A DNA stretch of 64,000 bases from Eledone cirrhosa. Taxonomy: Eukaryota. Position numbers and translations under genes: made by a program. The DNA is taken from NCBI GenBank assembly GCA_964016885.1, contig OZ024740.1:215264001-215328000 (forward strand), in the 5' to 3' direction. How positions within the stretch are numbered: position 1 is the stretch's first letter; the number at the start of each line of letters is the position of its first letter. Of the stretch, positions 1 through 64,000 are shown one piece after another. The notes beneath the pieces are model-generated. The model was not told where the DNA came from. It searched no databases and saw nothing but the letters and a program-made list of their open reading frames with translations.

Positions 1-411
1 ACATGTTACGGATAACGCTCAAGTAACCTGACAGTATTTTACATATAGAGTGATTTAAAATGAAAATACAATGCACACATGCATGTTGTTATGGGTCTTG
101 TGCAACCACAGTAAAAATATCTGATCACAAATGTACCTTGTGTTTGTATTTTAAATCATTGTGCACACAAACTCCAAACAATATTTTTTTACACAAAGGT
201 CTCATGATATCGGAGAGCAAATTTAAAGTAAAATAAATCAAGACAGTTTTTGATATTGTAATTTCCCCTCAAAAACTACTTTTTGAGATTCATCTAAAAT
301 GTTGGATTTCTTATTCGATTTATTGAAGCATTATTCCAACTTCCGCAAAATCTCCGCATATTTACACCAGAAAATTAACTCCAATTTCTATATAAGGCAT
401 TTGTACCCCTG

Positions 412-925
412 CCCCAGTACACACTGTAAAATGGTTGTGTAGGTATCACGACAAAAAGCACCGAGTCCACACTGAAAAGTGGTCTTATAGGTGTCATGAC
501 AAAAAACACCCAGTCTACACTGTAAAGTGGTCATATAGATGTCATGACAAAAAACACCCACTCCACACTGAAAAGTGGTCTTATAGGTGTCATGACAAAA
601 AGCACCCAGTCTACACTGTAAAGTGGTCATATAGATGCCATGACAAAAAGCACCCAGTACACACTGTAAAGGGTCGTATAGGTGTCATGACAAAAAGCAC
701 CCAGGACACACTGTAAAAGGGTCATGTAGGTGTCATGACAAAAAGCATGTTGCACAGACTGTAAATGTGGTTAGTGTTAAGAAGGGCATCCAGCCATAGA
801 AACTTAGCCAGAAACAGTTCTGTATGAGCAAAACATGGTCACCTGACCCAACTTGCCTCAAATGGGACAACCCGTCTAACCCATGCTAATATGGAAAATA
901 AATGTTAAACGATGATGATGATTAT
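412..925 (+). repeat. 48-bp minisatellite (~7 units) followed by a SINE/LINE-type 3' tail ending in (GAT)n
   Basis: Unit cacccagtacacactgtaaagtggtcatataggtgtcatgacaaaaag runs into gttagtgttaagaagggcatccagcc...aaacgatgatgatg. Confidence 0.85.
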
Positions 926-970
926 GGTAACTTGCAAAGATAACCAGTGTTTATTTTGATATTATTTCAG

Positions 971-3900
971 TCAAGTCTAACGTCAGAGAAAATAAAAGCT
1001 AACCTCATGAAATGTAATAAACTTGAAGAGTTAAAAAAACAGATGCTGTTAATTAAGGAACTGAAAGCTGCAACAAAGATAAAAGAAAAGCATGGTATTG
1101 CCCCCTCATCTAAGACTGAAGTTGAGAAAGAGAAATCTGAAACAGTTAACAAGTAAGTAGAATTTCTTTAGTGATGGCGTGTAGCTTAGTGGTTAGAGAA
1201 TTGTATATGCAATCATGAGTTTGCGAGTTTGATTCCCAGACTGGGTGGTGTGTTATGTCCTTGAGCAAGACTCTTTATTTCATGTTGCTCTTTCTGCCAG
1301 GAGTTGCAACGGGTAAATAGTTTCAGCAAAGGAAAGAAAGACCAATGGAAACATTTTTTCCTTGGTCCAATTTGACGAGTTCCACCCCACTCAGTAAGTG
1401 AATGAGGTCTGGAAACTTATCAATGGATTTAAACGTACAAAAGAATTTCTAGTTGTTTAGCCCTAGGTTGGCCCTGGAGGAGCAGACTCATAATCAAAGG
1501 CAACTCAGCCATGATTTTGTTTTCTTTTTTCAAAGTTCAGAACATCTAAGATTATTTTATCCAATGTGATTTTCCGTTTTCAAAACATTAGGATGTGAAT
1601 TTCAGAAGATTTCGCTGCAATTTCTAGCAACCACATTTTGTTGTCTCAAATAAGATTTCATGTGGTTATTGTTTAGCATCACATCTGTTCTGATTGAGCA
1701 GACCTTATTAGAGGATTATAGACATGACTCTCCTGTATTTCTATATCGACTATATTATAAAGTACAGTCTCTATTTCTTTAAGGCAGTAGTGTGGAATTT
1801 AATGATCCGGCTGCTATTTCTAGCAGGTTGAGTGACCACTCATTCTCTCAGAATATGTTTAATTACAGTTTAATCTATTTTTGGTGTAGGTGGAGAAATG
1901 GCAGAGTTGTTAGACCGACAGATAGAATGCTTTGCAGTATTCGTTTTGGCTCTCTGAGTTCAAATCCCACTGCGATCAACTTTGCCTTTCAGCCATTTGA
2001 GGTCAATAAAAAAAAAAGTATCAGTCAAGTACTGGGTTGATTCTTCCTCTATACTTCTTTTTTCACTTCACTAGAAGAAATCTGTGGTATTCAGACCAGG
2101 AGAGGATTGGGCTCTGCCAAGTTTTAAAAAATGTCATAGTAACGTCGAATGTCCTACAACTCCTTCAGGAGTTACACGACCATCCATCGATCCATATTTT
2201 TGATGTTAGTTTTCTTTTAACATCTAAATACTAATTTTCTTTTTTAAAAAAGCCAGTTTTTAATGAAATTTCATGAACTCGTATATAGAAAAATGGAATT
2301 TACAGTTGAAACTTATACAGATTTAGGTGGCCTCCTACATGGTTGTATCTCATGAGAGGTGTCTTGGGTGTTTCAATGATAGGAGCCCCAATTTTATGAA
2401 AAACATCATGAAATGAAGTATTGTTATATTTGGGGTGGATCATGTTGTCCTAATATTGCCAAAAATCATAAAACACACTCACTGTTTGGTTTGGTTTTCA
2501 TTTCAGTATATTTTTTAAAGATATTTATATAAATAATTTAGCTGGCAATCAATGTTTATCATTGATTGACCAACAGTTAAAAATATAAATATAATTTCTC
2601 AAAGTTCTTTTGTCACAAATGTTTCTGTGACATCTTTCGTCACACATTTCTGTGAAGTACTTTGCTTAAGAACGCAACATACCACCTGGTCAAGGAATTG
2701 AACCCACAATCTATTTATCATGAGTTCCATACCTGAACCACTAAGTCAATGCATGCTACAAGAAAACGAATAGTGAATAAAAAGCAAAGAGAAAAAAACT
2801 AGTAAAAGGAATAAAAATAGAGTAGAAGGGGTTAATTTCTTGGGTTTAAGCAAGCTTAAATATAGCAGCTTTGTTTTGTAGTGTATGCTTTAACCCTTTT
2901 ATGACTGTATTTCTAATAAAATACAGTCTATTTTAATTAACTAATGAAGAATTTTGTGGGATTTACTAAAATAGTAACTTAATGTAAGGTTCTTATATAA
3001 AATTATGTTGGAAGATTTTAATTTAAATTGGAAACCTTTTAAATGGGTGGTTTTATTTAATAGAACCAGAGCTGGTTTTGGTAACTTTAGGGTTAATTGA
3101 ATATGTGTCAAATTTTTAATATAATTGTTTTTGTGGATTTGAAAGAATCATCAGCATTTTTTGACTATGAAAAGTCTAAGTTGTGCATATAAACCCTAAA
3201 GACAGAAAAGATTTGTACGGCACCATCCTTGGGACAAATGGTTTCCATCTTAGGGGTTTATATACCCAACTTATTAAATTATTTGTCATAGTCAAACAAC
3301 GTTGATCTTTCTTTTAAATTCACAAACTTCCTATCCCTCAACAATTCTAAAAATTAGATTGTTTATAATTGTTTTGTTCCCCATAAATATGTTATGTTGT
3401 CTTTACTAATTGAAGTTATGTTTTTGTTACAGGATTCCTGCTTATAAACGATTCCAGCATCTTATTTTACCAATACCGTCCACACTCACACTTCCTTATT
3501 CCTATACAGTATTAGAGGATTTCTTCCAAAGAGTAGATGATATTGTTCGTATATTACATAACCGTTTAGAAGTTTGTACTTTTACCAAACTCAAATCTGC
3601 TGTCGAAAAAATTACTAAAAGGTTCTTTTTTTTTATAATTACCTTCATTTAATAAGATACATTTTTTTGTTTTGGGGGTTGAGAGGACTCTTCAACTAAC
3701 CTCCTCCTACTGTTGGTGATTACACAATATATGCAACCAAACACTCTGTAAAGTGGTTGGTGAATGGAAGAGCATCCAGCTGTAAAAAGTCTGTCACACA
3801 AAAGGTTGGAAGGAGCCTTGAACTCGGTCAAAGACATAACAACCTCCCTAGTGCTGATGTCATGATCAAATACATTCAGTAATGCACACGATCATATGTG

Positions 3901-6900
3901 ACTAAGTCATGCGCTGCACGTCCGTTTGATTACCTGGTAAGGTGCGGGAATGAAAACAAGATGCAAACTCTCAGCCCACAGTGACGTCAGTATTTTCACT
4001 TAGAATACCAGCCTTGAGGGCTGATAACCTGTCCAACACTTACTAGCAGGGAAAGCAGACTTTAAACAATGATGTTTTTATATTTAAAACAACTTCCAAA
4101 TATTTGATGTCCAATGACGAAGTTGTTTAGCTCTGCAACAAAAGTTACTGTAGAAGAATGTAGTGTATTTTGTAATCCCATATATACTGAAGCCAAACTA
4201 TGTTTTACATATTTCTCTATATTTTCAGAGATTTTAAGGAGCGAATTCTTGGTCAAATGAAAGCTGTTTATCCCACTGCATTTGAGTTCAAACAAGAACG
4301 AGGTCTTCCAAGGTCTGGTTACAAATGGCAAGGTTATCAACTTACCATCACTCCCCAACTTAAAGAATCAGGAATGGGGTTCAAAGGTAAGCTCTAACTG
4401 ACATCACCATCATCATCATCGTTTAACGTCCATTTTCCAAGATAGCATGGGTTATAAATATGTTTTGAACTCTTGTATTCATTACTTTTCCAGCCCAAAA
4501 TTGTTTTGACTAAAAATATTTATGATTGGTTTGGTTTAATTCCTCATTTTAGAACATAGTAAAGAGATATAAAAGCTTTATCTGATTCCTCCTCCTCATT
4601 CTTTTTCTTCTGCTTCTTCTTCTCCTCCTCCTTCCATTTATTCCTGGGAGGGTCGTGAGGGCTGAGTCCTCAAACACTCCTTCCAGCAGATCCTGTCAAA
4701 AGCAACTGTCGCCAAGCGAGACCAGCCAAACTCATGGATGTTATCCAACCATCTTGTCAGGCGAGATGGTCTGCCTCTGGGTCTCCTGCCATAGAATGTC
4801 TCAGGAAAGAATTGCTAGACAGATTTTATGGGCAAATTTATTATTTTAGTTTAACCTTTCGTCCTTAAGGGTCGATAAGGTAAAGTACCAGTAACGCAAT
4901 GGGGTCAAGTTAATCGATTTCACCTCCCCTTGTACCTAAATTAGAAACCATTATTTTAGTTTAAATTTTTTAGTACCACATATGAAGTAGAACGTTGTAA
5001 AATGATATAGCTAGGTTTCTATATAAGGGAGATAACTCTGGTCAGAAATAAGGACTGTCCGTCTAAAATATAATTTGACCCCAATTGGCAGTATTGGTAG
5101 AGGGTCGGACGCCATGCTTTCCAGCATAGTTACGTCCCTTTACAGTCTGAGTTCAAATCCCGCCGAGGTTAACTTTGCCTTTCATCCTTACGGGGTCGAT
5201 AAAATAAAGTACCAGTAATGTACTGGGTAATTGATGGCCTTGTGCCAAATGTAGAAACAAATATTATGTAAAACTTTAAATTTGCAAAGTTCATTCCATT
5301 CCTGCTAACATAGAGAAAATGGATATGAAATATATCTATATTTTTAATTTATTTGTCAAGCTGAGAACTTGAGCCAGTCATGTATTGCAGGGGAAATTTA
5401 GTTGATTTAAACCGGCCCTATCCAGTCAGAATTCTCTCACCTCTTTCTGTTCAAACTAGCTATCCATACATCAGTATGAGTGGCTAGTTAATACTGTTTA
5501 AGGTATCGTCAAAATAAATAATATCAAAATCTCATAGATTCGATATTATGTAAGACGAAAATACAATAGTATATATAGAGTAATGTAAATACTAAAGAGT
5601 TAAACCTTCCTTTACAAAGCTACCTTACATAAAATCCCCAGCAATAAGTGATGGGCATACATAAATGGAGGTCAGTAGAGCAATCTATTTCACATTGTGC
5701 ATCATATGGTGATTATTTGGGGTTACTGCCATCTCTCCTCTCTTTGACAAATCAAAGGATTGCACCTGGCTCATCTGTTCTATTTTCCATGTGGTTTCTG
5801 CCACTAGAAACCCTTAACACCAACTACTTTATAGGTTTATTTGGTACATATTATCATGACACCAGCACGAGCAAGGTTATGTTCTTAACAGAATTAAAGA
5901 CTACTAGACCCTGTGTATTCTAGAAGGATAGGAGAATATAGGATAATATTCAGAGCAAATTCCACAACTGGTGTTACCAGTAACTGTTAAACATTGCTTG
6001 TTGATCTTGACAGTGCACAATATATATATGATGTACACAACGTATATATAATGTACACAATGTATATATGATGTACACTATATATGTATGAATCTGTAAG
6101 TCCTTGTGGAGTTGTGGTGACATTGTAGTGATGTAACATGTCTTGGGCATTTTAAACCTGGCAGGATCTATCCCTAACCAGGTCTGAATACAGCCAAATT
6201 CTTCCAGAGAAGGAGAGAGTGTGAGAAAGCGATATAGGGGAAGAATTGACCTCAATACAAGACTGGTACTTTTTTTTTTCAATCTATAAGTGTTGAGAAA
6301 ATAGAACAAAAAAACTTAGATAAAAGATTGAGAACAATAAAAAGTTATCTTAGCAATTTTAAATGATCCCAAATATTTTCAGATTTACCATTCATTATCA
6401 AGGGGAGACCATAGGTAGGTGGGGGACCCCAGAGAGAAACTTGAGAAATGTTGTGGGTGGCTGTTTTAAATTATTTTGAAATGACTGATTTTTCTTTTTA
6501 ATTGTTTATCTCATTCCATTTTAGATCCTGACAGCGGCAAATTACTTTTTACAGCTTCAGATTTAATAACTAGAAAGAGAATGTTTCATTCCTATCTGGT
6601 GAAAAATATCATGAAGATACATAAAGTAAGAGGTTTTTATAGTATTGGTTTGTATGTGTTAATAGTAGAAAGGAAGTGATTGACAAAGAAGGTCCCAGAC
6701 TTCATATATTTACTGAGTGAAGTGGAACTCATCAAATTGGACCAAGGAAACAATGTTTCCATTGCTGATACTATCTACCGGTCGCAACACCTGGCAAGAA
6801 AGAGCAATGTGAAATAAACTATCTTGCTCAAGGATATAACGCAATGCCCGGTCCAGGAATTGAACTTACAACCTCATGATTGTGAAAATCAATTCTCTAA

Positions 6901-9900
6901 CTATTCAACCATGATCCTTCAGATAGTGAAAGTTGTAAATTCTACTTTTTAATTGTGTATTTAGGCTAACCTATATTGCATAGTTGCTAAATAAATATAC
7001 TAAAATGAAATACCTTTTTATTTTAGGAATTCCTACAAAATCTACCAAAACCTATGTCAATATCTGATGAGAAACTTACTCGTTGGCATCCTAAGTTCCA
7101 ACTTGACCAAGTACCTGACATTGAACCTTCCTTTTTACCTCAGCCTCCATATGTTAAAGTTTATCAAACTGCTTCTGATGTTTTAAATGCAACAAAAGGG
7201 TCGCTGCATCCTAAAGTAAGTTTCAGTGTTTATCTTGTCGTTTGTTTGGCTGGGGAGTTTTTTCTTTGTCTGCGTGTTATGTTTGGGTATAGTGTGACAG
7301 ATAATTTACATGCAGAATAGCATGCAACCAATGAGGATCTATTTAATGATGTACAAGGGTCAGCAGAAAAGTGCATGGAATTACCAAATGAGGTTTAATC
7401 TTCAACATAGTCATCATCATCATTTCATTTTACGTCCGCTTTTCCCTGCTTGCAAGGGTGGGACGGGAACTGATACTGGCTTGATTTCTACAGCTGGATG
7501 CCCTTCCTAACACCAACCTCATTTACAGTGAGTACTGGGTGCTTTCTTGCCGTGGCACCTCCACGACCACTTTGCAGTGGAATGATAGGGACCTCAGTCC
7601 CTATCATCTCATTTCTACAGTTGAGTAAACTGGAGCAATGTGAAATAAAGTGTCTTGCTCAAGGAAACTAATAAGAAGAGTTGAATTTAATGCAAGCAAG
7701 ATTTCATAACTCTAGCATCATTCCTTCAGCTGACCCTCGTAGTTTCAAGCTACATGATTTATTTTTTATAGAAATTTCTGTATTACCCACAATATAATTT
7801 GTAGTTAGTATCTTTCTTCTTCTTCTCTCACTTATTCCTGAGAGGGTCGTGGGGTCAGAGTCCTCAAACACTCCTTCCAGTAGGTCCTGGCAGAAGCAAT
7901 TGATCCAGCTGGAACCCCAAGCAAGACCAGCCAAGATGGATGTTATCTAACCATCTTGCTTGGGGTCTACACCTGGATCTTCTGCCAGTTGGTTTTGTCC
8001 GTAAAATCTGTCCAGCGATTCTTTTTTTAGATATTCTAACCACATGCGCGTAGTATCAGAGCTATTATCTCTCAATTTAGAGAAGTAGCAGCTCTATCTG
8101 GAATGACTGATCTACAAGCTACACACATTATCGAGTAGCGTTACTCCAAAGACCCTTCAGAGGAATCGCATTTTGGCCACTTGTATTTGGTGCGATCGTA
8201 TTCTTTTGGTCAGTATGATGAGGAAAAAAAGGATAGTATCTTTGGTTAATGAAAATGTTTTTTGGTTCTGTAATGTCCTAGTAAAAGACAAAATAAAATG
8301 ATGTATGCTAAGATAGATGGTATTTTCTTTATATAATTTCTTCAGGTTGAAAGTGCTTTACTTAATGTTTCAAAAACTAGTCATTCTACCAATCAGACAT
8401 CTACCCCTACTAAAGCTGAGTCACCTTCAACTCAAGGAATCCCTAGTAGATTACTCGAAAGAGTAAGTATTTCTTTATTTGCTTACTCTAACTTTTCAAA
8501 ATGTTTTACTCTTTAAAATGTTTCATACCAAACCTCCAGGAATCCCCATGCCCTCACCACATCCCTGGTGCTGTGACACAAAATCGTTTATTTTGTGTGA
8601 GAACCCTTATGTTCCAAACACCAGCTAAATGAGGGGAAACTTAAATATTTTACTAAATCCCTTCAAATTCTTGATTATTTTCAAAATTATTTGAAAATTG
8701 TAAATATGTCATTAGAAATGTATAAATGAAAGAATTAAACCACACTGCGAATTGCCAGAGTCGTTAGAACTTTTGATCGAATGTGTTCCAGCTCTCTGCT
8801 CTGAGTTCAACCTTGTCTTTTATCATTTCGAGGTTGATAAAAAAGTTTCAGTCAAGTACTTAAAATGCTCCAGAAATGCCGTACAAGTATGTCTCCATCA
8901 GGAGTTAAATAGTATGTAACTGAGGTTGTATAGTGTATCATATATGACATGTTCATGTAAATAAACTTTTTTTGTAGCCTTGCTATGATTTTTAAAAGTG
9001 GTGATATATTCACTACTAGCCTTGAGCAATCAAGGAGATTACCTTCATGGTGCTGTTTCTGGTATTTTAACCATCGTCTAAGTGGCTGACTCCACTTAGA
9101 CGCTAAAACAAAAACAACTTCTGAACATCTCAATGAATAACATATAGTTGTATTATTTAAACAATACTGGTATACAATAATAACAAACACACCGCTAGTG
9201 TGTGTTGTGAAGATAGATATCTGTTTATCATAAATATATAATTGTTTTCAGTTTTAGTGAAAAAAAAGTGTTTCTGTATTTATTTCAGATCCGAGCAAAG
9301 GAAGCAAAACGCTTGGAAGAAACCATTACTCAAACTCCACAAAAAGCTCAACGGCAAACAATGTTGAATCGATTGCCACATATTTACCGTATTATGCGAG
9401 CGTATCCTTATCATTTTCAATTGTCTTTAGAAATATTTACTTTGAATTCTAATTTCATTAAATAATTTAAATGACAGCTGTTTTATAAGTGTGTGTAACA
9501 TCTTTCTGAGGTCATCTTTGCCTTTCATCCATTCCAGGTTGTTAAAAAAGTACCTGTTTAGGACTGGGGTCGATTCTTCCTCTATATTTCTTTCTCACTT
9601 TGTTCTCTCATTCTCTATCCTTTTCTAGAAGAAAATACCCTAGAAACGCTGTATGTCAATATGGCACCTCTACAACTCCCACAAAAGCTGTATGTTGATA
9701 TGGCACCCCTACAACTCACACAAAAGCTGTATGTCGATATGGCACCCCTACAACTCCCACAAAAGCTGTATCGATATGACACCACTACATCTCTTTCGGG
9801 AGCTGTATGTCGATACAGCACCCCTACGACTCCCTCGGAAGCTGTATGTCAATATGGCACCCCTAAAACTCCCTCGGGAGTTACGGGACCATGCAACATC

Positions 9901-12900
9901 TTTCTCAGTTGTTGAAATATATATATATCTATATATGCAAAAGTTCTATTTAAAATTGTTGGGATACAACAAGTAAATATTTTTATAACTGATATAAAGC
10001 ACTCGACAAGTATTTGGAGGAGATATACGATATTAATAAATGGAAACTATATTTATAAAACCATATTTATTTCATTATACATATTTCAGGGATACCAAAT
10101 TAAATTATGGTATGCCTTCATCAGACAAAATACAATATATAACAGTTTTACAAATAAGCTTTGACGTACCCTTTTAAAATGCAACCATTATTTTTGGAAG
10201 CCATCTGGATAGTGAATTGTTTATATTATTTTAATAAGTCTTAGTGTTAAGGACAATTAGAAAAAGACGGAGAGAAAGATTTGTCTGATGAAGGCATACC
10301 ATAATACCATATATCTATCTATATATATATATATATATATACACTGCCAATGCAGAATAATGAATACCTATTACAATGTTCTCTATGTTTCACTGTAAAT
10401 CATCAGTGTTGTCACTCAGCTAGAGATATGCCTGAAATAATGTATATCCCAGTGTGTAGGTATGGTTGGACTAAACAGGAGAATGTTGAGGCTATATTTT
10501 TGAAATATAGGTTCCACACTTTCAGTGTGGAACCTTTATTTGTGAGTATCCTGGTTTTTAGAATAAGTATACCATATCCCTAGTAAGAGACTACTATAAG
10601 GGCTGGTGCCAGGATGGACATCTGGTTGTAAAACAACCCCTTTATTTGGCCAGTTTTTTTATGGTTGGATGCCTTTCCTATCACCAATTACTTCGATGGA
10701 CTGGCATCCTTTTTTAGCAGCAGGGAGTTTTGTACTCTCAGTCAATGTACAGTGATGAAACTACGATCAGCTTCAGCCTGATAAACTTCTCAGCTTGGAA
10801 CAGACTTTCTTTTTGTTATATGTAAGAAATAATGCTACATTTAGTGAGAAGAGATTTCAAAATTGCTTTTCTATACATTTGGTTATTTTTATTCTATAAA
10901 ATAACATTCATTTCTCAGAGTTTTTTCTTGACTGCATTTAAGTTATTTTGTTACAGAGAAAAAGACTGCCCTCCTTTTAGATATACTTGTAGAAAAGATT
11001 TCTGAAAGTTATAAAACATCAATTTCTAAAGGTTTGTATTATTACTAATTTTGGAATTTTCTTGCATGTATATTCTGAAATCCAATCAATTTGATGGTTA
11101 TAAATAAGGATCATCATAACCATCATCACCATTTAAGGTCCATTTTTCCATGCTGGCATGGATTAGACAGGTTACCCTATTTGAGACCAATCAGTTCTGA
11201 TGGTCATGTCTTGCTCATACAAAACTATTTCTGGCTTGGTTTCTACAACTGGATGCCCTTCCTAACACCAACCACATTTACAGTGTGGAGTGAGTGCTTT
11301 TTGTCGTGACACCAAGATGACCACTTTACAGTGTGTGTTTTTCATTGACATGGAAACACAAAATTCAATCCTATGGTATCTGATTTGTGAAACCTCACAT
11401 TTTTCACAGCTACCCTAACCATTACTTCTTCAATTTACTTAGATAGCTTCCAACTGTCAATTCCTGGTGAATCTGGCAGTCTCTGTGTAGTCACTTCGCT
11501 TGTTAAAAATAACAACCAAATCTTCCTTAAATTATACCATTCTAGCTTAAAGAAAAGAGGAGACGGATAAAATAATGTAATCCTTGATATACCACAACAT
11601 AGTGGTTGTGACTTTGAACTCATTTAAACTAACTTGTCTAAATAACAATAACAATTTGTTACATGTAACAGCCATTTACTTTACATCTCTAAACTGATTG
11701 TTGACTTGTACCTTTTCCCTCCTTTATATGTTTTCTAATAACTTTATATCACTGTAATATTTCTACACTACTTAACTGGAGGTTCCAGCCACAGCAACAT
11801 GGCCTATTATAGTAAAGTTCATGTTTTCAATATTTATTGGCAGTTTTCTTTGAAGTGTTACATCGAATCAAACTTAAATGAAAAATATCTCTCTTCTTCA
11901 CACATTTATTCCTGAGAGGGTTGTGGAGTCTAAGTCCTCAAAAACTCCTTCCAGCGAGTCTTGTCTGCTGGATCAAGCAAGACCAGCCGAGCTCATGGAT
12001 GTTATCCAACCATCTCGACGTCTATCCTTGGGTCTCCTATCAGTTGGTTTTGCCTGTAAAATCTGTCCATCAATTCTTTCTTGAGGCATTCTAACCACAT
12101 GTCCATAACTCTGAGCTACACACTGTTGAGTAACATTATTCCAACAACCCTCCATGGGAGGACTTTGGAGTTAAGCTGATCAGCAAATAAAATGTTCTGG
12201 CTGACCATCTGCTGACTTTGTAACAACACATCAGGGGTCCTCCTCTCTCCAATGAGGTTGAGAGAATACTTTGCAATCTCCTAAACCCAGTCACATCATC
12301 ATCTCCTGATGTACATCTCGGAGTGATAACTAACTTCTAGGAGACTGAGCTTACAAGAGCAATTAAAGAGCTCAGATGTGGCAAGGCCACTAAGGAGGAT
12401 GAAATTTGTCTCCTTGGGATGTTAAAAGTCTTAAATTGAGAAGGTATTCTCTGGCTGACTTGTGTATGCCGGGTGATCTGAACCTTTGGAAAGGCATTTA
12501 AGCAATAGCAGTCACGAGTGATAATCCCAATTTTCAATAAGGGAAGTAAGACAGATTGCTCCAACAATAGAGGGATCGCCTTGGTAAAGAGATGCAGTGA
12601 TATTATTGAGTCCACGGTGGATTGGCAGTATCAGTAGAGGGTCGGTCGCCATGCTTTCCAGCATAGTTACGTCCCTTTATGATCTGAGTTCAAATCCCGC
12701 CGAGGTTGACTTTGCCTTTCATCCTTACGGGGTCGATAAAATAAAGTACCAGTAATACACTGGGTAATTGCTGGCCTTGTGCCTAAAGTAGAAACAATTA
12801 TTGAGTCCAAGCTACAATTCATCATAAAACTTATTTTATTTTGTATTTGTTTCAGCTGATGTTGAAAAGCATTTGGAATTATTGCTAGAAGTTGCTCCCA

Positions 12901-13016
12901 GCTGGGTTTCTGTGGCTACAACACAGAACGGTAAATACGTTAAACTCAATCGAACACTCAAACTGCAAGATATCCAGGAGAAAATAAACTTGTGCTGTAA
13001 AAAATTAACTCAGTGA
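971..13016 (+). CDS. CDT1: DNA replication licensing factor Cdt1, 3' part (5' exons lie upstream of the window). Exons 971-1152, 3433-3621, 4229-4386, 6525-6625, 7027-7215, 8346-8462, 9289-9401, 10943-11031, 12856-13016
   Basis: Exons join in frame at AG/GT boundaries. Translation gives Cdt1 hallmarks: IPAYKRFQHL..LTLPYSYTVLEDFF, RDFKERILGQMKAVYP, KLTRWHPKFQLDQVPDI..LPQPP, GIPSRLLERIRAKEAK, RLPHIYRIMRAYFVTEKKTAL, VEKHLELLLEVAPSW; TGA at 13014-13016. Confidence 0.93.
1175..1295 (+). mobile_element. tRNA-derived SINE with CORE-like domain (family B)
   Basis: A-box tagcttagtgg, B-box-like gtttgattccc, then gtccttgagcaagact resembling the MIR/CORE domain. Other copies at ~2655-2745(-), 6800-6910(-), 14880-15085(-), 24000-24110(-), 33790-34120(+), 37200-37470(-). 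Confidence 0.7.
4630..4830 (-). mobile_element. RTE-clade LINE 3' fragment
   Basis: Reverse complement matches the 61400-61645 copy (RWLDNIHELG..HWKE.LR) with a (GAA/GGA)n tail. Confidence 0.7.
5083..5265 (+). mobile_element. tRNA-derived SINE with Meta-domain-like core (family A)
   Basis: gagttcaaatcccgccgagg..tttgcctttcatccttacggggtcgataaaataaagtaccag..gtagaaacaa. Related copies at ~1890-2040, 16560-16780(-), 24185-24350, 37890-37985(-), 39180-39292, 43236-43345, 46822-46940(-), 60558-60730(-). Confidence 0.8.
7410..7668 (-). mobile_element. Family B SINE, 5'-truncated; near-identical to 15570-15830
   Basis: Reverse complement aligns almost base for base with the copy at 15490-15830. Confidence 0.8.
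7812..8215 (-). mobile_element. RTE-clade LINE 3' fragment with (GAA)n tail
   Basis: Homologous to 61170-61645. Confidence 0.75.
9402..10942 (+). other. U12-type (minor spliceosome) GT-AG intron in Cdt1
   Basis: 5' splice site GTATCCTTA at 9402. U12-like branch site TTCTTGAC at ~10925-10932, about 10 nt before the AG at 10941-10942, with no polypyrimidine tract. Splicing here gives in-frame RIMRA|YFVTEKK. Confidence 0.85.
9648..9880 (+). repeat. 39-bp minisatellite (~6 units) inside the Cdt1 U12 intron
   Basis: Unit gctgtatgtcaatatggcacctctacaactcccacaaaa; gives 13-aa periodic pseudo-ORFs. Confidence 0.85.
11895..12612. mobile_element. RTE LINE fragments in opposite orientations (3' end on minus ~11895-12125; linker/RT-start on plus ~12180-12612)
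   Basis: Minus: HVVRMPQERI..KPTDRRPKDR. Plus: degenerate AIKELRCGKA..DEI..VIIPIFNKG..DCSNNRGI (RT domain 0/1 region). Confidence 0.7.
12615..12797 (+). mobile_element. Full-length family A SINE with 13-bp target-site duplication, nested in the RTE fragment
   Basis: attattgagtcca flanks both sides (12602-12614 and 12798-12810). Confidence 0.85.
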
Positions 13017-14348
13017 ACATTCAACTATCAGTTTTATTCTGATACCATTTTAAACTGCCATTGTTTCCCCTGAGAATATAATATGGTTTAGTGGGTGTGT
13101 AATTCAAGATTGATAGTAACATGACAAATACATCGAATTGTTTCATTTAAGCTTTAATCTAATCTTGGCAATCAATATGTTGACACTATTTACATTAATT
13201 ATAACTTTGTAGTGTCGAATAGTTTCAGTTTCGATCAGGTATTCACAATGTCATTTGTACAGAAACTTAAAAATCTTGTCGGAATCAATTTATTTTTTAA
13301 TCTTTTAAAAATTAAACTATGTTCATCTAAAATTGTATTCATCTTGTTGTTGGTTGAATGTAAACAAAATGGCTGGCGTTTTGTTTCTTTATCGGTTTTA
13401 GTAAAAAATTTACTGGCTTCAAATCATTAGATCAGTTATGAGCAAACTGGTTTGGTTTCTGAATGGCATGCCTGATTTCAAAATTGCTTTGAGATTTTTT
13501 AGTAGTTCCGCCCACTGCTCCAAAAAGGTTACCCGTGACCGCATTAGATTGTGGGTGTATTGAAGCACTGCCATAGTTGGTTTTAGCCCCACCCTTCTCC
13601 AAAACTCTAGAATTTATTGTTGAATAGTTCCTATTCTGTTGAGTTACTTTTCTTTGGTTGCAAATTATTTTAATATCATACAAAACTGCTTCAAGATGCT
13701 TTCATAATCGTTTAATATCCATTTCCATGCTAGCATGAGTTGTCCCATTTGAGGCAAGTCGAGTCAGGTGACCATATAGAACTGTTTCTACGGATATTTA
13801 TCTGACAACCTTCCACCATAAATTTATGTAAAAACCTTTGTTTTAAACATCAACTTAATAATGAGAAAATTACTTATATTACTAAATCACTACATAATTT
13901 TATATTATTTTCCAATTCTTAGTGACTTTCATTAGAAATATGGTAATTAAGATAGTCTAACCAGTGTGTGCCACAATTCAATAAAAAGCACACAGCATCC
14001 AAGCCAAAACGCAGTCTCCTGACAACCCGTCTAACCCATGCAAGTGTGGAAAACAGACATTAAACGATGATTTCATCAATCATATCTCCCCATTAAATGT
14101 TGTGTCCTTGTGAAAAAAAAAAACATACCAAATAAATATGTTTAATAAAAGTGAATCCTCAAAAATTCAGATATAAAATAAAACATTTAAACATTAATTC
14201 AAAATAAGATTTTCTCTTTTTTAAAACTTTTTAATAAATAAAAACTAGCAAGCATTCCAAGAGATTTTTATTTAAAGGGATGTTATTTTAAAGATTTGGG
14301 TTTTGGTTATTTATTAAAGATGTAATAATCTTTTAATTTCATTGTTCT

Positions 14349-17300
14349 TTATGAAGTCACTGCATTGGGGGCTTTTTGGGCAGCTAACTGAGCCTGAACT
14401 TTAATCTGTAATAATTCCATCACAACTAGAAAAAGAAAGCATTCAACATTCATTTATTGAAGTATGTAACATTTTACACATACAGTCTCTATTTATGGAT
14501 ATATATATGTACAGGGTGCAGCAAAAATACCTCCTACACCACATTTTAATGGTAGGTTTTTCTGCTACATCCTGCTACCAAATATGAATTGCTTTTTGAT
14601 CGAAGAGATATAAATCAAAGCTTCTTCCTTTAACATCTCTCTCCAATAAACTGTAACATTCCTTTTTCAGCTAGACAACCTGCGATATTACACATATTAA
14701 AACAAAACCTGATTAAGTTTTACTTTTAACTAGTTTGCCTTCAACTTCGATGATCAATAATGTAGATTTTTTTTTTTTTTTTTGTCTTGATCCTCTTGGC
14801 TAAAGTACTGAATTCTTAATTTTTTTACTATTTAAATTAAAGCCTGTCCCAAGCCCAGGCATTAAGCAACTGAGTGTATCAGACTTCCCCTGGACAAGAT
14901 GCAGGGTTAACTCCCAGCTGATATTCATTTTCAGCTGAATGTACTGGAGTAACATAGCATGAAGTCACACCACCAACATAGAATAAAGCACTATGCTCAA
15001 GAACATAACACACCACCCGGTCCAGAAGTCAAACTTAAGATATTAGGACCATCATTCCAACACATTAACCACAAGGCCATGTGCAAAAATCCAAATACTA
15101 TGTACACATGTTTAGATGGTGCAGTTTTGAAATTCTCATGAGTGAAGAATAAACTTATAAAATTTTAATATTTTGATAATTACATAATAGTTTTATACCA
15201 ATTTCTGACCTTTTTGAAGGCCATTGTTCATTTAAAACACAAGTAAAATCTGTATTTTAGAACCTCATTTACATAGAATTTGAAGCTGGTGAAATACTTA
15301 CTGACCTTGATTATAAGTTTAGCCTAATTTGCAATTGATTTTTTTTTTTTTTGTCATATTTCTCGGCATACAGTAATTATATTTTAACTAATTTTGAAAA
15401 TGTCATTCATTTCACTAAATTAAAAAAAAAGGTGAAATTATAATTTATTGTTATTACCAACATTGACAAAAGTATATTCCCATATAATGGAGGCACATGG
15501 GTTAGTGGTTAGAGCATTGGCCTTGCAATCGAAAGGTTGTGAGTTCAATTCTCAGACTGGGTGATGTGTTGTTTCCTTGAGCAAGACACTTTATTTCACA
15601 TTGCTCCAGTTTACTCAGCTGTAGAAATGAGATGATAGGGACTGGGGTCCCTATCATTCCACTGCAAAGTGGTCGTGGAGGTGCCACGGCAAAAAAGCAC
15701 TCAGCACTCACTGTGAATGAGGTTGGTGTTAGGAAGGGCATCCAGCTGTAGAAATCAAGCCAGTATCAGTTCCCGTCCCACCCTTGCAAGCAGGGAAAAG
15801 TGGACGTAAAATGAAATGATGGTGATGATGAATGAATAGCTCTTTACTATATGGAATGGACTTCTGTCACTTTTGACAATGTATGTTCCAAGATTTCACA
15901 GCCCTAGCATCACTCATTCATAGTCAGCCTATGAACTTTTCAGCCGACTCTCATATACTTTACTATATATGATGACAAAAAACTTACCTTGTTTCATCCT
16001 GAATTTGTCTTGTAAAAGAGGCTGCATCTTTTCTATCTGTTTCGTGATGTAATCTACTTTCCTCTTGAAAAAATTTTTGCTTGAGTCAACAGACTGAAAC
16101 ATTTAAAATTACCAAAATACCATTTTTTTAAATATCAGTAACAGTTTATATAATTAGTATATTATGGAAGTGCAATAATATATATATATATATATAATAG
16201 AATATAAAATTGTTTTATTCCCACAAAATGCAGATTGAATAAGGATTACTAGTCAAGAATTTTATATACATATAGTGTATATTATTTGTATATACTGATA
16301 ATATAGTAATAAGATTAGCTGTGTGTATCTGATCTAGAATAGGGACATCATCTCTCTGTATGTCATAAGCAGTGATTAAAAGGGTTGGTGCCAGGAAAAG
16401 TATCCAGTTGTGAAACCTTACATCAAAAAGGACCCCCATATCATGAGGCCCACCAAGCTAACCTCAGAAGGTGTTATGTTGTATATTAATAATAATTATG
16501 AATAACAGTAAATTTATTCATGAATCTACAATTTCAGTTTGAATTTGTTTTTTAATTGAAATAATGGTTTCTGATTTAGGCAGAAGGCCAACAATTTTCT
16601 AGGATGGGGAAACTCAATTACATCAACTCCAGTGCATAACTGGTACTTTATTTTATCGACCTCCCCATAAGGATGAAAGGCAAAGCTAACCTTCATGGGA
16701 TTTGAACTCAGAATGTAAAGGGACGTAACTATATGCCACAAAGCATATTGTCCGGCACTCTACCAATACAGCACCATCAACAATAAAAATAATACAAACC
16801 ATTTCAATATAATATCCAGTACCAATATCAACTAAACATTCTTCAACATTAGATAATTTCCCTGGAACATACATCTAGAAATAACATTAAGGAACATAAG
16901 ATCTCTTAATTTGGCTCATTTCTTCAATTAAATCCACTTGTTTTATGGACCACAAGCTTATTCATGTTCTAGTAATCAACACATTTCTACAATACTTCAA
17001 ACTGTTTAATGTTGGTGTCAATATAATGCACCCAGTACACTCTGTAATGTGGATGACAACCAAACATAGATGATATAGGGTAGAGAGGATTTTTCAGTCA
17101 TGCTGAGTGCACAACAACCTCTCTAGTGCTGGTGCCATAATAAAATGCACCCAGTACACTCTGTAAAGTGGTAGTGGTACTGCCACAATAAAATACTCCC
17201 AGTACACTTTGTAATGGGGTAGTGTTAGTGCCACAATAAAATACTCCCAGTACACTCTGTAAAGTGGTAGTGTTAGTGCCACAATAAAATACTCCCAGTA

Positions 17301-20300
17301 CACTCTGTAAAGTGGTAGTGTTAGTGCCACAATAAAATACTCCCAGTACACTTTGTAATGGGGTAGTGTTAGTGCCACAATAAGATACTCCCAGTACACT
17401 CTGTAAAGTGGTAGTGTTAGTGCCACAATAAAATACTCCCAGTACACTCTGTAAAGTGGTAGTATTAGTGCCACAATAAAATACTCCCAGTACACTCTGT
17501 AAAGTGGTAGTGTTAGTGCCACAATAAAATACTCCCAATACACTCTGTAAAGTGGTAGTGTTAGTGCCACAATAAAATACTCCCAGTACACACTCTAAAG
17601 TGGTAGTGCTAGTGCCACAATAAAATACTCCCAGTACACTCTGTAAAGTGGTAGTGTTAGTGCCACAATAAAATACTCCCAGTACACTCTGTAAAGTGGT
17701 AGTGTTAGTTCCACAATAAAATACACCCAGTACACACTGTAAAGTGGTAGTGTTAGTGCCACAATAAAATACACCCAGTACACACTGTAAAGTGGTAGTG
17801 TTAGTGCCACAATAAAATACACCCAGTACACACTGTAAAGTGGTAGTGTTAGTGCCACAATAAAATACTCCCAGAACACTCTGTAAAGTGGTAGTGTTAG
17901 TGCCACAATAAAATACTCCCAGTACACACTCTAAAGTGGTAGTGTTAGTGCCACAATAAAATACTCCCAGTACACTCTGTAATGGGGTAGTGTTAGTGCC
18001 ACAATAAAATACTCCCAGTACACTCTGTAAAGTGGTAGTGTTAGTGCCACAATAAAATACTCCCAGTACACTCTGTAATGGGGTAGTGTTAGTGCCACAA
18101 TAAAATACTCCCAGTACACTCTGTAAAGTGTTAGTGCCACAATAAAATACACCCAGTACACACTCTAAAGTGGTAGTGTTAGTACCACAATAAAATACTC
18201 CCAGTACACACTGTAAAGTGGTAGTGTTAGTGCCACAATAAAATACTCCCAGTACACTCTGTAAAGTGGTAGTGTTAGTGCCACAATAAAATACTCCCAG
18301 TACACTCTGTAAAGTGGTAGTGTTAGTGCCACAATAAAATACACCCAGTACACTCTGTAAAGTGGTAGTGTTAGTGCCACAATAAAATACTCCCAGTACA
18401 CTCTGTAAAGTGTTAGTGACACAATAAAATACTCCCAGTACACTCTATAATGGGATAGTGTTAGTGCCACAATAAAATACTCCCAGTACACTCTGTAAAG
18501 TGGTAGTGTTAGTGCCACAATAAAATACTCCCAGTACACTCTGTAAAGTGGTAGTGTTAGTGCCACAATAAAATACTCCCAGTAGACTCTGTAAAGTGGT
18601 AGTGTTAGTGCCACAATAAAATACACCCAGTACACTCTGTAAAGTGGTAGTGTTAGTGACACAATAAAATACTCCCAGTACACTTTGTAATGGGGTAGTG
18701 TTAGTGCCACAATAAAATACTCCCAGTACACTCTGTAATGGGGTAGTGTTAGTGCCACAATAAAATACTCCCAGTACACTCTGTAATGGGGTAGTGTTAG
18801 TGCCACAATAAAATACTCCCAGTACACTCTGTAAAGTGGTAGTGTTAGTGCCACAATAAAATACACCCAGTACACTCTGTAAAGTGGTAGTGTTAGTGCC
18901 ACAATAAAATACACCCAGTACACTCTGTAAAGTGGTAGTGTTAGTGACACAATAAAATACTCCCAGTACACTTTGTAATGGGGTAGTGTTAGTGCCACAA
19001 TAAAATACTCCCAGTACACTCTGTAATGGGGTAGTGTTAGTGCCACAATAAAATACTCCCAGTACACTCTGTAATGGGGTATTGTTAGTGCCACAATAAA
19101 ATACTCCCAGTACACTCTGTAAAGTGGTAGTGTTGGTGCCACAATAAAATACACCCAGTACACTCTGTAAAGTGGTAGTGTTAGTGCCACAATAAAATAC
19201 ACCCAGTACACTCTGTAAAGTGGTAGTGTTAGTGCCACAATAAAATACTCCCAGTACACTTTGTAATGGGGTAGTGTTAGTGCCACAATAAAATACTCCC
19301 AGTACACTCTGTAAAGTGGTAGTGTTAGTGCCACAATAAAATACTCCCAGTACACTCTGTAAAGTGCTAGTGCCACAATAAAATACACCCAGTACACTCT
19401 GTAAAGTGGTAGTGTTAGTGCCACAATAAAATACTCCCAGTACACTCTGTAATGGGGTAGTGTTAGTGCCACAATAAAATACTCCCAGTACACACTGTAA
19501 AGTGGTAGTGTTAGTGCCACAATAAAATATATCCAGTACACTCTGTAATGGGGTAGTGTTAGTGCCACAATAAAATACTCCCAGTACACACTGTAAAGTG
19601 GTAGTGTTAGTGCCACAATAAAATATATCCAGTACACCCTGTAATGGGGTAGTGTTAGTGCCACAATAAAATACTCCCAGTACACTCTGTAAAGTGGTAG
19701 TGTTAGTGCCAGAATAAAATACTCCCAGTACACTTTGTAATGGGGTAGTGTTAGTGCCACAATAAAATACTCCCAGTACACTCTGTAAAGTGGTAGTGTT
19801 AGTGTTACAATAAAATACTCCCAGTACACTCTGTAAAGTGTTAGTGACACAATAAAATACTCCCAGTACACTCTGTAATGGGATAGTGTTAGTGCCACAA
19901 TAAAATACTCCCAGTACACACTGTAAAGTGGTAGTGTTAGTCCCACAATAAAATACTCCCAGTACACTCTGTAATGGGGTAGTGTTAGTCCCACAATAAA
20001 ATACTCCCAGTACACACTGTAAAGTGGTAGTGTTAGTGCCACAATAAAATACTCCCAGTACACTCTGTAAAGTGGTAGTGTTAGTGCCACAATAAAATAC
20101 TCCCAGTACACTCTGTAAAGTGGTAGTGTTAGTGCCACAATAAAATACTCGCAGTACACACTGTAAAGTGGTAGTGTTAGTCCCACAATAAAATACTCCC
20201 AGTACACTCTGTAAAGTGGTAGTGTTAGTGCCACAATAAAATACTCCCAGTACACTCTGTAAAGTGGTAGTGTTAGTGCCACAATAAAATACACCCAGTA

Positions 20301-23300
20301 CACACTGTAAAGTGGTAGTGTTAGTGCCACAATAAAATACACCCAGTACACTCTGTAAAGTGGTAGTGTTAGTGCCACAATAAAATACTTCCAGTACACT
20401 CTGTAATGGGATAGTGTTAGTCCCACAATAAAATACTCCCAGTACACTCTGTAAAGTGGTAGTGTTAGTGCCACAATAAAATACTCCCAGTACACTCTGT
20501 AAAGTGGTAGTGTTAGTGCCACAATAAAATACACCCAGTACACACTGTAAAGTGGTAGTGTTAGTGCCACAATAAAATACATCCAGTACACCCTGTAATG
20601 GGGTAGTTAGTGCTACAATAAAATACTCCCAGTACACTCTGTAAAGTGGTAGTGTTAGTGCCACAATAAAATACACCCAGTACACTCTGTAAAGTGGTAG
20701 TGTTAGTGACACAATAAAATACTCCCAGTACACTTTGTAATGGGTTAGTGTTAGTGCCACAATAAAATACTCCCAGTACACTCTGTAATGGGGTAGTGTT
20801 AGTGTCACAATAAAATACTCCCTGTACACTTTGTAATGGGGTAGTGTTAGTGCCACAATAAAATACACCCAGTACACTCTGTAATGGGGTAGTGTTAGTG
20901 CCACAATAAAATACTCCCAGTACACTCTGTAATGGGGTAGTGTTAGTGCCACAATAAAATACTCCCAGTACACTCTGTAAAGTGGTAGTGTTAGTGTTAC
21001 AATAAAATACTCCCAGTACACTCTGTAAAGTGTTAGTGACACAATAAAATACACCCAGTACACTCTGTAATGGGGTAGTGTTAGTGCCACAATAAAATAC
21101 TCCCAGTACACTCTGTAAAGTGGTAGTGTTAGTGCCACAATAAAATACTCCCAGTACACTCTGTAAAGTGGTAGTGTTAGTGCCACAATAAAATACATCC
21201 AGTACACTTTGTAATGGGGTAGTGTTAGTGCCACAATAAAATACTCCCAGTACACTCTGTAAAGTGGTAGTGTTAGTCCCACAATAAAATACTCCCAGTA
21301 CACTTTGTAATGGGGTAGTGTTAGTGCCACAATAAAATACTCCCAGTACACTCTGTAAAGTGGTAGTGTTAGTCCCACAATAAAATACTCCCAGTACACT
21401 TTGTAATGGGGTAGTGTTAGTGCCACAATAAAATACATCCAGTACACCCTGTAATGGGGTAGTGTTAGTGCCACAATAAAATACACCCAGTACACACTGT
21501 AAAGTGGTAGTGTTAGTGCCACAATAAAATACTCCCAGTACACTTTGTAATGGGGTAGTGTTAGTGCCACAATAAAATACACCCAGTACACTCTGTAAAG
21601 TGGTAGTGTTAGTGCCACAATAAAATACACCCAGTACACTCTGTAATGGAGTAGTGTTAGTGCCACAATAAAATACATCCAGTACACTCTGTAATGGGGT
21701 AGTGTTAGTGCCACAATAAAATACACCCAGTACACTCATGTCATTGGTGTTATGGATGGTATCCCCTGCCCCATAGAAACCATGGCATATTATGGAATGT
21801 GTAAATAAGTTGGTTCTCCACCCACATTGTGTCAAACCATGATGACCCATCCAACCCATGTCAGCATATGATGACTTTAATTAGTTTAATAAAAATATAT
21901 AGCATATGGAGACTTTTTCATGGAATATTATTTTAATCCGCTCTCTCAATAATTTAACAGTGGTAGTGGTGGTAGTAGTACAAAGGGTTAGTAAATCTTA
22001 AGGGTTAAAATGTCTCCCAACCCCACCACCAAAAAATAGGAGGGGAGTGCTGAAAAACATATTTTTCCCACTTCATTAAACAACAATTAATGGTGAAAAG
22101 AGAATCAAAGTATAAAACAACTGTTTGGGGAATACATGTAAAGGTTCATATTGGCAGACCTATCAAACCCTCATATAAAATACAGAAATGTAATAAAAGG
22201 ATACAGAGCCTGTAAGAGGGACAAGAATATCATTATCAAGATTTTGCTTGGTGACTTGACTAAGGCATTCTTGAGATTCACTAAATTTGGTTTGGGCTAC
22301 TTTTAACTGGTTTAATGAGAGGGTAAGAAATTCAATTTCCTGAAATAAACAAACAAAAAATACAAAATATAAGCGAAGGAATTATGTTTGGAACACGGCA
22401 AGTGAAGTTTAGAATAGAAAATAGAAGCTTTGCTGTAATATTTTTTAATCTAATATAGTCTAATAACGGGGCTTATAAACCCACTGAATGATAAAAGATG
22501 GATATCAGCACACATGGGAGAAGTGTGGGTTCAACTCCCATGTGTGCTGATATCCATCTTTTACCATTCACTCAGTTTATTTGCCCTATTATTAGACTGT
22601 ATAATAGTCAAAAATATTACAGCAAAAGCTTCTATTTCTATTACAAAATATAAGATATATTTATTGCAGCAATGTCTGTTGTTGACAGTAATATAATTTA
22701 TTTCACACACACACACACATACATATCTATATATCTAAAACAGAGAATGTCTGTCTGTCCCCCTAAAACTCGAGAACCACCCAACCGATTTTTTTCAAAC
22801 TTTACACATGTAATACTTATGGTCATGTGAGTGTTTTGAGCAAAAAATATTTCAAATTTTTAATGCCGTAGGGACAGCATTAGGCGAAAAACCACATATT
22901 TTAGGCTTTAAAGGCTTTTTTGAGGCATAACGGAACAATAATCCAGGCGATTTCTTCAAATTTGCATTACTTATGTCGTTTAAAGTGTTTTGAACAAAAA
23001 AGATTTTCTTTTTGCCCCAGGAATACATTAGGCGAAAAACCAATTTTTTTAAGCATTTTGTTTGCATTAGGGCCTGTAACTCGAGAAGTACCCAACCGAT
23101 TTTTTTAAAACTTTGCATATGCATTACTTGTTTCACAAATTTTCTTGACTGAAAAAGATTTCAAATTTTTGCCTGGGGACCGTATTGTTTAGCATTTTGG
23201 TTGTGTTAGGGCCTGTAACCTTAAAAGTATCCAACTAAATTCCTTCATGCTCTCCACCACTGCAGTCCCACGTGCTTACTGCTCTGTAACTATTGCTTTC

Positions 23301-25322
23301 ATTGTACCATAGCACAACAAATACATGTTCAGTTTGTCGAATGTCTTTTTACTTAACCCTATCGTCTTGGATTTCGTGTGTTTAACATTTTACTCTCAGG
23401 CACCCAATTAACTTAAACCCCTGGTAATCTAAGACAAATTTTTTTTATAAGCACAAAATGTAGACACCATCCCCAGGCCGAGGTATTCTATGTTTAGAAT
23501 CCCGAGCAACGCCGGGCCATTCTGCTAGTATATATATATACACAGGTAAAATTTCGTTATAACGAATTTTTCTTCAATACCTGGCCACGCTTGATGTATT
23601 AGATCAATCTCGTTATAAAGAATTTTTCGTTACAACGAATTTTTTGGTATACCCCGTAAATTTCGTTATAACGGAATTTCACTGTTTATATGTGTGTGTG
23701 TGTATTACCTGAATGTATCGGTGTTATCACTAAAGAAAGAACCCTCAATATGTAATCATAGAGGTAAATATACTATACAATGGAGATATGGACCAGTAGA
23801 CAACAAGCAAAACATCAACCCAATGCTCTGGGAATTTTGAATTTGCAGAAAGTTGGCAACTTGAGAATTGACCAGATTGGTCAGAGAGTTGAAAGTGTCT
23901 TTTGAACATAAGCTGTTCTAAGTGACTGAGCATTCCATAGATACCTTTAACGTAGTTCACAGGGAGATTCAGCGTGACAAAGTGTGTGACATGGCTGACT
24001 TATTGAATTACAGGTATAACTCATTTTTGCCAGCTGAGTGTACGGGAGCAACATAAGATAAGTGTCTTGCTAAAAAGAAAAACGCGCCGCCGGGAGTTGT
24101 ACTCCCGATCGTCAGATCGGGAACATTGCTAACCAGACCTTCCGTAACAGTTGGGGGGTCTTAAGCATATACTTTACATGTGTATTAGAGTTACGTCACT
24201 TTACGTTCTGAGTTCAAATCCCGGCCGAGGTTAGCTTTGCCTTTCATCCTTACGGGGTCGATAAAATAAAACACCAGTAATGCACTGGGTCGATTTAATC
24301 GACTTTCCCTTGTGCCTATAGTAGAAATCATTATTATTATTATTATTATTATTACTAGCTGACATTTTTTATCGCCAATATGAGACTAAGAAAGAAATTA
24401 AAACCATGATTATACTAACATATTTAGAGTCAATAGAAAATCAATGTAGTAAAAACCAAAGCACAAGTATATTGAAACAAATTATTGGAAGGGCTTACAC
24501 CCCTTAGCGGCGGAGGGTTTGTAACAAATAAGACATTTACTACTGATATCATCCAACATAAATAATCGTAAATTTAGATAATTAAATATTTCAAAACACA
24601 AATCTTAATTATATGTCCCAATAATAATCATGTATCGATATAAAGGCAGATATCTTAGAGAAGAATTGAGAATATCTTTATATTTGTATTTCATTGAGTG
24701 TTATATTACAATTATGGGACCAGACAGAAATATGAAAGGTTAAATATAATATATTCAACAACAGAAGAAGAAAAAAACAATAGATATTTCAATAATAGAA
24801 GAAAGAGATAATGAACAATTGAATAAATCAAGTTAAACGAACGGATTACTATATATAGTCACTAGAATATGTGTATGTGTGTGTCCCATAAGTATGACTG
24901 CATTGAATTAAACATTAATGTAGTGACAAAAGCTCATTTGTGGGACACCTGCTATATGAAACTTTATTTGAAAATAAAAGAAATTTACAATTTCTCAACT
25001 TTTGCAATGAAAATATGAAAAAAGAAACTACATCACAAATGACATCCATAAATTATATACAAGAATAAATATACAGGGTGTCCCAAAAAATGTATACACA
25101 CTTTGATTACCTGTACATACATTTTTTTGTAGGGGGGGGGGGGGACACCCTGTGTGTGTGTATATATTCCTGATGATTTCATACGAATGAAACAGTTCTA
25201 GTTCTGTTGAAGCCATATCTATATTAAATAATGATGTTTACACTCTACAAATGTATTGGGTACCTTTTTTAACTGTGATTACCCCCGATGTAACTCGGGA
25301 TCTACATACACACACACACATC

Positions 25323-25353
<31 letters not shown>

Positions 25354-25966
25354 ACTATGTTACAAGTTGCACACACATTGAGAACTTCTATTTATAGTTT
25401 TTGTGGTTTTATTAAAATTTGATCTTTTTACTTCCAATCGATTTAATAAATTGTCGATCAGTTTTAATCATTTCGATCTTCTTTATTATAATGGACATCT
25501 AAGAGTATTTTATTAATTTGACAGCAATCCCGGACTATGATCACATCAACCTAAACAAGAATTACATTATAACTAATATATAATATATTCTAGTTTTACT
25601 CAAGAACTTGTATAACATATCATAAAAACCAACTAAATAAATCTATTGACATCGAGATTAAAATATCTTTACAAAATACAATATTTTCAAATATGAACAG
25701 CTTCCTCGTAAGTTATTGATAAATAATATACATAAATATATTTTAATTAAAGCAATTTTAAAATATAATCTTTTCGAAAAATTATTTATAGACATTTACG
25801 ATGTCAGTCAAGTAATATTTAAATTTTAATCTTTTATAATAAAAAAAACAACTGATTTACAAAAAAATAAATTTTAAACAACGATTACCTGATCTAATTG
25901 TTGAGACAATTGATTTAATTGAGGTAAAGGTAATGTAGAAATATCAACTTGTCTTTGTGTAGACAT
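14349..25966 (-). CDS. PFDN5: Prefoldin subunit 5 (alpha-type), complete, 156 aa. Exons 25966-25889, 22339-22205, 16874-16800, 16093-15988, 14425-14349
   Basis: Spliced ORF of 471 nt: MSTQRQVDISTLPLPQLNQLSQQLDQ|EIEFLTLSLNQLKVAQTKFSESQECL..ILVPLTGS|MYVPGKLSNVEECLVDIGTGYYIEM|SVDSSKNFFKRKVDYITKQIEKMQPLLQDK..; LVPLT.SMYVPG and DIGTGYY are prefoldin-alpha motifs. Confidence 0.96.
15490..15830 (+). mobile_element. Full-length family B SINE: tRNA head + CORE-like domain + one 48-bp-type unit + (GAT)n tail
   Basis: ggcacatgggttagtggttagagc..gagttcaattc..ccttgagcaagacactt..aaaaagcactcagcactcactgtg..ttaggaagggcatccagc..gatggtgatgatg. Confidence 0.8.
16875..22204 (-). other. U12-type GT-AG intron (PFDN5 intron 2), 5.3 kb
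   Basis: Minus-strand 5' splice site GTATCCTTT starts at 22204. Branch site TTCCTTAAT at ~16894-16886, about 10 nt before the AG at 16876-16875. Confidence 0.92.
17125..21737. repeat. ~4.6 kb tandem array of a 48-bp unit (~96 copies by length/period)
   Basis: Unit cccagtacactctgtaaagtggtagtgttagtgccacaataaaatact, with a gtaatgggg variant and 42-bp deletion variants. Two minus frames are largely stop-free, which explains the 808/1096/432-aa ORFs. Confidence 0.97.
22726..23528 (+). mobile_element. Non-autonomous Helitron in PFDN5 intron 1
   Basis: 5' TC(tatatatctaaaac), 3' GC hairpin cccgagcaacgccggg then CTAG; inserted between A and T with no TSD. Confidence 0.8.
23542..23685. mobile_element. 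Short Tc1/mariner(pogo/Tigger)-like MITE
   Basis: Imperfect TIRs caggtaaaatttcgttataacg / cgttataacggaatttcactg. Confidence 0.55.
25073..25152. mobile_element. Mariner-like MITE
   Basis: TIR cagggtgtccc / gggacaccctg, TA on the left. A similar short element lies at ~14512-14573. Confidence 0.55.
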
Positions 25967-27329
25967 TTTGGCAGCAATTAATAATTCCAGAAAGAAACAC
26001 AGGAATGCGCATGACAACCGGTGCGCAATTTAAATTATCCTATTAAAGAAGTTCCTTTATATTATGAAATAGATTAATAGCATCTAAAAATTATATCTGC
26101 CCTTCTTTACGCTTTCCCCCTTTTTTTTCCATTACTTAATTTTGTTTTTATCTTTTTTTTTTATATATTTCCACCATTGTGTAACTTCTGTTTGTAAAAT
26201 ATAGTTAACATATCTCTAAAAATTGGAAGTTAACTTTCTTTCAAGCAATTCCAGCGGTCTTGGTCCCCGGGCCACATCCCCGCTCGCTGTTATCGGGGGT
26301 GGAGTTGGCCGTCCGCAGGTGCGAACCCCGCGAGGTGGAGTGACTGTTTCAGCACGTCTCCCTCACCGTCCGCAGGAACGATACATTCTCCATCCTGTCG
26401 ACCGGGACCCAGAGGCGGAATGCAAGTTAGTTGATAGTGGAACAATACCCTTATTGGAATTTTCACATCTAAAATGTATTATTCTAATCTTTCAAATCAC
26501 TAGCTTGGATAAGATACCTTACTGAAAAAAATAATATTTTAATCCTATTATCGAGGAATCCTCAATGTGGTCGCTCGTCCTGCTAAAAATGGAAACCAAC
26601 TCTCTGCCAAACTACATCCTGCTGTTTTATAAAAGATAAAATCACGTTGATACTGTGAATCTGGATTCCCTGCACATAAGACGGGTGGCCATAACTGAAA
26701 TATCTCTTATGTTAGGTTTGCTCTATTAGGGCTAAACAACAATTTATATTTCTCCTCAAACCTGTAACCATCAACATTACAATCAACTGGTAGTGAAGAG
26801 AGTAATAAGGTGTTGTTGTCTTCTCACGTGTGTGTTCGTTGATGTTCTCTCTCTTTCACTCACTGCCTCCGTCTCTCACTATCTTAAGCAAATGGGGGTC
26901 CACTCGCTGGCTGCCCCCACGATCCCAGTGGACATAGTAGAGAAGGAGTTTTCCTGGAAGATGCTGAGGGAGACACGTTGGAAGAGCCATTCCAGCTAGC
27001 GAGGCTCACACCTGCGGGTAGCGAACTCCGTGCCGATGATGGTGAGTAAGGAGGTAGTCCTAGGGTAGCCAGGGACACCAGAAGTCTCCACTGTAGAGTA
27101 GTGTTATGCTGAAACCAATATATTATCGTGTAGAAATTAATAAACAAATAAACATTGAAGGTTATGATTAACAGTTTGTTATTTCTAATTTTAGTAAGCA
27201 AGTTCGTCATCGACAAGGTGAGTGGGATACTTAGCTGGTGAGGGTGTGGTATTAAAATTGGGGAGAGTGAAGAGTAGTTTAGTGCAGACTAGCGTGTTCT
27301 CTACAATGTTTGTTTTATGTCATTTTGTA

Positions 27330-27885
27330 CGCATGGTAAGGCAGGTCTTCTGCAGTACAGTGTAATGCCAGAGATCTCGATCCTGTGTCATCCCCTTTGT
27401 GAGGTTTAATTGGGCAAGGTCAGCTTTTATCACTTCATCCCAAGTTTCCATAGACTTTGTGTGCCCTGCACCTTTTTGTACAGCTGCTATCTTCCATATA
27501 CATTATATGCCCAGACCATCACAATCTCCTCTCCTGTACACTGCATCTGATCCCTTTTATACCTAGTTTCTCTCTCAGTTCATTGAAGCTTTGTCCTTCA
27601 TGCACACTACTATTACACATCTATCAGAAAATGCAAACTTCATTTCTTTCCAATCTTCATTGCATATACCCCAGGTCTCACTACCATGCAGCATTGCTGT
27701 TTGTACACAAGCTTCATATAGTCTGCCTTTCATTTTGAGGGAAAAACCTTTTGTAGCTAGCAGTGGTAGTAGCTCCCTGAACTTTTTCCATCCCATTCTC
27801 ACTCTGGCTATTATACTTTTAGAGTACCCACTTCCACTGTTAATTTGGTCACCGAGGTAACAGAAACTATCAACTACTTCTATGC
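27330..27885 (-). mobile_element. RTE-clade LINE fragment (second family; post-RT region)
   Basis: GWKKFRELLPLLATKGFSLKMKGRLYEACVQTAMLHGSETW. Related decayed copies at ~28380-29030 and 57490-57740. Confidence 0.75.
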
Positions 27886-29312
27886 GGCCCTCTGAGTATT
27901 TAAAAGTTTTGGGGGCTTCTTACTGTTCCTGTGCATCAACCACATACAAAACCTGGCTGAATGCCCTTCCTAATACCAATCACTTTGAAGAGTGTACCTG
28001 GAACTTTATCGTAGCACCAGCATTACCACTTTACAGAGTGTACTGGGTGCATTTTGGTATGGTTTCTATGTCTGGATGCCCTTCCTAACGCCAGCTACTT
28101 TGCAGTGTGTACCAGGTGCTTTATCGTGGCACCAGTACTACCACTTTAGAGTGTGTACTGGGTACATTTTATTAAGGCACCAGCACTAGAGAGATTTTCA
28201 TATTTTCAGCCAACATGAAGAGTTTTCTTTAACTTATATTATCACCAACAACTTTATAGTGTCACCTTCCCTAGAAACGTTCTCAGGTACTCAATGTTTA
28301 CAGAAGATCCTCTCTAGCTGTCTTGGTCATTACATGGAGACCAAAAGGGACATCTCACCATGTTTACTTTTAACATTGTAGTGGTAGGCAGGTCTTTATA
28401 TTGTTGTATATCACCAGCCAGTTAGCTTGGTCCTGTGTCATCTCTTTCATAAGGTTTAGTTTCTTGAGGTCATTCTTCATGTCAGCACACGTATTCCTTG
28501 GTCTCAATCACAGCTCCTACCTATCTGTAGGTCATTCTTCCTGTCACCACTTATATTCGTTGGTCTCTATCACAGCTTCTGCCTACATTGAGCACTTGGC
28601 ACCTTCTTATACAATTCTCACTCTCTATACATATCATATAACCACACCAGCGCAGTTGTCATTCAATTCCTATTAAACAAAACTTCATCTCTATACTACA
28701 CTTGTGTTGTTATTCATGCACACTAACATTACACATACAGTGGAGCATGCGTCTCAGTTCTTTTTAGTTGCCACAGATCTTCTGCACATCTCACAACAAT
28801 GTAGCATAGCAGTTCAAATGCAAACATCATATAATCTGCCCTTTGTTGCTAGCAGAGGTAACAGCTCCCTGAACTTCTCTTCCACCCTCATTTCACTCTC
28901 GGAACAACACTTTCAGTATATCCACCTCTAGTGCCAATAAGATCCCCTAGCTAGTAAAAGCTATCTATTACTTCTAGAGAGTTTTCTGAGGGTTTGAGGG
29001 AGTTCATTTCCTGGGAATTCACCACCCTACTATCTTGGTTCAAACAAGGCAACATGACCCAGGGGAAGAATCGAACCGCAATGACAAAAGGACCAGAGTG
29101 AGTGGCTGATATGGTGAAAGTTGTAGACTGATAAGGATGGCAGAGGGAGGGAGGGCTTTATAGTGATTTTAGCTTGGAATAAAAACAATCCTACTGTCCA
29201 CAAAATACGATCCAACAAATATTGGAGTTTAAATATTTTAATTTACAAATTTTCAGTGATAAGATTTTATATGAATTTTTCAGTCACTTCTTTTTATTTC
29301 TAACTAGGGAAA

Positions 29313-29425
29313 ATCATCACCACCACCACCACTACCACTATCATCATAATCCTCACCACCACCCCACCATTATCATCATCACCATTACCATCATCACCAC
29401 TATCACCACCACCATCATCATCAAT
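29313..29425. repeat. (CAC/CAT)n trinucleotide microsatellite
   Basis: Directly visible. Confidence 0.9.
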
Positions 29426-29879
29426 GTATTCAACAAATCATCTCAATTATTTTCTTTTGTATATACTTATTTAACAAAATGGCTTTTGAATGAGAATAAT
29501 TTCTCATCTCAGATTTGTAAAGTGTTTATATGGTGACATGATAAAAAGTGCCAAACCCACACTGTAAAGTGGCCGTATAGTTGTCACAACATAAAGCACC
29601 CAGTCCACACTGTAAAGTGGTTGTGTAGGTGTCATGACAAAAAGCACCTAGTACTCACTGTAAATATGGTTGGCATTAGTAAGGGCATCCAGCTATAGAA
29701 ACCAAGACAAAATCAGTCTGTATGAGCAAGATATGGCCATCTGACCTGGCCTGTCTCACAACAGAACAGCTCATCTAACCCATGCTAGCGTGGAAAATGG
29801 ACGTTAGATGGTGATGATGATGATGATGATATTTGTTATATGATAATAAAAATGCATCAAACGTTTCATTCCAGAGAGC

Positions 29880-30190
29880 ATTTATTTTGTGAAATTCGTG
29901 CTAATGAGAAATGATTTCCCACATTTCACAGAAACAAGGTATTTTTCCTGTGGTTACTTGATTGTAAGCTTATAATTTTCAATGAAAACTTTTCTACATA
30001 TTTCAAAGTGGAGGGGATTGTGTTTTCTTTTATAAAGACATTGTTACAAAATATTAACCCCATATTTCACAGGCAATGGACATTCTTCTGTGTGTACCAT
30101 TTGATAACGTATAAAATGGGAACTTAGAGTGAATGATTTCCAACATATTTCACAGTGGAACGGTTTTTCTCCAGTGTGGCTACGTAGATC
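29880..30190 (-). pseudogene. Degraded C2H2 zinc-finger gene fragment
   Basis: Minus strand reads [19 protein letters not shown] followed by decayed C-E-I/M-C fingers. Confidence 0.65.
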
Positions 30191-30319
30191 ATTAATAAAC
30201 ATAATATAATTAATTTATTTAAAATTATAAATATACGTAAATGGTGTCATTCATAATTTTCTCCCCTCATTAAATTACACCAGTTATTTAAGTTAAAAGC
30301 CTCAACTTTTAAAAATCTC

Positions 30320-32070
30320 AGTCATTGAGCCTCACCAAGGTTCTTTTTTTTCGTACTTAGGAATTATTTGTCAATCCCTAAATTGTATTTCCTCAGAGTT
30401 AGTCCCTTTTACAAATGCTCGTCGTCTCTCCAACGCTTTGACGACCTAATATTCAGTAAACTTGAGGGTCTGGTCAATGTCCGACTCCCCCTCCAGTCCC
30501 GCGACCAAGCTGCCTTGCCCAAACGGTTTGGAGGTCTCGGTCTGTGTAATTGCACATCTTTATCTCTACCTTACTTTCTTTCCTCCATCCACACTTGCTC
30601 CCCTTTAGTGGGTGACATCCTCTCCTTTCCTACATGGATTAGTTCCTCCAGGAAGATGGATGAAGCTTTACTGCAGTGGAGAGAGCTGGGTTTTTCAGTC
30701 CCAGTTACTGATGAGGATGGATGGAAGCAGAAAGTATGGGACAATCTGCATTCGAGGGAAATTTTCAATTCTCTCTTTGATCACTCAAATCAATTTTCTA
30801 GGTGTCGCTTACTTTCTGTAAGCACAAAGTTCTCGGGTGACTGGATTGATGCCCTGCCTGTGGCTAACATTGGTAGCCTTCTCAGTCAGGACGAACTCCG
30901 CAGCTCCATTGCACTTCCAGTGGGAACCAATGCCTGTTGGAGTCTGAGATGTCGCTGTGGTAGGGCCCTCGACCCCACAGGCCTACATGGTTTGTAATAT
31001 AGTTCATAAATTTTATAAAGAGCATCTCATATAAAACAACAACATGAGACTACGTAAATTGTAAGATATTTATTTCCTAAGATGAGATGTGTAAGTTATT
31101 AGTAACTTTCCAAATTTTCTTTTTGTTCAATCGCATATTCAAAACAAAAATTTGAAGAACGTTTTGAAAAGGAAAAGAAGTAGGAAAATAATTTTAAAAA
31201 TTGATACTTTTATGCGTATGACCATATATCTGACTATAAATATTTATTTATAAATGGATATCTGTAGATATGTAAAACAAATGTATAAACAACATGAAGA
31301 ACTCAGTTCTCTTCTGGACGAAGTAGCTAGAATGTTCTGGAATTCACAACAAAATCATTTTTGTTCCTAATTCATATTGGGAAGGAGCCTGGATGCAGCT
31401 GGCTTCCCATCACAATTGGAGCTAGCATACCTCGACCGCCGAGACGGCAAGCGCCCCGATGGAATTACCCTCTTCCCATTCGAAGGAGGTTGATCATTCA
31501 TCTGGGATGCCACATGTTGCGACACGTTCTCCGCCTCTAACTTAATAGCTTCGTCCACAAACCCCAGTACTGTGGCCCGCAATGCAGGGGACATTAAGAT
31601 AAGCAAATGCCGGGGCTTGTCCGGGCGCTTCCTCTTCGCACCAATCACCGTCGAGACCTCGGACCTACTCGAACCTCGTACTGCTGAGCTCCTCCACAAG
31701 ATCATCAGCCCATTTGAGGAAGAAGCCCTGAGAAGTTGGGTCGTTGTTGCAGCAGGTGTCGCTGGTCATTGTCCAAAGAAATGCCTTTGCAGTTTTGTTC
31801 ATGGGGTGCAGCCCTAACACCACTCCGCCATAGAGCCCATCACTTTCCTTTTCTTCCATGGCCCAAGAGTCCTTGCATTTTCCTTCCGTTTCCTCTCATT
31901 TATGGCATTTATAGTCCTTTCCCATACACCCAGATCTGCCCTTCTTTGCCTCTCCCCATTCATTTCATTACTTATTTTTGTTTTTCATATTTCCATCATT
32001 GTGTAACTTCTTTATGCAAAATATAGTTGACATAACTATTTGTAATGTTATTTATACAACTGTAAATAAA
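30320..32070 (+). mobile_element. CRE-like (restriction-like endonuclease) non-LTR retrotransposon, 3' half, interrupted at ~30997-31370
   Basis: QAALPKRFGGLGL, CRCGRALDPTGLHG (zinc knuckle), RRDGKRPDGITLFPF..WDATCCDTF and FLFAPITVET (REL endonuclease motifs); T-rich 3' UTR ending aataaaa. Confidence 0.75.
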
Positions 32071-32250
32071 ATACATAAGTATTTGCCAATAAAATGAAAG
32101 TGAAAGAAACTGAATTTCTATAACCTTATAAATGTTTCACTAAGCCAAGACTGTGTTGTCTCCCCTGGCAGTCACTTGTAAGTTGAAAGACTAATTTCCT
32201 GCTATATTTTTCTGTTAACTTTTAACTTTTCTCGTTACTTTCCATTAGTA

Positions 32251-32547
32251 CAGCGATTCTTAACCTTTTTCTATTGCGACACCTGCTTGAGATTTTAAAA
32301 TTCTATCTCGTACCCATAGACCTGGCACATAAGACAAAAGAACTTGAATTTCAGGTCCAATTATCAGCTACAATTTAATTAATTACTATGATTAATTAAT
32401 ACAGATATTTGAAAATAACAGAAAACATACAATCAAAATAGAAGTAAAACGAAAGAAAAGTTGTTTTTTCTGGTCCTCTTCTCTCACTTCCAAGAACTGA
32501 ATATTGCATCCCTTAGTGGTGCTGGCACCTTAGGTTAAGAACTACTG
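32251..32547. mobile_element. hAT-superfamily MITE with 8-bp TSD
   Basis: TIR cagcgattcttaacct / aggttaagaactactg; cattagta duplicated at 32243-32250 and 32548-32555. Confidence 0.85.
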
Positions 32548-32899
32548 CATTAGTAAGACAACAACACCTGAAATCTTATAGCTCGAGATTGTCAAATATT
32601 TGACAGGGGTTCATTTCGTTATTGATCGCAAATGAAAGTGAATTGACAATAAAAGTGTTTTGTATATTTTGTAATTTATCTTGTTAAAATTAGTTATTAA
32701 TTAAAATTTGTTGTTTATACTGTATTTTGTAATTTACATTTTGTGATTTTGTTAAGACTAGTTACTAATTTATATAAAATATCAGAAGATTAACAATTTG
32801 GAATTAGAAAGTAATCAGAGAAAAGAAAGAAAACAAACAGAAAAAAAGATGGAAGGAGATATGCATCCTCAATTACACATCACATCAGGGGATGCTGAA

Positions 32900-33412
32900 G
32901 TTTCTTCTTCGCCCACTTATTCCCGAGAGGGGCAGAGTCCTCAAACACTCCTTCCAGCAGGTCCTGTCAGAAGCAACTATTTCCAATTGATTTAGCTGGA
33001 TCTCCTAGCATGACCAGCCAAGATCATAGACGTTATCCAACCATCTTGCTCGGGGTCTACCCCTGGGTCTCCTGCCAGTTAGTTTTGCCTGTAAAATTTG
33101 TCCAACGATTCTTTCCTGAGACATTCTAACTATAGGCCCATTACATCGGAGCTGTGATCTCTCAATTGGAGAAATAGCAGCTCTACCTGGAGTGACTCTT
33201 TGATCTCTGAGCTATGCACTCTATTGAGTAACGTTACTCCATGAACCCTTCAGAGGAACCCCATTTTAGTCACAGGTATTCAGCAAAATGGTTGGATAAC
33301 ATACATGAGCTTGACTAGTCTCACTTGGGGATCCAGCTGACAGGGCCCTCTGGAAGGAGTGTTTAAGAGGACTCTGCTACTACGACCCTCTCAGAAATAA
33401 ATGGGAGAAGAT
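32900..33412. mobile_element. Two RTE 3' ends in inverted arrangement
   Basis: Minus copy ~32900-33285 abuts plus copy ~33286-33412 (atggttggataac..gaccctctcagaaataaatggg). Confidence 0.7.
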
Positions 33413-34399
33413 GTAATCCTTTGTAACATGTCTCTCTTCTATTTTACCCTCCACAACCTATCAAGCTGTTTTCCCCTATCACACTCATACTTCTGCTCTG
33501 ATATTCACTTTGAAAGAACAGAAACAATATAGAGTAGAAGGAACTCTTTACAACTGGTGTCATGATAAAATGCCCCCAGTCCACTCTGTAAAGTGGTTGG
33601 TGTTAGAAAGTGTATCTAGTCATAGAAACCATGCTGAAAATAGAATGTACAAGTGAGATGTGATCCTCCAATCCTACTAGAGTTGATTTAAATTATGTCT
33701 GTTCAACCCATACCAGCATGGTAAACAGATATAAAATAATGGTGATAATAACTTAACAGTGGTAGTAATTAATTACTAATTAATAATGAAGGCACATGGC
33801 TTAATGGTTAAAGCATTGGGTTTGTAATTGAGAGGTTGTGCGTTTGACTCTCAGACCGGGTGATGCATTGTGTCCTTGAGCAAGACACTTTAATTCACGT
33901 TACTCCAGTTTACTTAACTGTAGAAATGAGTTGTCACATCACTAGTGCCAAGCTATCGGCCATTACCTTCCCTTTGGACATCAGCGGCGTGGAGAGGGGA
34001 GATTGGTATGAATGAGTGACTGCTGGTCTTTCACAAACAAATCTTGCTCAGGCTTGTGCCTCGGAGGAGAACTTTCTAGATGTAAAACTATAGTCATTTG
34101 TGACCGATGGGGGCCTTTAACAGTGATATTAACAAAATAAATCCTAATTAATATATTTCTCAGATATTTACTCTTAATTTCAAATAAACCAAGAATATCT
34201 TTTTCTCCCTTCTGGAAATATGTTAGAATATGAGAATTTTACTAAAATATCACAGTAGTAAGTTATTCTACTAATGTGGATATAGTTAAGGTTATGTAGA
34301 ATATTATGTTGGGGTTGTTATCATTCATTGTTATATCAGATATTTGTTCATAGAATGAATTTTGACACTGATGTAGTTTCTCAGCTTTATTAAAACATG

Positions 34400-35470
<1,071 letters not shown>

Positions 35471-38289
35471 TTATATCTATTCTGTATGACATCTTCACGT
35501 ATCCTTTAAACAATGATAAATATTGTTAATCCATCTGAAGTAAACAATTCTTTAAAGTCAATGTCAACTGATATTCTGAAATAGAGAAACAGTAAAACAT
35601 GTAGTTAAAGAGTAGAGTCAATGGTGGAAATTTTACATTTCTATATTAATAAACTGTAGATATAACCATTTGTCTGAAAATTGAACTTATCCAATATGGC
35701 CTTTGTAGATGACACGACAAAAAGCACCCAACACACACTATAAATGTGGTTGGCATTAGGAAGGGCATCCAGCCATAGAAACCTAGCCAGAAATAGTTCT
35801 ATATGAACAAGACCCAACCTGTCTAACCCATGCTAGCATAGAAAATGGACATTAAACAATGATGATGATGATAATATAAAAAAGGAAGGTTTTTTTTTAA
35901 TGTCCCACACAGGTAAACATATAAGGAAAAGAATTTGAAAATGCAACTGAAATCTTTTAAGAATATTTATTTACTTTACTGGTTTCACAGTTCTTATGAT
36001 TATCAAAAGTAAAATTGAGATGGAGGGTTTGTATTTCTGCAGTGGTGTGTCTTGCATCAGATATCGCAAACAATTTTTCTGAACATAAAATGTCTTGGCT
36101 GACGAACAGTGTCTCGATTAATGAACCCGCAAGTCAGCAGAAACAGTTGTCAACAGGCTGGGAGTATCGGCAGGAAAGCATCACTTGCAGTGTAGTTAGT
36201 TACTATGGTAATATCTATCTGCCTTTCACACACAGTCTCTCTCTTTCTCTCTCTGTATTTCTCTCTCAACATTTTGTATGGGGAAAATAGTTTCAGTTTA
36301 CAAACATTTAAGATGACAAACAGCCTTCAGGAATGAAATAAGTTTATGAACCAAGGTTCCACTGTACACACACACACATATATATATATATATAGCTGAC
36401 TAAACACATACATGCTCCCCCCCCCCCCCAAATGTCCTTTTCTTAATTTTGTCTATCTTTCTATTTTTTATTTTATCTCTATCTTCTGGTGAAAGACTAA
36501 TATCTGAAACACTAAGACACTTTTCCTACTATATCAAGCATTAAACTAATATATATCTTCATTGTACTGTATTGTTTATCTCTTTTACATGTTCCATCTG
36601 ACATACTAAGGCCATGCTGGGGCACCTCCATGTCTACGTTATGACTATATATATATATCATAACATTACATCTGTTTTCTATGTTAGCATGGGTTGGACA
36701 TGTCGAAAGAACCAGAAAATACTTTAGCCTCCAACAATTTCTGATCCTCTAAATTTGTTCAGGAGAGACCCACAATGGAGGTAGTGCTGCCACATTTGAG
36801 ACGGTGCTGCTGTTACACATACATCCTAGGCCACATTGGTATAAAGTCACTGACAGACATGCTCCAGTCTCTGGCCACATTTCTACCACCACTATAATGG
36901 CCTATGCTCCTCAGTTTTGGCTGAATTCCCGCCACCTACACTCAAGTCTCATCTGTATTACACTTCATCACCAATATTATGTCTAACCGCACTAACTGCT
37001 ATGTCCAGTCCTTCTTTCCCGAGAATGTAATTCCTTTGCTGCATTTGTCTTTCATGAAGATGTCGACTTGAAACAATTTAAACTGAATATCAACAGCTTC
37101 AATCTCATCGATCTCGAAAGCTGCAAGGTTCATAGACACAACACCTCCCTCCACTAAAAAAAAGAAAAACGAGAAACTTTTTGTCCCGTAAGAGCGGTTC
37201 GACAAAGAGTGGTCTATACAGTAAGTTTAAAGTTTGTCTCGAGTCCAGAGGCTTATCCTGGCTTCCATGGCGTGAAACAACTGAGAGTACAAGACTACCC
37301 AGTGGACAGGACACCAGTCCATCACAGAGTTAAATCCCCAGCTATTGCATTTTCAGCTGAGTATACTGGAGCAACATGAAATAAAGTGTTTTGCTCAAGA
37401 ACACAACACACAACCCAGCCCAGGAATCGAACCCAAGACATTATGATCGTAAGTCGAACACCCTTACCAAATGTAAAAAAATAAGTACTAAGGTCAATTT
37501 TATCGACTATATCCAGTCTCCATCATGATCGCAGTCTAATGAAGTTATATCAGTATAAGTGTGTGTTAATTGCTAATTTCAGACTGTATGATGGCTTATT
37601 AGCATCTAAATCTCTGAATTACCTATGTTCAACAAGCGTTGTCACGTTTACAAGGTAGAAATAAAGATAAATGGTGCCGAAACAAGGTATCAAAGTGACG
37701 TTAAACAACACAAACTTTGTCTTTGTGTGAGGAATAACTGAAATTGACATGATATATTGAAAGTAATAAAGCAATATCTTTAATTAAGTGAAAGTTCTTT
37801 CTTCATTTAAAAAAAATCTTACGAAACTCTAATACAAAGAGATGTAGGTAAAAAAAAACACACGTTGTACAATATAAGTGTTTATATCAATAATTGTTTC
37901 TACTTTTGGCACAAGGCCAGCAATTATTCAGTACATTACTGGTACTTTATTTTATCGACCCCGTAAGGATGAAAGGCAAAGTAATACTTATACACTAATA
38001 TAGACAGCTATAATACGAACTTGAATATTGGCAGTTTCAAAAGAACTTCTAGATTTTACAGAAAATGTTGATTTACATTTTTCAGTTCAACATAAAAATG
38101 AATGATGAATGCTATAGATATTTCTTTGCACAGTTAATTAACAATCAATTATATTTAATTCTATACTAACATGCCGCTAATTAAGAAAACGATAACAGGA
38201 AGTTTTAGCAAATAATACCAGGGGAGGTAACTTAATAAAGGGCAATAACCTAGAATGTACTTTTTTTTAAAATATAAAATATTTACTTC

Positions 38290-38850
38290 ACAATTGTATA
38301 AATAACATTACAAATTATTCATAATTCTTACAGAATAAAAATAGACAAATAATATAAACAATACTTAACCAATATATAAGCTTAAACAAAACGACCATCA
38401 ATTCACCACCAAGTGTGACAATTGGCCGCACATGATCAGGGTCAACAGAATACTTAATGAATACTTTTTACAGAATGAAAACAAAATAAAGACATAATAA
38501 ATACAACCAATTATTGTTAGGAACATTATAAATATAATACATAAAAATATATAATCAAAGCAAGAGAAAAACAAACATTAATTCACCACTAAGTGCGTAA
38601 ATCGATTACACACTACATCACATGGGTCAGCGGAAATGTTTGAGGCAAACCAACATGTTCAGAGTATTACAGCAGGTGATGGCGATGCTAAGGCGCTGAA
38701 ATAACTAAGCACCCTTACGGGCATCACCTGACACCTCGGTAAGGCAAGCTACTAACGATGACAAGAATTTTGCTGTCAGTGGCCCAACTCCACCAAACGT
38801 GGAAAAATAGAGATTTGATAATTCCCGGTATTTTATCAACGAATTCTCTG
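38290..38850 (-). mobile_element. CRE-like LINE 3' end (endonuclease C-terminus + 3' UTR)
   Basis: TFGGVGPLTAKFLSSL..LTEVSGDARKGA; homologous to 47930-48395, 57770-58270 and 60360-60925. Confidence 0.7.
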
Positions 38851-39339
38851 ACTGACTCATGTGTGCTTTTTGTGCTGGATCTCGGGAAAGACACCTAAGT
38901 AATGGCAATTGGGAGTGATAATCCCGATTTTCAAAAAGGGAGATAAGAGAGATTGTCCCAATTACAGAGGGATCTCCAGACGTAGCACAGCAAGAAATTG
39001 TAGGAGTATTGCCAAGAGGTATAGTCTTGTTTTGTAGACCTCGAAAAGGCATAAGACCGTGACCACCATGGTCAACTTTAATTTCGTCCACGTCAGTGTT
39101 AATTACGTCATCGCCAATTTTAATTTCGTAATTGTCAATTTTAATTTTGCACGGGACCTGCAAGTTAGTATTATTTTTACAAATCCCGCCGAGCTTAACT
39201 TTGCCTTTCATCCTTACGGGGTCGATAAAATAAAGTACCAGTAATGCACTGGGTAATTGCTGGCCTTGTGCCAAAAGTAGAAACAATTATTTTTACTATT
39301 ATTAATCTTTATGTTTAATCATATTCATATTAATAACTA

Positions 39340-40200
39340 CTAGCAGAATGGCCCAGCGTTGCTCGGGATTCTAAACATAGACTGGCATGTTTATCCCTCC
39401 TTTCTGAAACAGTACAGAGAAGTATGGAATACCTCGGCCTTGCGACCGTCGAATAGCAGATTCCACTGACGATTCGTTTGCCCGCCTTGTTCTTTTTCTT
39501 TCCGCTTTCGCAGTATTTCGGCCAATGGAGTATCTCTTCCTTCGAGGCATGACCTAAAAGCAGGACGAAGTAGTCTAAGACTAACTGGTAGAGTAAGGAG
39601 TAAACTCGTCAGTGATGCATGTGATTTCCGAACCGTTGACTATGTAATTGGTGGCCTTGTGCCAAAAGTAGTGGAACTTTTTGGGTGGCATATCGGCTGT
39701 AACAATGACGATAAGCCGCCTGTGCTTTCGTGAAATAAATACGTTTGTTTATATTTTGTTTTTATGTATGCAAAAATATCTGTACACGAATATATAATTA
39801 TATATATATATATATTAAAATAACAGATTAAAGTTTAAGCCAAGAATCGCTGCTTTCCCCCTTAATGGGATCTTCTGAAACTAAAAAAATCAATTTGTGA
39901 ACGCAGAAGCAAATATTTCGAAAAACGTTACAACCGAAGGAAGACGATACTTTGGTTCGTGAAGACGTTTTCATAATGTCGTAATGCAAACAGCCAGATA
40001 TTATAAGAGCGCGACGTTATAGCTATGTATCTATCTAAAAGACAGACTAAGAAAGAGAGAGATCGCTAACCGGCGTCTAATGCGGTCCCTAGGGCATTGA
40101 AAATTTGAAATGTTTTGCTCAAAACGCTCACATGTGTAAAGTTTGAAAAAAATCGGTTGGGTGGTTCTCAGACAGACATTCTCCGTTTTAAATATATAGA
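39340..40200 (-). mobile_element. Non-autonomous Helitron, same termini as 22726-23528
   Basis: Minus strand starts TCtatatatttaaaacggagaatgtctgtctg and ends cccgagcaacgctgggccattctgCTAG. Confidence 0.8.
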
Positions 40201-40899
40201 TTACTACTATTAATATCAATTTCGATATATGGTAGCTGGAAATTATTCAGCTATTCTAAAAAGAATATTAGTCTCCTGATTTGTTCTTCCTGCTTTAACT
40301 AATGAAATTCTCCTTGCATACATTTTGCTCATCTTAAGAGGACGTCCTCATGTGTTACAGTTATGTATTTTTATTTTCTAAATGCAATATTTGGTTGTAA
40401 TGTTTTTTAAAATATTTTCCTCTACGTTTACAGATTGATTTTTCTCAGTTTCAAATGAAACCTTTGCCCCTCACCATCAAATCCGGCCCTGCCTAAACAC
40501 ACATCTATCTTCAACTAAACAAACAATAAAACACAACATAAACCGGTTAAAAAAATTTTTATCACATTTGTTTCGTTCTAATATCTTCTAGCTCCCTACC
40601 TCACCCCGTTTCTTCTCCCTCTTTTCTTGCCTACATAACATTGGCCTCAACTCAGGGCCGGGTTTAATGGGGTGGGGTGGCAAAGGGGCAATTGCCCCAA
40701 GTCCCCTGCAGTGGGGGATGGGGCACTAGCGACGGCCGTAGCAATTTATTTGTGCATAAATTTTACATCCATAATATTTTATCCAGGTGTTTTTCCAAAC
40801 ACGATGAGATTGTATCTCTAAGAAACTTTGACAAATGACAGTGAACAGGTCTTTCTTTATGATGAATTTCTGGATTACTACTGTAAAAGAGAACAAAAA

Positions 40900-41085
40900 G
40901 CAACAACAACCAGCAGGAGACCCAGGGGTAGACTCCAAGCAAGATGGTTGGATAACATCCATGAGCTTGGCTGCTCTCGCTTGGGGATCCAGTCAGATCA
41001 ATTGAAGGAGGCTGCTTCTGACAAGAGCCACTGGAAGGAGTGTTTGAGGACTCTTCCCCCACGACCCTCTCAGGAATAAGTGGTT
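40900..41085 (+). mobile_element. RTE LINE 3' end
   Basis: RRPRGRLQARWLDNIHELG..HWKECLRTLPPRPSQE. Confidence 0.75.
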
Positions 41086-41367
41086 GAAGTGTATTCAGTT
41101 TACAAGGGTAGACTTACTTCACACTAAATAATTCTCCACATCTCATATTGAATAGTTTAATTGTGTAGTTTGATTCGTTTGTCAACTACAAGTCTATATA
41201 AAGTTTTCCCTAATAATGAAAGGTTTTTTTTTCGAATGCGAGCACATTTCTATAAAGAATGAAAATACACAGAAAATATCTCACCATTAAAATACTCTCC
41301 TATCTGTTGGTAGAAATTAAGTTGGCAAGGAAATGATTTTTCATATTTCTCTGTTCACAGGTTTCTC

Positions 41368-42348
41368 TCAAATGTGTATCTGTTTGTGGGTTTTTAAGTG
41401 ACTCTTATATATAAATGATTTATCACATATTTCACAACGATAGGGTCTTTCTCCGGTGTGGCTACGCTTGTGGAGTGTAAGCTGACAATTTTCAATGAAA
41501 GATTTTCCACATATTTCACAATGAAACGGTTTTTCTCCTGTATGGCGTTTTATGTGCTTTGTTAAAAGATAGTTAGTGATAAATGATTTACTACATAATA
41601 TACAGTGGAATGGTTTCTCTCCAGAATGTATAATTTTGTGAACTACAAGGCCAGAATTATCAGAGAATGATTTGCCACATAAATCACACTGATAGGGTTT
41701 TTCTCCGGTGTGAGTTCGTTTGTGGACTGTAAGTTTGGAATTTTCATTGAAAGATTTACCACATATTTGACAGTGGTAGGGTTTTTCTCCAGTGTGTATT
41801 CTTTTGTGTCTTGTTAAGGGGCTGTTAGTGATAAATGATTTCCCACATATATCACATTGGAACGGTTTCTCTCCAGTGTGTGTTCGTTTGTGAACTAACA
41901 GACTTGAATTTTCAGAGAATGATTTGCCACATATTTCACAATTATATGGTTTTTCTCCAGTGTGACTCCGTATATGGATAACAAGATGAGAACTACGATA
42001 GAATGATTTCCCACAAACTTCACAATGAAACTGTTTTTCTCCATTGTGTTTAATTTTGTGTCTTTTTAAATTACTATTACCAGCAAATGATATCTCACAT
42101 ATTTCACAGTGAAACGGTTTCTCTCCAGAGTGTGTTCTTTTATGCCTTATTAAATTACTGTTGTCCATAAAATATCTCCCACATATTTCACAATGATAGA
42201 GTTTTTTCTGACTGTATGTAAACACTTCATGATCTGGCAAGAATGTTTCACAAGGTAAAGGTTTCTCATCACTATATGACCGTGAAACAGAATCTATATT
42301 GTTAAAAACAGTTGTGTTGGAAGTGTCCAAGTGGTTGACGTTCTCCAT
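41368..42348 (-). CDS. C2H2 zinc-finger protein ZNF-A, 326 aa, 10 tandem fingers, single coding exon
   Basis: Uninterrupted ORF from MENVNHLDTSN (start shared with both paralogs); 10 C-x2-C-x12-H-x3-H fingers with TGEKP linkers. The upstream 52 aa of the track ORF are Helitron/UTR sequence. Confidence 0.9.
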   Translation of the reverse strand: MENVNHLDTSNTTVFNNIDSVSRSYSDEKPLPCETFLPDHEVFTYSQKKLYHCEICGRYFMDNSNLIRHKRTHSGEKPFHCEICEISFAGNSNLKRHKIKHNGEKQFHCEVCGKSFYRSSHLVIHIRSHTGEKPYNCEICGKSFSENSSLLVHKRTHTGEKPFQCDICGKSFITNSPLTRHKRIHTGEKPYHCQICGKSFNENSKLTVHKRTHTGEKPYQCDLCGKSFSDNSGLVVHKIIHSGEKPFHCILCSKSFITNYLLTKHIKRHTGEKPFHCEICGKSFIENCQLTLHKRSHTGERPYRCEICDKSFIYKSHLKTHKQIHI

Positions 42349-42364
42349 ATTAATTCTCAGGAAA

Positions 42365-45300
42365 TCTATATATAATATAAAAGAGAGATGCTTCTTGGTT
42401 GGTTTAATCACACGAAAATTACACACACGTACATAGACACACACACACACATCTAAAGAGAGAGAGAGAGAGTGAGACATGCCGTTATACAGGGAGGGGT
42501 ACAATTAAAGTGTTAGATATTTAGATAGAGAGAGAGAGAATGGCAACAAACGATGATTTACACACACACACACACATCGAAAGAGAGAAAAAGACACAGG
42601 GGGAGAGTGAGATATGCCGTTATACAGAGGTACAATTAAAGTGTTGGATATTCAGATAGAGAGAGAATGGCAACGAACTCTGGTTTACACACACACACAG
42701 ACATATATATATATATATATATATATATAGGAAAAGAGTCAGGACCCCGACGGCTGAGCTCCGGCCTGAGCCCAGCTGTCGTGGTCCTGACTCTTTTCCT
42801 ATTACCCACTCTACTACCCTAAGTATCGAGTACTCTGGTGCGTTATGGTCCACCTGGTATCTTACCACTACCTGAGCATTCTTAATTGTTTCGTGGCCAG
42901 CGTCTCCATTGCATCAGTGTGTGTGTGTCAGTGTGTCGTTACACAATAGATCAAAGTATCAGTAGGTTTGTCGTTTTACAGCAGTCATTGAAAGTTAGAT
43001 GATACTAACTACAACACACAGAGTACACAGAGCATACAACGCTCTTCAGTATCCTTTGATTTTTTGGAGAGGTCAGGATAGATACAATTTTGCCTTAAGA
43101 CAAGTAAACCCCAGTACAGGCGAGGAAACTAATAAATCGGTCAGTTGCAAAATTTTTTATTCATTTCACTTCGTGGTAAGAGATTGCTTTAAACATATAC
43201 TAAGAATGGGAAGACTTACAAGCCAATTAATGGTTGATCCCGCCGGGGTTAACTTTGCCTTTCATCCTTACGGGGTCGATAAAATAAAGTACCAGTAATG
43301 TACTGGGTATTTGCTGGCCTTGTGCCAAAAGTAGAAACAATTAATTAAAAACAGAGCCATACATCCATTTGAGAGATGCCATTATAACTGATGGAATGAA
43401 TCCTTCCAGTGTTGGTCAGCCAGTCATTCTGCCATCTAGCTTCACAGGCAGTTCACGCTATATGGCTGAGCGCACATAAGATGCCATGGCATATGTAAGA
43501 AAATTTGGATGTCCAGATCTTTTCATATCATTTACATGCAATCCTATGTGGCCAGAAATTCAAAATGAACTGTTTCAACACCAATATGCAAAAGATAGAC
43601 ATGACATCATCGCCAGAGTTTTTAATGAGAAACAAACGATATTGATGTGGCTGCTAAAAGATGGACAAATCTTTGGCAAACTAAGATGTTGCCTTTACAC
43701 TATTGAATGGCAGAAGAGAGGTCTTCCTCATTCCCATATGCTAATTTGGTGTTCAGACCACATTCACTCAGATCAAATTGATAAAATCATAAGCACTGAA
43801 TTGCTCGATCCTGATGAAGACCCAGAACTATTTGCCATTATCTCAAAACAAATTATACATGGTCCATGTGGCAGTATCAACCCTAAGTGTGTGTGAATGG
43901 GAAATAAATGTGAAAAAAGATATCCAAGGCATTTTCAACAAGAAACCATAACTGGTGATGACGGATATCCTCAATACAGACGGAGAAGCCCTCACTGTGG
44001 TGGAAAAACTGTGATTATCAAGATACGAGGTCAAGACGTTCAGGTTGGTAACAATTGGGTCGTTCCCTACAATCCTCTCCTCTGCAAAATTCTTATGCTC
44101 ACATCAGTTGTGAGTACCACGCATCAGTAAAATCAATCAGGTATGTTTGTAAATATGTCAACAAAGGTATGGCAACTTTTACTATTGGTGGCGATAACGA
44201 ATTGAATGAAGTTAAAACATACCTAACAGGGAGATATATTTCTAGCAATGAAGCCATATGGAGAATCTTCGGTTTTGACATACACAATAGACACCCAGCG
44301 GTAGTGAACCTTGCAGTCCATTTGGAAAATGGTCAGAGGGTATATTACACTGAAGAAAATGCACAATTGATTGCTGCGTTTCCTCCAGACACAACGCTCA
44401 CTGCTTTTTTAAAGCTTTGTGGAGAAGATGCCTTTGCTAAAACCTTACTTTATCATGAGGTTCCCACATTCTACACATGGAATAAAAAGAAATGGAGCCG
44501 ACGAAAGATAGGCAATCATGTGGCTGGCTATCAAGACATCAAAGCAAGTGGTGCAATAGGAAGAGTTTACACGGTACATCCTAGACATAGGGAATGTTTC
44601 CATTACTCCTTGACACTGTTAGAGGGCCAACATCATTTGAAAATATCCAAATTGTACATTCAACTCCCTGTACAATGTATGCTGAAGAATGTAAATTACT
44701 TGGCATACTTGAAGACGAGGAATATTGTAAAAAGACATTGGAAGGGGCAGCTGCCACTCAAATGCCTAAAAAGCTTTGACAACACTTTGCTGTAATGCTC
44801 ACTACGTACAATATTTCAGATCTCTTGAGTCTCTGGGAAAACTATAAGAAAGACTTGTCTCAAGATATTGCACAGGATCAAACTTCAAAACACTGGCATT
44901 AATGTAGATTTTTCTGCACCTATCTATAATGAAGCTCTGACAGAAATTAACAATCACCTGAGGGAAATTGGTTGGTCCCTTAAAGATTACGGTTTACCAG
45001 AACCTGAGGACACAGTTGCATACTTTATTGCACAGGATATATTAAAGGTGATGAATTATGACATCAACAAGCTTGCACAATATGTCAATGAAAATGAAGA
45101 AAAGCTGATTGAAGATCAAAGAATTGCTTATGAAAAACTATTGACCAGTATCAACCAGAATGAAGGAGGCCTTTACTTTTTAGATGCTCCAGGAGGAACT
45201 GGTAAAACCTTCATAATAAATCTCATATTGGCAAAAGTAAGGCAGTGGAAGCAAATTGCTTTGGCTGTTGCATCAAGTGGTATTGCTGCTACCTTACTTG

Positions 45301-46589
45301 ATGGAGGCAAAACAGCACACTCAATGTTCAAGTTGCCATTGAATGTCACAAGAGAAGAGTCTCCTTCGTGCAATATCAAAACGAACACACCAAAAGCAAA
45401 GCTTTTTGAGAAGTTCTCTATGATCATATGGGCCACAATGGCGCATAGAAAGTTATTTGTGGCTCTGGACATTCTTTTAGAGACATTAGAGATATAATGA
45501 AATCATGGGAGAAGTAATGATGGTGCTTGCTGGTGACTTCAGATAAATTCTCCCAGTCGTTCCTAAAGGCACGAGAGCTGATATTGTAAACGCTTGCCTC
45601 CCCGTTGTTCCTAAAGGCACGTGAGCTGATATTGTAAACACTTAAAGTCTCAACTATATGGCAACAAGTCCAGCAATTACCCTTGAGGACCAACATAAGA
45701 GTGCAGTTATACAATGATACAGAAATTGATACTTTTGCAAAACAGCTAATTAAACTGTGTGATGGAAATCTACAAGATGAAAATAGAGAAGTCAACCTTC
45801 CATTTGGAAATGTCTGTAATACAACGAACTAATTGATCAAGTATTTCAAAATGTTGCCTCAAATTATATCAATCAATCATGGCTGTTTGAGCAAGTGATT
45901 TTAGTGTAAAACAATAATATGGTAAATCAGATAAACCAATGCCTACTGGATACGGTCCCAGGGGAGGTTCATACATTTGTCTTCATTGACAAGATTGAAA
46001 AGGATGATGAAGTTGTTAATTATCCTGTAGGGTTCCTTAATAGCCTGGAGCTTCCTGGACTTCCTCCACTCAATTTAACGCTAAAGATTGGAACTCCCAT
46101 CATCCTTTTGAGAAACCTGGACCCACCATGTCTATACAATGGCACACACTTAACAGTGAAGCGGATGATGAAACATCTCCTAGAGGTCACTATTCTTGGA
46201 GGCAATCATCACGGCAAAAATTCATTTATTCCAAAAATTCCACTTATCCCTTCTTCTACCGAGCTGCCATTCAGATTCTCAAGACTTCAGTTCCCTGTTA
46301 GAGCCAGTTTTGCTATGACCATAAAGAAAGCTCAGGGTCAGAGTCTCAAAGTTGTAGGATTGAATCTGAGAGAATAAGTTTTTACCCATGGACAGTTATA
46401 TCTTGATTGTTCACAAGTGGGAACATCTAGAAATCTTCATATACTATGCACGAATCTGGAAGTTTTTTCACTTTTTTTGTCACACACACACCACGGTCTC
46501 GCCTCATACTGTAAACCAGACAATGCATCCAATGCAGTCGTTTTCTCTTACAAACTGTCCACCCGGGCGAAGCCGGGTACCTCATCTAG
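42365..46589 (+). mobile_element. Helitron with both termini and a degraded Rep/Pif1-helicase ORF
   Basis: 5' TC; 3' hairpin cccgg-gcgaag-ccggg then CTAG; A|T target. Rep motifs PDLFISFTCNPMWPEI, EWQKRGLPHSH, YVCKYVNKG; helicase motifs FLDAPGGTGKTF, ASSGIAATLLDGGKTAHS, FAMTIKKAQGQSL; many stops and frameshifts. Confidence 0.95.
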
Positions 46590-47929
46590 TTCTTAAAATA
46601 TGAAAGTCTGTGACTGTAATTTCTTATGGTTCATGCTATTGTCTTCGATGTCACAGGACTGTTTATATACTACAATAAGATTAGATGGAATATATTATAT
46701 CATAGTACAGTTTTTAGTCATTAATATCACAGGACTGTTTATATGATATAATATTAGATGGAGTATATTATATTATGATAGTTTGTTAGTCTTTGATATC
46801 ACAGGACTGTTTATATGATATAATTGTTTCTACTTTTGGCACAAGGCCAGCAATTTACCAGTATATTACTGGTACTTTATTTTATCGACCCCGTAAGGAT
46901 GAAAGGCAAAGTTGACCTCGGCAGGATTCGAACTCACAGAGTATGATCTATTGTTCAGTTTTTTGTCTTACATATCATGGGAGTATGTTTACATATATAG
47001 ACAATATGTATTGTAAATATATTTTCTACTTACAATAGATGGTGTGTGGGGTGCGCCTGTATATGTGTGCTATAACGATAATCCGAATTCTGCAATCCTT
47101 AGATTTGATATCCAGCTGAAAAGGGAAGAAGTTGCTAGGAAAGTTAATTGCTAATTAGTTGGTGATTAAAACTTATTTCCCGCTGTCCTGCAAAATGTGG
47201 AACAACCAATTCACGATGTAACGTAACTTGTGATGAAATATTTAATCCTGAAGGTGATGTATTACTGACTCTATGCTATCCATTAACGTTCACCTTAACA
47301 TGAGAAAATGACTACACATGACATAACTAGATTAATTAAAACTATCAAGATATTAACTTGACGGTGTTGTTGACAATTATCTCCTCCAGTAAATACTACC
47401 GGTGACTTAAGTTAAAAGTCTCTAATATAAAAATCAATCTTTCCTCATAGTCCTACTGTACCGCTCTGACCAGAGACTAAACAACATTTATAAGAAATAT
47501 CCTTGCCACCGAAATAAATAAATAAAAACATACATAAAAATCAAAAATTCATTATATATAATTTTGAAACCTAAACCATAAAACCTCCATATCCTTTCTC
47601 CAAAGAAAAACAAAACAAAAACAAACAAAACTTAAATCAACTCAGAACTATTGTAATTTATTATAAAAAGTCTAATTATTGTCTATATTAGACTTCAGAT
47701 TTAGGACACAGCATGGCCCATTACTGAATAGGGATGTAAGTTATGAAAGACTTATTCCTCAATGTAGGAAAAAACATTTTCACAAAGAAGCTATGAGTAA
47801 TACTTAGCTTCAGATATACACTTAACTCCACAAACCTTTTAGGAAATATATACCAAGACTCACATCCTTTACTCTCCTTGGATTCAGGGTTTTACTGTAT
47901 ATTAGATAAGTTTTTATTAAATAATATAT

Positions 47930-48395
47930 ATATATACATAAATAACATTACAAATTGCTCACAATTGTTTAGAAATAACATTACAAATATGATGTTGATA
48001 AAAACAAATATAAGCACATATAACAAACACAATTAACTATTGCTAAGAACCTCACAAAAACAACACCAAAATATATTACCAGAGTGAGAAAAAGAAGAAA
48101 AAAGAAAAAAGAGGGAAGCAAAAACAAAAACAAAAAGGACCAATTCACCACCAAGTGTGACAATCAGTTGTACATCACATCACGAGGGTCAATGGAATAT
48201 TTTGATGATGGGGAGGCTAAGGCACTGAAACAATCAGGCACCCTCACAGACATCACCTGACACTTCAGTAAGGTGAGGTGATGGGGAGGCTAAGGCACTG
48301 AAACAATCAGGCACCCTCACAGACATCACCTGACACCTCAGTAAGGTGAGGTGATGGGGAGGCTAAGGCAATGAAATAACCAGGCACCCTCACAT
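47930..48395 (-). mobile_element. CRE-like LINE 3' end containing a 73-bp tandem repeat (~2.5 units)
   Basis: gatggggaggctaaggc recurs at 48207, 48280 and 48353. Confidence 0.7.
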
Positions 48396-48769
48396 ATATT
48401 TTTATTGATTTTTCCAACAACAGATTTCTGTTGAGGAATTATCCAGTCACAGGCCTGGAATCCTAACTGTTGAGGATTTATCCAAACACAGGCCTGGATT
48501 CCTAAATGTTGAGGAGTTATTCAATCAAAGGCCTAGTTTCCTAACTGTTTAACAATTCATGAATCACTCATTTCCATAGCTATCAAAATCAACAAGGATA
48601 TTAATTCAAGTTCATTCTGAATCAATAGAACATAATTTTTCCTTCAGTAGTCAAGAAGTTTAATTTAACTTCCAAGCTGTCAAGTTTACTTGCAATAGTC
48701 AGTCTTATCTGACAAAATGTTTTTGAGCACAGATTACTAACTGAATCTATCAAGCAAAAAATTCCTTTG

Positions 48770-49320
48770 TTTGCTAAATGATGGCAAGCGCCCCGATGGA
48801 ATTACCTTCTTCTCAGTCGAAGGAAATAAATCCCTCAAATCGGATGTAACATGCTGTGACACATTCTCCACCTCTAACTTTGTCACTTCAGCCACAAATT
48901 CCATTACCGCAGCTTGCAATGCAGAAAACAGGAAGATAAGCAAATACCACAGCTTGTCTGGCCACTTCCTCTTTGCACAGGTCGCTGTTGAGACCTCAGG
49001 AATCCTTTGACCCCATACAGTTAACCTTCTCTGCAAAATTGGAATGACAGCAGCCCATCTGAGGAAGGAATCCCACGAGGTGGGGTGACTGTTGCAGTGT
49101 GTCGCTAACCATTTTCTGTGGAAATACCTTTATCATTTTGTCTTATGGGTGCAGCTGAAACACCACACTGACCTAGGTGTAGAGTCTGTCTCTCTCTTCC
49201 CTTCCCCCTTTCTTTCTATAATAGTCCTTTCTCTTTCCCTCCTTCTCCTCTCATTTATGACATTTATAGTCCTTCCCAATATTGCTTTCTTTTTCTGTAC
49301 ATTTTATTGAACAACATTCC
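48770..49320 (+). mobile_element. CRE-like LINE endonuclease region and 3' UTR
   Basis: DGKRPDGITFF..DVTCCDTFSTSN..FLFAQVAVETSG; homologous to 31440-32000. Confidence 0.75.
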
Positions 49321-50659
49321 ATATCTGTCAAATAAATGCCTGTATGTAATGATGGCTTGGCATGACTATCAAAAGCTTGCCTTTTCTTTCTCAACAAAAA
49401 TAAAATACTGCATTTACCATATTCATATACCATCTGTTGCTTCAACACCATAAATTGCAACTGCAGAATATTGCCTTCTGTGAAGTTTCTCTATACTACA
49501 CATATGCATCTCAAATTCACCCAGCCCACTCTGTAAAGTGGTGGTGGTGGTGCTATGATAAAATACACTCAACCCACTCTGTAAAGTGGTGGTAGTGTCA
49601 TGATAAAATGTACCCAGCCCACTCTGTAAAGTGGTAGTGGTGGTGCCATGATAAAATACACCCAGTACACTCTGTAAAGTGCTAGGACCAGGAAAAAAAG
49701 CACCAAGTGCACCCTGTCAGGTGGTACCATGAGAAAACAAACCCAGTACATTGGGAAAGGCATTTAGCCATAGAAATCATGCCAAAATGGGACATATGAG
49801 CAAGACACAGTCATCTGTCCTGAGTGTCAAGCCCTAGCATGACAACCTATCAAACCCACACAAGTGTTTACTTGATCAGCTATGATCAATACCATTGCTA
49901 TTACTGAATCTATATGAAGACAGTGGATTGGCAGAGCTTCAGACAAAATACTTTGTGGTATTTAGTTATGATTTTCTATATTCTGAGTTCAAATCCTAGT
50001 AAGGTCAATTTTGGAGTTAATGTAATCACCCACCCACCCTCCCAAATTGCTGGGCATGTGCCTATATTAGAAATAATAATTGAATCTATGTACCCTATAT
50101 TCTTAAATATAAGCTGAGGAATATGTTACCAAAAAATTGATGGTAGACGGGCGTCAGCTTACATTCAGGGTCAATATTTTAATGATTTTCACCAACTTCA
50201 AATTTTACGTAAATAAGGTTCGTATTCTTGTGCATTTCTCAGACAATAGTGGGGTCGGCTTATATTCATATTGGCTTATATTCAATCATTTATGGTAAAT
50301 GCAATTTTGCTCTACTATTTTGTATATTTATAATTTTTTTTTTTGTTTTCCCCCTTTAAATTTTTTTTTTATTACTTGTCTCATTAGCTCTTTTGAATAC
50401 CAACTTTTAAGAGTACTCAATACTTCCCATAGACTGTCATGACTTACTAGCTCTATACAGATGTTTAAATTGATTAAATAAATAAATATGTATTGTGTTA
50501 TTCTTAATGTGTTGTATTGAATCTTTATTTAATACACGTTCACCTCATTTGTAACATATCTCCTCACTGGTAACCTCTGATGAATGAAATAACTTCAACT
50601 ACATATGAGTGTCTATCTACAGCAGTGGACTGGCAGTGTCAATAGAATGTCAGATAGAA

Positions 50660-51192
50660 TCATCATCATCATTATTGTTTAACGTCCATCTTCCATGATA
50701 GCATTGAGAGAGATCCAGGAGAATCAGACAGAACTGATTTGGGCTTGGTTTCTATGGCTGGATGCCCTTCCTAGTGCAAACCACATTTACAGTGAGTACT
50801 GGGTGCTTTTTGTGATGACGCCTACACAACCACTTTACAACATGGACTGGGTGCTTTTTGTCAAGACACCTACACAACCACTTTACAGTGTGTACTGGGT
50901 GCTTTTTGTCAAGACACCTACACAATCACTTTACAGCATGGACTGGGTGCTTTTTGTCAAGACACCTACACAACCACTTTACAGTGTGTACTGGGTGCTT
51001 TTTGTCAAGACACCTACACAACCACTTTACAGTGTGTACTGGGTGCTTTTTGTCAAGACACCTACACAACCACTTTACAGCATGGACTGGGTGCTTTTTG
51101 TCAAGACACCTACACAACCACTTTACAGTGTGTACTGGGTGCTTTTTGTCATGACACCTACACAACCACTGTGCAGTGTGGACTGGGTGCTT
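50660..51192 (-). repeat. SINE-type tail plus 48-bp minisatellite (~8 units)
   Basis: Unit actgggtgctttttgtcaagacacctacacaaccactttacagtgtgt, the reverse complement of the 412-770 type. A degenerate plus-strand array lies at 49520-49750. Confidence 0.85.
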
Positions 51193-51652
51193 TGTGATAT
51201 TCGTTCTGCCTTGCTATGATCTAAGTTTAAAATTGTGCTGAGGTCAACTTTGCCTTTCATCCTTTCAAGGTTGATAAAAAAACCACCAGTCCAGTACTGG
51301 GGTCTCACTTCCCTTCTCTTTCTCTGGAAGAAATTAGCTGTGTTCAGACCTGGAGAGGGGATGGACTCCATTCAGTTTAAAGTACCCAAGACACATTGTA
51401 TGTTACTATGGCAGCCCTACATCTCCATCAGGAGTTACTGGTGTATAGATATGTATCTACACACAAACACATACATATGTATAGGTAAGACACCCATGCA
51501 TGTATGTGTGTAACTATGCAAAAGGGATGTAGTAGCAACACAAAGAATCCAATACATTTAAAATACAAGAAAAAAGCCTAATTTCACTTCTCTATTTGTA
51601 TCAGAGACTGGAATATTCTGAAATATATGCCAATAGTAACTTAGCCCTTTAA

Positions 51653-52092
51653 CCTTTTAGCATTTAAGCCAGCCGTATCCGGTCAGAATTCTCTCACCTC
51701 TTTCTGTTCGAACTAGCTGTAACTGACCACTCACACTAATGTTAAGGTATTGTTCTGAAAATAATTAATATCAAAATTCCAGATTCGATATTATGTGAAA
51801 TAATTGTGTAAGATAAAGCCTTTACCGCAAAAATACAATAGTAAATATAGAGTAATGTAAATGCTAAAGGGTTAACATTTAAACTGGCTGTATCTGGCCA
51901 GAATTTTCTCACCTCTTTCTGTTCAAACTGGCCATAACTGCCCACTCATACTGATGTTCAGGTATTGTTCTCAAAATAAATAATATCAAAATCTAATAGA
52001 TTTGATATTATGTGAGATAATTATGTGAGGTAAAGCCTTTACTGTAAAAATATAATAGTATATATAAAGTAATGTAAATGCTAAAGGGTTAA
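51653..52092. mobile_element. piggyBac-type MITE, head-to-tail dimer
   Basis: ttaaccttttagcattt..aaatgctaaagggttaa, followed by a second near-complete copy ending aaatgctaaagggttaa. Confidence 0.7.
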
Positions 52093-53205
52093 GTAACTTT
52101 TGTTGTTTTGAATTCACACTTAAACTAAGATTGTGTTGTCTCTCTTGACTAATTAATCATCTACTAACATTACATAGCTATGATATGTCCAACCCATGCC
52201 AGTATAGAAAGTGGATGTAATATGGTGATGATTGGTATACAAAAGAAGACATCATGATCACTGTTTAACATCTATTTTCCATGTTAGCATGGGTTAGATG
52301 GTGTGTCCCATTTGAGACAAGTCAGATCAAGTGTCTATGTCTTGTTCATACAGAACTGTTTCTGGCTTGGTTTCTATGGCTGGATGCTCTTCCTAATGCA
52401 AACCATATTTACAGTGCAGGCTAGGTGCTTTTTATTGTGGCACCGTAACGGCCACTTTACAGTGTGGACTGTGGTCTGGGGTGGATCAGTTGGAAATAGC
52501 TGCCTCTGACAGATGAAGAAGATATTTTGTCAAAAATTTCCAGTGATAGGATTTTACATGGATTTCTTTATACTTCTATTTAGCAAGACAGCTTTTAGCT
52601 GAGAATAATTTTCCACACATTTCACATCTATACTCCCCCGCCCCTCTGCATTTTTTTGTTATGATTAATGATGAGTTTCTTGTCTCTCTGTAAAAATACT
52701 TTAATGACAAATATTGGTCGCTCTCCGACAGGTTTGCGGTCAAGCCCGTAGCAGTGGAAACTTCTGGTGTCCTTGGCCCTAGGACCACCTCCCCGCATGA
52801 GTGAGTTCGTGAGCTGGAGTGGCTCTTCCAACACGTCTCTCTCCCCACCCTTCTTTATTCTATCCACTGGAGCCATGGGGCAGCCAGTACATGGGCCCCA
52901 ATTTGCCTATAATAATGAGAGATGGGGTGAGCGAGAGACGGAGGCAATGAGTGAAAGAGAGAGAACATCAACATTTATTTATTTATTTGTTTTTACAAAT
53001 AACTATGAATAGATCTTTTTCCATTGTGTATTTTTGGATTACAGGCGAAAAACTCAGAGAAAAATTTCAAAAATAATTCACAACGATTTTTTCTTCAGTT
53101 TGTATTCAACTGTAGATTACATTAAATAATTCCCCCGTCATTTCACACTGACATTGTCTTTTTGTCAACTATAAGTATCTATTTCATAAATGCGATTTTC
53201 CCAAA

Positions 53206-53398
53206 TGAGGGTCAGCTGAAAAGTTCATAGGCTGACTACAAGTGACGCTACAGCTGTGAAATATTGCATACATTAATTTCGACTCTTCTTATTAATAACT
53301 GCATTATTTCTTTCCTGGGACTATGTTAAAAATAAACCTCATTTGGTTATCCCATGAGAGTACCTTGGTCAGCTTATGAACTTTTCAGCTTACCCTCG
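53206..53398. mobile_element. Mariner-like MITE
   Basis: TIR gagggtcagctgaaaagttcataggctgac / gtcagcttatgaacttttcagcttaccctcg followed by TA. Partial copy at ~15845-15955. Confidence 0.7.
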
Positions 53399-53552
53399 TA
53401 TTTTAATAAAAGAGCTTCTATCCAACAAAAGCATATTTGTATACTACAAGATATACATTAAAAAAATATATTTTTCTGACATTACACTATAATATTCTCC
53501 AACATTTACTTGGTGGTGGACAATAAGTTTGCAAGAATAAGATTTTTCATGT

Positions 53553-54490
53553 TTATGTTTCACAGTTAACAGTCTCTCCTCCAATGTGTATCAGTTGGTG
53601 TGTTTTTAGTTGACCATTAGTGATAAATGATTTATCACATATTTCACAATGATAAGGTTTTGCTCCAGTGTGTCTACGTTTATGGACCGTTAGCTTAGAA
53701 TTTTCAATGAAAGATTTTCCACATATTTCACAATGAAATGGTTTTTCTCCAGTGTGTATTCTGTTGTGTCTTGTTAAGAGACTGTTACTGATAAATGATT
53801 TACCACATATTTCACATTGGAATGGTTTTTCTCCAGTGTGTATGTTTTTGTGAACTAACAAACTTGAATTATCAGAGAATGATTTGGCACATATTCCACA
53901 ATGATAGGGTTTTTCTCCAGTGTGAGTACGTTTGTGGAGTGTAAGTTTAGAATTCTCAATGAAAGATTTACCACATATTTGACATTGATACGGTTTTATT
54001 CCAGTATGTATCTGTGTATGTTTTGTTAAGAGACTGTTACAAACAAAAGATTTACCACATATTTCACAGTGGAAAGGTCTCTCTCTCCAGTATGTATTCT
54101 TTTGTGAACTACAAGCCTAGAATTACCAGAAAATGATGTCCCACATATTTCACAATGATAAGGTTTTTCTCCAGTGTGACTACGTATGTGGATAACAAGA
54201 TGAGAACTCTGGTTGAATGATTTATTACAGACTTCACACTGAAACTGTTTTTCTCCAGTGTGTATTCGTTTATGCCTTGTTAAATTACTGCTATTGGCAA
54301 ATGATTTCCCACATATTTCACAATGGTAGACTTTTTCTTGACCGTGTATTTCTTTGTGTGTGAAAATTTCATGTTCTGAAGAGAATGTTTCACTAGGTAA
54401 AGGTTTCTTATCACTATATGTCAGTGAAACAAAGTCTATATTGTTAAAAACAGTTGTATTAGAAATGTCCAAGTGTTTAACATTCTCCAT
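53553..54490 (-). pseudogene. C2H2 zinc-finger gene ZNF-B, 9 fingers, one +2 frameshift at ~54078-54087 (recent pseudogene or assembly error)
   Basis: MENVKHLDISN start. The linker after finger 3 reads ggagagagagacct (GA run 2 nt too long); removing 2 nt gives a continuous 311-aa ORF. Confidence 0.8.
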
Positions 54491-54836
54491 ATTAATTCTC
54501 AGGAAATTATTAAAACATGAATGTCTGTAAATGTGTCTGTGTATATACATGTATATACATGCATCAGACCCGACAACCCCTAAACCCAAACGGGGTGTAC
54601 CATGAAAAAAAGTGCCCCAAACGGGGAGAAATGAGGTAAAATGGAAAGATTTTACAAATTGAAAGCTATACCCATTTTCACAAGAGAAGACATCTTTCAC
54701 CAGCTCCAAAGTGGATGGGAATCTCCCTGTCTGACGTATTTGTGTGTGTGTGACCACAATTACAGGCAGTTCGCCATTTTAAGCACTCGATGCTGTTACG
54801 AAGGTCCGTCTCGAGTTGCACTGTATTACAGATGAG

Positions 54837-56682
54837 GGCACTACAACGCTATTAGCTGTCAGTCCAAGCAGCCGATGGAAACAGGCGAAGGTGACGTCAC
54901 TCGTCAAACATCGTTTCTTTCCGTTCTTTCCGTATTACTACCGTATTACTACCACGCGTAAGTGGAGTTTTAACGCATTTTTTGAAGAGAGAGAGAGAGG
55001 GGGGGGGACTTAAAAGGGTCAAATTAGAAAACAAATAGAGGAGAGAGAGGGAAGACTTAAAAGGGCCAAATTAGAAAACAAATAGAAAAAAACAAATAGA
55101 AAACAAGTCATGGTTATAAAGCATATCGATGTAAGTGGAGTTGCTTAAATGAAAATATAGGTGGCCCTTAAAAGGGCCAAATTAGAAAACAAATTTAAGT
55201 TAATTAGAAAACAAGTCATGGTTATCAATGTAGAAAACAAGTCATTCATAAATTTAAGTTTTATAATCAAATTTTTTTTCATAGGTGGCCAAAAAGTTAA
55301 TTAGAAAACAAGTCATGGTTATCAAATAAATTTGATTTATTCATTTATATTTTCATTATTCACCAACCTTATTCAAAAGCTTGTTTAGAAACATTTTTTT
55401 CACCAACCTTATTCAAATGCATGGAATCAGATGACGGATATGTTCTAATAACTTTTGGAAAATTTCTCCTTTAAATTCATACCGCCACATGAATTCAATG
55501 AGGTGGGTTTGAAGCAAAATTCTGGCTGTCCCGTTTTCCCTTTTATTCCTATTTTTTACGTGTTTCCACAAGCATTCTATGTGATTCGTTGTGGCAAATG
55601 TTATTGGATCAACAAAATTGATCGAATGGTTCACCGTCAAATGTCGATAACCTAGCTGATCGATCTTATTATAGGAACGCCATAGATCAGATATTATGAT
55701 TGTCTCTGGCAATATACGATTCTGTATAATGGTTAAAAGTGTCTCCGCTGCTACTAAAATACATCTCTACTGCTACTAAAATACATCTTCTGGTACCTCT
55801 TTCCAAGGCACCCAAAACCCATTGTGTTGTCACAGAATGGCCACGATTGTATTTCCTTCTCACGAAGGCGCTTTTATCAATCTCGACAAGCTTAATGTTT
55901 TGTGCCACATAGTACTCTGCACAAACATCACGGCAAAAATTTCGCCAATCTGCTACGGCCACATTAGCGATACGACATTCCTCTGAAATCTTCTTGGCTA
56001 AATCTTCTTTTGCCCCAAAATATAATATATCAACTATCTGTTCACACTTCAAATTGCTATTTTCTAAAAATGTGCCTTTTCTAATAGAAACCTGTTTTCT
56101 ACAAGGTCTTTTACATGACCAGATAATCCCATCTGACACATTTTGTTTCGCTATTTCAAACATATGTTGACCACATGAAGGGCAGACCTTTTGTGTATTC
56201 AGAAGTCCGTGAATTTTCAACCAATTGACGGTATCTGCTGTAGTAGCGGTAGCGATGGTTAATTCCCTTAACACTTGGATATATTATAGAATTCATTTTT
56301 CAACTTGCAGATGCGTGTATTATCACAAAGTGAAGATTAAAGTTTATTTATTTACACGTGGTGTTGGTGATGATTGTTGCTGATTGGTGGGGATTGTCTC
56401 CATGGGGACTGTCGCTTGTCTCCATGGGTATTGTATCCATGCTTTTGAATAGGTTGGTGGAAATAATTTGTTTTCTAAACATTTCTTCATAAATATATAG
56501 GGTTGGTGACAAAAATTTGATAACCATAATTTGGCCCTTTTAAGGGCCACCTATATTTTCATTTAAGTTAACTCCACTGTTGGTGAAAATGACTTGTTTT
56601 TTATATTGATAACCATAACTATGAAAATATGTGACGTCATTCGTCAACGTAACCCTACTTTCACTTCTGACAGCTAATACCA
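54837..56682 (-). mobile_element. Merlin-superfamily DNA transposon (IS1595/ISXO2-like DDE transposase, frameshifted; coding ~55413-56296)
   Basis: N-terminal CPSC..WSC zinc ribbon, VEIDKSAF.RRKYNRG..WVLGALER, IISDLWRSY..H.TVNHS.NFVDP.T..TTNHIECLW. Inverted terminal match tattagctgtcag / ctgacagctaata plus inverted subterminal repeats (ggtggcccttaaaagggccaaatt). Confidence 0.88.
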
Positions 56683-57769
56683 TGAACTGTATTTACAGAT
56701 GGTGTGTGGGGTGCAGCTATATGTGTAACAATAATCCGAATTCTGCAATTTTTAGATTTGATATCTAACTGAAAAGTCAAGAAGTTGTCAGGAAATTTAA
56801 TTGTTAATTAGTTGTTAATTAAAATATATTTCACTGTCCTGTGGGAAACAACCAATTCACGATGTAACGTAATTTATGAAATGAAATATTTACACATGGA
56901 GGTAATGTAACTCTGATCCTGAAACATGCAGTTCAGCTTATGATATGTATAAACATTAACGTTAATTTTAACGTGAGATAATTACTACACACGATAAAAT
57001 TAGATTCATTAAAACTATCAAAATAATAAATACACGGTGTCATAAAAAATGTTTTCCTTCTCTAAATCATACCGGTGACTTAACTTAAATGTCCTTAATA
57101 TAAAAAATATACGTTATATTTATCCACAATTGTATAAATAACATTACAAAATAGACATAAATCATCATCATCAATATCACCGTTTTACGTCCATTCTTCC
57201 CCGCTAGCATGTGTTAGATGGGTTATCCTGTTGTGGGCAATGCCAGGTCAAGTGACCATGTCTTGCTCATACGGAACTGGTTTGGGCTTGATTTCTACTG
57301 CTGGATGCCCTTCGTAACACCAACCTCATTTACAGTGAATACTGGGTGTTTTTTACCGCGGCGCCTACACGACCACTTTACAGTGTGGGCTGGGTGCTTT
57401 TTTGTCTTGACACCTCCACGACCACTTTGCAATGGGAGGGGCTGGGGGCATATTGTCTATATGCTTCAACTTCGGCTTGTTCCCGTGGGAAGTTGGGTCT
57501 TCTGTATTACTGCGTAACGCCAGATGTCTCAGTCATGTGTCATCATCTTTGAGAGGTGCAATTGGGCAAGGGCCACTTTTATCACCTCATCCCAGGTCTT
57601 CTTGGGTCTCCCCACTCCAAGGCTTCCATCGACTTTTAGTGCTTTGCCCTTTTTATGCAGCGGTCCTCCTTCATACGCATCACATGTCCATACCAACGCA
57701 ACCTGCTCTCCTGTATTTAGCATTTGATTCTTCTTATGCGTAGTCTCTCTCTCAAATAATATATATGAT

Positions 57770-58270
57770 ACTTAACAAATATATAAGATTAAATAGAAGA
57801 AAGAACAGAAAAAGAGGGAAGCAAAAATAAAAACGGTTATCAATTCACCACTAAGTGCAATAATAGGCGACATATTATATCATAAGGGTTAACGGAATAT
57901 TTTGAGGCAAGCCAATACACTTGCAACATTACCACGGGTGATGGCGAGACTAGGGCGCTGAAATAACCAAGCACCCTCAAGAGCATCACCTGACAACTCA
58001 GTAAGGCCGGGTGATGGCGAGGCTAAGGTGCTGAAACAACCAAGCACCCTGAAAGCACCACCTGACACCTCAGTAAAGTGAACCGCCAACGATGACAAGA
58101 ACATCACTGTAAGCGGCACAACTCAACAAACGTCTCGATGGCCCCAGGCTGAAAAAAATAATTATTAGATAAATCCAGGTATTTCCGAATTTTATTCCGT
58201 CCAACAACAGAAGCAGTGCCCCCCCCCCACACACACACAGCAGCATCCATGATATGGGAGGGAGCAAAAG
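57770..58270 (-). mobile_element. CRE-like LINE 3' end with 73-bp duplication
   Basis: AWLFQRPSLAITRGNVASVL; inverted homologue of 60420-60925. Confidence 0.75.
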
Positions 58271-58399
58271 AGTCACTGACTGTGGTGTTAGGGTGCTAAT
58301 TTGTATCACCCTACCTCTCCCCTCTCCCCTACATTATCGGATTCAGTCGATATTTGCTCTATTCACCCCCTATTCACCCCACCACTCCCATAACAGCTA

Positions 58400-60925
58400 G
58401 CTTGCCTCCAACATCATTTTCCTCCAACCGAGTCCCACTGTCAGAGTCAATGCTGATCACCCGGTTGCCCCCTCTACCCCTATGATTAATCTACCCTCAC
58501 CGTCTTCTCATCTGAATCCTAATTCTAAGGTCGACTCCTCTGATGTATCCAATTTTCCACCAAATTGCATTCTCTGATCCCGTCCAAGTCGATACCTAAA
58601 GACAATCGCATGTTGCTCCTGCCGTAAACTACTACAGGAGCTGCGTTGGCATTACTAAGGTTCAAGCTGAAAGTTTCTCAAACTGGACGTGAAACCAATG
58701 CTACTTCAGCTCCGATTCACTTTGCAGTTCAGAACCTAACTCTGACGTTCAGATTTCCGTTGAGGATTTTGCCGCTAAGCTCCGGGGCTTGTCTAAGTTG
58801 AAACTCATCAACAGAATCCCAAAGGGAACTCAGACCAGTTTCGCCCATACTCTCTCCAAGCTGCTGAAGAATGTCTGTCTATCCAACAACATTTAGGATT
58901 GGCAGTAACTATTCTTGTTCCCCTTAGTCTCTCTCCACATGTCCTACGTGAAATCTGGATCCCTCACATCTTCCCTAAAGCGGCAGTTCGAGTTGTTTGA
59001 TTCAACTGCTACTCATCTCAGGTTGGTGATCAACTCGGTTCCAATCAAATGGACGATCACAGAACTTAAAGAAGGCCGTCAACGCCAATTCAATGAATTT
59101 GACATTAAAAGGGCTGTTCGCCTCCTCTCTTCTCTGTCATCTCTCACCCAATGCACTATATATTCACTCAACCAACTGAGAGTGAGACATTCTCCAGCTC
59201 CTCCGGATGACCACTTACACTAGTCTGATCCACCATGCCATTTACAATCTGTATTTACCACATTCATCCTCTGGAGCAGAGATTGATGGTCTTCGACCTC
59301 AGCATCCCAAGGATGGTGTCTCCTGGTCGGCCGGCGATACCGGTCTAGAGCTCTTGGAGAACATCGCCCATTTCGTCAACCTGTTCTCATCCGAGAATGT
59401 CCTCCTTTATATTCTTCCCCTGTTATTTAGGGCTAAACTGTTTGGCCTTACAAAGCCCAACGGTGATCTCCACCCCAAAGCAGTTGGGTGTACACTACGA
59501 CGGCTCATTGATAATTTTCTCCCCTCATTAAATTACATCGGTGATTTAAGTTAAAAGCCTCAACTTTTAAAAGATCTCGAAGTCATTGAGCCTCACCAAG
59601 GATTTTTTTTTCGTACTTAGGAATTATTTGTCAATCCCTAAGTTATTGTATTTTCTCAGAGTTAGTCCCTCTTACAAATTCTCGTCGTCTCTCCAACGCT
59701 TTGACGACCTAATATTCAGTAAACTTGAGGGTCTGGTCAATGTCCGACTCCCCCTCCAGAGTCTCTCGACCAAGCTGCCTTGCCCAAACGGTTCGGAGGT
59801 CTCGGTCTGTGTAATTGCACATCTTTATCTCTACCTTACTTTCTTTCCTCCATCCACACTTGCTCCCCTTTAGTGGGTGACATCCTCTCCTTTCCTACAT
59901 GGACTAGTTCCTCCAGGAAGATGGATGAAGCTTTATTGCAGTGGAGAGAGCTGGGTTTGTCAGTCCCAGTTACTGATGAGGATGGATGGAAGCAGAAAGT
60001 ATGGGACAATCTGCATTCGAGGGAAATTTTTAACTCTCTTTAATCATTCTGATCAATTTTCTAGGTGCCGCTTACTTTCTGCAAGCAGAAAGTTCTCGGG
60101 GGACTGGATTGAACCCCTGCTTGTGGCCAACATTGGTGGTCTTTTCAGTCAGGACGAGCTCCTCTTCTCCATTGCACTCAGAGTAGAAGCTAATGTCTGT
60201 TGGGTGGTGATGGTGGTGGTGGTGGTGTGTGTGTGTGTGTGTGGGGGGGGGGGGGGGGTTCTGAGATGTCGACTCCACAGGCCCCCATGGTTTGGCCTGC
60301 CGCCTGAATGTTACCCACCACACCGAGCTAGACCTGTTCATTAAATTATGGATTATCCAAAAGTGATGGGAAGAGACCAGGCGGCCTTATCCTTACTCCC
60401 TGGGTAAGAGGCAGGTGTCTCATCTTGGACGTCAAAGTCAGTGACTCTTTTGCTCCCTTCCACATCATGGACGCCACGGTGAATGGAGGGGGGGGGGGGG
60501 GGTCACTACTTCCGTTGCCGAACGGAATAAAATGCGGAATACCTACATTTATCTAATAATAATTGTTTCTACTTTAGGCACAAGGCCAGCAATTACCCAG
60601 TGCATTACTGGTACTTTATTTTATCGACCCCGTAAGGATGAAAGGCAAAGTCAACCTCGGCGGGATTTGAACTCAGATCGTAAAGGGACGTAACTATGCT
60701 GGAAAGCATGGCGTCCGACCCTCTACCGATAATAATAATCTTTTTCTAACCTGTGGCGTTCGAAACGTTTGGTAGAGTTGGGTCGCTGACAGCGAAGTTC
60801 TTGTCGTTGGCGGCTCGCCTTACTGTGGTGTCAGTTGATGCCCCTGAGAGTGCCTGGTTGTTTCAGTCCCTTAGCCTCGCCATTACCCGTGGTAATGTTG
60901 CGAACATGTTGGCTTGCCTCAAAAA
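58400..60925 (+). mobile_element. Degraded, internally deleted/chimeric CRE-like LINE
   Basis: GIDGLRPQH-like, LFGLTKPNGDLHPKAVGCTLRRL, LPKRFGGLGL, RPGGLILTPWVRGRCLILDV; central RT motifs not seen; family A SINE nested at 60558-60730. Confidence 0.75.
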
Positions 60926-61169
60926 CTAAGCCTGATGGTCAAAGCAGTATCACCCTTCCATACGATGCTGGCCTGACACTAAACAACATTTTATCTAATA
61001 TTTCATTAGAAAGAACCACCACACAAACACAGATACAAATTATATATTTATGCATATAATCCGTAATTTTGTGACTTAATCTATAAACATCTTATTCTTT
61101 CTCCTCTAAAACAATTTCTGGTTATTCTTTTGTTGCAATTCTATTTTATGAATTAGGATCTTCAATTCG

Positions 61170-61645
61170 GTATTTGTACCGTGTCAGCTTTTACCTATGG
61201 TCATGAATGGTAAAAAATCTTAGGCAATGACGGAAAGAATACAATCACGAATACAAGCAGTCGAAATGGGGTTCCTTCGAAGGGTCTTTGGAGTAACGTT
61301 ACTTGATAAAGTGCGTAGCTCGGAGATCAGGGAGTCACTCCAGGTAGAGCCACTAGTTCTCTAAATTGAGAGATCGTAGCTCTGATACTATGGGTATGTG
61401 GTTATAATGTCTCAGGAAAGAATCACTGGACAGATTTTACGAACAAAACCAACAAGTAGAAGACCCAGGTGCAGACCCCGAGCAAGATGGTTGGATAACA
61501 TACATGAGCTTGGCTGGTCTCTCTTGGAGATCCAGCCGGATCAGTTGGAGACGGTTGCTTCTGACAGGACCCACTGGAAGGAGATTTTGAGGACTTTGCC
61601 CCCTACAACCTTCTCAAGAAGAAGAAGAAGAAGAAGAAGAAGAAG
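61170..61645 (+). mobile_element. RTE-clade LINE 3' fragment with (GAA)n tail
   Basis: TYGHEW..RIQAVEMGFLRRVFGVTLLDKVRSSEIRE..MSQERITGQIL..RRPRCRPRARWLDNI. Confidence 0.8.
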
Positions 61646-62059
61646 CTGTGTGTGATGTTGGTGATAATTACAAAAAATACAGAGAAGAACCAGAATACTA
61701 TTGTAGAATAAAGGACGAACGCCGTCTGTAACAGGCTTATAACATTAAGTCCATAATATATGAGGTCGAAATTAGACTCGAGAACCCCTGATATGCAATG
61801 GACAGAACAAAAGCTATCCCGGTATGATGCAAAACAATTTTAACTAATGTTTTACTAACATGTCGCATCCTTCAGACACTCTGAAATAAAAATATCCATA
61901 GCCCTTCCGAAACAAATCTAGGAATGCAAAGACAGATAAAGAATTCTAGAAAAATAAAAAATCCTCATTGAAACGTAATAGTTGTAGGTTGATCCTTTCT
62001 TAATTTAACATGGGTTGAACATTATAGAAAATATTTCTTAATGTATTAAATTATCAGGG

Positions 62060-62940
62060 ACTTTTAACGTAAGTCACCGGTGTTATTTAACGAAGAACAA
62101 AATTGTCAACGACACCGCCTACTTATTATCTTTCTAACTGTAATTAATCTAATTATATCATGTGTAGTAATTATTTTATGTTAAGTTGAAAGTTAATGTT
62201 TGTGGATAACATAGAGTGTTTCAGGATGGGTATATACCAACTTCCTTGGTAAATATTTCATTTCATAACAAATTACGTTACATCGCAGAACAGGAGGAAA
62301 TAGGTTTTAATCACTTCGTGTTCAAGTGCCGCCTTTCAAATCCGAAGTACTTGTGTGATCGATATCCCATTGTGCAATTGTATATTGTCATTTGTAAACA
62401 TTTTTTGATTTATTACTACAAACGAGCACACATATATACATGCATAAATTATTCGGGTACTTATATATATATTCCCCCCACATCCGTCATACACTGTCAT
62501 ATATTTACTTCTATTACAGCTGTGTTGGATGTTTCATTACAATTTATAGTACTCTACCAGAACTTCAGATATCTGCCATTTATGGATATTCTTTATTGTT
62601 TTAACCAACATAATATCCGTTAATCATATTCACAATCATTAATGTAAAAATAGAAGTTTTTTTCTCCACAATATGTGTGCCACTTGGAGAGGACCAAGTC
62701 AGCAACAAACAATCTATTGTAAGTAGAAAATATATCTACAATACATATTGTCTATATATGTAAACATACTCCCATGATATGTAAGACAAAAAACTGAATC
62801 ATCTAATCTTATATCATGTAAACAGTCTTGTGATATCAAAGACTAAAAAACGGTACCATAATATAATATACTTCATCTAATCTTATTATATGATATAAAC
62901 AGTCCTGTGATATCAAAGACAACAGCATGAACCATAAGAC
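62060..62940 (+). promoter_or_regulatory. Upstream non-coding block shared by the ZNF paralogs (putative promoter / 5'UTR exon and intron 62719-62938)
   Basis: Reverse-complement homology to 46610-47440 and 56695-57110; shared gtcaccgg and aattacgttacatcg motifs; donor GTAAGT at 62719 and acceptor AG at 62937-62938. Confidence 0.55.
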
Positions 62941-62972
62941 ATTCGTGTTTTAAGAATTTCCTGAGAATTAAT

Positions 62973-64000
62973 ATGGAGAATGTTAAGCACTTAGGCATTT
63001 CTAATACAACTGTTTTAAACAATATAGACTCTGTTTCACGGTCATATAGTGATAAGAAACCTTTACCTAGTGAAACATTCTCGCCAGAACATGAAGTCTT
63101 TACACACAAAGAAATACACAAAAAAGAAAAACCTTACCATTGTGAAATATGTGGGGAATCGTTTGTCTCCAATGGGAATTTAACAAAACACAAAAAACTA
63201 CACACTGGAGAAAAAGAATTTCATTGTGAGATATGCAAGAAATCATTCACCCAGAATTCAAATCTTATTATCCACATACGTAGTCACACTGGAGAAAAAC
63301 CTTATAATTGTGAAATATGTGGTAAATCTTTCTCTGTTAATTCCAGTCTTGTAATTCACAAAAGAATACATACTGGAGAGAAACCTTTCCACTGTGAAAT
63401 ATGTAGGAAACCTTTTATTTCTAACAGTCTCTTAACAAAACACACACAAACACACACTGGAGAAAAACCCTATCATTGTGAAATATGTGGTAAATTTTTC
63501 ATTAATAATTCTCATCTTGTAGTTCATAAAAGAATACACTCTGGAGAAAAACCTTATCATTGTGAAATATGTGGGAAATCCTTTGTTGACAATTCTAAGC
63601 TTAAAATTCATAAACGTAGTCACACTGGAGAAAAACCCTATCACTGTCAAATATGTGGTAAATCTTTCATTGAAAATTCTAAACTTACAGTTCACAAACG
63701 TACTCACACCGGAGAAAAACCCTATCAGTGTGGAATATGTGGCAAATTATTCTCTGATAATTCTAGTTTGGTAGCTCATAAAAGTATACACACTGGAGAA
63801 AAACCATTCCAATGTGAAATATGTGAGAAATCATTTTTCACTAACTATCTTTTAAAAAAACATAAGAGAGTACACACTGGAGAGAAACCATATCACTGTG
63901 AAATATGTGGGAAATCTTTCTCGGATCATTCTAATCTTGTAGTTCACAAAAGAATGCATACTGGAGAAAAACCTTATCATTGTGAAATTTGTGGGGAATC
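62973..64000 (+). CDS. C2H2 zinc-finger protein ZNF-C, at least 10 fingers, runs off the window end
   Basis: MENVKHLGISNTTVLNNIDSVSRSYSDKKPLPSETF then 84-bp periodic fingers with TGEKP linkers. No stop seen, which is presumably why it is missing from the ORF track. Confidence 0.9.
   Translation, partial: MENVKHLGISNTTVLNNIDSVSRSYSDKKPLPSETFSPEHEVFTHKEIHKKEKPYHCEICGESFVSNGNLTKHKKLHTGEKEFHCEICKKSFTQNSNLIIHIRSHTGEKPYNCEICGKSFSVNSSLVIHKRIHTGEKPFHCEICRKPFISNSLLTKHTQTHTGEKPYHCEICGKFFINNSHLVVHKRIHSGEKPYHCEICGKSFVDNSKLKIHKRSHTGEKPYHCQICGKSFIENSKLTVHKRTHTGEKPYQCGICGKLFSDNSSLVAHKSIHTGEKPFQCEICEKSFFTNYLLKKHKRVHTGEKPYHCEICGKSFSDHSNLVVHKRMHTGEKPYHCEICGE

Follow-up and report, generated by a model that had tools for sequence, protein, structure and literature searches.

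C2H2 zinc finger (ZNF) genes have expanded in clusters in coleoid genomes (PMC9068888, PMC12513265), and tandem ZNF duplicates may share regulatory elements (PMC12513265), although the word "promoter" does not occur in the accessible portion of the latter paper. In young KRAB-ZFP clusters of the mouse, transposons gain copies by segmental duplication and have been proposed to promote non-allelic recombination (PMC12575710, available in part). RLE non-LTR retrotransposons of the CRE clade are mostly target-specific, according to the excerpts of PMC4640811, and CRE-clade elements have been reported in cephalopods (PMC10294476). Octopus ZNFs were among the metazoan ZNFs analyzed for predicted transposable element (TE) binding, and the TE-ZNF coevolution treated in the accessible sections of PMC10547256 is a copy-number correlation with predicted binding, not a LINE duplication cassette. 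A search of the literature, much of it available as partial text, found no described upstream block and no link between CRE elements and ZNF genes in cephalopods.

In the present work, we analyzed a 64,000-nt stretch of Eledone cirrhosa DNA, hereafter the window (assembly GCA_964016885.1, contig OZ024740.1, positions 215,264,001-215,328,000, forward strand). Like the coleoid clusters in the available text of PMC9068888 and PMC12513265, the locus holds tandem multi-finger genes with lineage-specific duplicates; the upstream block and the LINE remnants in the spacers, which are found here, are not described in that text. We consider it probable that the repeated unit is an approximately 400-bp block plus one ZNF exon, and that the four CRE-like tails nearby are separate insertions postdating the copying of ZNF-A, B and C. 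Table 1 shows the features of the window. Contigs from three sequencing runs, all of one sample of one study and possibly the assembly's own source, confirmed the junctions at 56665-57150 (no differences), 59154-59633 and 60874-61268.

Table 1. Features of the window, numbered from its first nucleotide
Feature	Position	Strand	Basis
Fifth C2H2 ZNF fragment, truncated	29864..30214	-	tblastn array and translation
Block 5' piece, deletion-joined to fifth ZNF fragment	30186..30317	-	71-73% identity with blocks A and C
Body of a CRE-like LINE, from the RT C-terminus through the zinc knuckle; opposite in strand to fifth ZNF fragment; abuts block edge	30306..30997	+	profile match 30289-30995, 740 bits, plus alignment
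REL remnant of second CRE-like subfamily; antisense to adjoining ZNFs	31368..31929	+	RPDG/WD motifs in translation; 70% identity to 48780-49281
ZNF-psi, broken finger array, different subfamily, without block	34468..35116	-	
R1, CRE-like REL tail with two tandem 3' UTRs	38260..38846	-	
ZNF-A, 326-aa open frame	41368..42348	-	
Helitron Rep/PIF1 remnants between block A and ZNF-A start	43480..46377	+	Pfam Helitron_like_N, PIF1, Pif1_2B_dom
Proximal upstream segment	46618..47047	-	88-97% to ZNF-C, 79-85% to other family members
Block A, upstream element conserved in the ZNF family	47100..47433	-	
R2, CRE-like tail, 73-bp internal tandem (2.6 copies), full L056-type UTR	47905..48394	-	
REL remnant of second CRE-like subfamily, antisense to ZNF-A, just past R2	48762..49281	+	
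ZNF-B, frameshift after about codon 139	53559..54490	-	
Inverted-end DNA transposon separating block B from ZNF-B	55134..56578	-	ORF 55687-56283
Block B	56753..57101	-	
R3, CRE-like tail, one 73-bp duplication, L049-type UTR; 3' end abuts block B	57100..58288	-	
5' part of CRE-like RT, same copy as R4 end	59186..59507	+	85% to L034 over 102 bp
Tract in common with 30248-30764: inverted block edge and CRE body	59506..60029	+	
R4, REL tail without UTR; young SINE-like insert at 60554-60739	60349..60927	+	
Block C, partial	62053..62314	+	
ZNF-C, 365-aa open frame continuing beyond window end	62973..64000	+	

The DNA transposon in Table 1 is presumably Merlin/ISXO2-like, as judged by a motif. In the ZNFs, Pfam zf-C2H2 matched 9 to 10 stretches in ZNF-A and in ZNF-C, and Pfam found no KRAB domain. 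ZNF-A, B and C are one another's closest relatives, and their N-terminus has at least 149 matches (149 of the best 150 scored, from 393 candidates), among which ZNF-psi is absent. The unit of upstream block and single ZNF coding exon is clustered on several chromosomes, and 720 kb of such tandem multi-finger clusters contain 107 ZNF arrays. The non-coding block is common to ZNF-A, B and C; in clusters on several chromosomes, it precedes ZNF arrays of its own strand by 54 to 1,500 bp. For all 28 block matches outside the window, a ZNF array lay on the side predicted, and 67 of 72 blocks elsewhere had one within 1.5 kb. Between chromosomes the block is 82% identical, compared with 48% farther upstream. 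Such conservation suggests that the block is likely a regulatory element and a candidate shared promoter. LINE sequence as the source of the block was rejected, since dispersed CRE copies do not carry it. An Rfam search returned one match.

The LINE family is dispersed (3,071 candidates). Pfam RVT_1 matched L264:6270-6920 with an E value of 9.5e-5 and 22.6 bits, under the cut-off of 29.6, and of 24 longer sequences homologous to the C-terminal frame, 19 had PF00078, as in a non-LTR-type reverse transcriptase (RT). At the C-terminal end, a CCHC knuckle and, after it, a restriction-like endonuclease motif are visible in the L274 and L264 frames and in the window translations. Pfam gave no family match for this C-terminal region and nothing for the LINE fragments of the window, and the PDB gave no match for the LINE RT. 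The reading of the endonuclease motif is tentative, as is the label CRE-like, which we base on motifs and the cephalopod report (PMC10294476). The family resembles the CRE clade, as far as the text of PMC4640811 goes, in an RT followed by the CCHC knuckle and RLE-like motif and in 5'-truncated copies; unlike that mostly target-specific clade, it is dispersed with no common target flank found.

The first-pass annotation had read the locus as a cassette of LINE tail, block and ZNF, with a co-oriented LINE 3' end before every ZNF copy. We located all four CRE-like REL/3'-UTR remnants upstream of ZNF-psi, A, B and C, in each case on the strand that carries the following ZNF array (R1 to R3 minus, R4 plus), and also the block between remnant and gene for A, B and C. 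The rule did not extend to the fifth ZNF fragment, which had been overlooked and has an antisense CRE body directly upstream. Block and ZNF form a real repeated unit, of which the LINE tail is probably not a part. Three CRE remnants in the window are antisense, and two of these belong to a second CRE subfamily. R1 to R4 share no single repeated junction: they have four different ends and different 3'-UTR variants. The end of R1 lies about 3.1 kb from the psi fingers, that of R2 about 480 bp from block A, and that of R4 1.1 kb from block C. The true end of R3 (REL part at 57836-58288, minus strand) lies about 15 bp from block B, with later repeats at about 57160-57755 splitting its UTR. No homology outside mobile elements was found between the remnant flanks compared, and R1 to R4 do not show the identical breakpoints and flank homology expected of a co-duplicated cassette. 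Of the 566 bp of R4, 186 come from a SINE-like repeat that is young and high in copy number (4,263 candidates), and a search with the R4 coordinates first annotated returned mostly this insert. Two insertions, at the R3 3' end and the 5' end of the copy at 30 kb, lie no farther than about 15 bp from the same edge of the block.

CRE remnants have been co-duplicated in two other clusters, C26 and C27, where they are antisense. The five C26 units are 96-99.6% identical across 1.6 kb, flanks included, the six C27 units are 96-99% identical, and in both clusters breakpoints are identical and flanks homologous. In the window, 59506-60029 and 30248-30764 differ by 4.5% inside the tract and by 18% just outside it. 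A tract of approximately 520 bp has been exchanged between two CRE copies, leaving a mosaic at 59506-60029; the route may have been conversion or non-allelic recombination. R4 as a plain duplicate of the 30-kb copy was rejected, since the identity is restricted to this tract. Of the earlier proposals, co-duplication of the LINE is not supported for R1 to R4 and holds for the antisense units on C26 and C27, and the idea that LINEs seed recombination is partly right in that the exchange tract links two CRE copies.

It was possible that a founder unit held one CRE tail, that this tail was duplicated along with A, B and C very soon after it had inserted, and that deletions and insertions later scrambled the junctions. 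The four co-oriented remnants all belong to a younger subfamily (7-15% from the panel majority), and in an AU test their monophyly could not be rejected (p=0.119, 249 columns). However, the remnants carry different UTR variants, each with matches among dispersed copies, the flanks are without homology, and ZNF-psi belongs to another subfamily. R2 matched L056 best and R3 matched L047 and L049, while the other window remnants ranked 23 to 33 of 33, ranks that are biased because the panel consists of the best matches to R4. Pairs among R1 to R4 have 0 to 3 derived bases in common; in the positive controls, by contrast, the 30/59-kb tract has 31 in common out of 41 and 38 derived bases, and the C26 and C27 units show the high identities given above. 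The five window rows require five changes in a 41-row tree, and 0% of 200 bootstrap trees grouped the window remnants. The 73-bp tandem in both R2 and R3 was rejected as a mark of common descent, since it recurs genome-wide (1,291 candidates). R1 to R4 diverge by 15-22%, whereas synonymous divergence is 0.69 for A-C (325 codons), 0.54 for A-B and 0.32 for B-C, so the genes appear older than the remnants; this dating is not airtight, since block distances (20-23%) are about equal to those between remnants, and shuffling of fingers can raise dS artificially. We therefore regard a copied founder tail as very unlikely. Less probable still, to a degree that leaves it hardly credible, is that LINE 3' transduction gave rise to the ZNF copies or that the LINE targets a fixed sequence at ZNF genes, as the first-pass annotation had offered. 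The geometry of R3, whose end abuts block B, would fit, as would the target specificity of most RLE-type clades (PMC4640811, in part). Yet 66 of 72 block-bearing units elsewhere lack a co-oriented CRE 3' end upstream (6 have one), the distances range from about 15 bp to 3 kb, and the 29 dispersed copies, on many chromosomes, have no common 3' flank (9 short matches in 406 pairs). None of the 29 is near a block, and one, L043, lies near a ZNF array, on its upstream side and in the same orientation.

A third explanation is that the LINE favors spacers that are open or AT-rich and lie upstream of ZNF units, with no fixed sequence, and feeds recombination that remodels the cluster. Consistent with such a preference, four young 3' ends lie in 36 kb, compared with 0.23 expected at a rate of 4 per 628 kb (P ~1e-4, post hoc) or 0.42 if the rate in other ZNF clusters is used (P ~9e-4, post hoc). 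CRE copies also clump, with 8 extra copies in 214 kb around dispersed copies compared with 4 in 628 kb (p=0.003; 4 in 190 kb in a cleaner subset, p=0.09). When clumping was allowed for, the local excess fell to P=0.04-0.15, and genome-wide clumping explains it only partly. Upstream of the 107 arrays, 6 CRE ends were co-oriented compared with 1.14 expected (nominal P=0.001; the background comprises just 4 events, mostly from large chromosomes); however, 8 were antisense, and the density in clusters (7 in 600 kb) did not differ significantly from background (2 in 400 kb, p=0.33). The first-pass annotation had set differing junctions and a lack of enrichment near ZNF genes against its own reading; the junctions do differ, and the results on enrichment are mixed, with a possible mild excess upstream of ZNF genes. 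A co-orientation rule suggested by C27, C8 and C26a (5 co-oriented, 1 both, 1 antisense) failed in the next cluster, C26:7.83-7.95 Mb, where 8 of 8 CRE 3' ends were antisense, mostly co-duplicated. L043, the two insertions at the block edge, the exchange tract and the co-duplicated copies are in line with a regional preference, but the tract is tied to no gene gain, and we consider the explanation unlikely.

Separate insertions into an already duplicated unit account best for the locus, which looks for the most part like a gene cluster that has aged in the ordinary way, and not like a cassette that copies itself. ZNF-A, B and C would have arisen by local tandem duplication and inversion of a single founder, and purifying selection would act on the block as a putative promoter or 5'-exon element. 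The insertion-tolerant spacers may then have filled with LINEs, SINEs, a Helitron and a DNA transposon, and the co-orientation of the four remnants would be largely chance, helped by the omission of antisense copies. Resident CRE copies can ride along in later duplications, as C26 and C27 show, and can trade sequence with one another, as in the mosaic. The signatures of the mouse KRAB-ZFP/ERV clusters (PMC12575710, partial text) recur here at C26, C27 and the 30/59-kb pair; in contrast to the mouse, the element is an RLE-type LINE rather than an ERV, co-duplication is not supported for the four flagged remnants, and Pfam finds no KRAB. By analogy, the parallel may be called modest. It is doubtful that these C2H2 clusters run a loop like that of mouse KRAB-ZFPs, with the LINE in place of ERVs landing preferentially upstream of a family-wide regulatory block, amplifying as a passenger and serving as a recombination substrate through which the cluster is remodeled.

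These results bear on how coleoids acquired thousands of ZNF genes. The locus shows that the duplicated unit does not need a LINE, and that a conserved upstream block, a candidate shared promoter, marks members of the ZNF family across chromosomes. It also adds clear cases of LINE remnants co-duplicated or exchanging sequence within ZNF clusters. If the enrichment of CRE ends is true genome-wide, it would be an invertebrate counterpart of the mouse KZFP/ERV model.

The cassette that the first-pass annotation had proposed, in which a LINE tail, an upstream block, and a ZNF gene were repeated as one unit, is absent; the window holds a known kind of cluster in a new instance. The window is on chromosome C1 of the assembly (G000:C1:215264001-215328000; genome size, 3.0 Gb), and the small ZNF cluster spans 29.8 to 64.1 kb of it. 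No ZNF array and no block was found in the 100 kb on either side. The premise that clustered C2H2 expansions are established in coleoids is stated in portions of PMC9068888 and PMC12513265. ZNF-A and ZNF-C have open frames of 326 and 365 aa, and ZNF-B carries a frameshift. Among the matches scored, the N termini of A, B, and C were mutually closest (77 to 83% versus ≤67% elsewhere), and ZNF-psi was absent from the matches to them. A proximal upstream segment common to A and C is 88 to 97% identical despite a dS of 0.69, which could reflect either conversion or strong constraint in these sequences.

Features of the ZNF cluster and its surroundings in the window
Feature	Coordinates	Strand	Remarks
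48-bp satellite	17124-21737; also 413-747, 50779-51193		~97 copies; related to tail of a dispersed repeat
ZNF fragment, fifth	29864-30214		CRE body directly upstream
Exchange tract	30248-30764
Second-subfamily CRE remnant	31368-31929	antisense
ZNF-psi	34468-35116	-
R1	38260-38846	-	two UTRs
ZNF-A	41368-42348	-
Helitron	about 42400-46590		just upstream of ZNF-A start
Proximal segment, A	46618-47047
Block A	47100-47433
R2	47905-48394	-	full UTR, closest to L056 (locus outside window); end ~480 bp from block A
73-bp unit	48206-48394		CRE endonuclease region
Second-subfamily CRE remnant	48762-49281	antisense
ZNF-B	53559-54490	-
DNA transposon	55134-56578		between block B and ZNF-B
Block B	56753-57101
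R3	57100-58288	-	UTR like that of L049 (locus outside window), split by later repeats; end ~15 bp from block B
Exchange tract	59506-60029		at expected RT-core position
R4	60349-60927	+	without UTR
Block C	62053-62314
Proximal segment, C	62705-62943
ZNF-C	62973-64000	+

A genome search with block A gave 241 candidates, and all of the best 40, which were scored, matched. A ZNF array was on the expected side and strand at 28 of 28 outside block loci fetched, and when the clusters of C27, C8, and C26, 600 kb in all, were scanned, a same-strand array lay within 1.5 kb of the block in 67 of 72 cases. Among 66 full blocks, identity between chromosomes fell from 82% within the block to 67% across the following 235 bp and to 48% farther upstream, and a start codon lay 120 to 280 bp past the block in 43. 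Blocks A, B, and C differ by 20 to 23%, versus 26 to 50% at synonymous sites. These comparisons suggest that the block is under constraint, as a putative promoter or 5'-exon element. The Helitron separates the intact ZNF-A frame from block A. In the DNA transposon, a terminal-repeat hairpin (56528-56573) exceeds the Rfam Histone3 stem-loop cutoff (37 versus 34 bits), a match that may be chance; an internally deleted form (55201 joined to 56533) is present in contigs.

Besides its RT, the LINE has a CCHC knuckle followed by an RLE-like motif, and by these motifs it is CRE-like; parts of PMC10294476 report CRE types from cephalopods. A co-oriented CRE 3' remnant had been claimed upstream of every ZNF. 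Four remnants (R1 to R4) do exist on the strands claimed, but the CRE body at the fifth ZNF fragment is antisense. The first pass had overlooked this fragment and both antisense remnants of the second subfamily. A young SINE-like insert makes up one third of the interval first assigned to R4. No identical 3' junction was found, the ends of R1 to R4 being all different. A 73-bp tandem in R2 and R3 was ruled out as a mark of common descent: it is a recurrent minisatellite, found at many loci (1,291 candidates; C25:9.223-9.225 Mb, C20:12.685 Mb, C24, C17, and C6 among them, L172-L200) in arrays exceeding 1 kb, with the best matches mostly on small chromosomes.

The arrangement was probably produced by local duplication and inversion. 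The block and ZNF would have been copied locally as a unit, CRE-like LINEs and other elements would afterwards have inserted separately into the spacers, and CRE copies would occasionally have been duplicated as passengers or have exchanged sequence. Early co-duplication of the LINE with the genes is an improbable alternative. The remnants have differing ends and UTRs, and their flanks showed no homology outside the element. At conserved columns they differ by 7 to 15% from the majority of a reference panel, whose selection by likeness to R4 biases the ranks, and by 15 to 22% from each other, with 0 to 3 derived bases in common per pair. No remnant paired with another in the 41-row tree, but the AU test did not reject a single remnant clade (P = 0.119). 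Set against those 15 to 22% distances, gene dS values of 0.69 (A-C; 325 codons), 0.54 (A-B; 133 codons), and 0.32 (B-C; 137 codons) make the ZNF genes look older than the CRE insertions, although finger shuffling inflates dS. Genuine co-duplication looks unlike the R1 to R4 pattern. Five young ZNF units at G000:C26:7.88-7.91 Mb (L289-L291) each have an antisense CRE copy, 96 to 99.6% identical over 1.6 kb with flanks, and six tandem block-ZNF units at G000:C27:2.408-2.439 Mb (L226-L229) have an antisense fragment of ~150 bp from the second CRE subfamily (96 to 99%). Three older related CRE copies lie near the C26 units.

The LINE is dispersed (3,071 candidates genome-wide), and the 29 best dispersed copies had no common 3' flank and in no case a block nearby, which argues against a fixed insertion target; one of them, L043, precedes a same-strand ZNF array. 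Sequence targeting or 3' transduction is very improbable. A regional preference of the LINE, with recombination, is unlikely but carries more weight. Counts of CRE ends near ZNF genes diverged: six co-oriented upstream ends were found versus 1.14 expected (P = 0.001, against a weak background), but the other ZNF clusters held 7 CRE 3' ends in 600 kb (P = 0.33 to 0.38 versus background). The background came from two sets, each with two ends: 40 stretches of 10 kb at even spacing, and 228 kb adjoining the cluster. In the C27, C8, and C26 clusters (600 kb), which were selected by block matches and include three loci (L081, L087, and L090) known beforehand to hold CRE pieces, a CRE end lay upstream of the block co-oriented in 6 of 72 cases and antisense in 1 of 72; with C26:7.83-7.95 Mb added, the counts were 6 and 8 of 107 arrays. 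The window holds four CRE ends versus 0.23 to 0.42 expected. Away from ZNFs, CRE copies clump (4 extra in 20 flanks of ~9.5 kb, P = 0.09; 8 extra in 214 kb with 9 shorter loci pooled, P = 0.003), and given clumping, three extra copies in 36 kb are moderately unusual (P = 0.04 to 0.15). Together, the clumping and enrichment counts leave room for a mild regional preference. Further CRE copies often lie within a few kilobases of dispersed copies in either orientation (L032, L048, L052, L257, L259, and L260), and at L266 (G000:C3:71.83 Mb) a co-oriented CRE copy lies ~770 bp upstream of a ZNF array without a block.

Exchange, a component of the duplication-and-insertion reading, is seen between two CRE copies. 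The two exchange tracts differ by 4.5%, and just beyond them by 18%, as between unrelated copies; both hold an inverted block edge joined to CRE body. A contig, possibly from the assembly's source sample, spans the 59.5-kb junction. The tract suggests ectopic conversion or nonallelic recombination, in either direction, with resolution probably falling within CRE homology on one side and relying on short microhomology on the other. No gene gain was attributable to this exchange.

At mouse KZFP/ERV loci, parts of PMC12575710 describe transposons gained by segmental duplication and propose recombination in ZNF clusters. Of the papers listed by our literature search, whose supplements could bear on the matter, none dealt with this block or with remnants of CRE elements among the ZNF clusters of octopuses. 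The conserved upstream block and the LINE passengers are worth a genome-wide look.

Follow-up and report, generated by a model that had tools for sequence, protein, structure and literature searches.

An old antisense Helitron in the 5′ leader of a zinc-finger gene of Eledone cirrhosa and the splice acceptors it may supply

How could a gene go on being expressed after a transposon of 4.2 kb has landed almost directly in front of its start codon? This question is raised by a 64,000-nucleotide stretch of the genome of Eledone cirrhosa (assembly GCA_964016885.1, contig OZ024740.1, forward-strand positions 215,264,001 to 215,328,000), which we call the window; positions below are counted from its first letter. 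The window sits on a large contig of a genome of 3.0 Gb. It contains four C2H2 zinc-finger arrays, namely a broken one near 34.5–35.1 kb and the genes ZNF-A, ZNF-B and ZNF-C (Table 1). An earlier note had placed a Helitron in the 5′ leader of ZNF-A and proposed that the terminus of the element serves as a splice acceptor, turning the insertion into an intron and keeping the gene functional.

Table 1. Features of the ZNF-A locus and its surroundings (window coordinates; a slash marks a candidate splice boundary)
Feature	Position	Strand	Remarks
ZNF-A	41368–42348	minus	
Native leader between Helitron and ATG	42349–42364	minus	16 nt; holds GAG (AG 42357–42356)
Helitron	42365–46589	plus	4,225 bp; TC...CTAG; target between A and T; antisense to ZNF-A
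Terminal candidate acceptor TAG/A	42366–42367	minus	75% pyrimidine; 23-nt AG-free zone
Subterminal candidate acceptor TTTAG/A	42453–42454	minus	95% pyrimidine; 223-nt AG-free zone; CTAAC ~60 nt upstream
In-frame upstream ATG inside Helitron	42478–42480	minus	would add 44 aa
Hairpin-ended repeat	42731–42868		138 bp, nested beside TA tract; separate repeat, as dispersed copies match query 1–139 only
Short dispersed repeat nested in Helitron	43239–43350		absent at the same place in aligned relatives
Rep/helicase ORF remnants	43400–46377	plus	
Helitron 3′ subterminal hairpin	46561–46578	plus	6-bp stem; z −1.5, weak alone; kept in relatives
Donor-like GAG/GTACCC	46579–46580	minus	weak; 9 nt inside Helitron 3′ end
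Displaced native leader	46590–46607	minus	18 nt
Candidate native acceptor AG	46608–46609	minus	40% pyrimidines; rank 125/253
Block with candidate donor GTAAGT (GT 47033–47032)	46954–47047	minus	94 bp; 97% identical to paralog C
Upstream module of dispersed family members	47100–47433	minus	~70% identity; CpG o/e 0.74 vs 0.42 in the window
ZNF-B	53.6–54.5 kb	minus	frameshifted; element also upstream
ZNF-C	from 62973	plus	

The insertion itself is as the note described it. The element starts with TC at 42365, ends with CTAG at 46589 and lies between A and T without a target duplication, 16 nt from the ZNF-A ATG, whose A is at 42348. After removal of the Helitron in silico, the rejoined flanks aligned with paralog C across the insertion point. 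The match to this empty site is exact near the junction and loose further out, so that the longer string quoted in the note does not match in full (there are mismatches away from the junction, and A contains additional bases). Because one 244-nt contig of sequencing run X1, which may come from the source DNA of the window, bridges the 5′ junction without any difference (positions 42205–42380, depth 10, 0 differences), we can reject misassembly as the origin of this junction. The three runs represent one sample from one study and 1 individual, and were compared over 42205–42380 only. Over this interval they look like DNA, with 16–17 million contigs and a flat depth of 7–13 per paralog, and their loose contig ends proved to be unspliced flanks of the loci L086 and L087. 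No splice-like joints were found in these DNA-like runs over 42205–42380, which says nothing for or against expression. A near-identical contig of an empty allele was likewise not found over the same interval, which proves nothing with a single individual, filtered records and no spanning piece in X2 and X3. An exact pattern combining a family 5′ end with a family start codon at most 30 nt away had 1 match in the genome, the ZNF-A locus.

Besides its termini and target, the element has the canonical hairpin, located some 11 nt before its 3′ terminus, and remnants of Rep and PIF1 helicase (Helitron_like_N, PIF1 and Pif1_2B domains); an insertion between A and T was also seen in 11/11 other two-ended family copies. 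Its open reading frame has decayed, as claimed: we counted 5 in-frame stops in 928 codons, some of which may be gap-edge effects, and 6 frameshifting indels in 2,807 aligned sites, 2 of them strictly private. The family majority, built from two alignments of 18 and 15 rows (those with at least 85% query coverage among the 20 loci retrieved in each search), has 0 stops in this frame and differs from the copy at 120 of the 2,807 sites, or about 4.3%. The tree of Helitron copies has a star shape in which the branch leading to this copy measures 0.035 and 0.051, and among the best 40 scored candidates the nearest relatives share 92% and 88% identity with it. Compared with the copies L148 and L152, the element lacks ~800 bp internally; it also carries two nested repeats, of which the one at 43239 is presumably SINE-like. 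Since private divergence, a star-like tree, the deletion and the nested repeats all argue for long residence, the Helitron has probably been at the ZNF-A site for most of the time represented by ~4% divergence; a decayed source copy, since lost, may make the insertion younger than this. Decay of CpG in 22 of 90 sites suggests methylation of the copy. Across copies, CpG decay ranged from 2/46 to 20/40 and failed to separate genic from other Helitron copies.

The ZNF-A frame is still open. It encodes 326 aa plus stop, with 10 C2H2 fingers in which the C-x2-C-x12-H-x3-H pattern, the linkers and all 40 Cys/His ligands are intact; 9 residues after the last finger are lost because a TGA replaces the Gly codon found in B and L087. 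To evaluate this preservation, we ran a neutral simulation with the CpG-aware mutation spectrum of the Helitron copy itself (4,000 runs per setting), leaving out the near-terminal stop. At full divergence, an open frame with 40 ligands survived in 0.025% and 0.1% of the runs under two settings, and the proportion rose to 2.2% at 55% and 15% at 25% of the divergence. Because neutral survival is only 0.03–2% under the likelier ages, we consider it likely that ZNF-A stayed under selection and functional after the insertion. The ZNF-A branch has a pN/pS of 0.36 (pS 0.19), mostly reflecting time before the insertion, and the frameshifted ZNF-B is similar (0.43, no ligand lost); thus, these codon tests do not show present function of ZNF-A. 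We found no support for the idea that conversion of the whole gene kept the frame intact, as there is no near twin able to repair it: the closest matches are 89% identical at the 5′ end and 78% at the 3′ end, and the fingers differ from their nearest counterparts at 5–18 of 69 nt.

In what it encodes, ZNF-A resembles lineage-expanded tandem C2H2 families as described in PMC10547256, which form young arrays with fast turnover and many broken members. Unlike those, it carries an N-terminal peptide of the MENVNHLD type: a search with the N-terminal 70 aa yielded orthologs in 0 of 2 candidates and no Pfam domain. The search with the whole protein likewise gave no ortholog; among the 120 matches listed were generic zinc-finger proteins of 34–57% identity.

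An unspliced transcript reading through the Helitron would carry 4,259 nt with 88 ATGs and 3 AATAAA, which is implausible, so expression of ZNF-A needs either splicing or a new start. The GTAAGT that the note had named as a donor shared with ZNF-C is indeed found in C (at 62719) and also in L086, with GTATGT in L091 and L137, but GTA(A/T)GT occurs in only 5 of the 12 subfamily rows that have sequence there. In the block around it, only 3 of 94 sites are different in C, compared with ~10% nearby (P about 0.01–0.03), a similarity that may reflect constraint or conversion between inverted copies. The module upstream of this block, common to family members on many contigs, is likely to be a promoter or first exon; its distance to the ATG is highly variable, and the stretch between them would fit an intron or a loose leader. 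Counts exclude a 25-row upstream alignment in which subfamilies were mixed. As for the native acceptor that the note had proposed, 12 of the 13 subfamily rows that we selected by hand retain an AG aligned with 46609, but its sequence context is poor (Table 1). No AG position proved universal across the 48 loci of the ZNF family. With the donor in 5/12 rows only and no universal acceptor, the gene may lack a native 5′ intron. A further ~20 donor-like and several acceptor-like sites are scattered between 47033 and the ATG.

To compare candidate acceptors, we scored the 253 AGs on the gene strand between 47033 and the ZNF-A ATG by a crude measure, the pyrimidine share plus the −3 base, with no trained model. 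At the Helitron 5′ end the minus strand reads ...TATATAT(AG)ATTTCC, and the AG at 42367–42366, 17 nt before the ATG, does follow a pyrimidine-rich tract as the note had stated. This terminal TAG is acceptor-like, ranking 7th of the 253 and within the top 1.7% of AGs in the window; no branch-point motif was found for it. A stronger site had been overlooked: the subterminal TTTAG, 87 nt further into the Helitron, ranks first. The first AG after a branch point is usually the one used, and by this rule the subterminal site is favoured over the terminal one. Terminal TAGA is present in 27 of 30 other family 5′ ends; of the 24 family ends that the pattern caught, 17 have a subterminal YAG whose tract is at least 85% pyrimidine. 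Being family consensus, TAG/A is expected in any antisense insertion, and an adaptive origin of the terminal AG is ruled out.

From these features we arrive at a model in which an old Helitron lies antisense in the leader of a gene that would have been kept under selection since. The transcript would skip most of the 4.2 kb by joining an upstream donor, predicted to be GTAAGT at 47033 or a more distant site upstream of it, to an acceptor from the antisense 5′ end of the Helitron. We put the use of a Helitron-supplied acceptor at about an even chance. The subterminal TTTAG is the better acceptor on sequence and our tentative choice; its use would leave 88 Helitron nt in the leader, with two short out-of-frame uORFs (14 and 8 codons), both ending before the main ATG. 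The terminal TAG, which would give a clean 17-nt leader, is the weaker alternative, and the exact 47033-to-42365 junction is rather unlikely to be the main one. If the model is true, the gene would owe its rescue to lucky pre-adaptation, because both acceptors were inherited as family features. The note's proposal that the insertion was turned into an intron is weakened by the position of the 47033 donor, 444 nt beyond the element: with this donor, the intron would have been there already, and the Helitron would only have made it longer and moved its acceptor.

A new start could serve ZNF-A instead of splicing. The Helitron 5′ region might act as an outward promoter, with transcripts starting a few hundred bases from the ATG and translation perhaps beginning at the in-frame ATG at 42480, in a frame that is open from 42504; the three AATAAA in the Helitron could then end transcripts arriving from upstream. 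Outward-reading promoters are described for maize Mutator (10.1101/2023.06.05.543741) and captured promoters for bat Helitrons (PMC4778049). In ZNF-A, however, such a promoter is predicted only, the CpG decay of the copy suggests methylation, and the upstream module is still recognisable, and we regard this explanation as unlikely. Similarly doubtful is the notion that the insertion silenced ZNF-A, leaving a pseudogene that has kept its frame by chance or whose Helitron is younger than its divergence implies. Broken members are common, as 18 of 49 family loci look broken when judged on the visible part (many others run off the fetched DNA). ZNF-B is frameshifted and likewise has an element upstream, ZNF-A has lost its 9 C-terminal residues, and simulated survival reaches 15% if no more than 25% of the divergence accumulated at this site. 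The far lower survival under the likelier ages argues against silencing, as does the lack of a close source copy among the best 40 scored candidates in each search.

Other ways of splicing at the Helitron borders can also be envisaged. The native acceptor could be followed by a 27-nt exon ending at the Helitron GAG/GT (46580), and the intron would then run to a Helitron acceptor; in such an introner-like removal both sites would come from the element, and a 10-nt scar would remain. GAG/GTA occurs in 22 of 28 antisense 3′ ends of the family, the ZNF-A copy included, and the terminal AG in 27 of 30 other 5′ ends. Both the donor and the native acceptor are weak, however, the exon is tiny, and a 10-nt scar would shift coding frames; moreover, 0 of 11 other two-ended copies lie in a recognisable coding frame, in a small sample without annotation in which insertions into UTRs are invisible. 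We therefore consider this arrangement very improbable. The broader proposition is that the antisense strand of this family generally provides splice sites at both ends, with a donor 9 nt from one terminus and, at the opposite end, two acceptors (the terminal TAG and a strong subterminal TAG behind a CT tract). Antisense copies would then splice themselves out of host leaders or be exonized into them genome-wide, and ZNF-A would be a case in which this kept a gene alive over ~4% neutral divergence; this seems to us improbable as well, if somewhat less so. Finally, the family acceptor could be the AG 7 nt before the ATG, with the Helitron inside the intron and supplying the tract only. This is the most conserved AG position (43 of 48 family loci), but it reads GAG in A, B and C and in A ranks 194th of 253, 8 nt behind the TAG, which makes its use extremely improbable.

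The preferred model, a Helitron-supplied acceptor joined to an outside donor, has partial counterparts elsewhere. The maize element Ds1 is reportedly spliced from Adh1 and other exons through sites near its ends, as shown by RNA; alternative sites are often used, and a scar is left. ZNF-A would be alike in that an exonic or antisense insertion is tolerated through splice sites near the element ends; it differs in being an animal Helitron deduced from sequence alone, whereas Ds1 is a plant hAT element. Antisense exonization would be another comparable route. In PMC12130899, introners are transposons spliced out via encoded or co-opted sites, and Helitrons make up ~1% of the classified examples. 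The ZNF-A Helitron resembles them by lying in a transcription unit from which it is predicted to be spliced out. At its boundaries we found acceptor-like sequence at one end; the opposite end holds a weak donor, 9 nt from the terminus, and the stronger donor lies outside the element. Introners as described there are multi-copy, occur in unrelated genes and show similarity to both exon boundaries, whereas here we deal with one locus and with a leader. The exon traps of the bat HelibatN3 (PMC4778049) use a promoter and a donor that were captured from the host and lie in sense orientation. The ZNF-A model shares with them the joining of a host gene to a splice signal carried by a Helitron, here predicted, and differs in that the Helitron's own antisense terminal sequence would be the acceptor. 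In the open-access literature we found no report of an antisense Helitron end acting as an acceptor before a zinc-finger start codon; Dataset S2 of PMC12130899 may include Helitron introners from animals.

Removal of transposons by splicing is already known, so the ZNF-A arrangement would be a further example of tolerance and involves no new mechanism. If confirmed, it would be a dated case in which a Helitron changed how the 5′ part of a young zinc-finger gene is spliced, with two paralogous empty sites as controls. If true, it would also extend the short list of splice sites derived from Helitrons by one from an animal, and it predicts a strand bias of this Helitron family inside genes.

Upstream of ZNF-B, one of the paralogs of the intact ten-finger gene ZNF-A, lies a nested DNA-transposon-like insertion with a broken transposase-like ORF (55413-56283), one piece of which had no match in a Pfam scan. 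An element separates the upstream module from the ATG in two of the three neighbouring ZNF paralogs in the window. The frameshift of ZNF-B falls at a GA dinucleotide run, 3′ of finger 3, and the complete set of zinc ligands is retained; because these are all intact, the break is either recent or a slip of the assembly.

The DNA upstream of ZNF-A is a mosaic, resembling the paralog ZNF-C in its gene-proximal part and ZNF-B farther up (46590-47433 compared with 56697-57106 and 62705-62943), a pattern suggestive of conversion, or of a deletion, between paralogs in inverted orientation.

Features of the window (-, reverse strand)
Feature	Position	Strand	Remarks
Minisatellite array, long	17094-21880		stop-free frames up to 1,096 codons
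Fourth C2H2 array	34460-35580	-	broken; different subfamily
Tandem repeat	46618-46824		unit ~76 bp; upstream of empty site; also in ZNF-C
ZNF-B	53550-54490	-	9 fingers; frameshifted
DNA-transposon-like insertion	54830-56690	-	nested; upstream of ZNF-B; inverted ends

A strong acceptor-like site, TTTCAG (35577-35576), lies upstream of the fourth C2H2 array. Fragments at 30329-30997, 31367-31817, 48737-49129 and 59186-60344 resemble non-LTR retrotransposon reverse transcriptase. Among the Helitron loci of the genome, L022, L031, L035, L038, L041, L043, L046, L047 and L049 are short non-autonomous copies, 626-775 bp long, whose termini are the same. On contig G000:C4, near-identical copies (L057-L060, L063 and L064) follow one another at intervals of about 40 kb.

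Loci L084-L140 form a large, dispersed ZNF family (on contigs G000:C27, C18, C8 and C12, for example), whose members share a ~330-bp upstream module and a MEDVKHLD-type N-terminal peptide of ~45-60 amino acids that matched nothing among proteins and Pfam families. The peptide may be an effector domain specific to the lineage, and the module may be a lineage-specific promoter.
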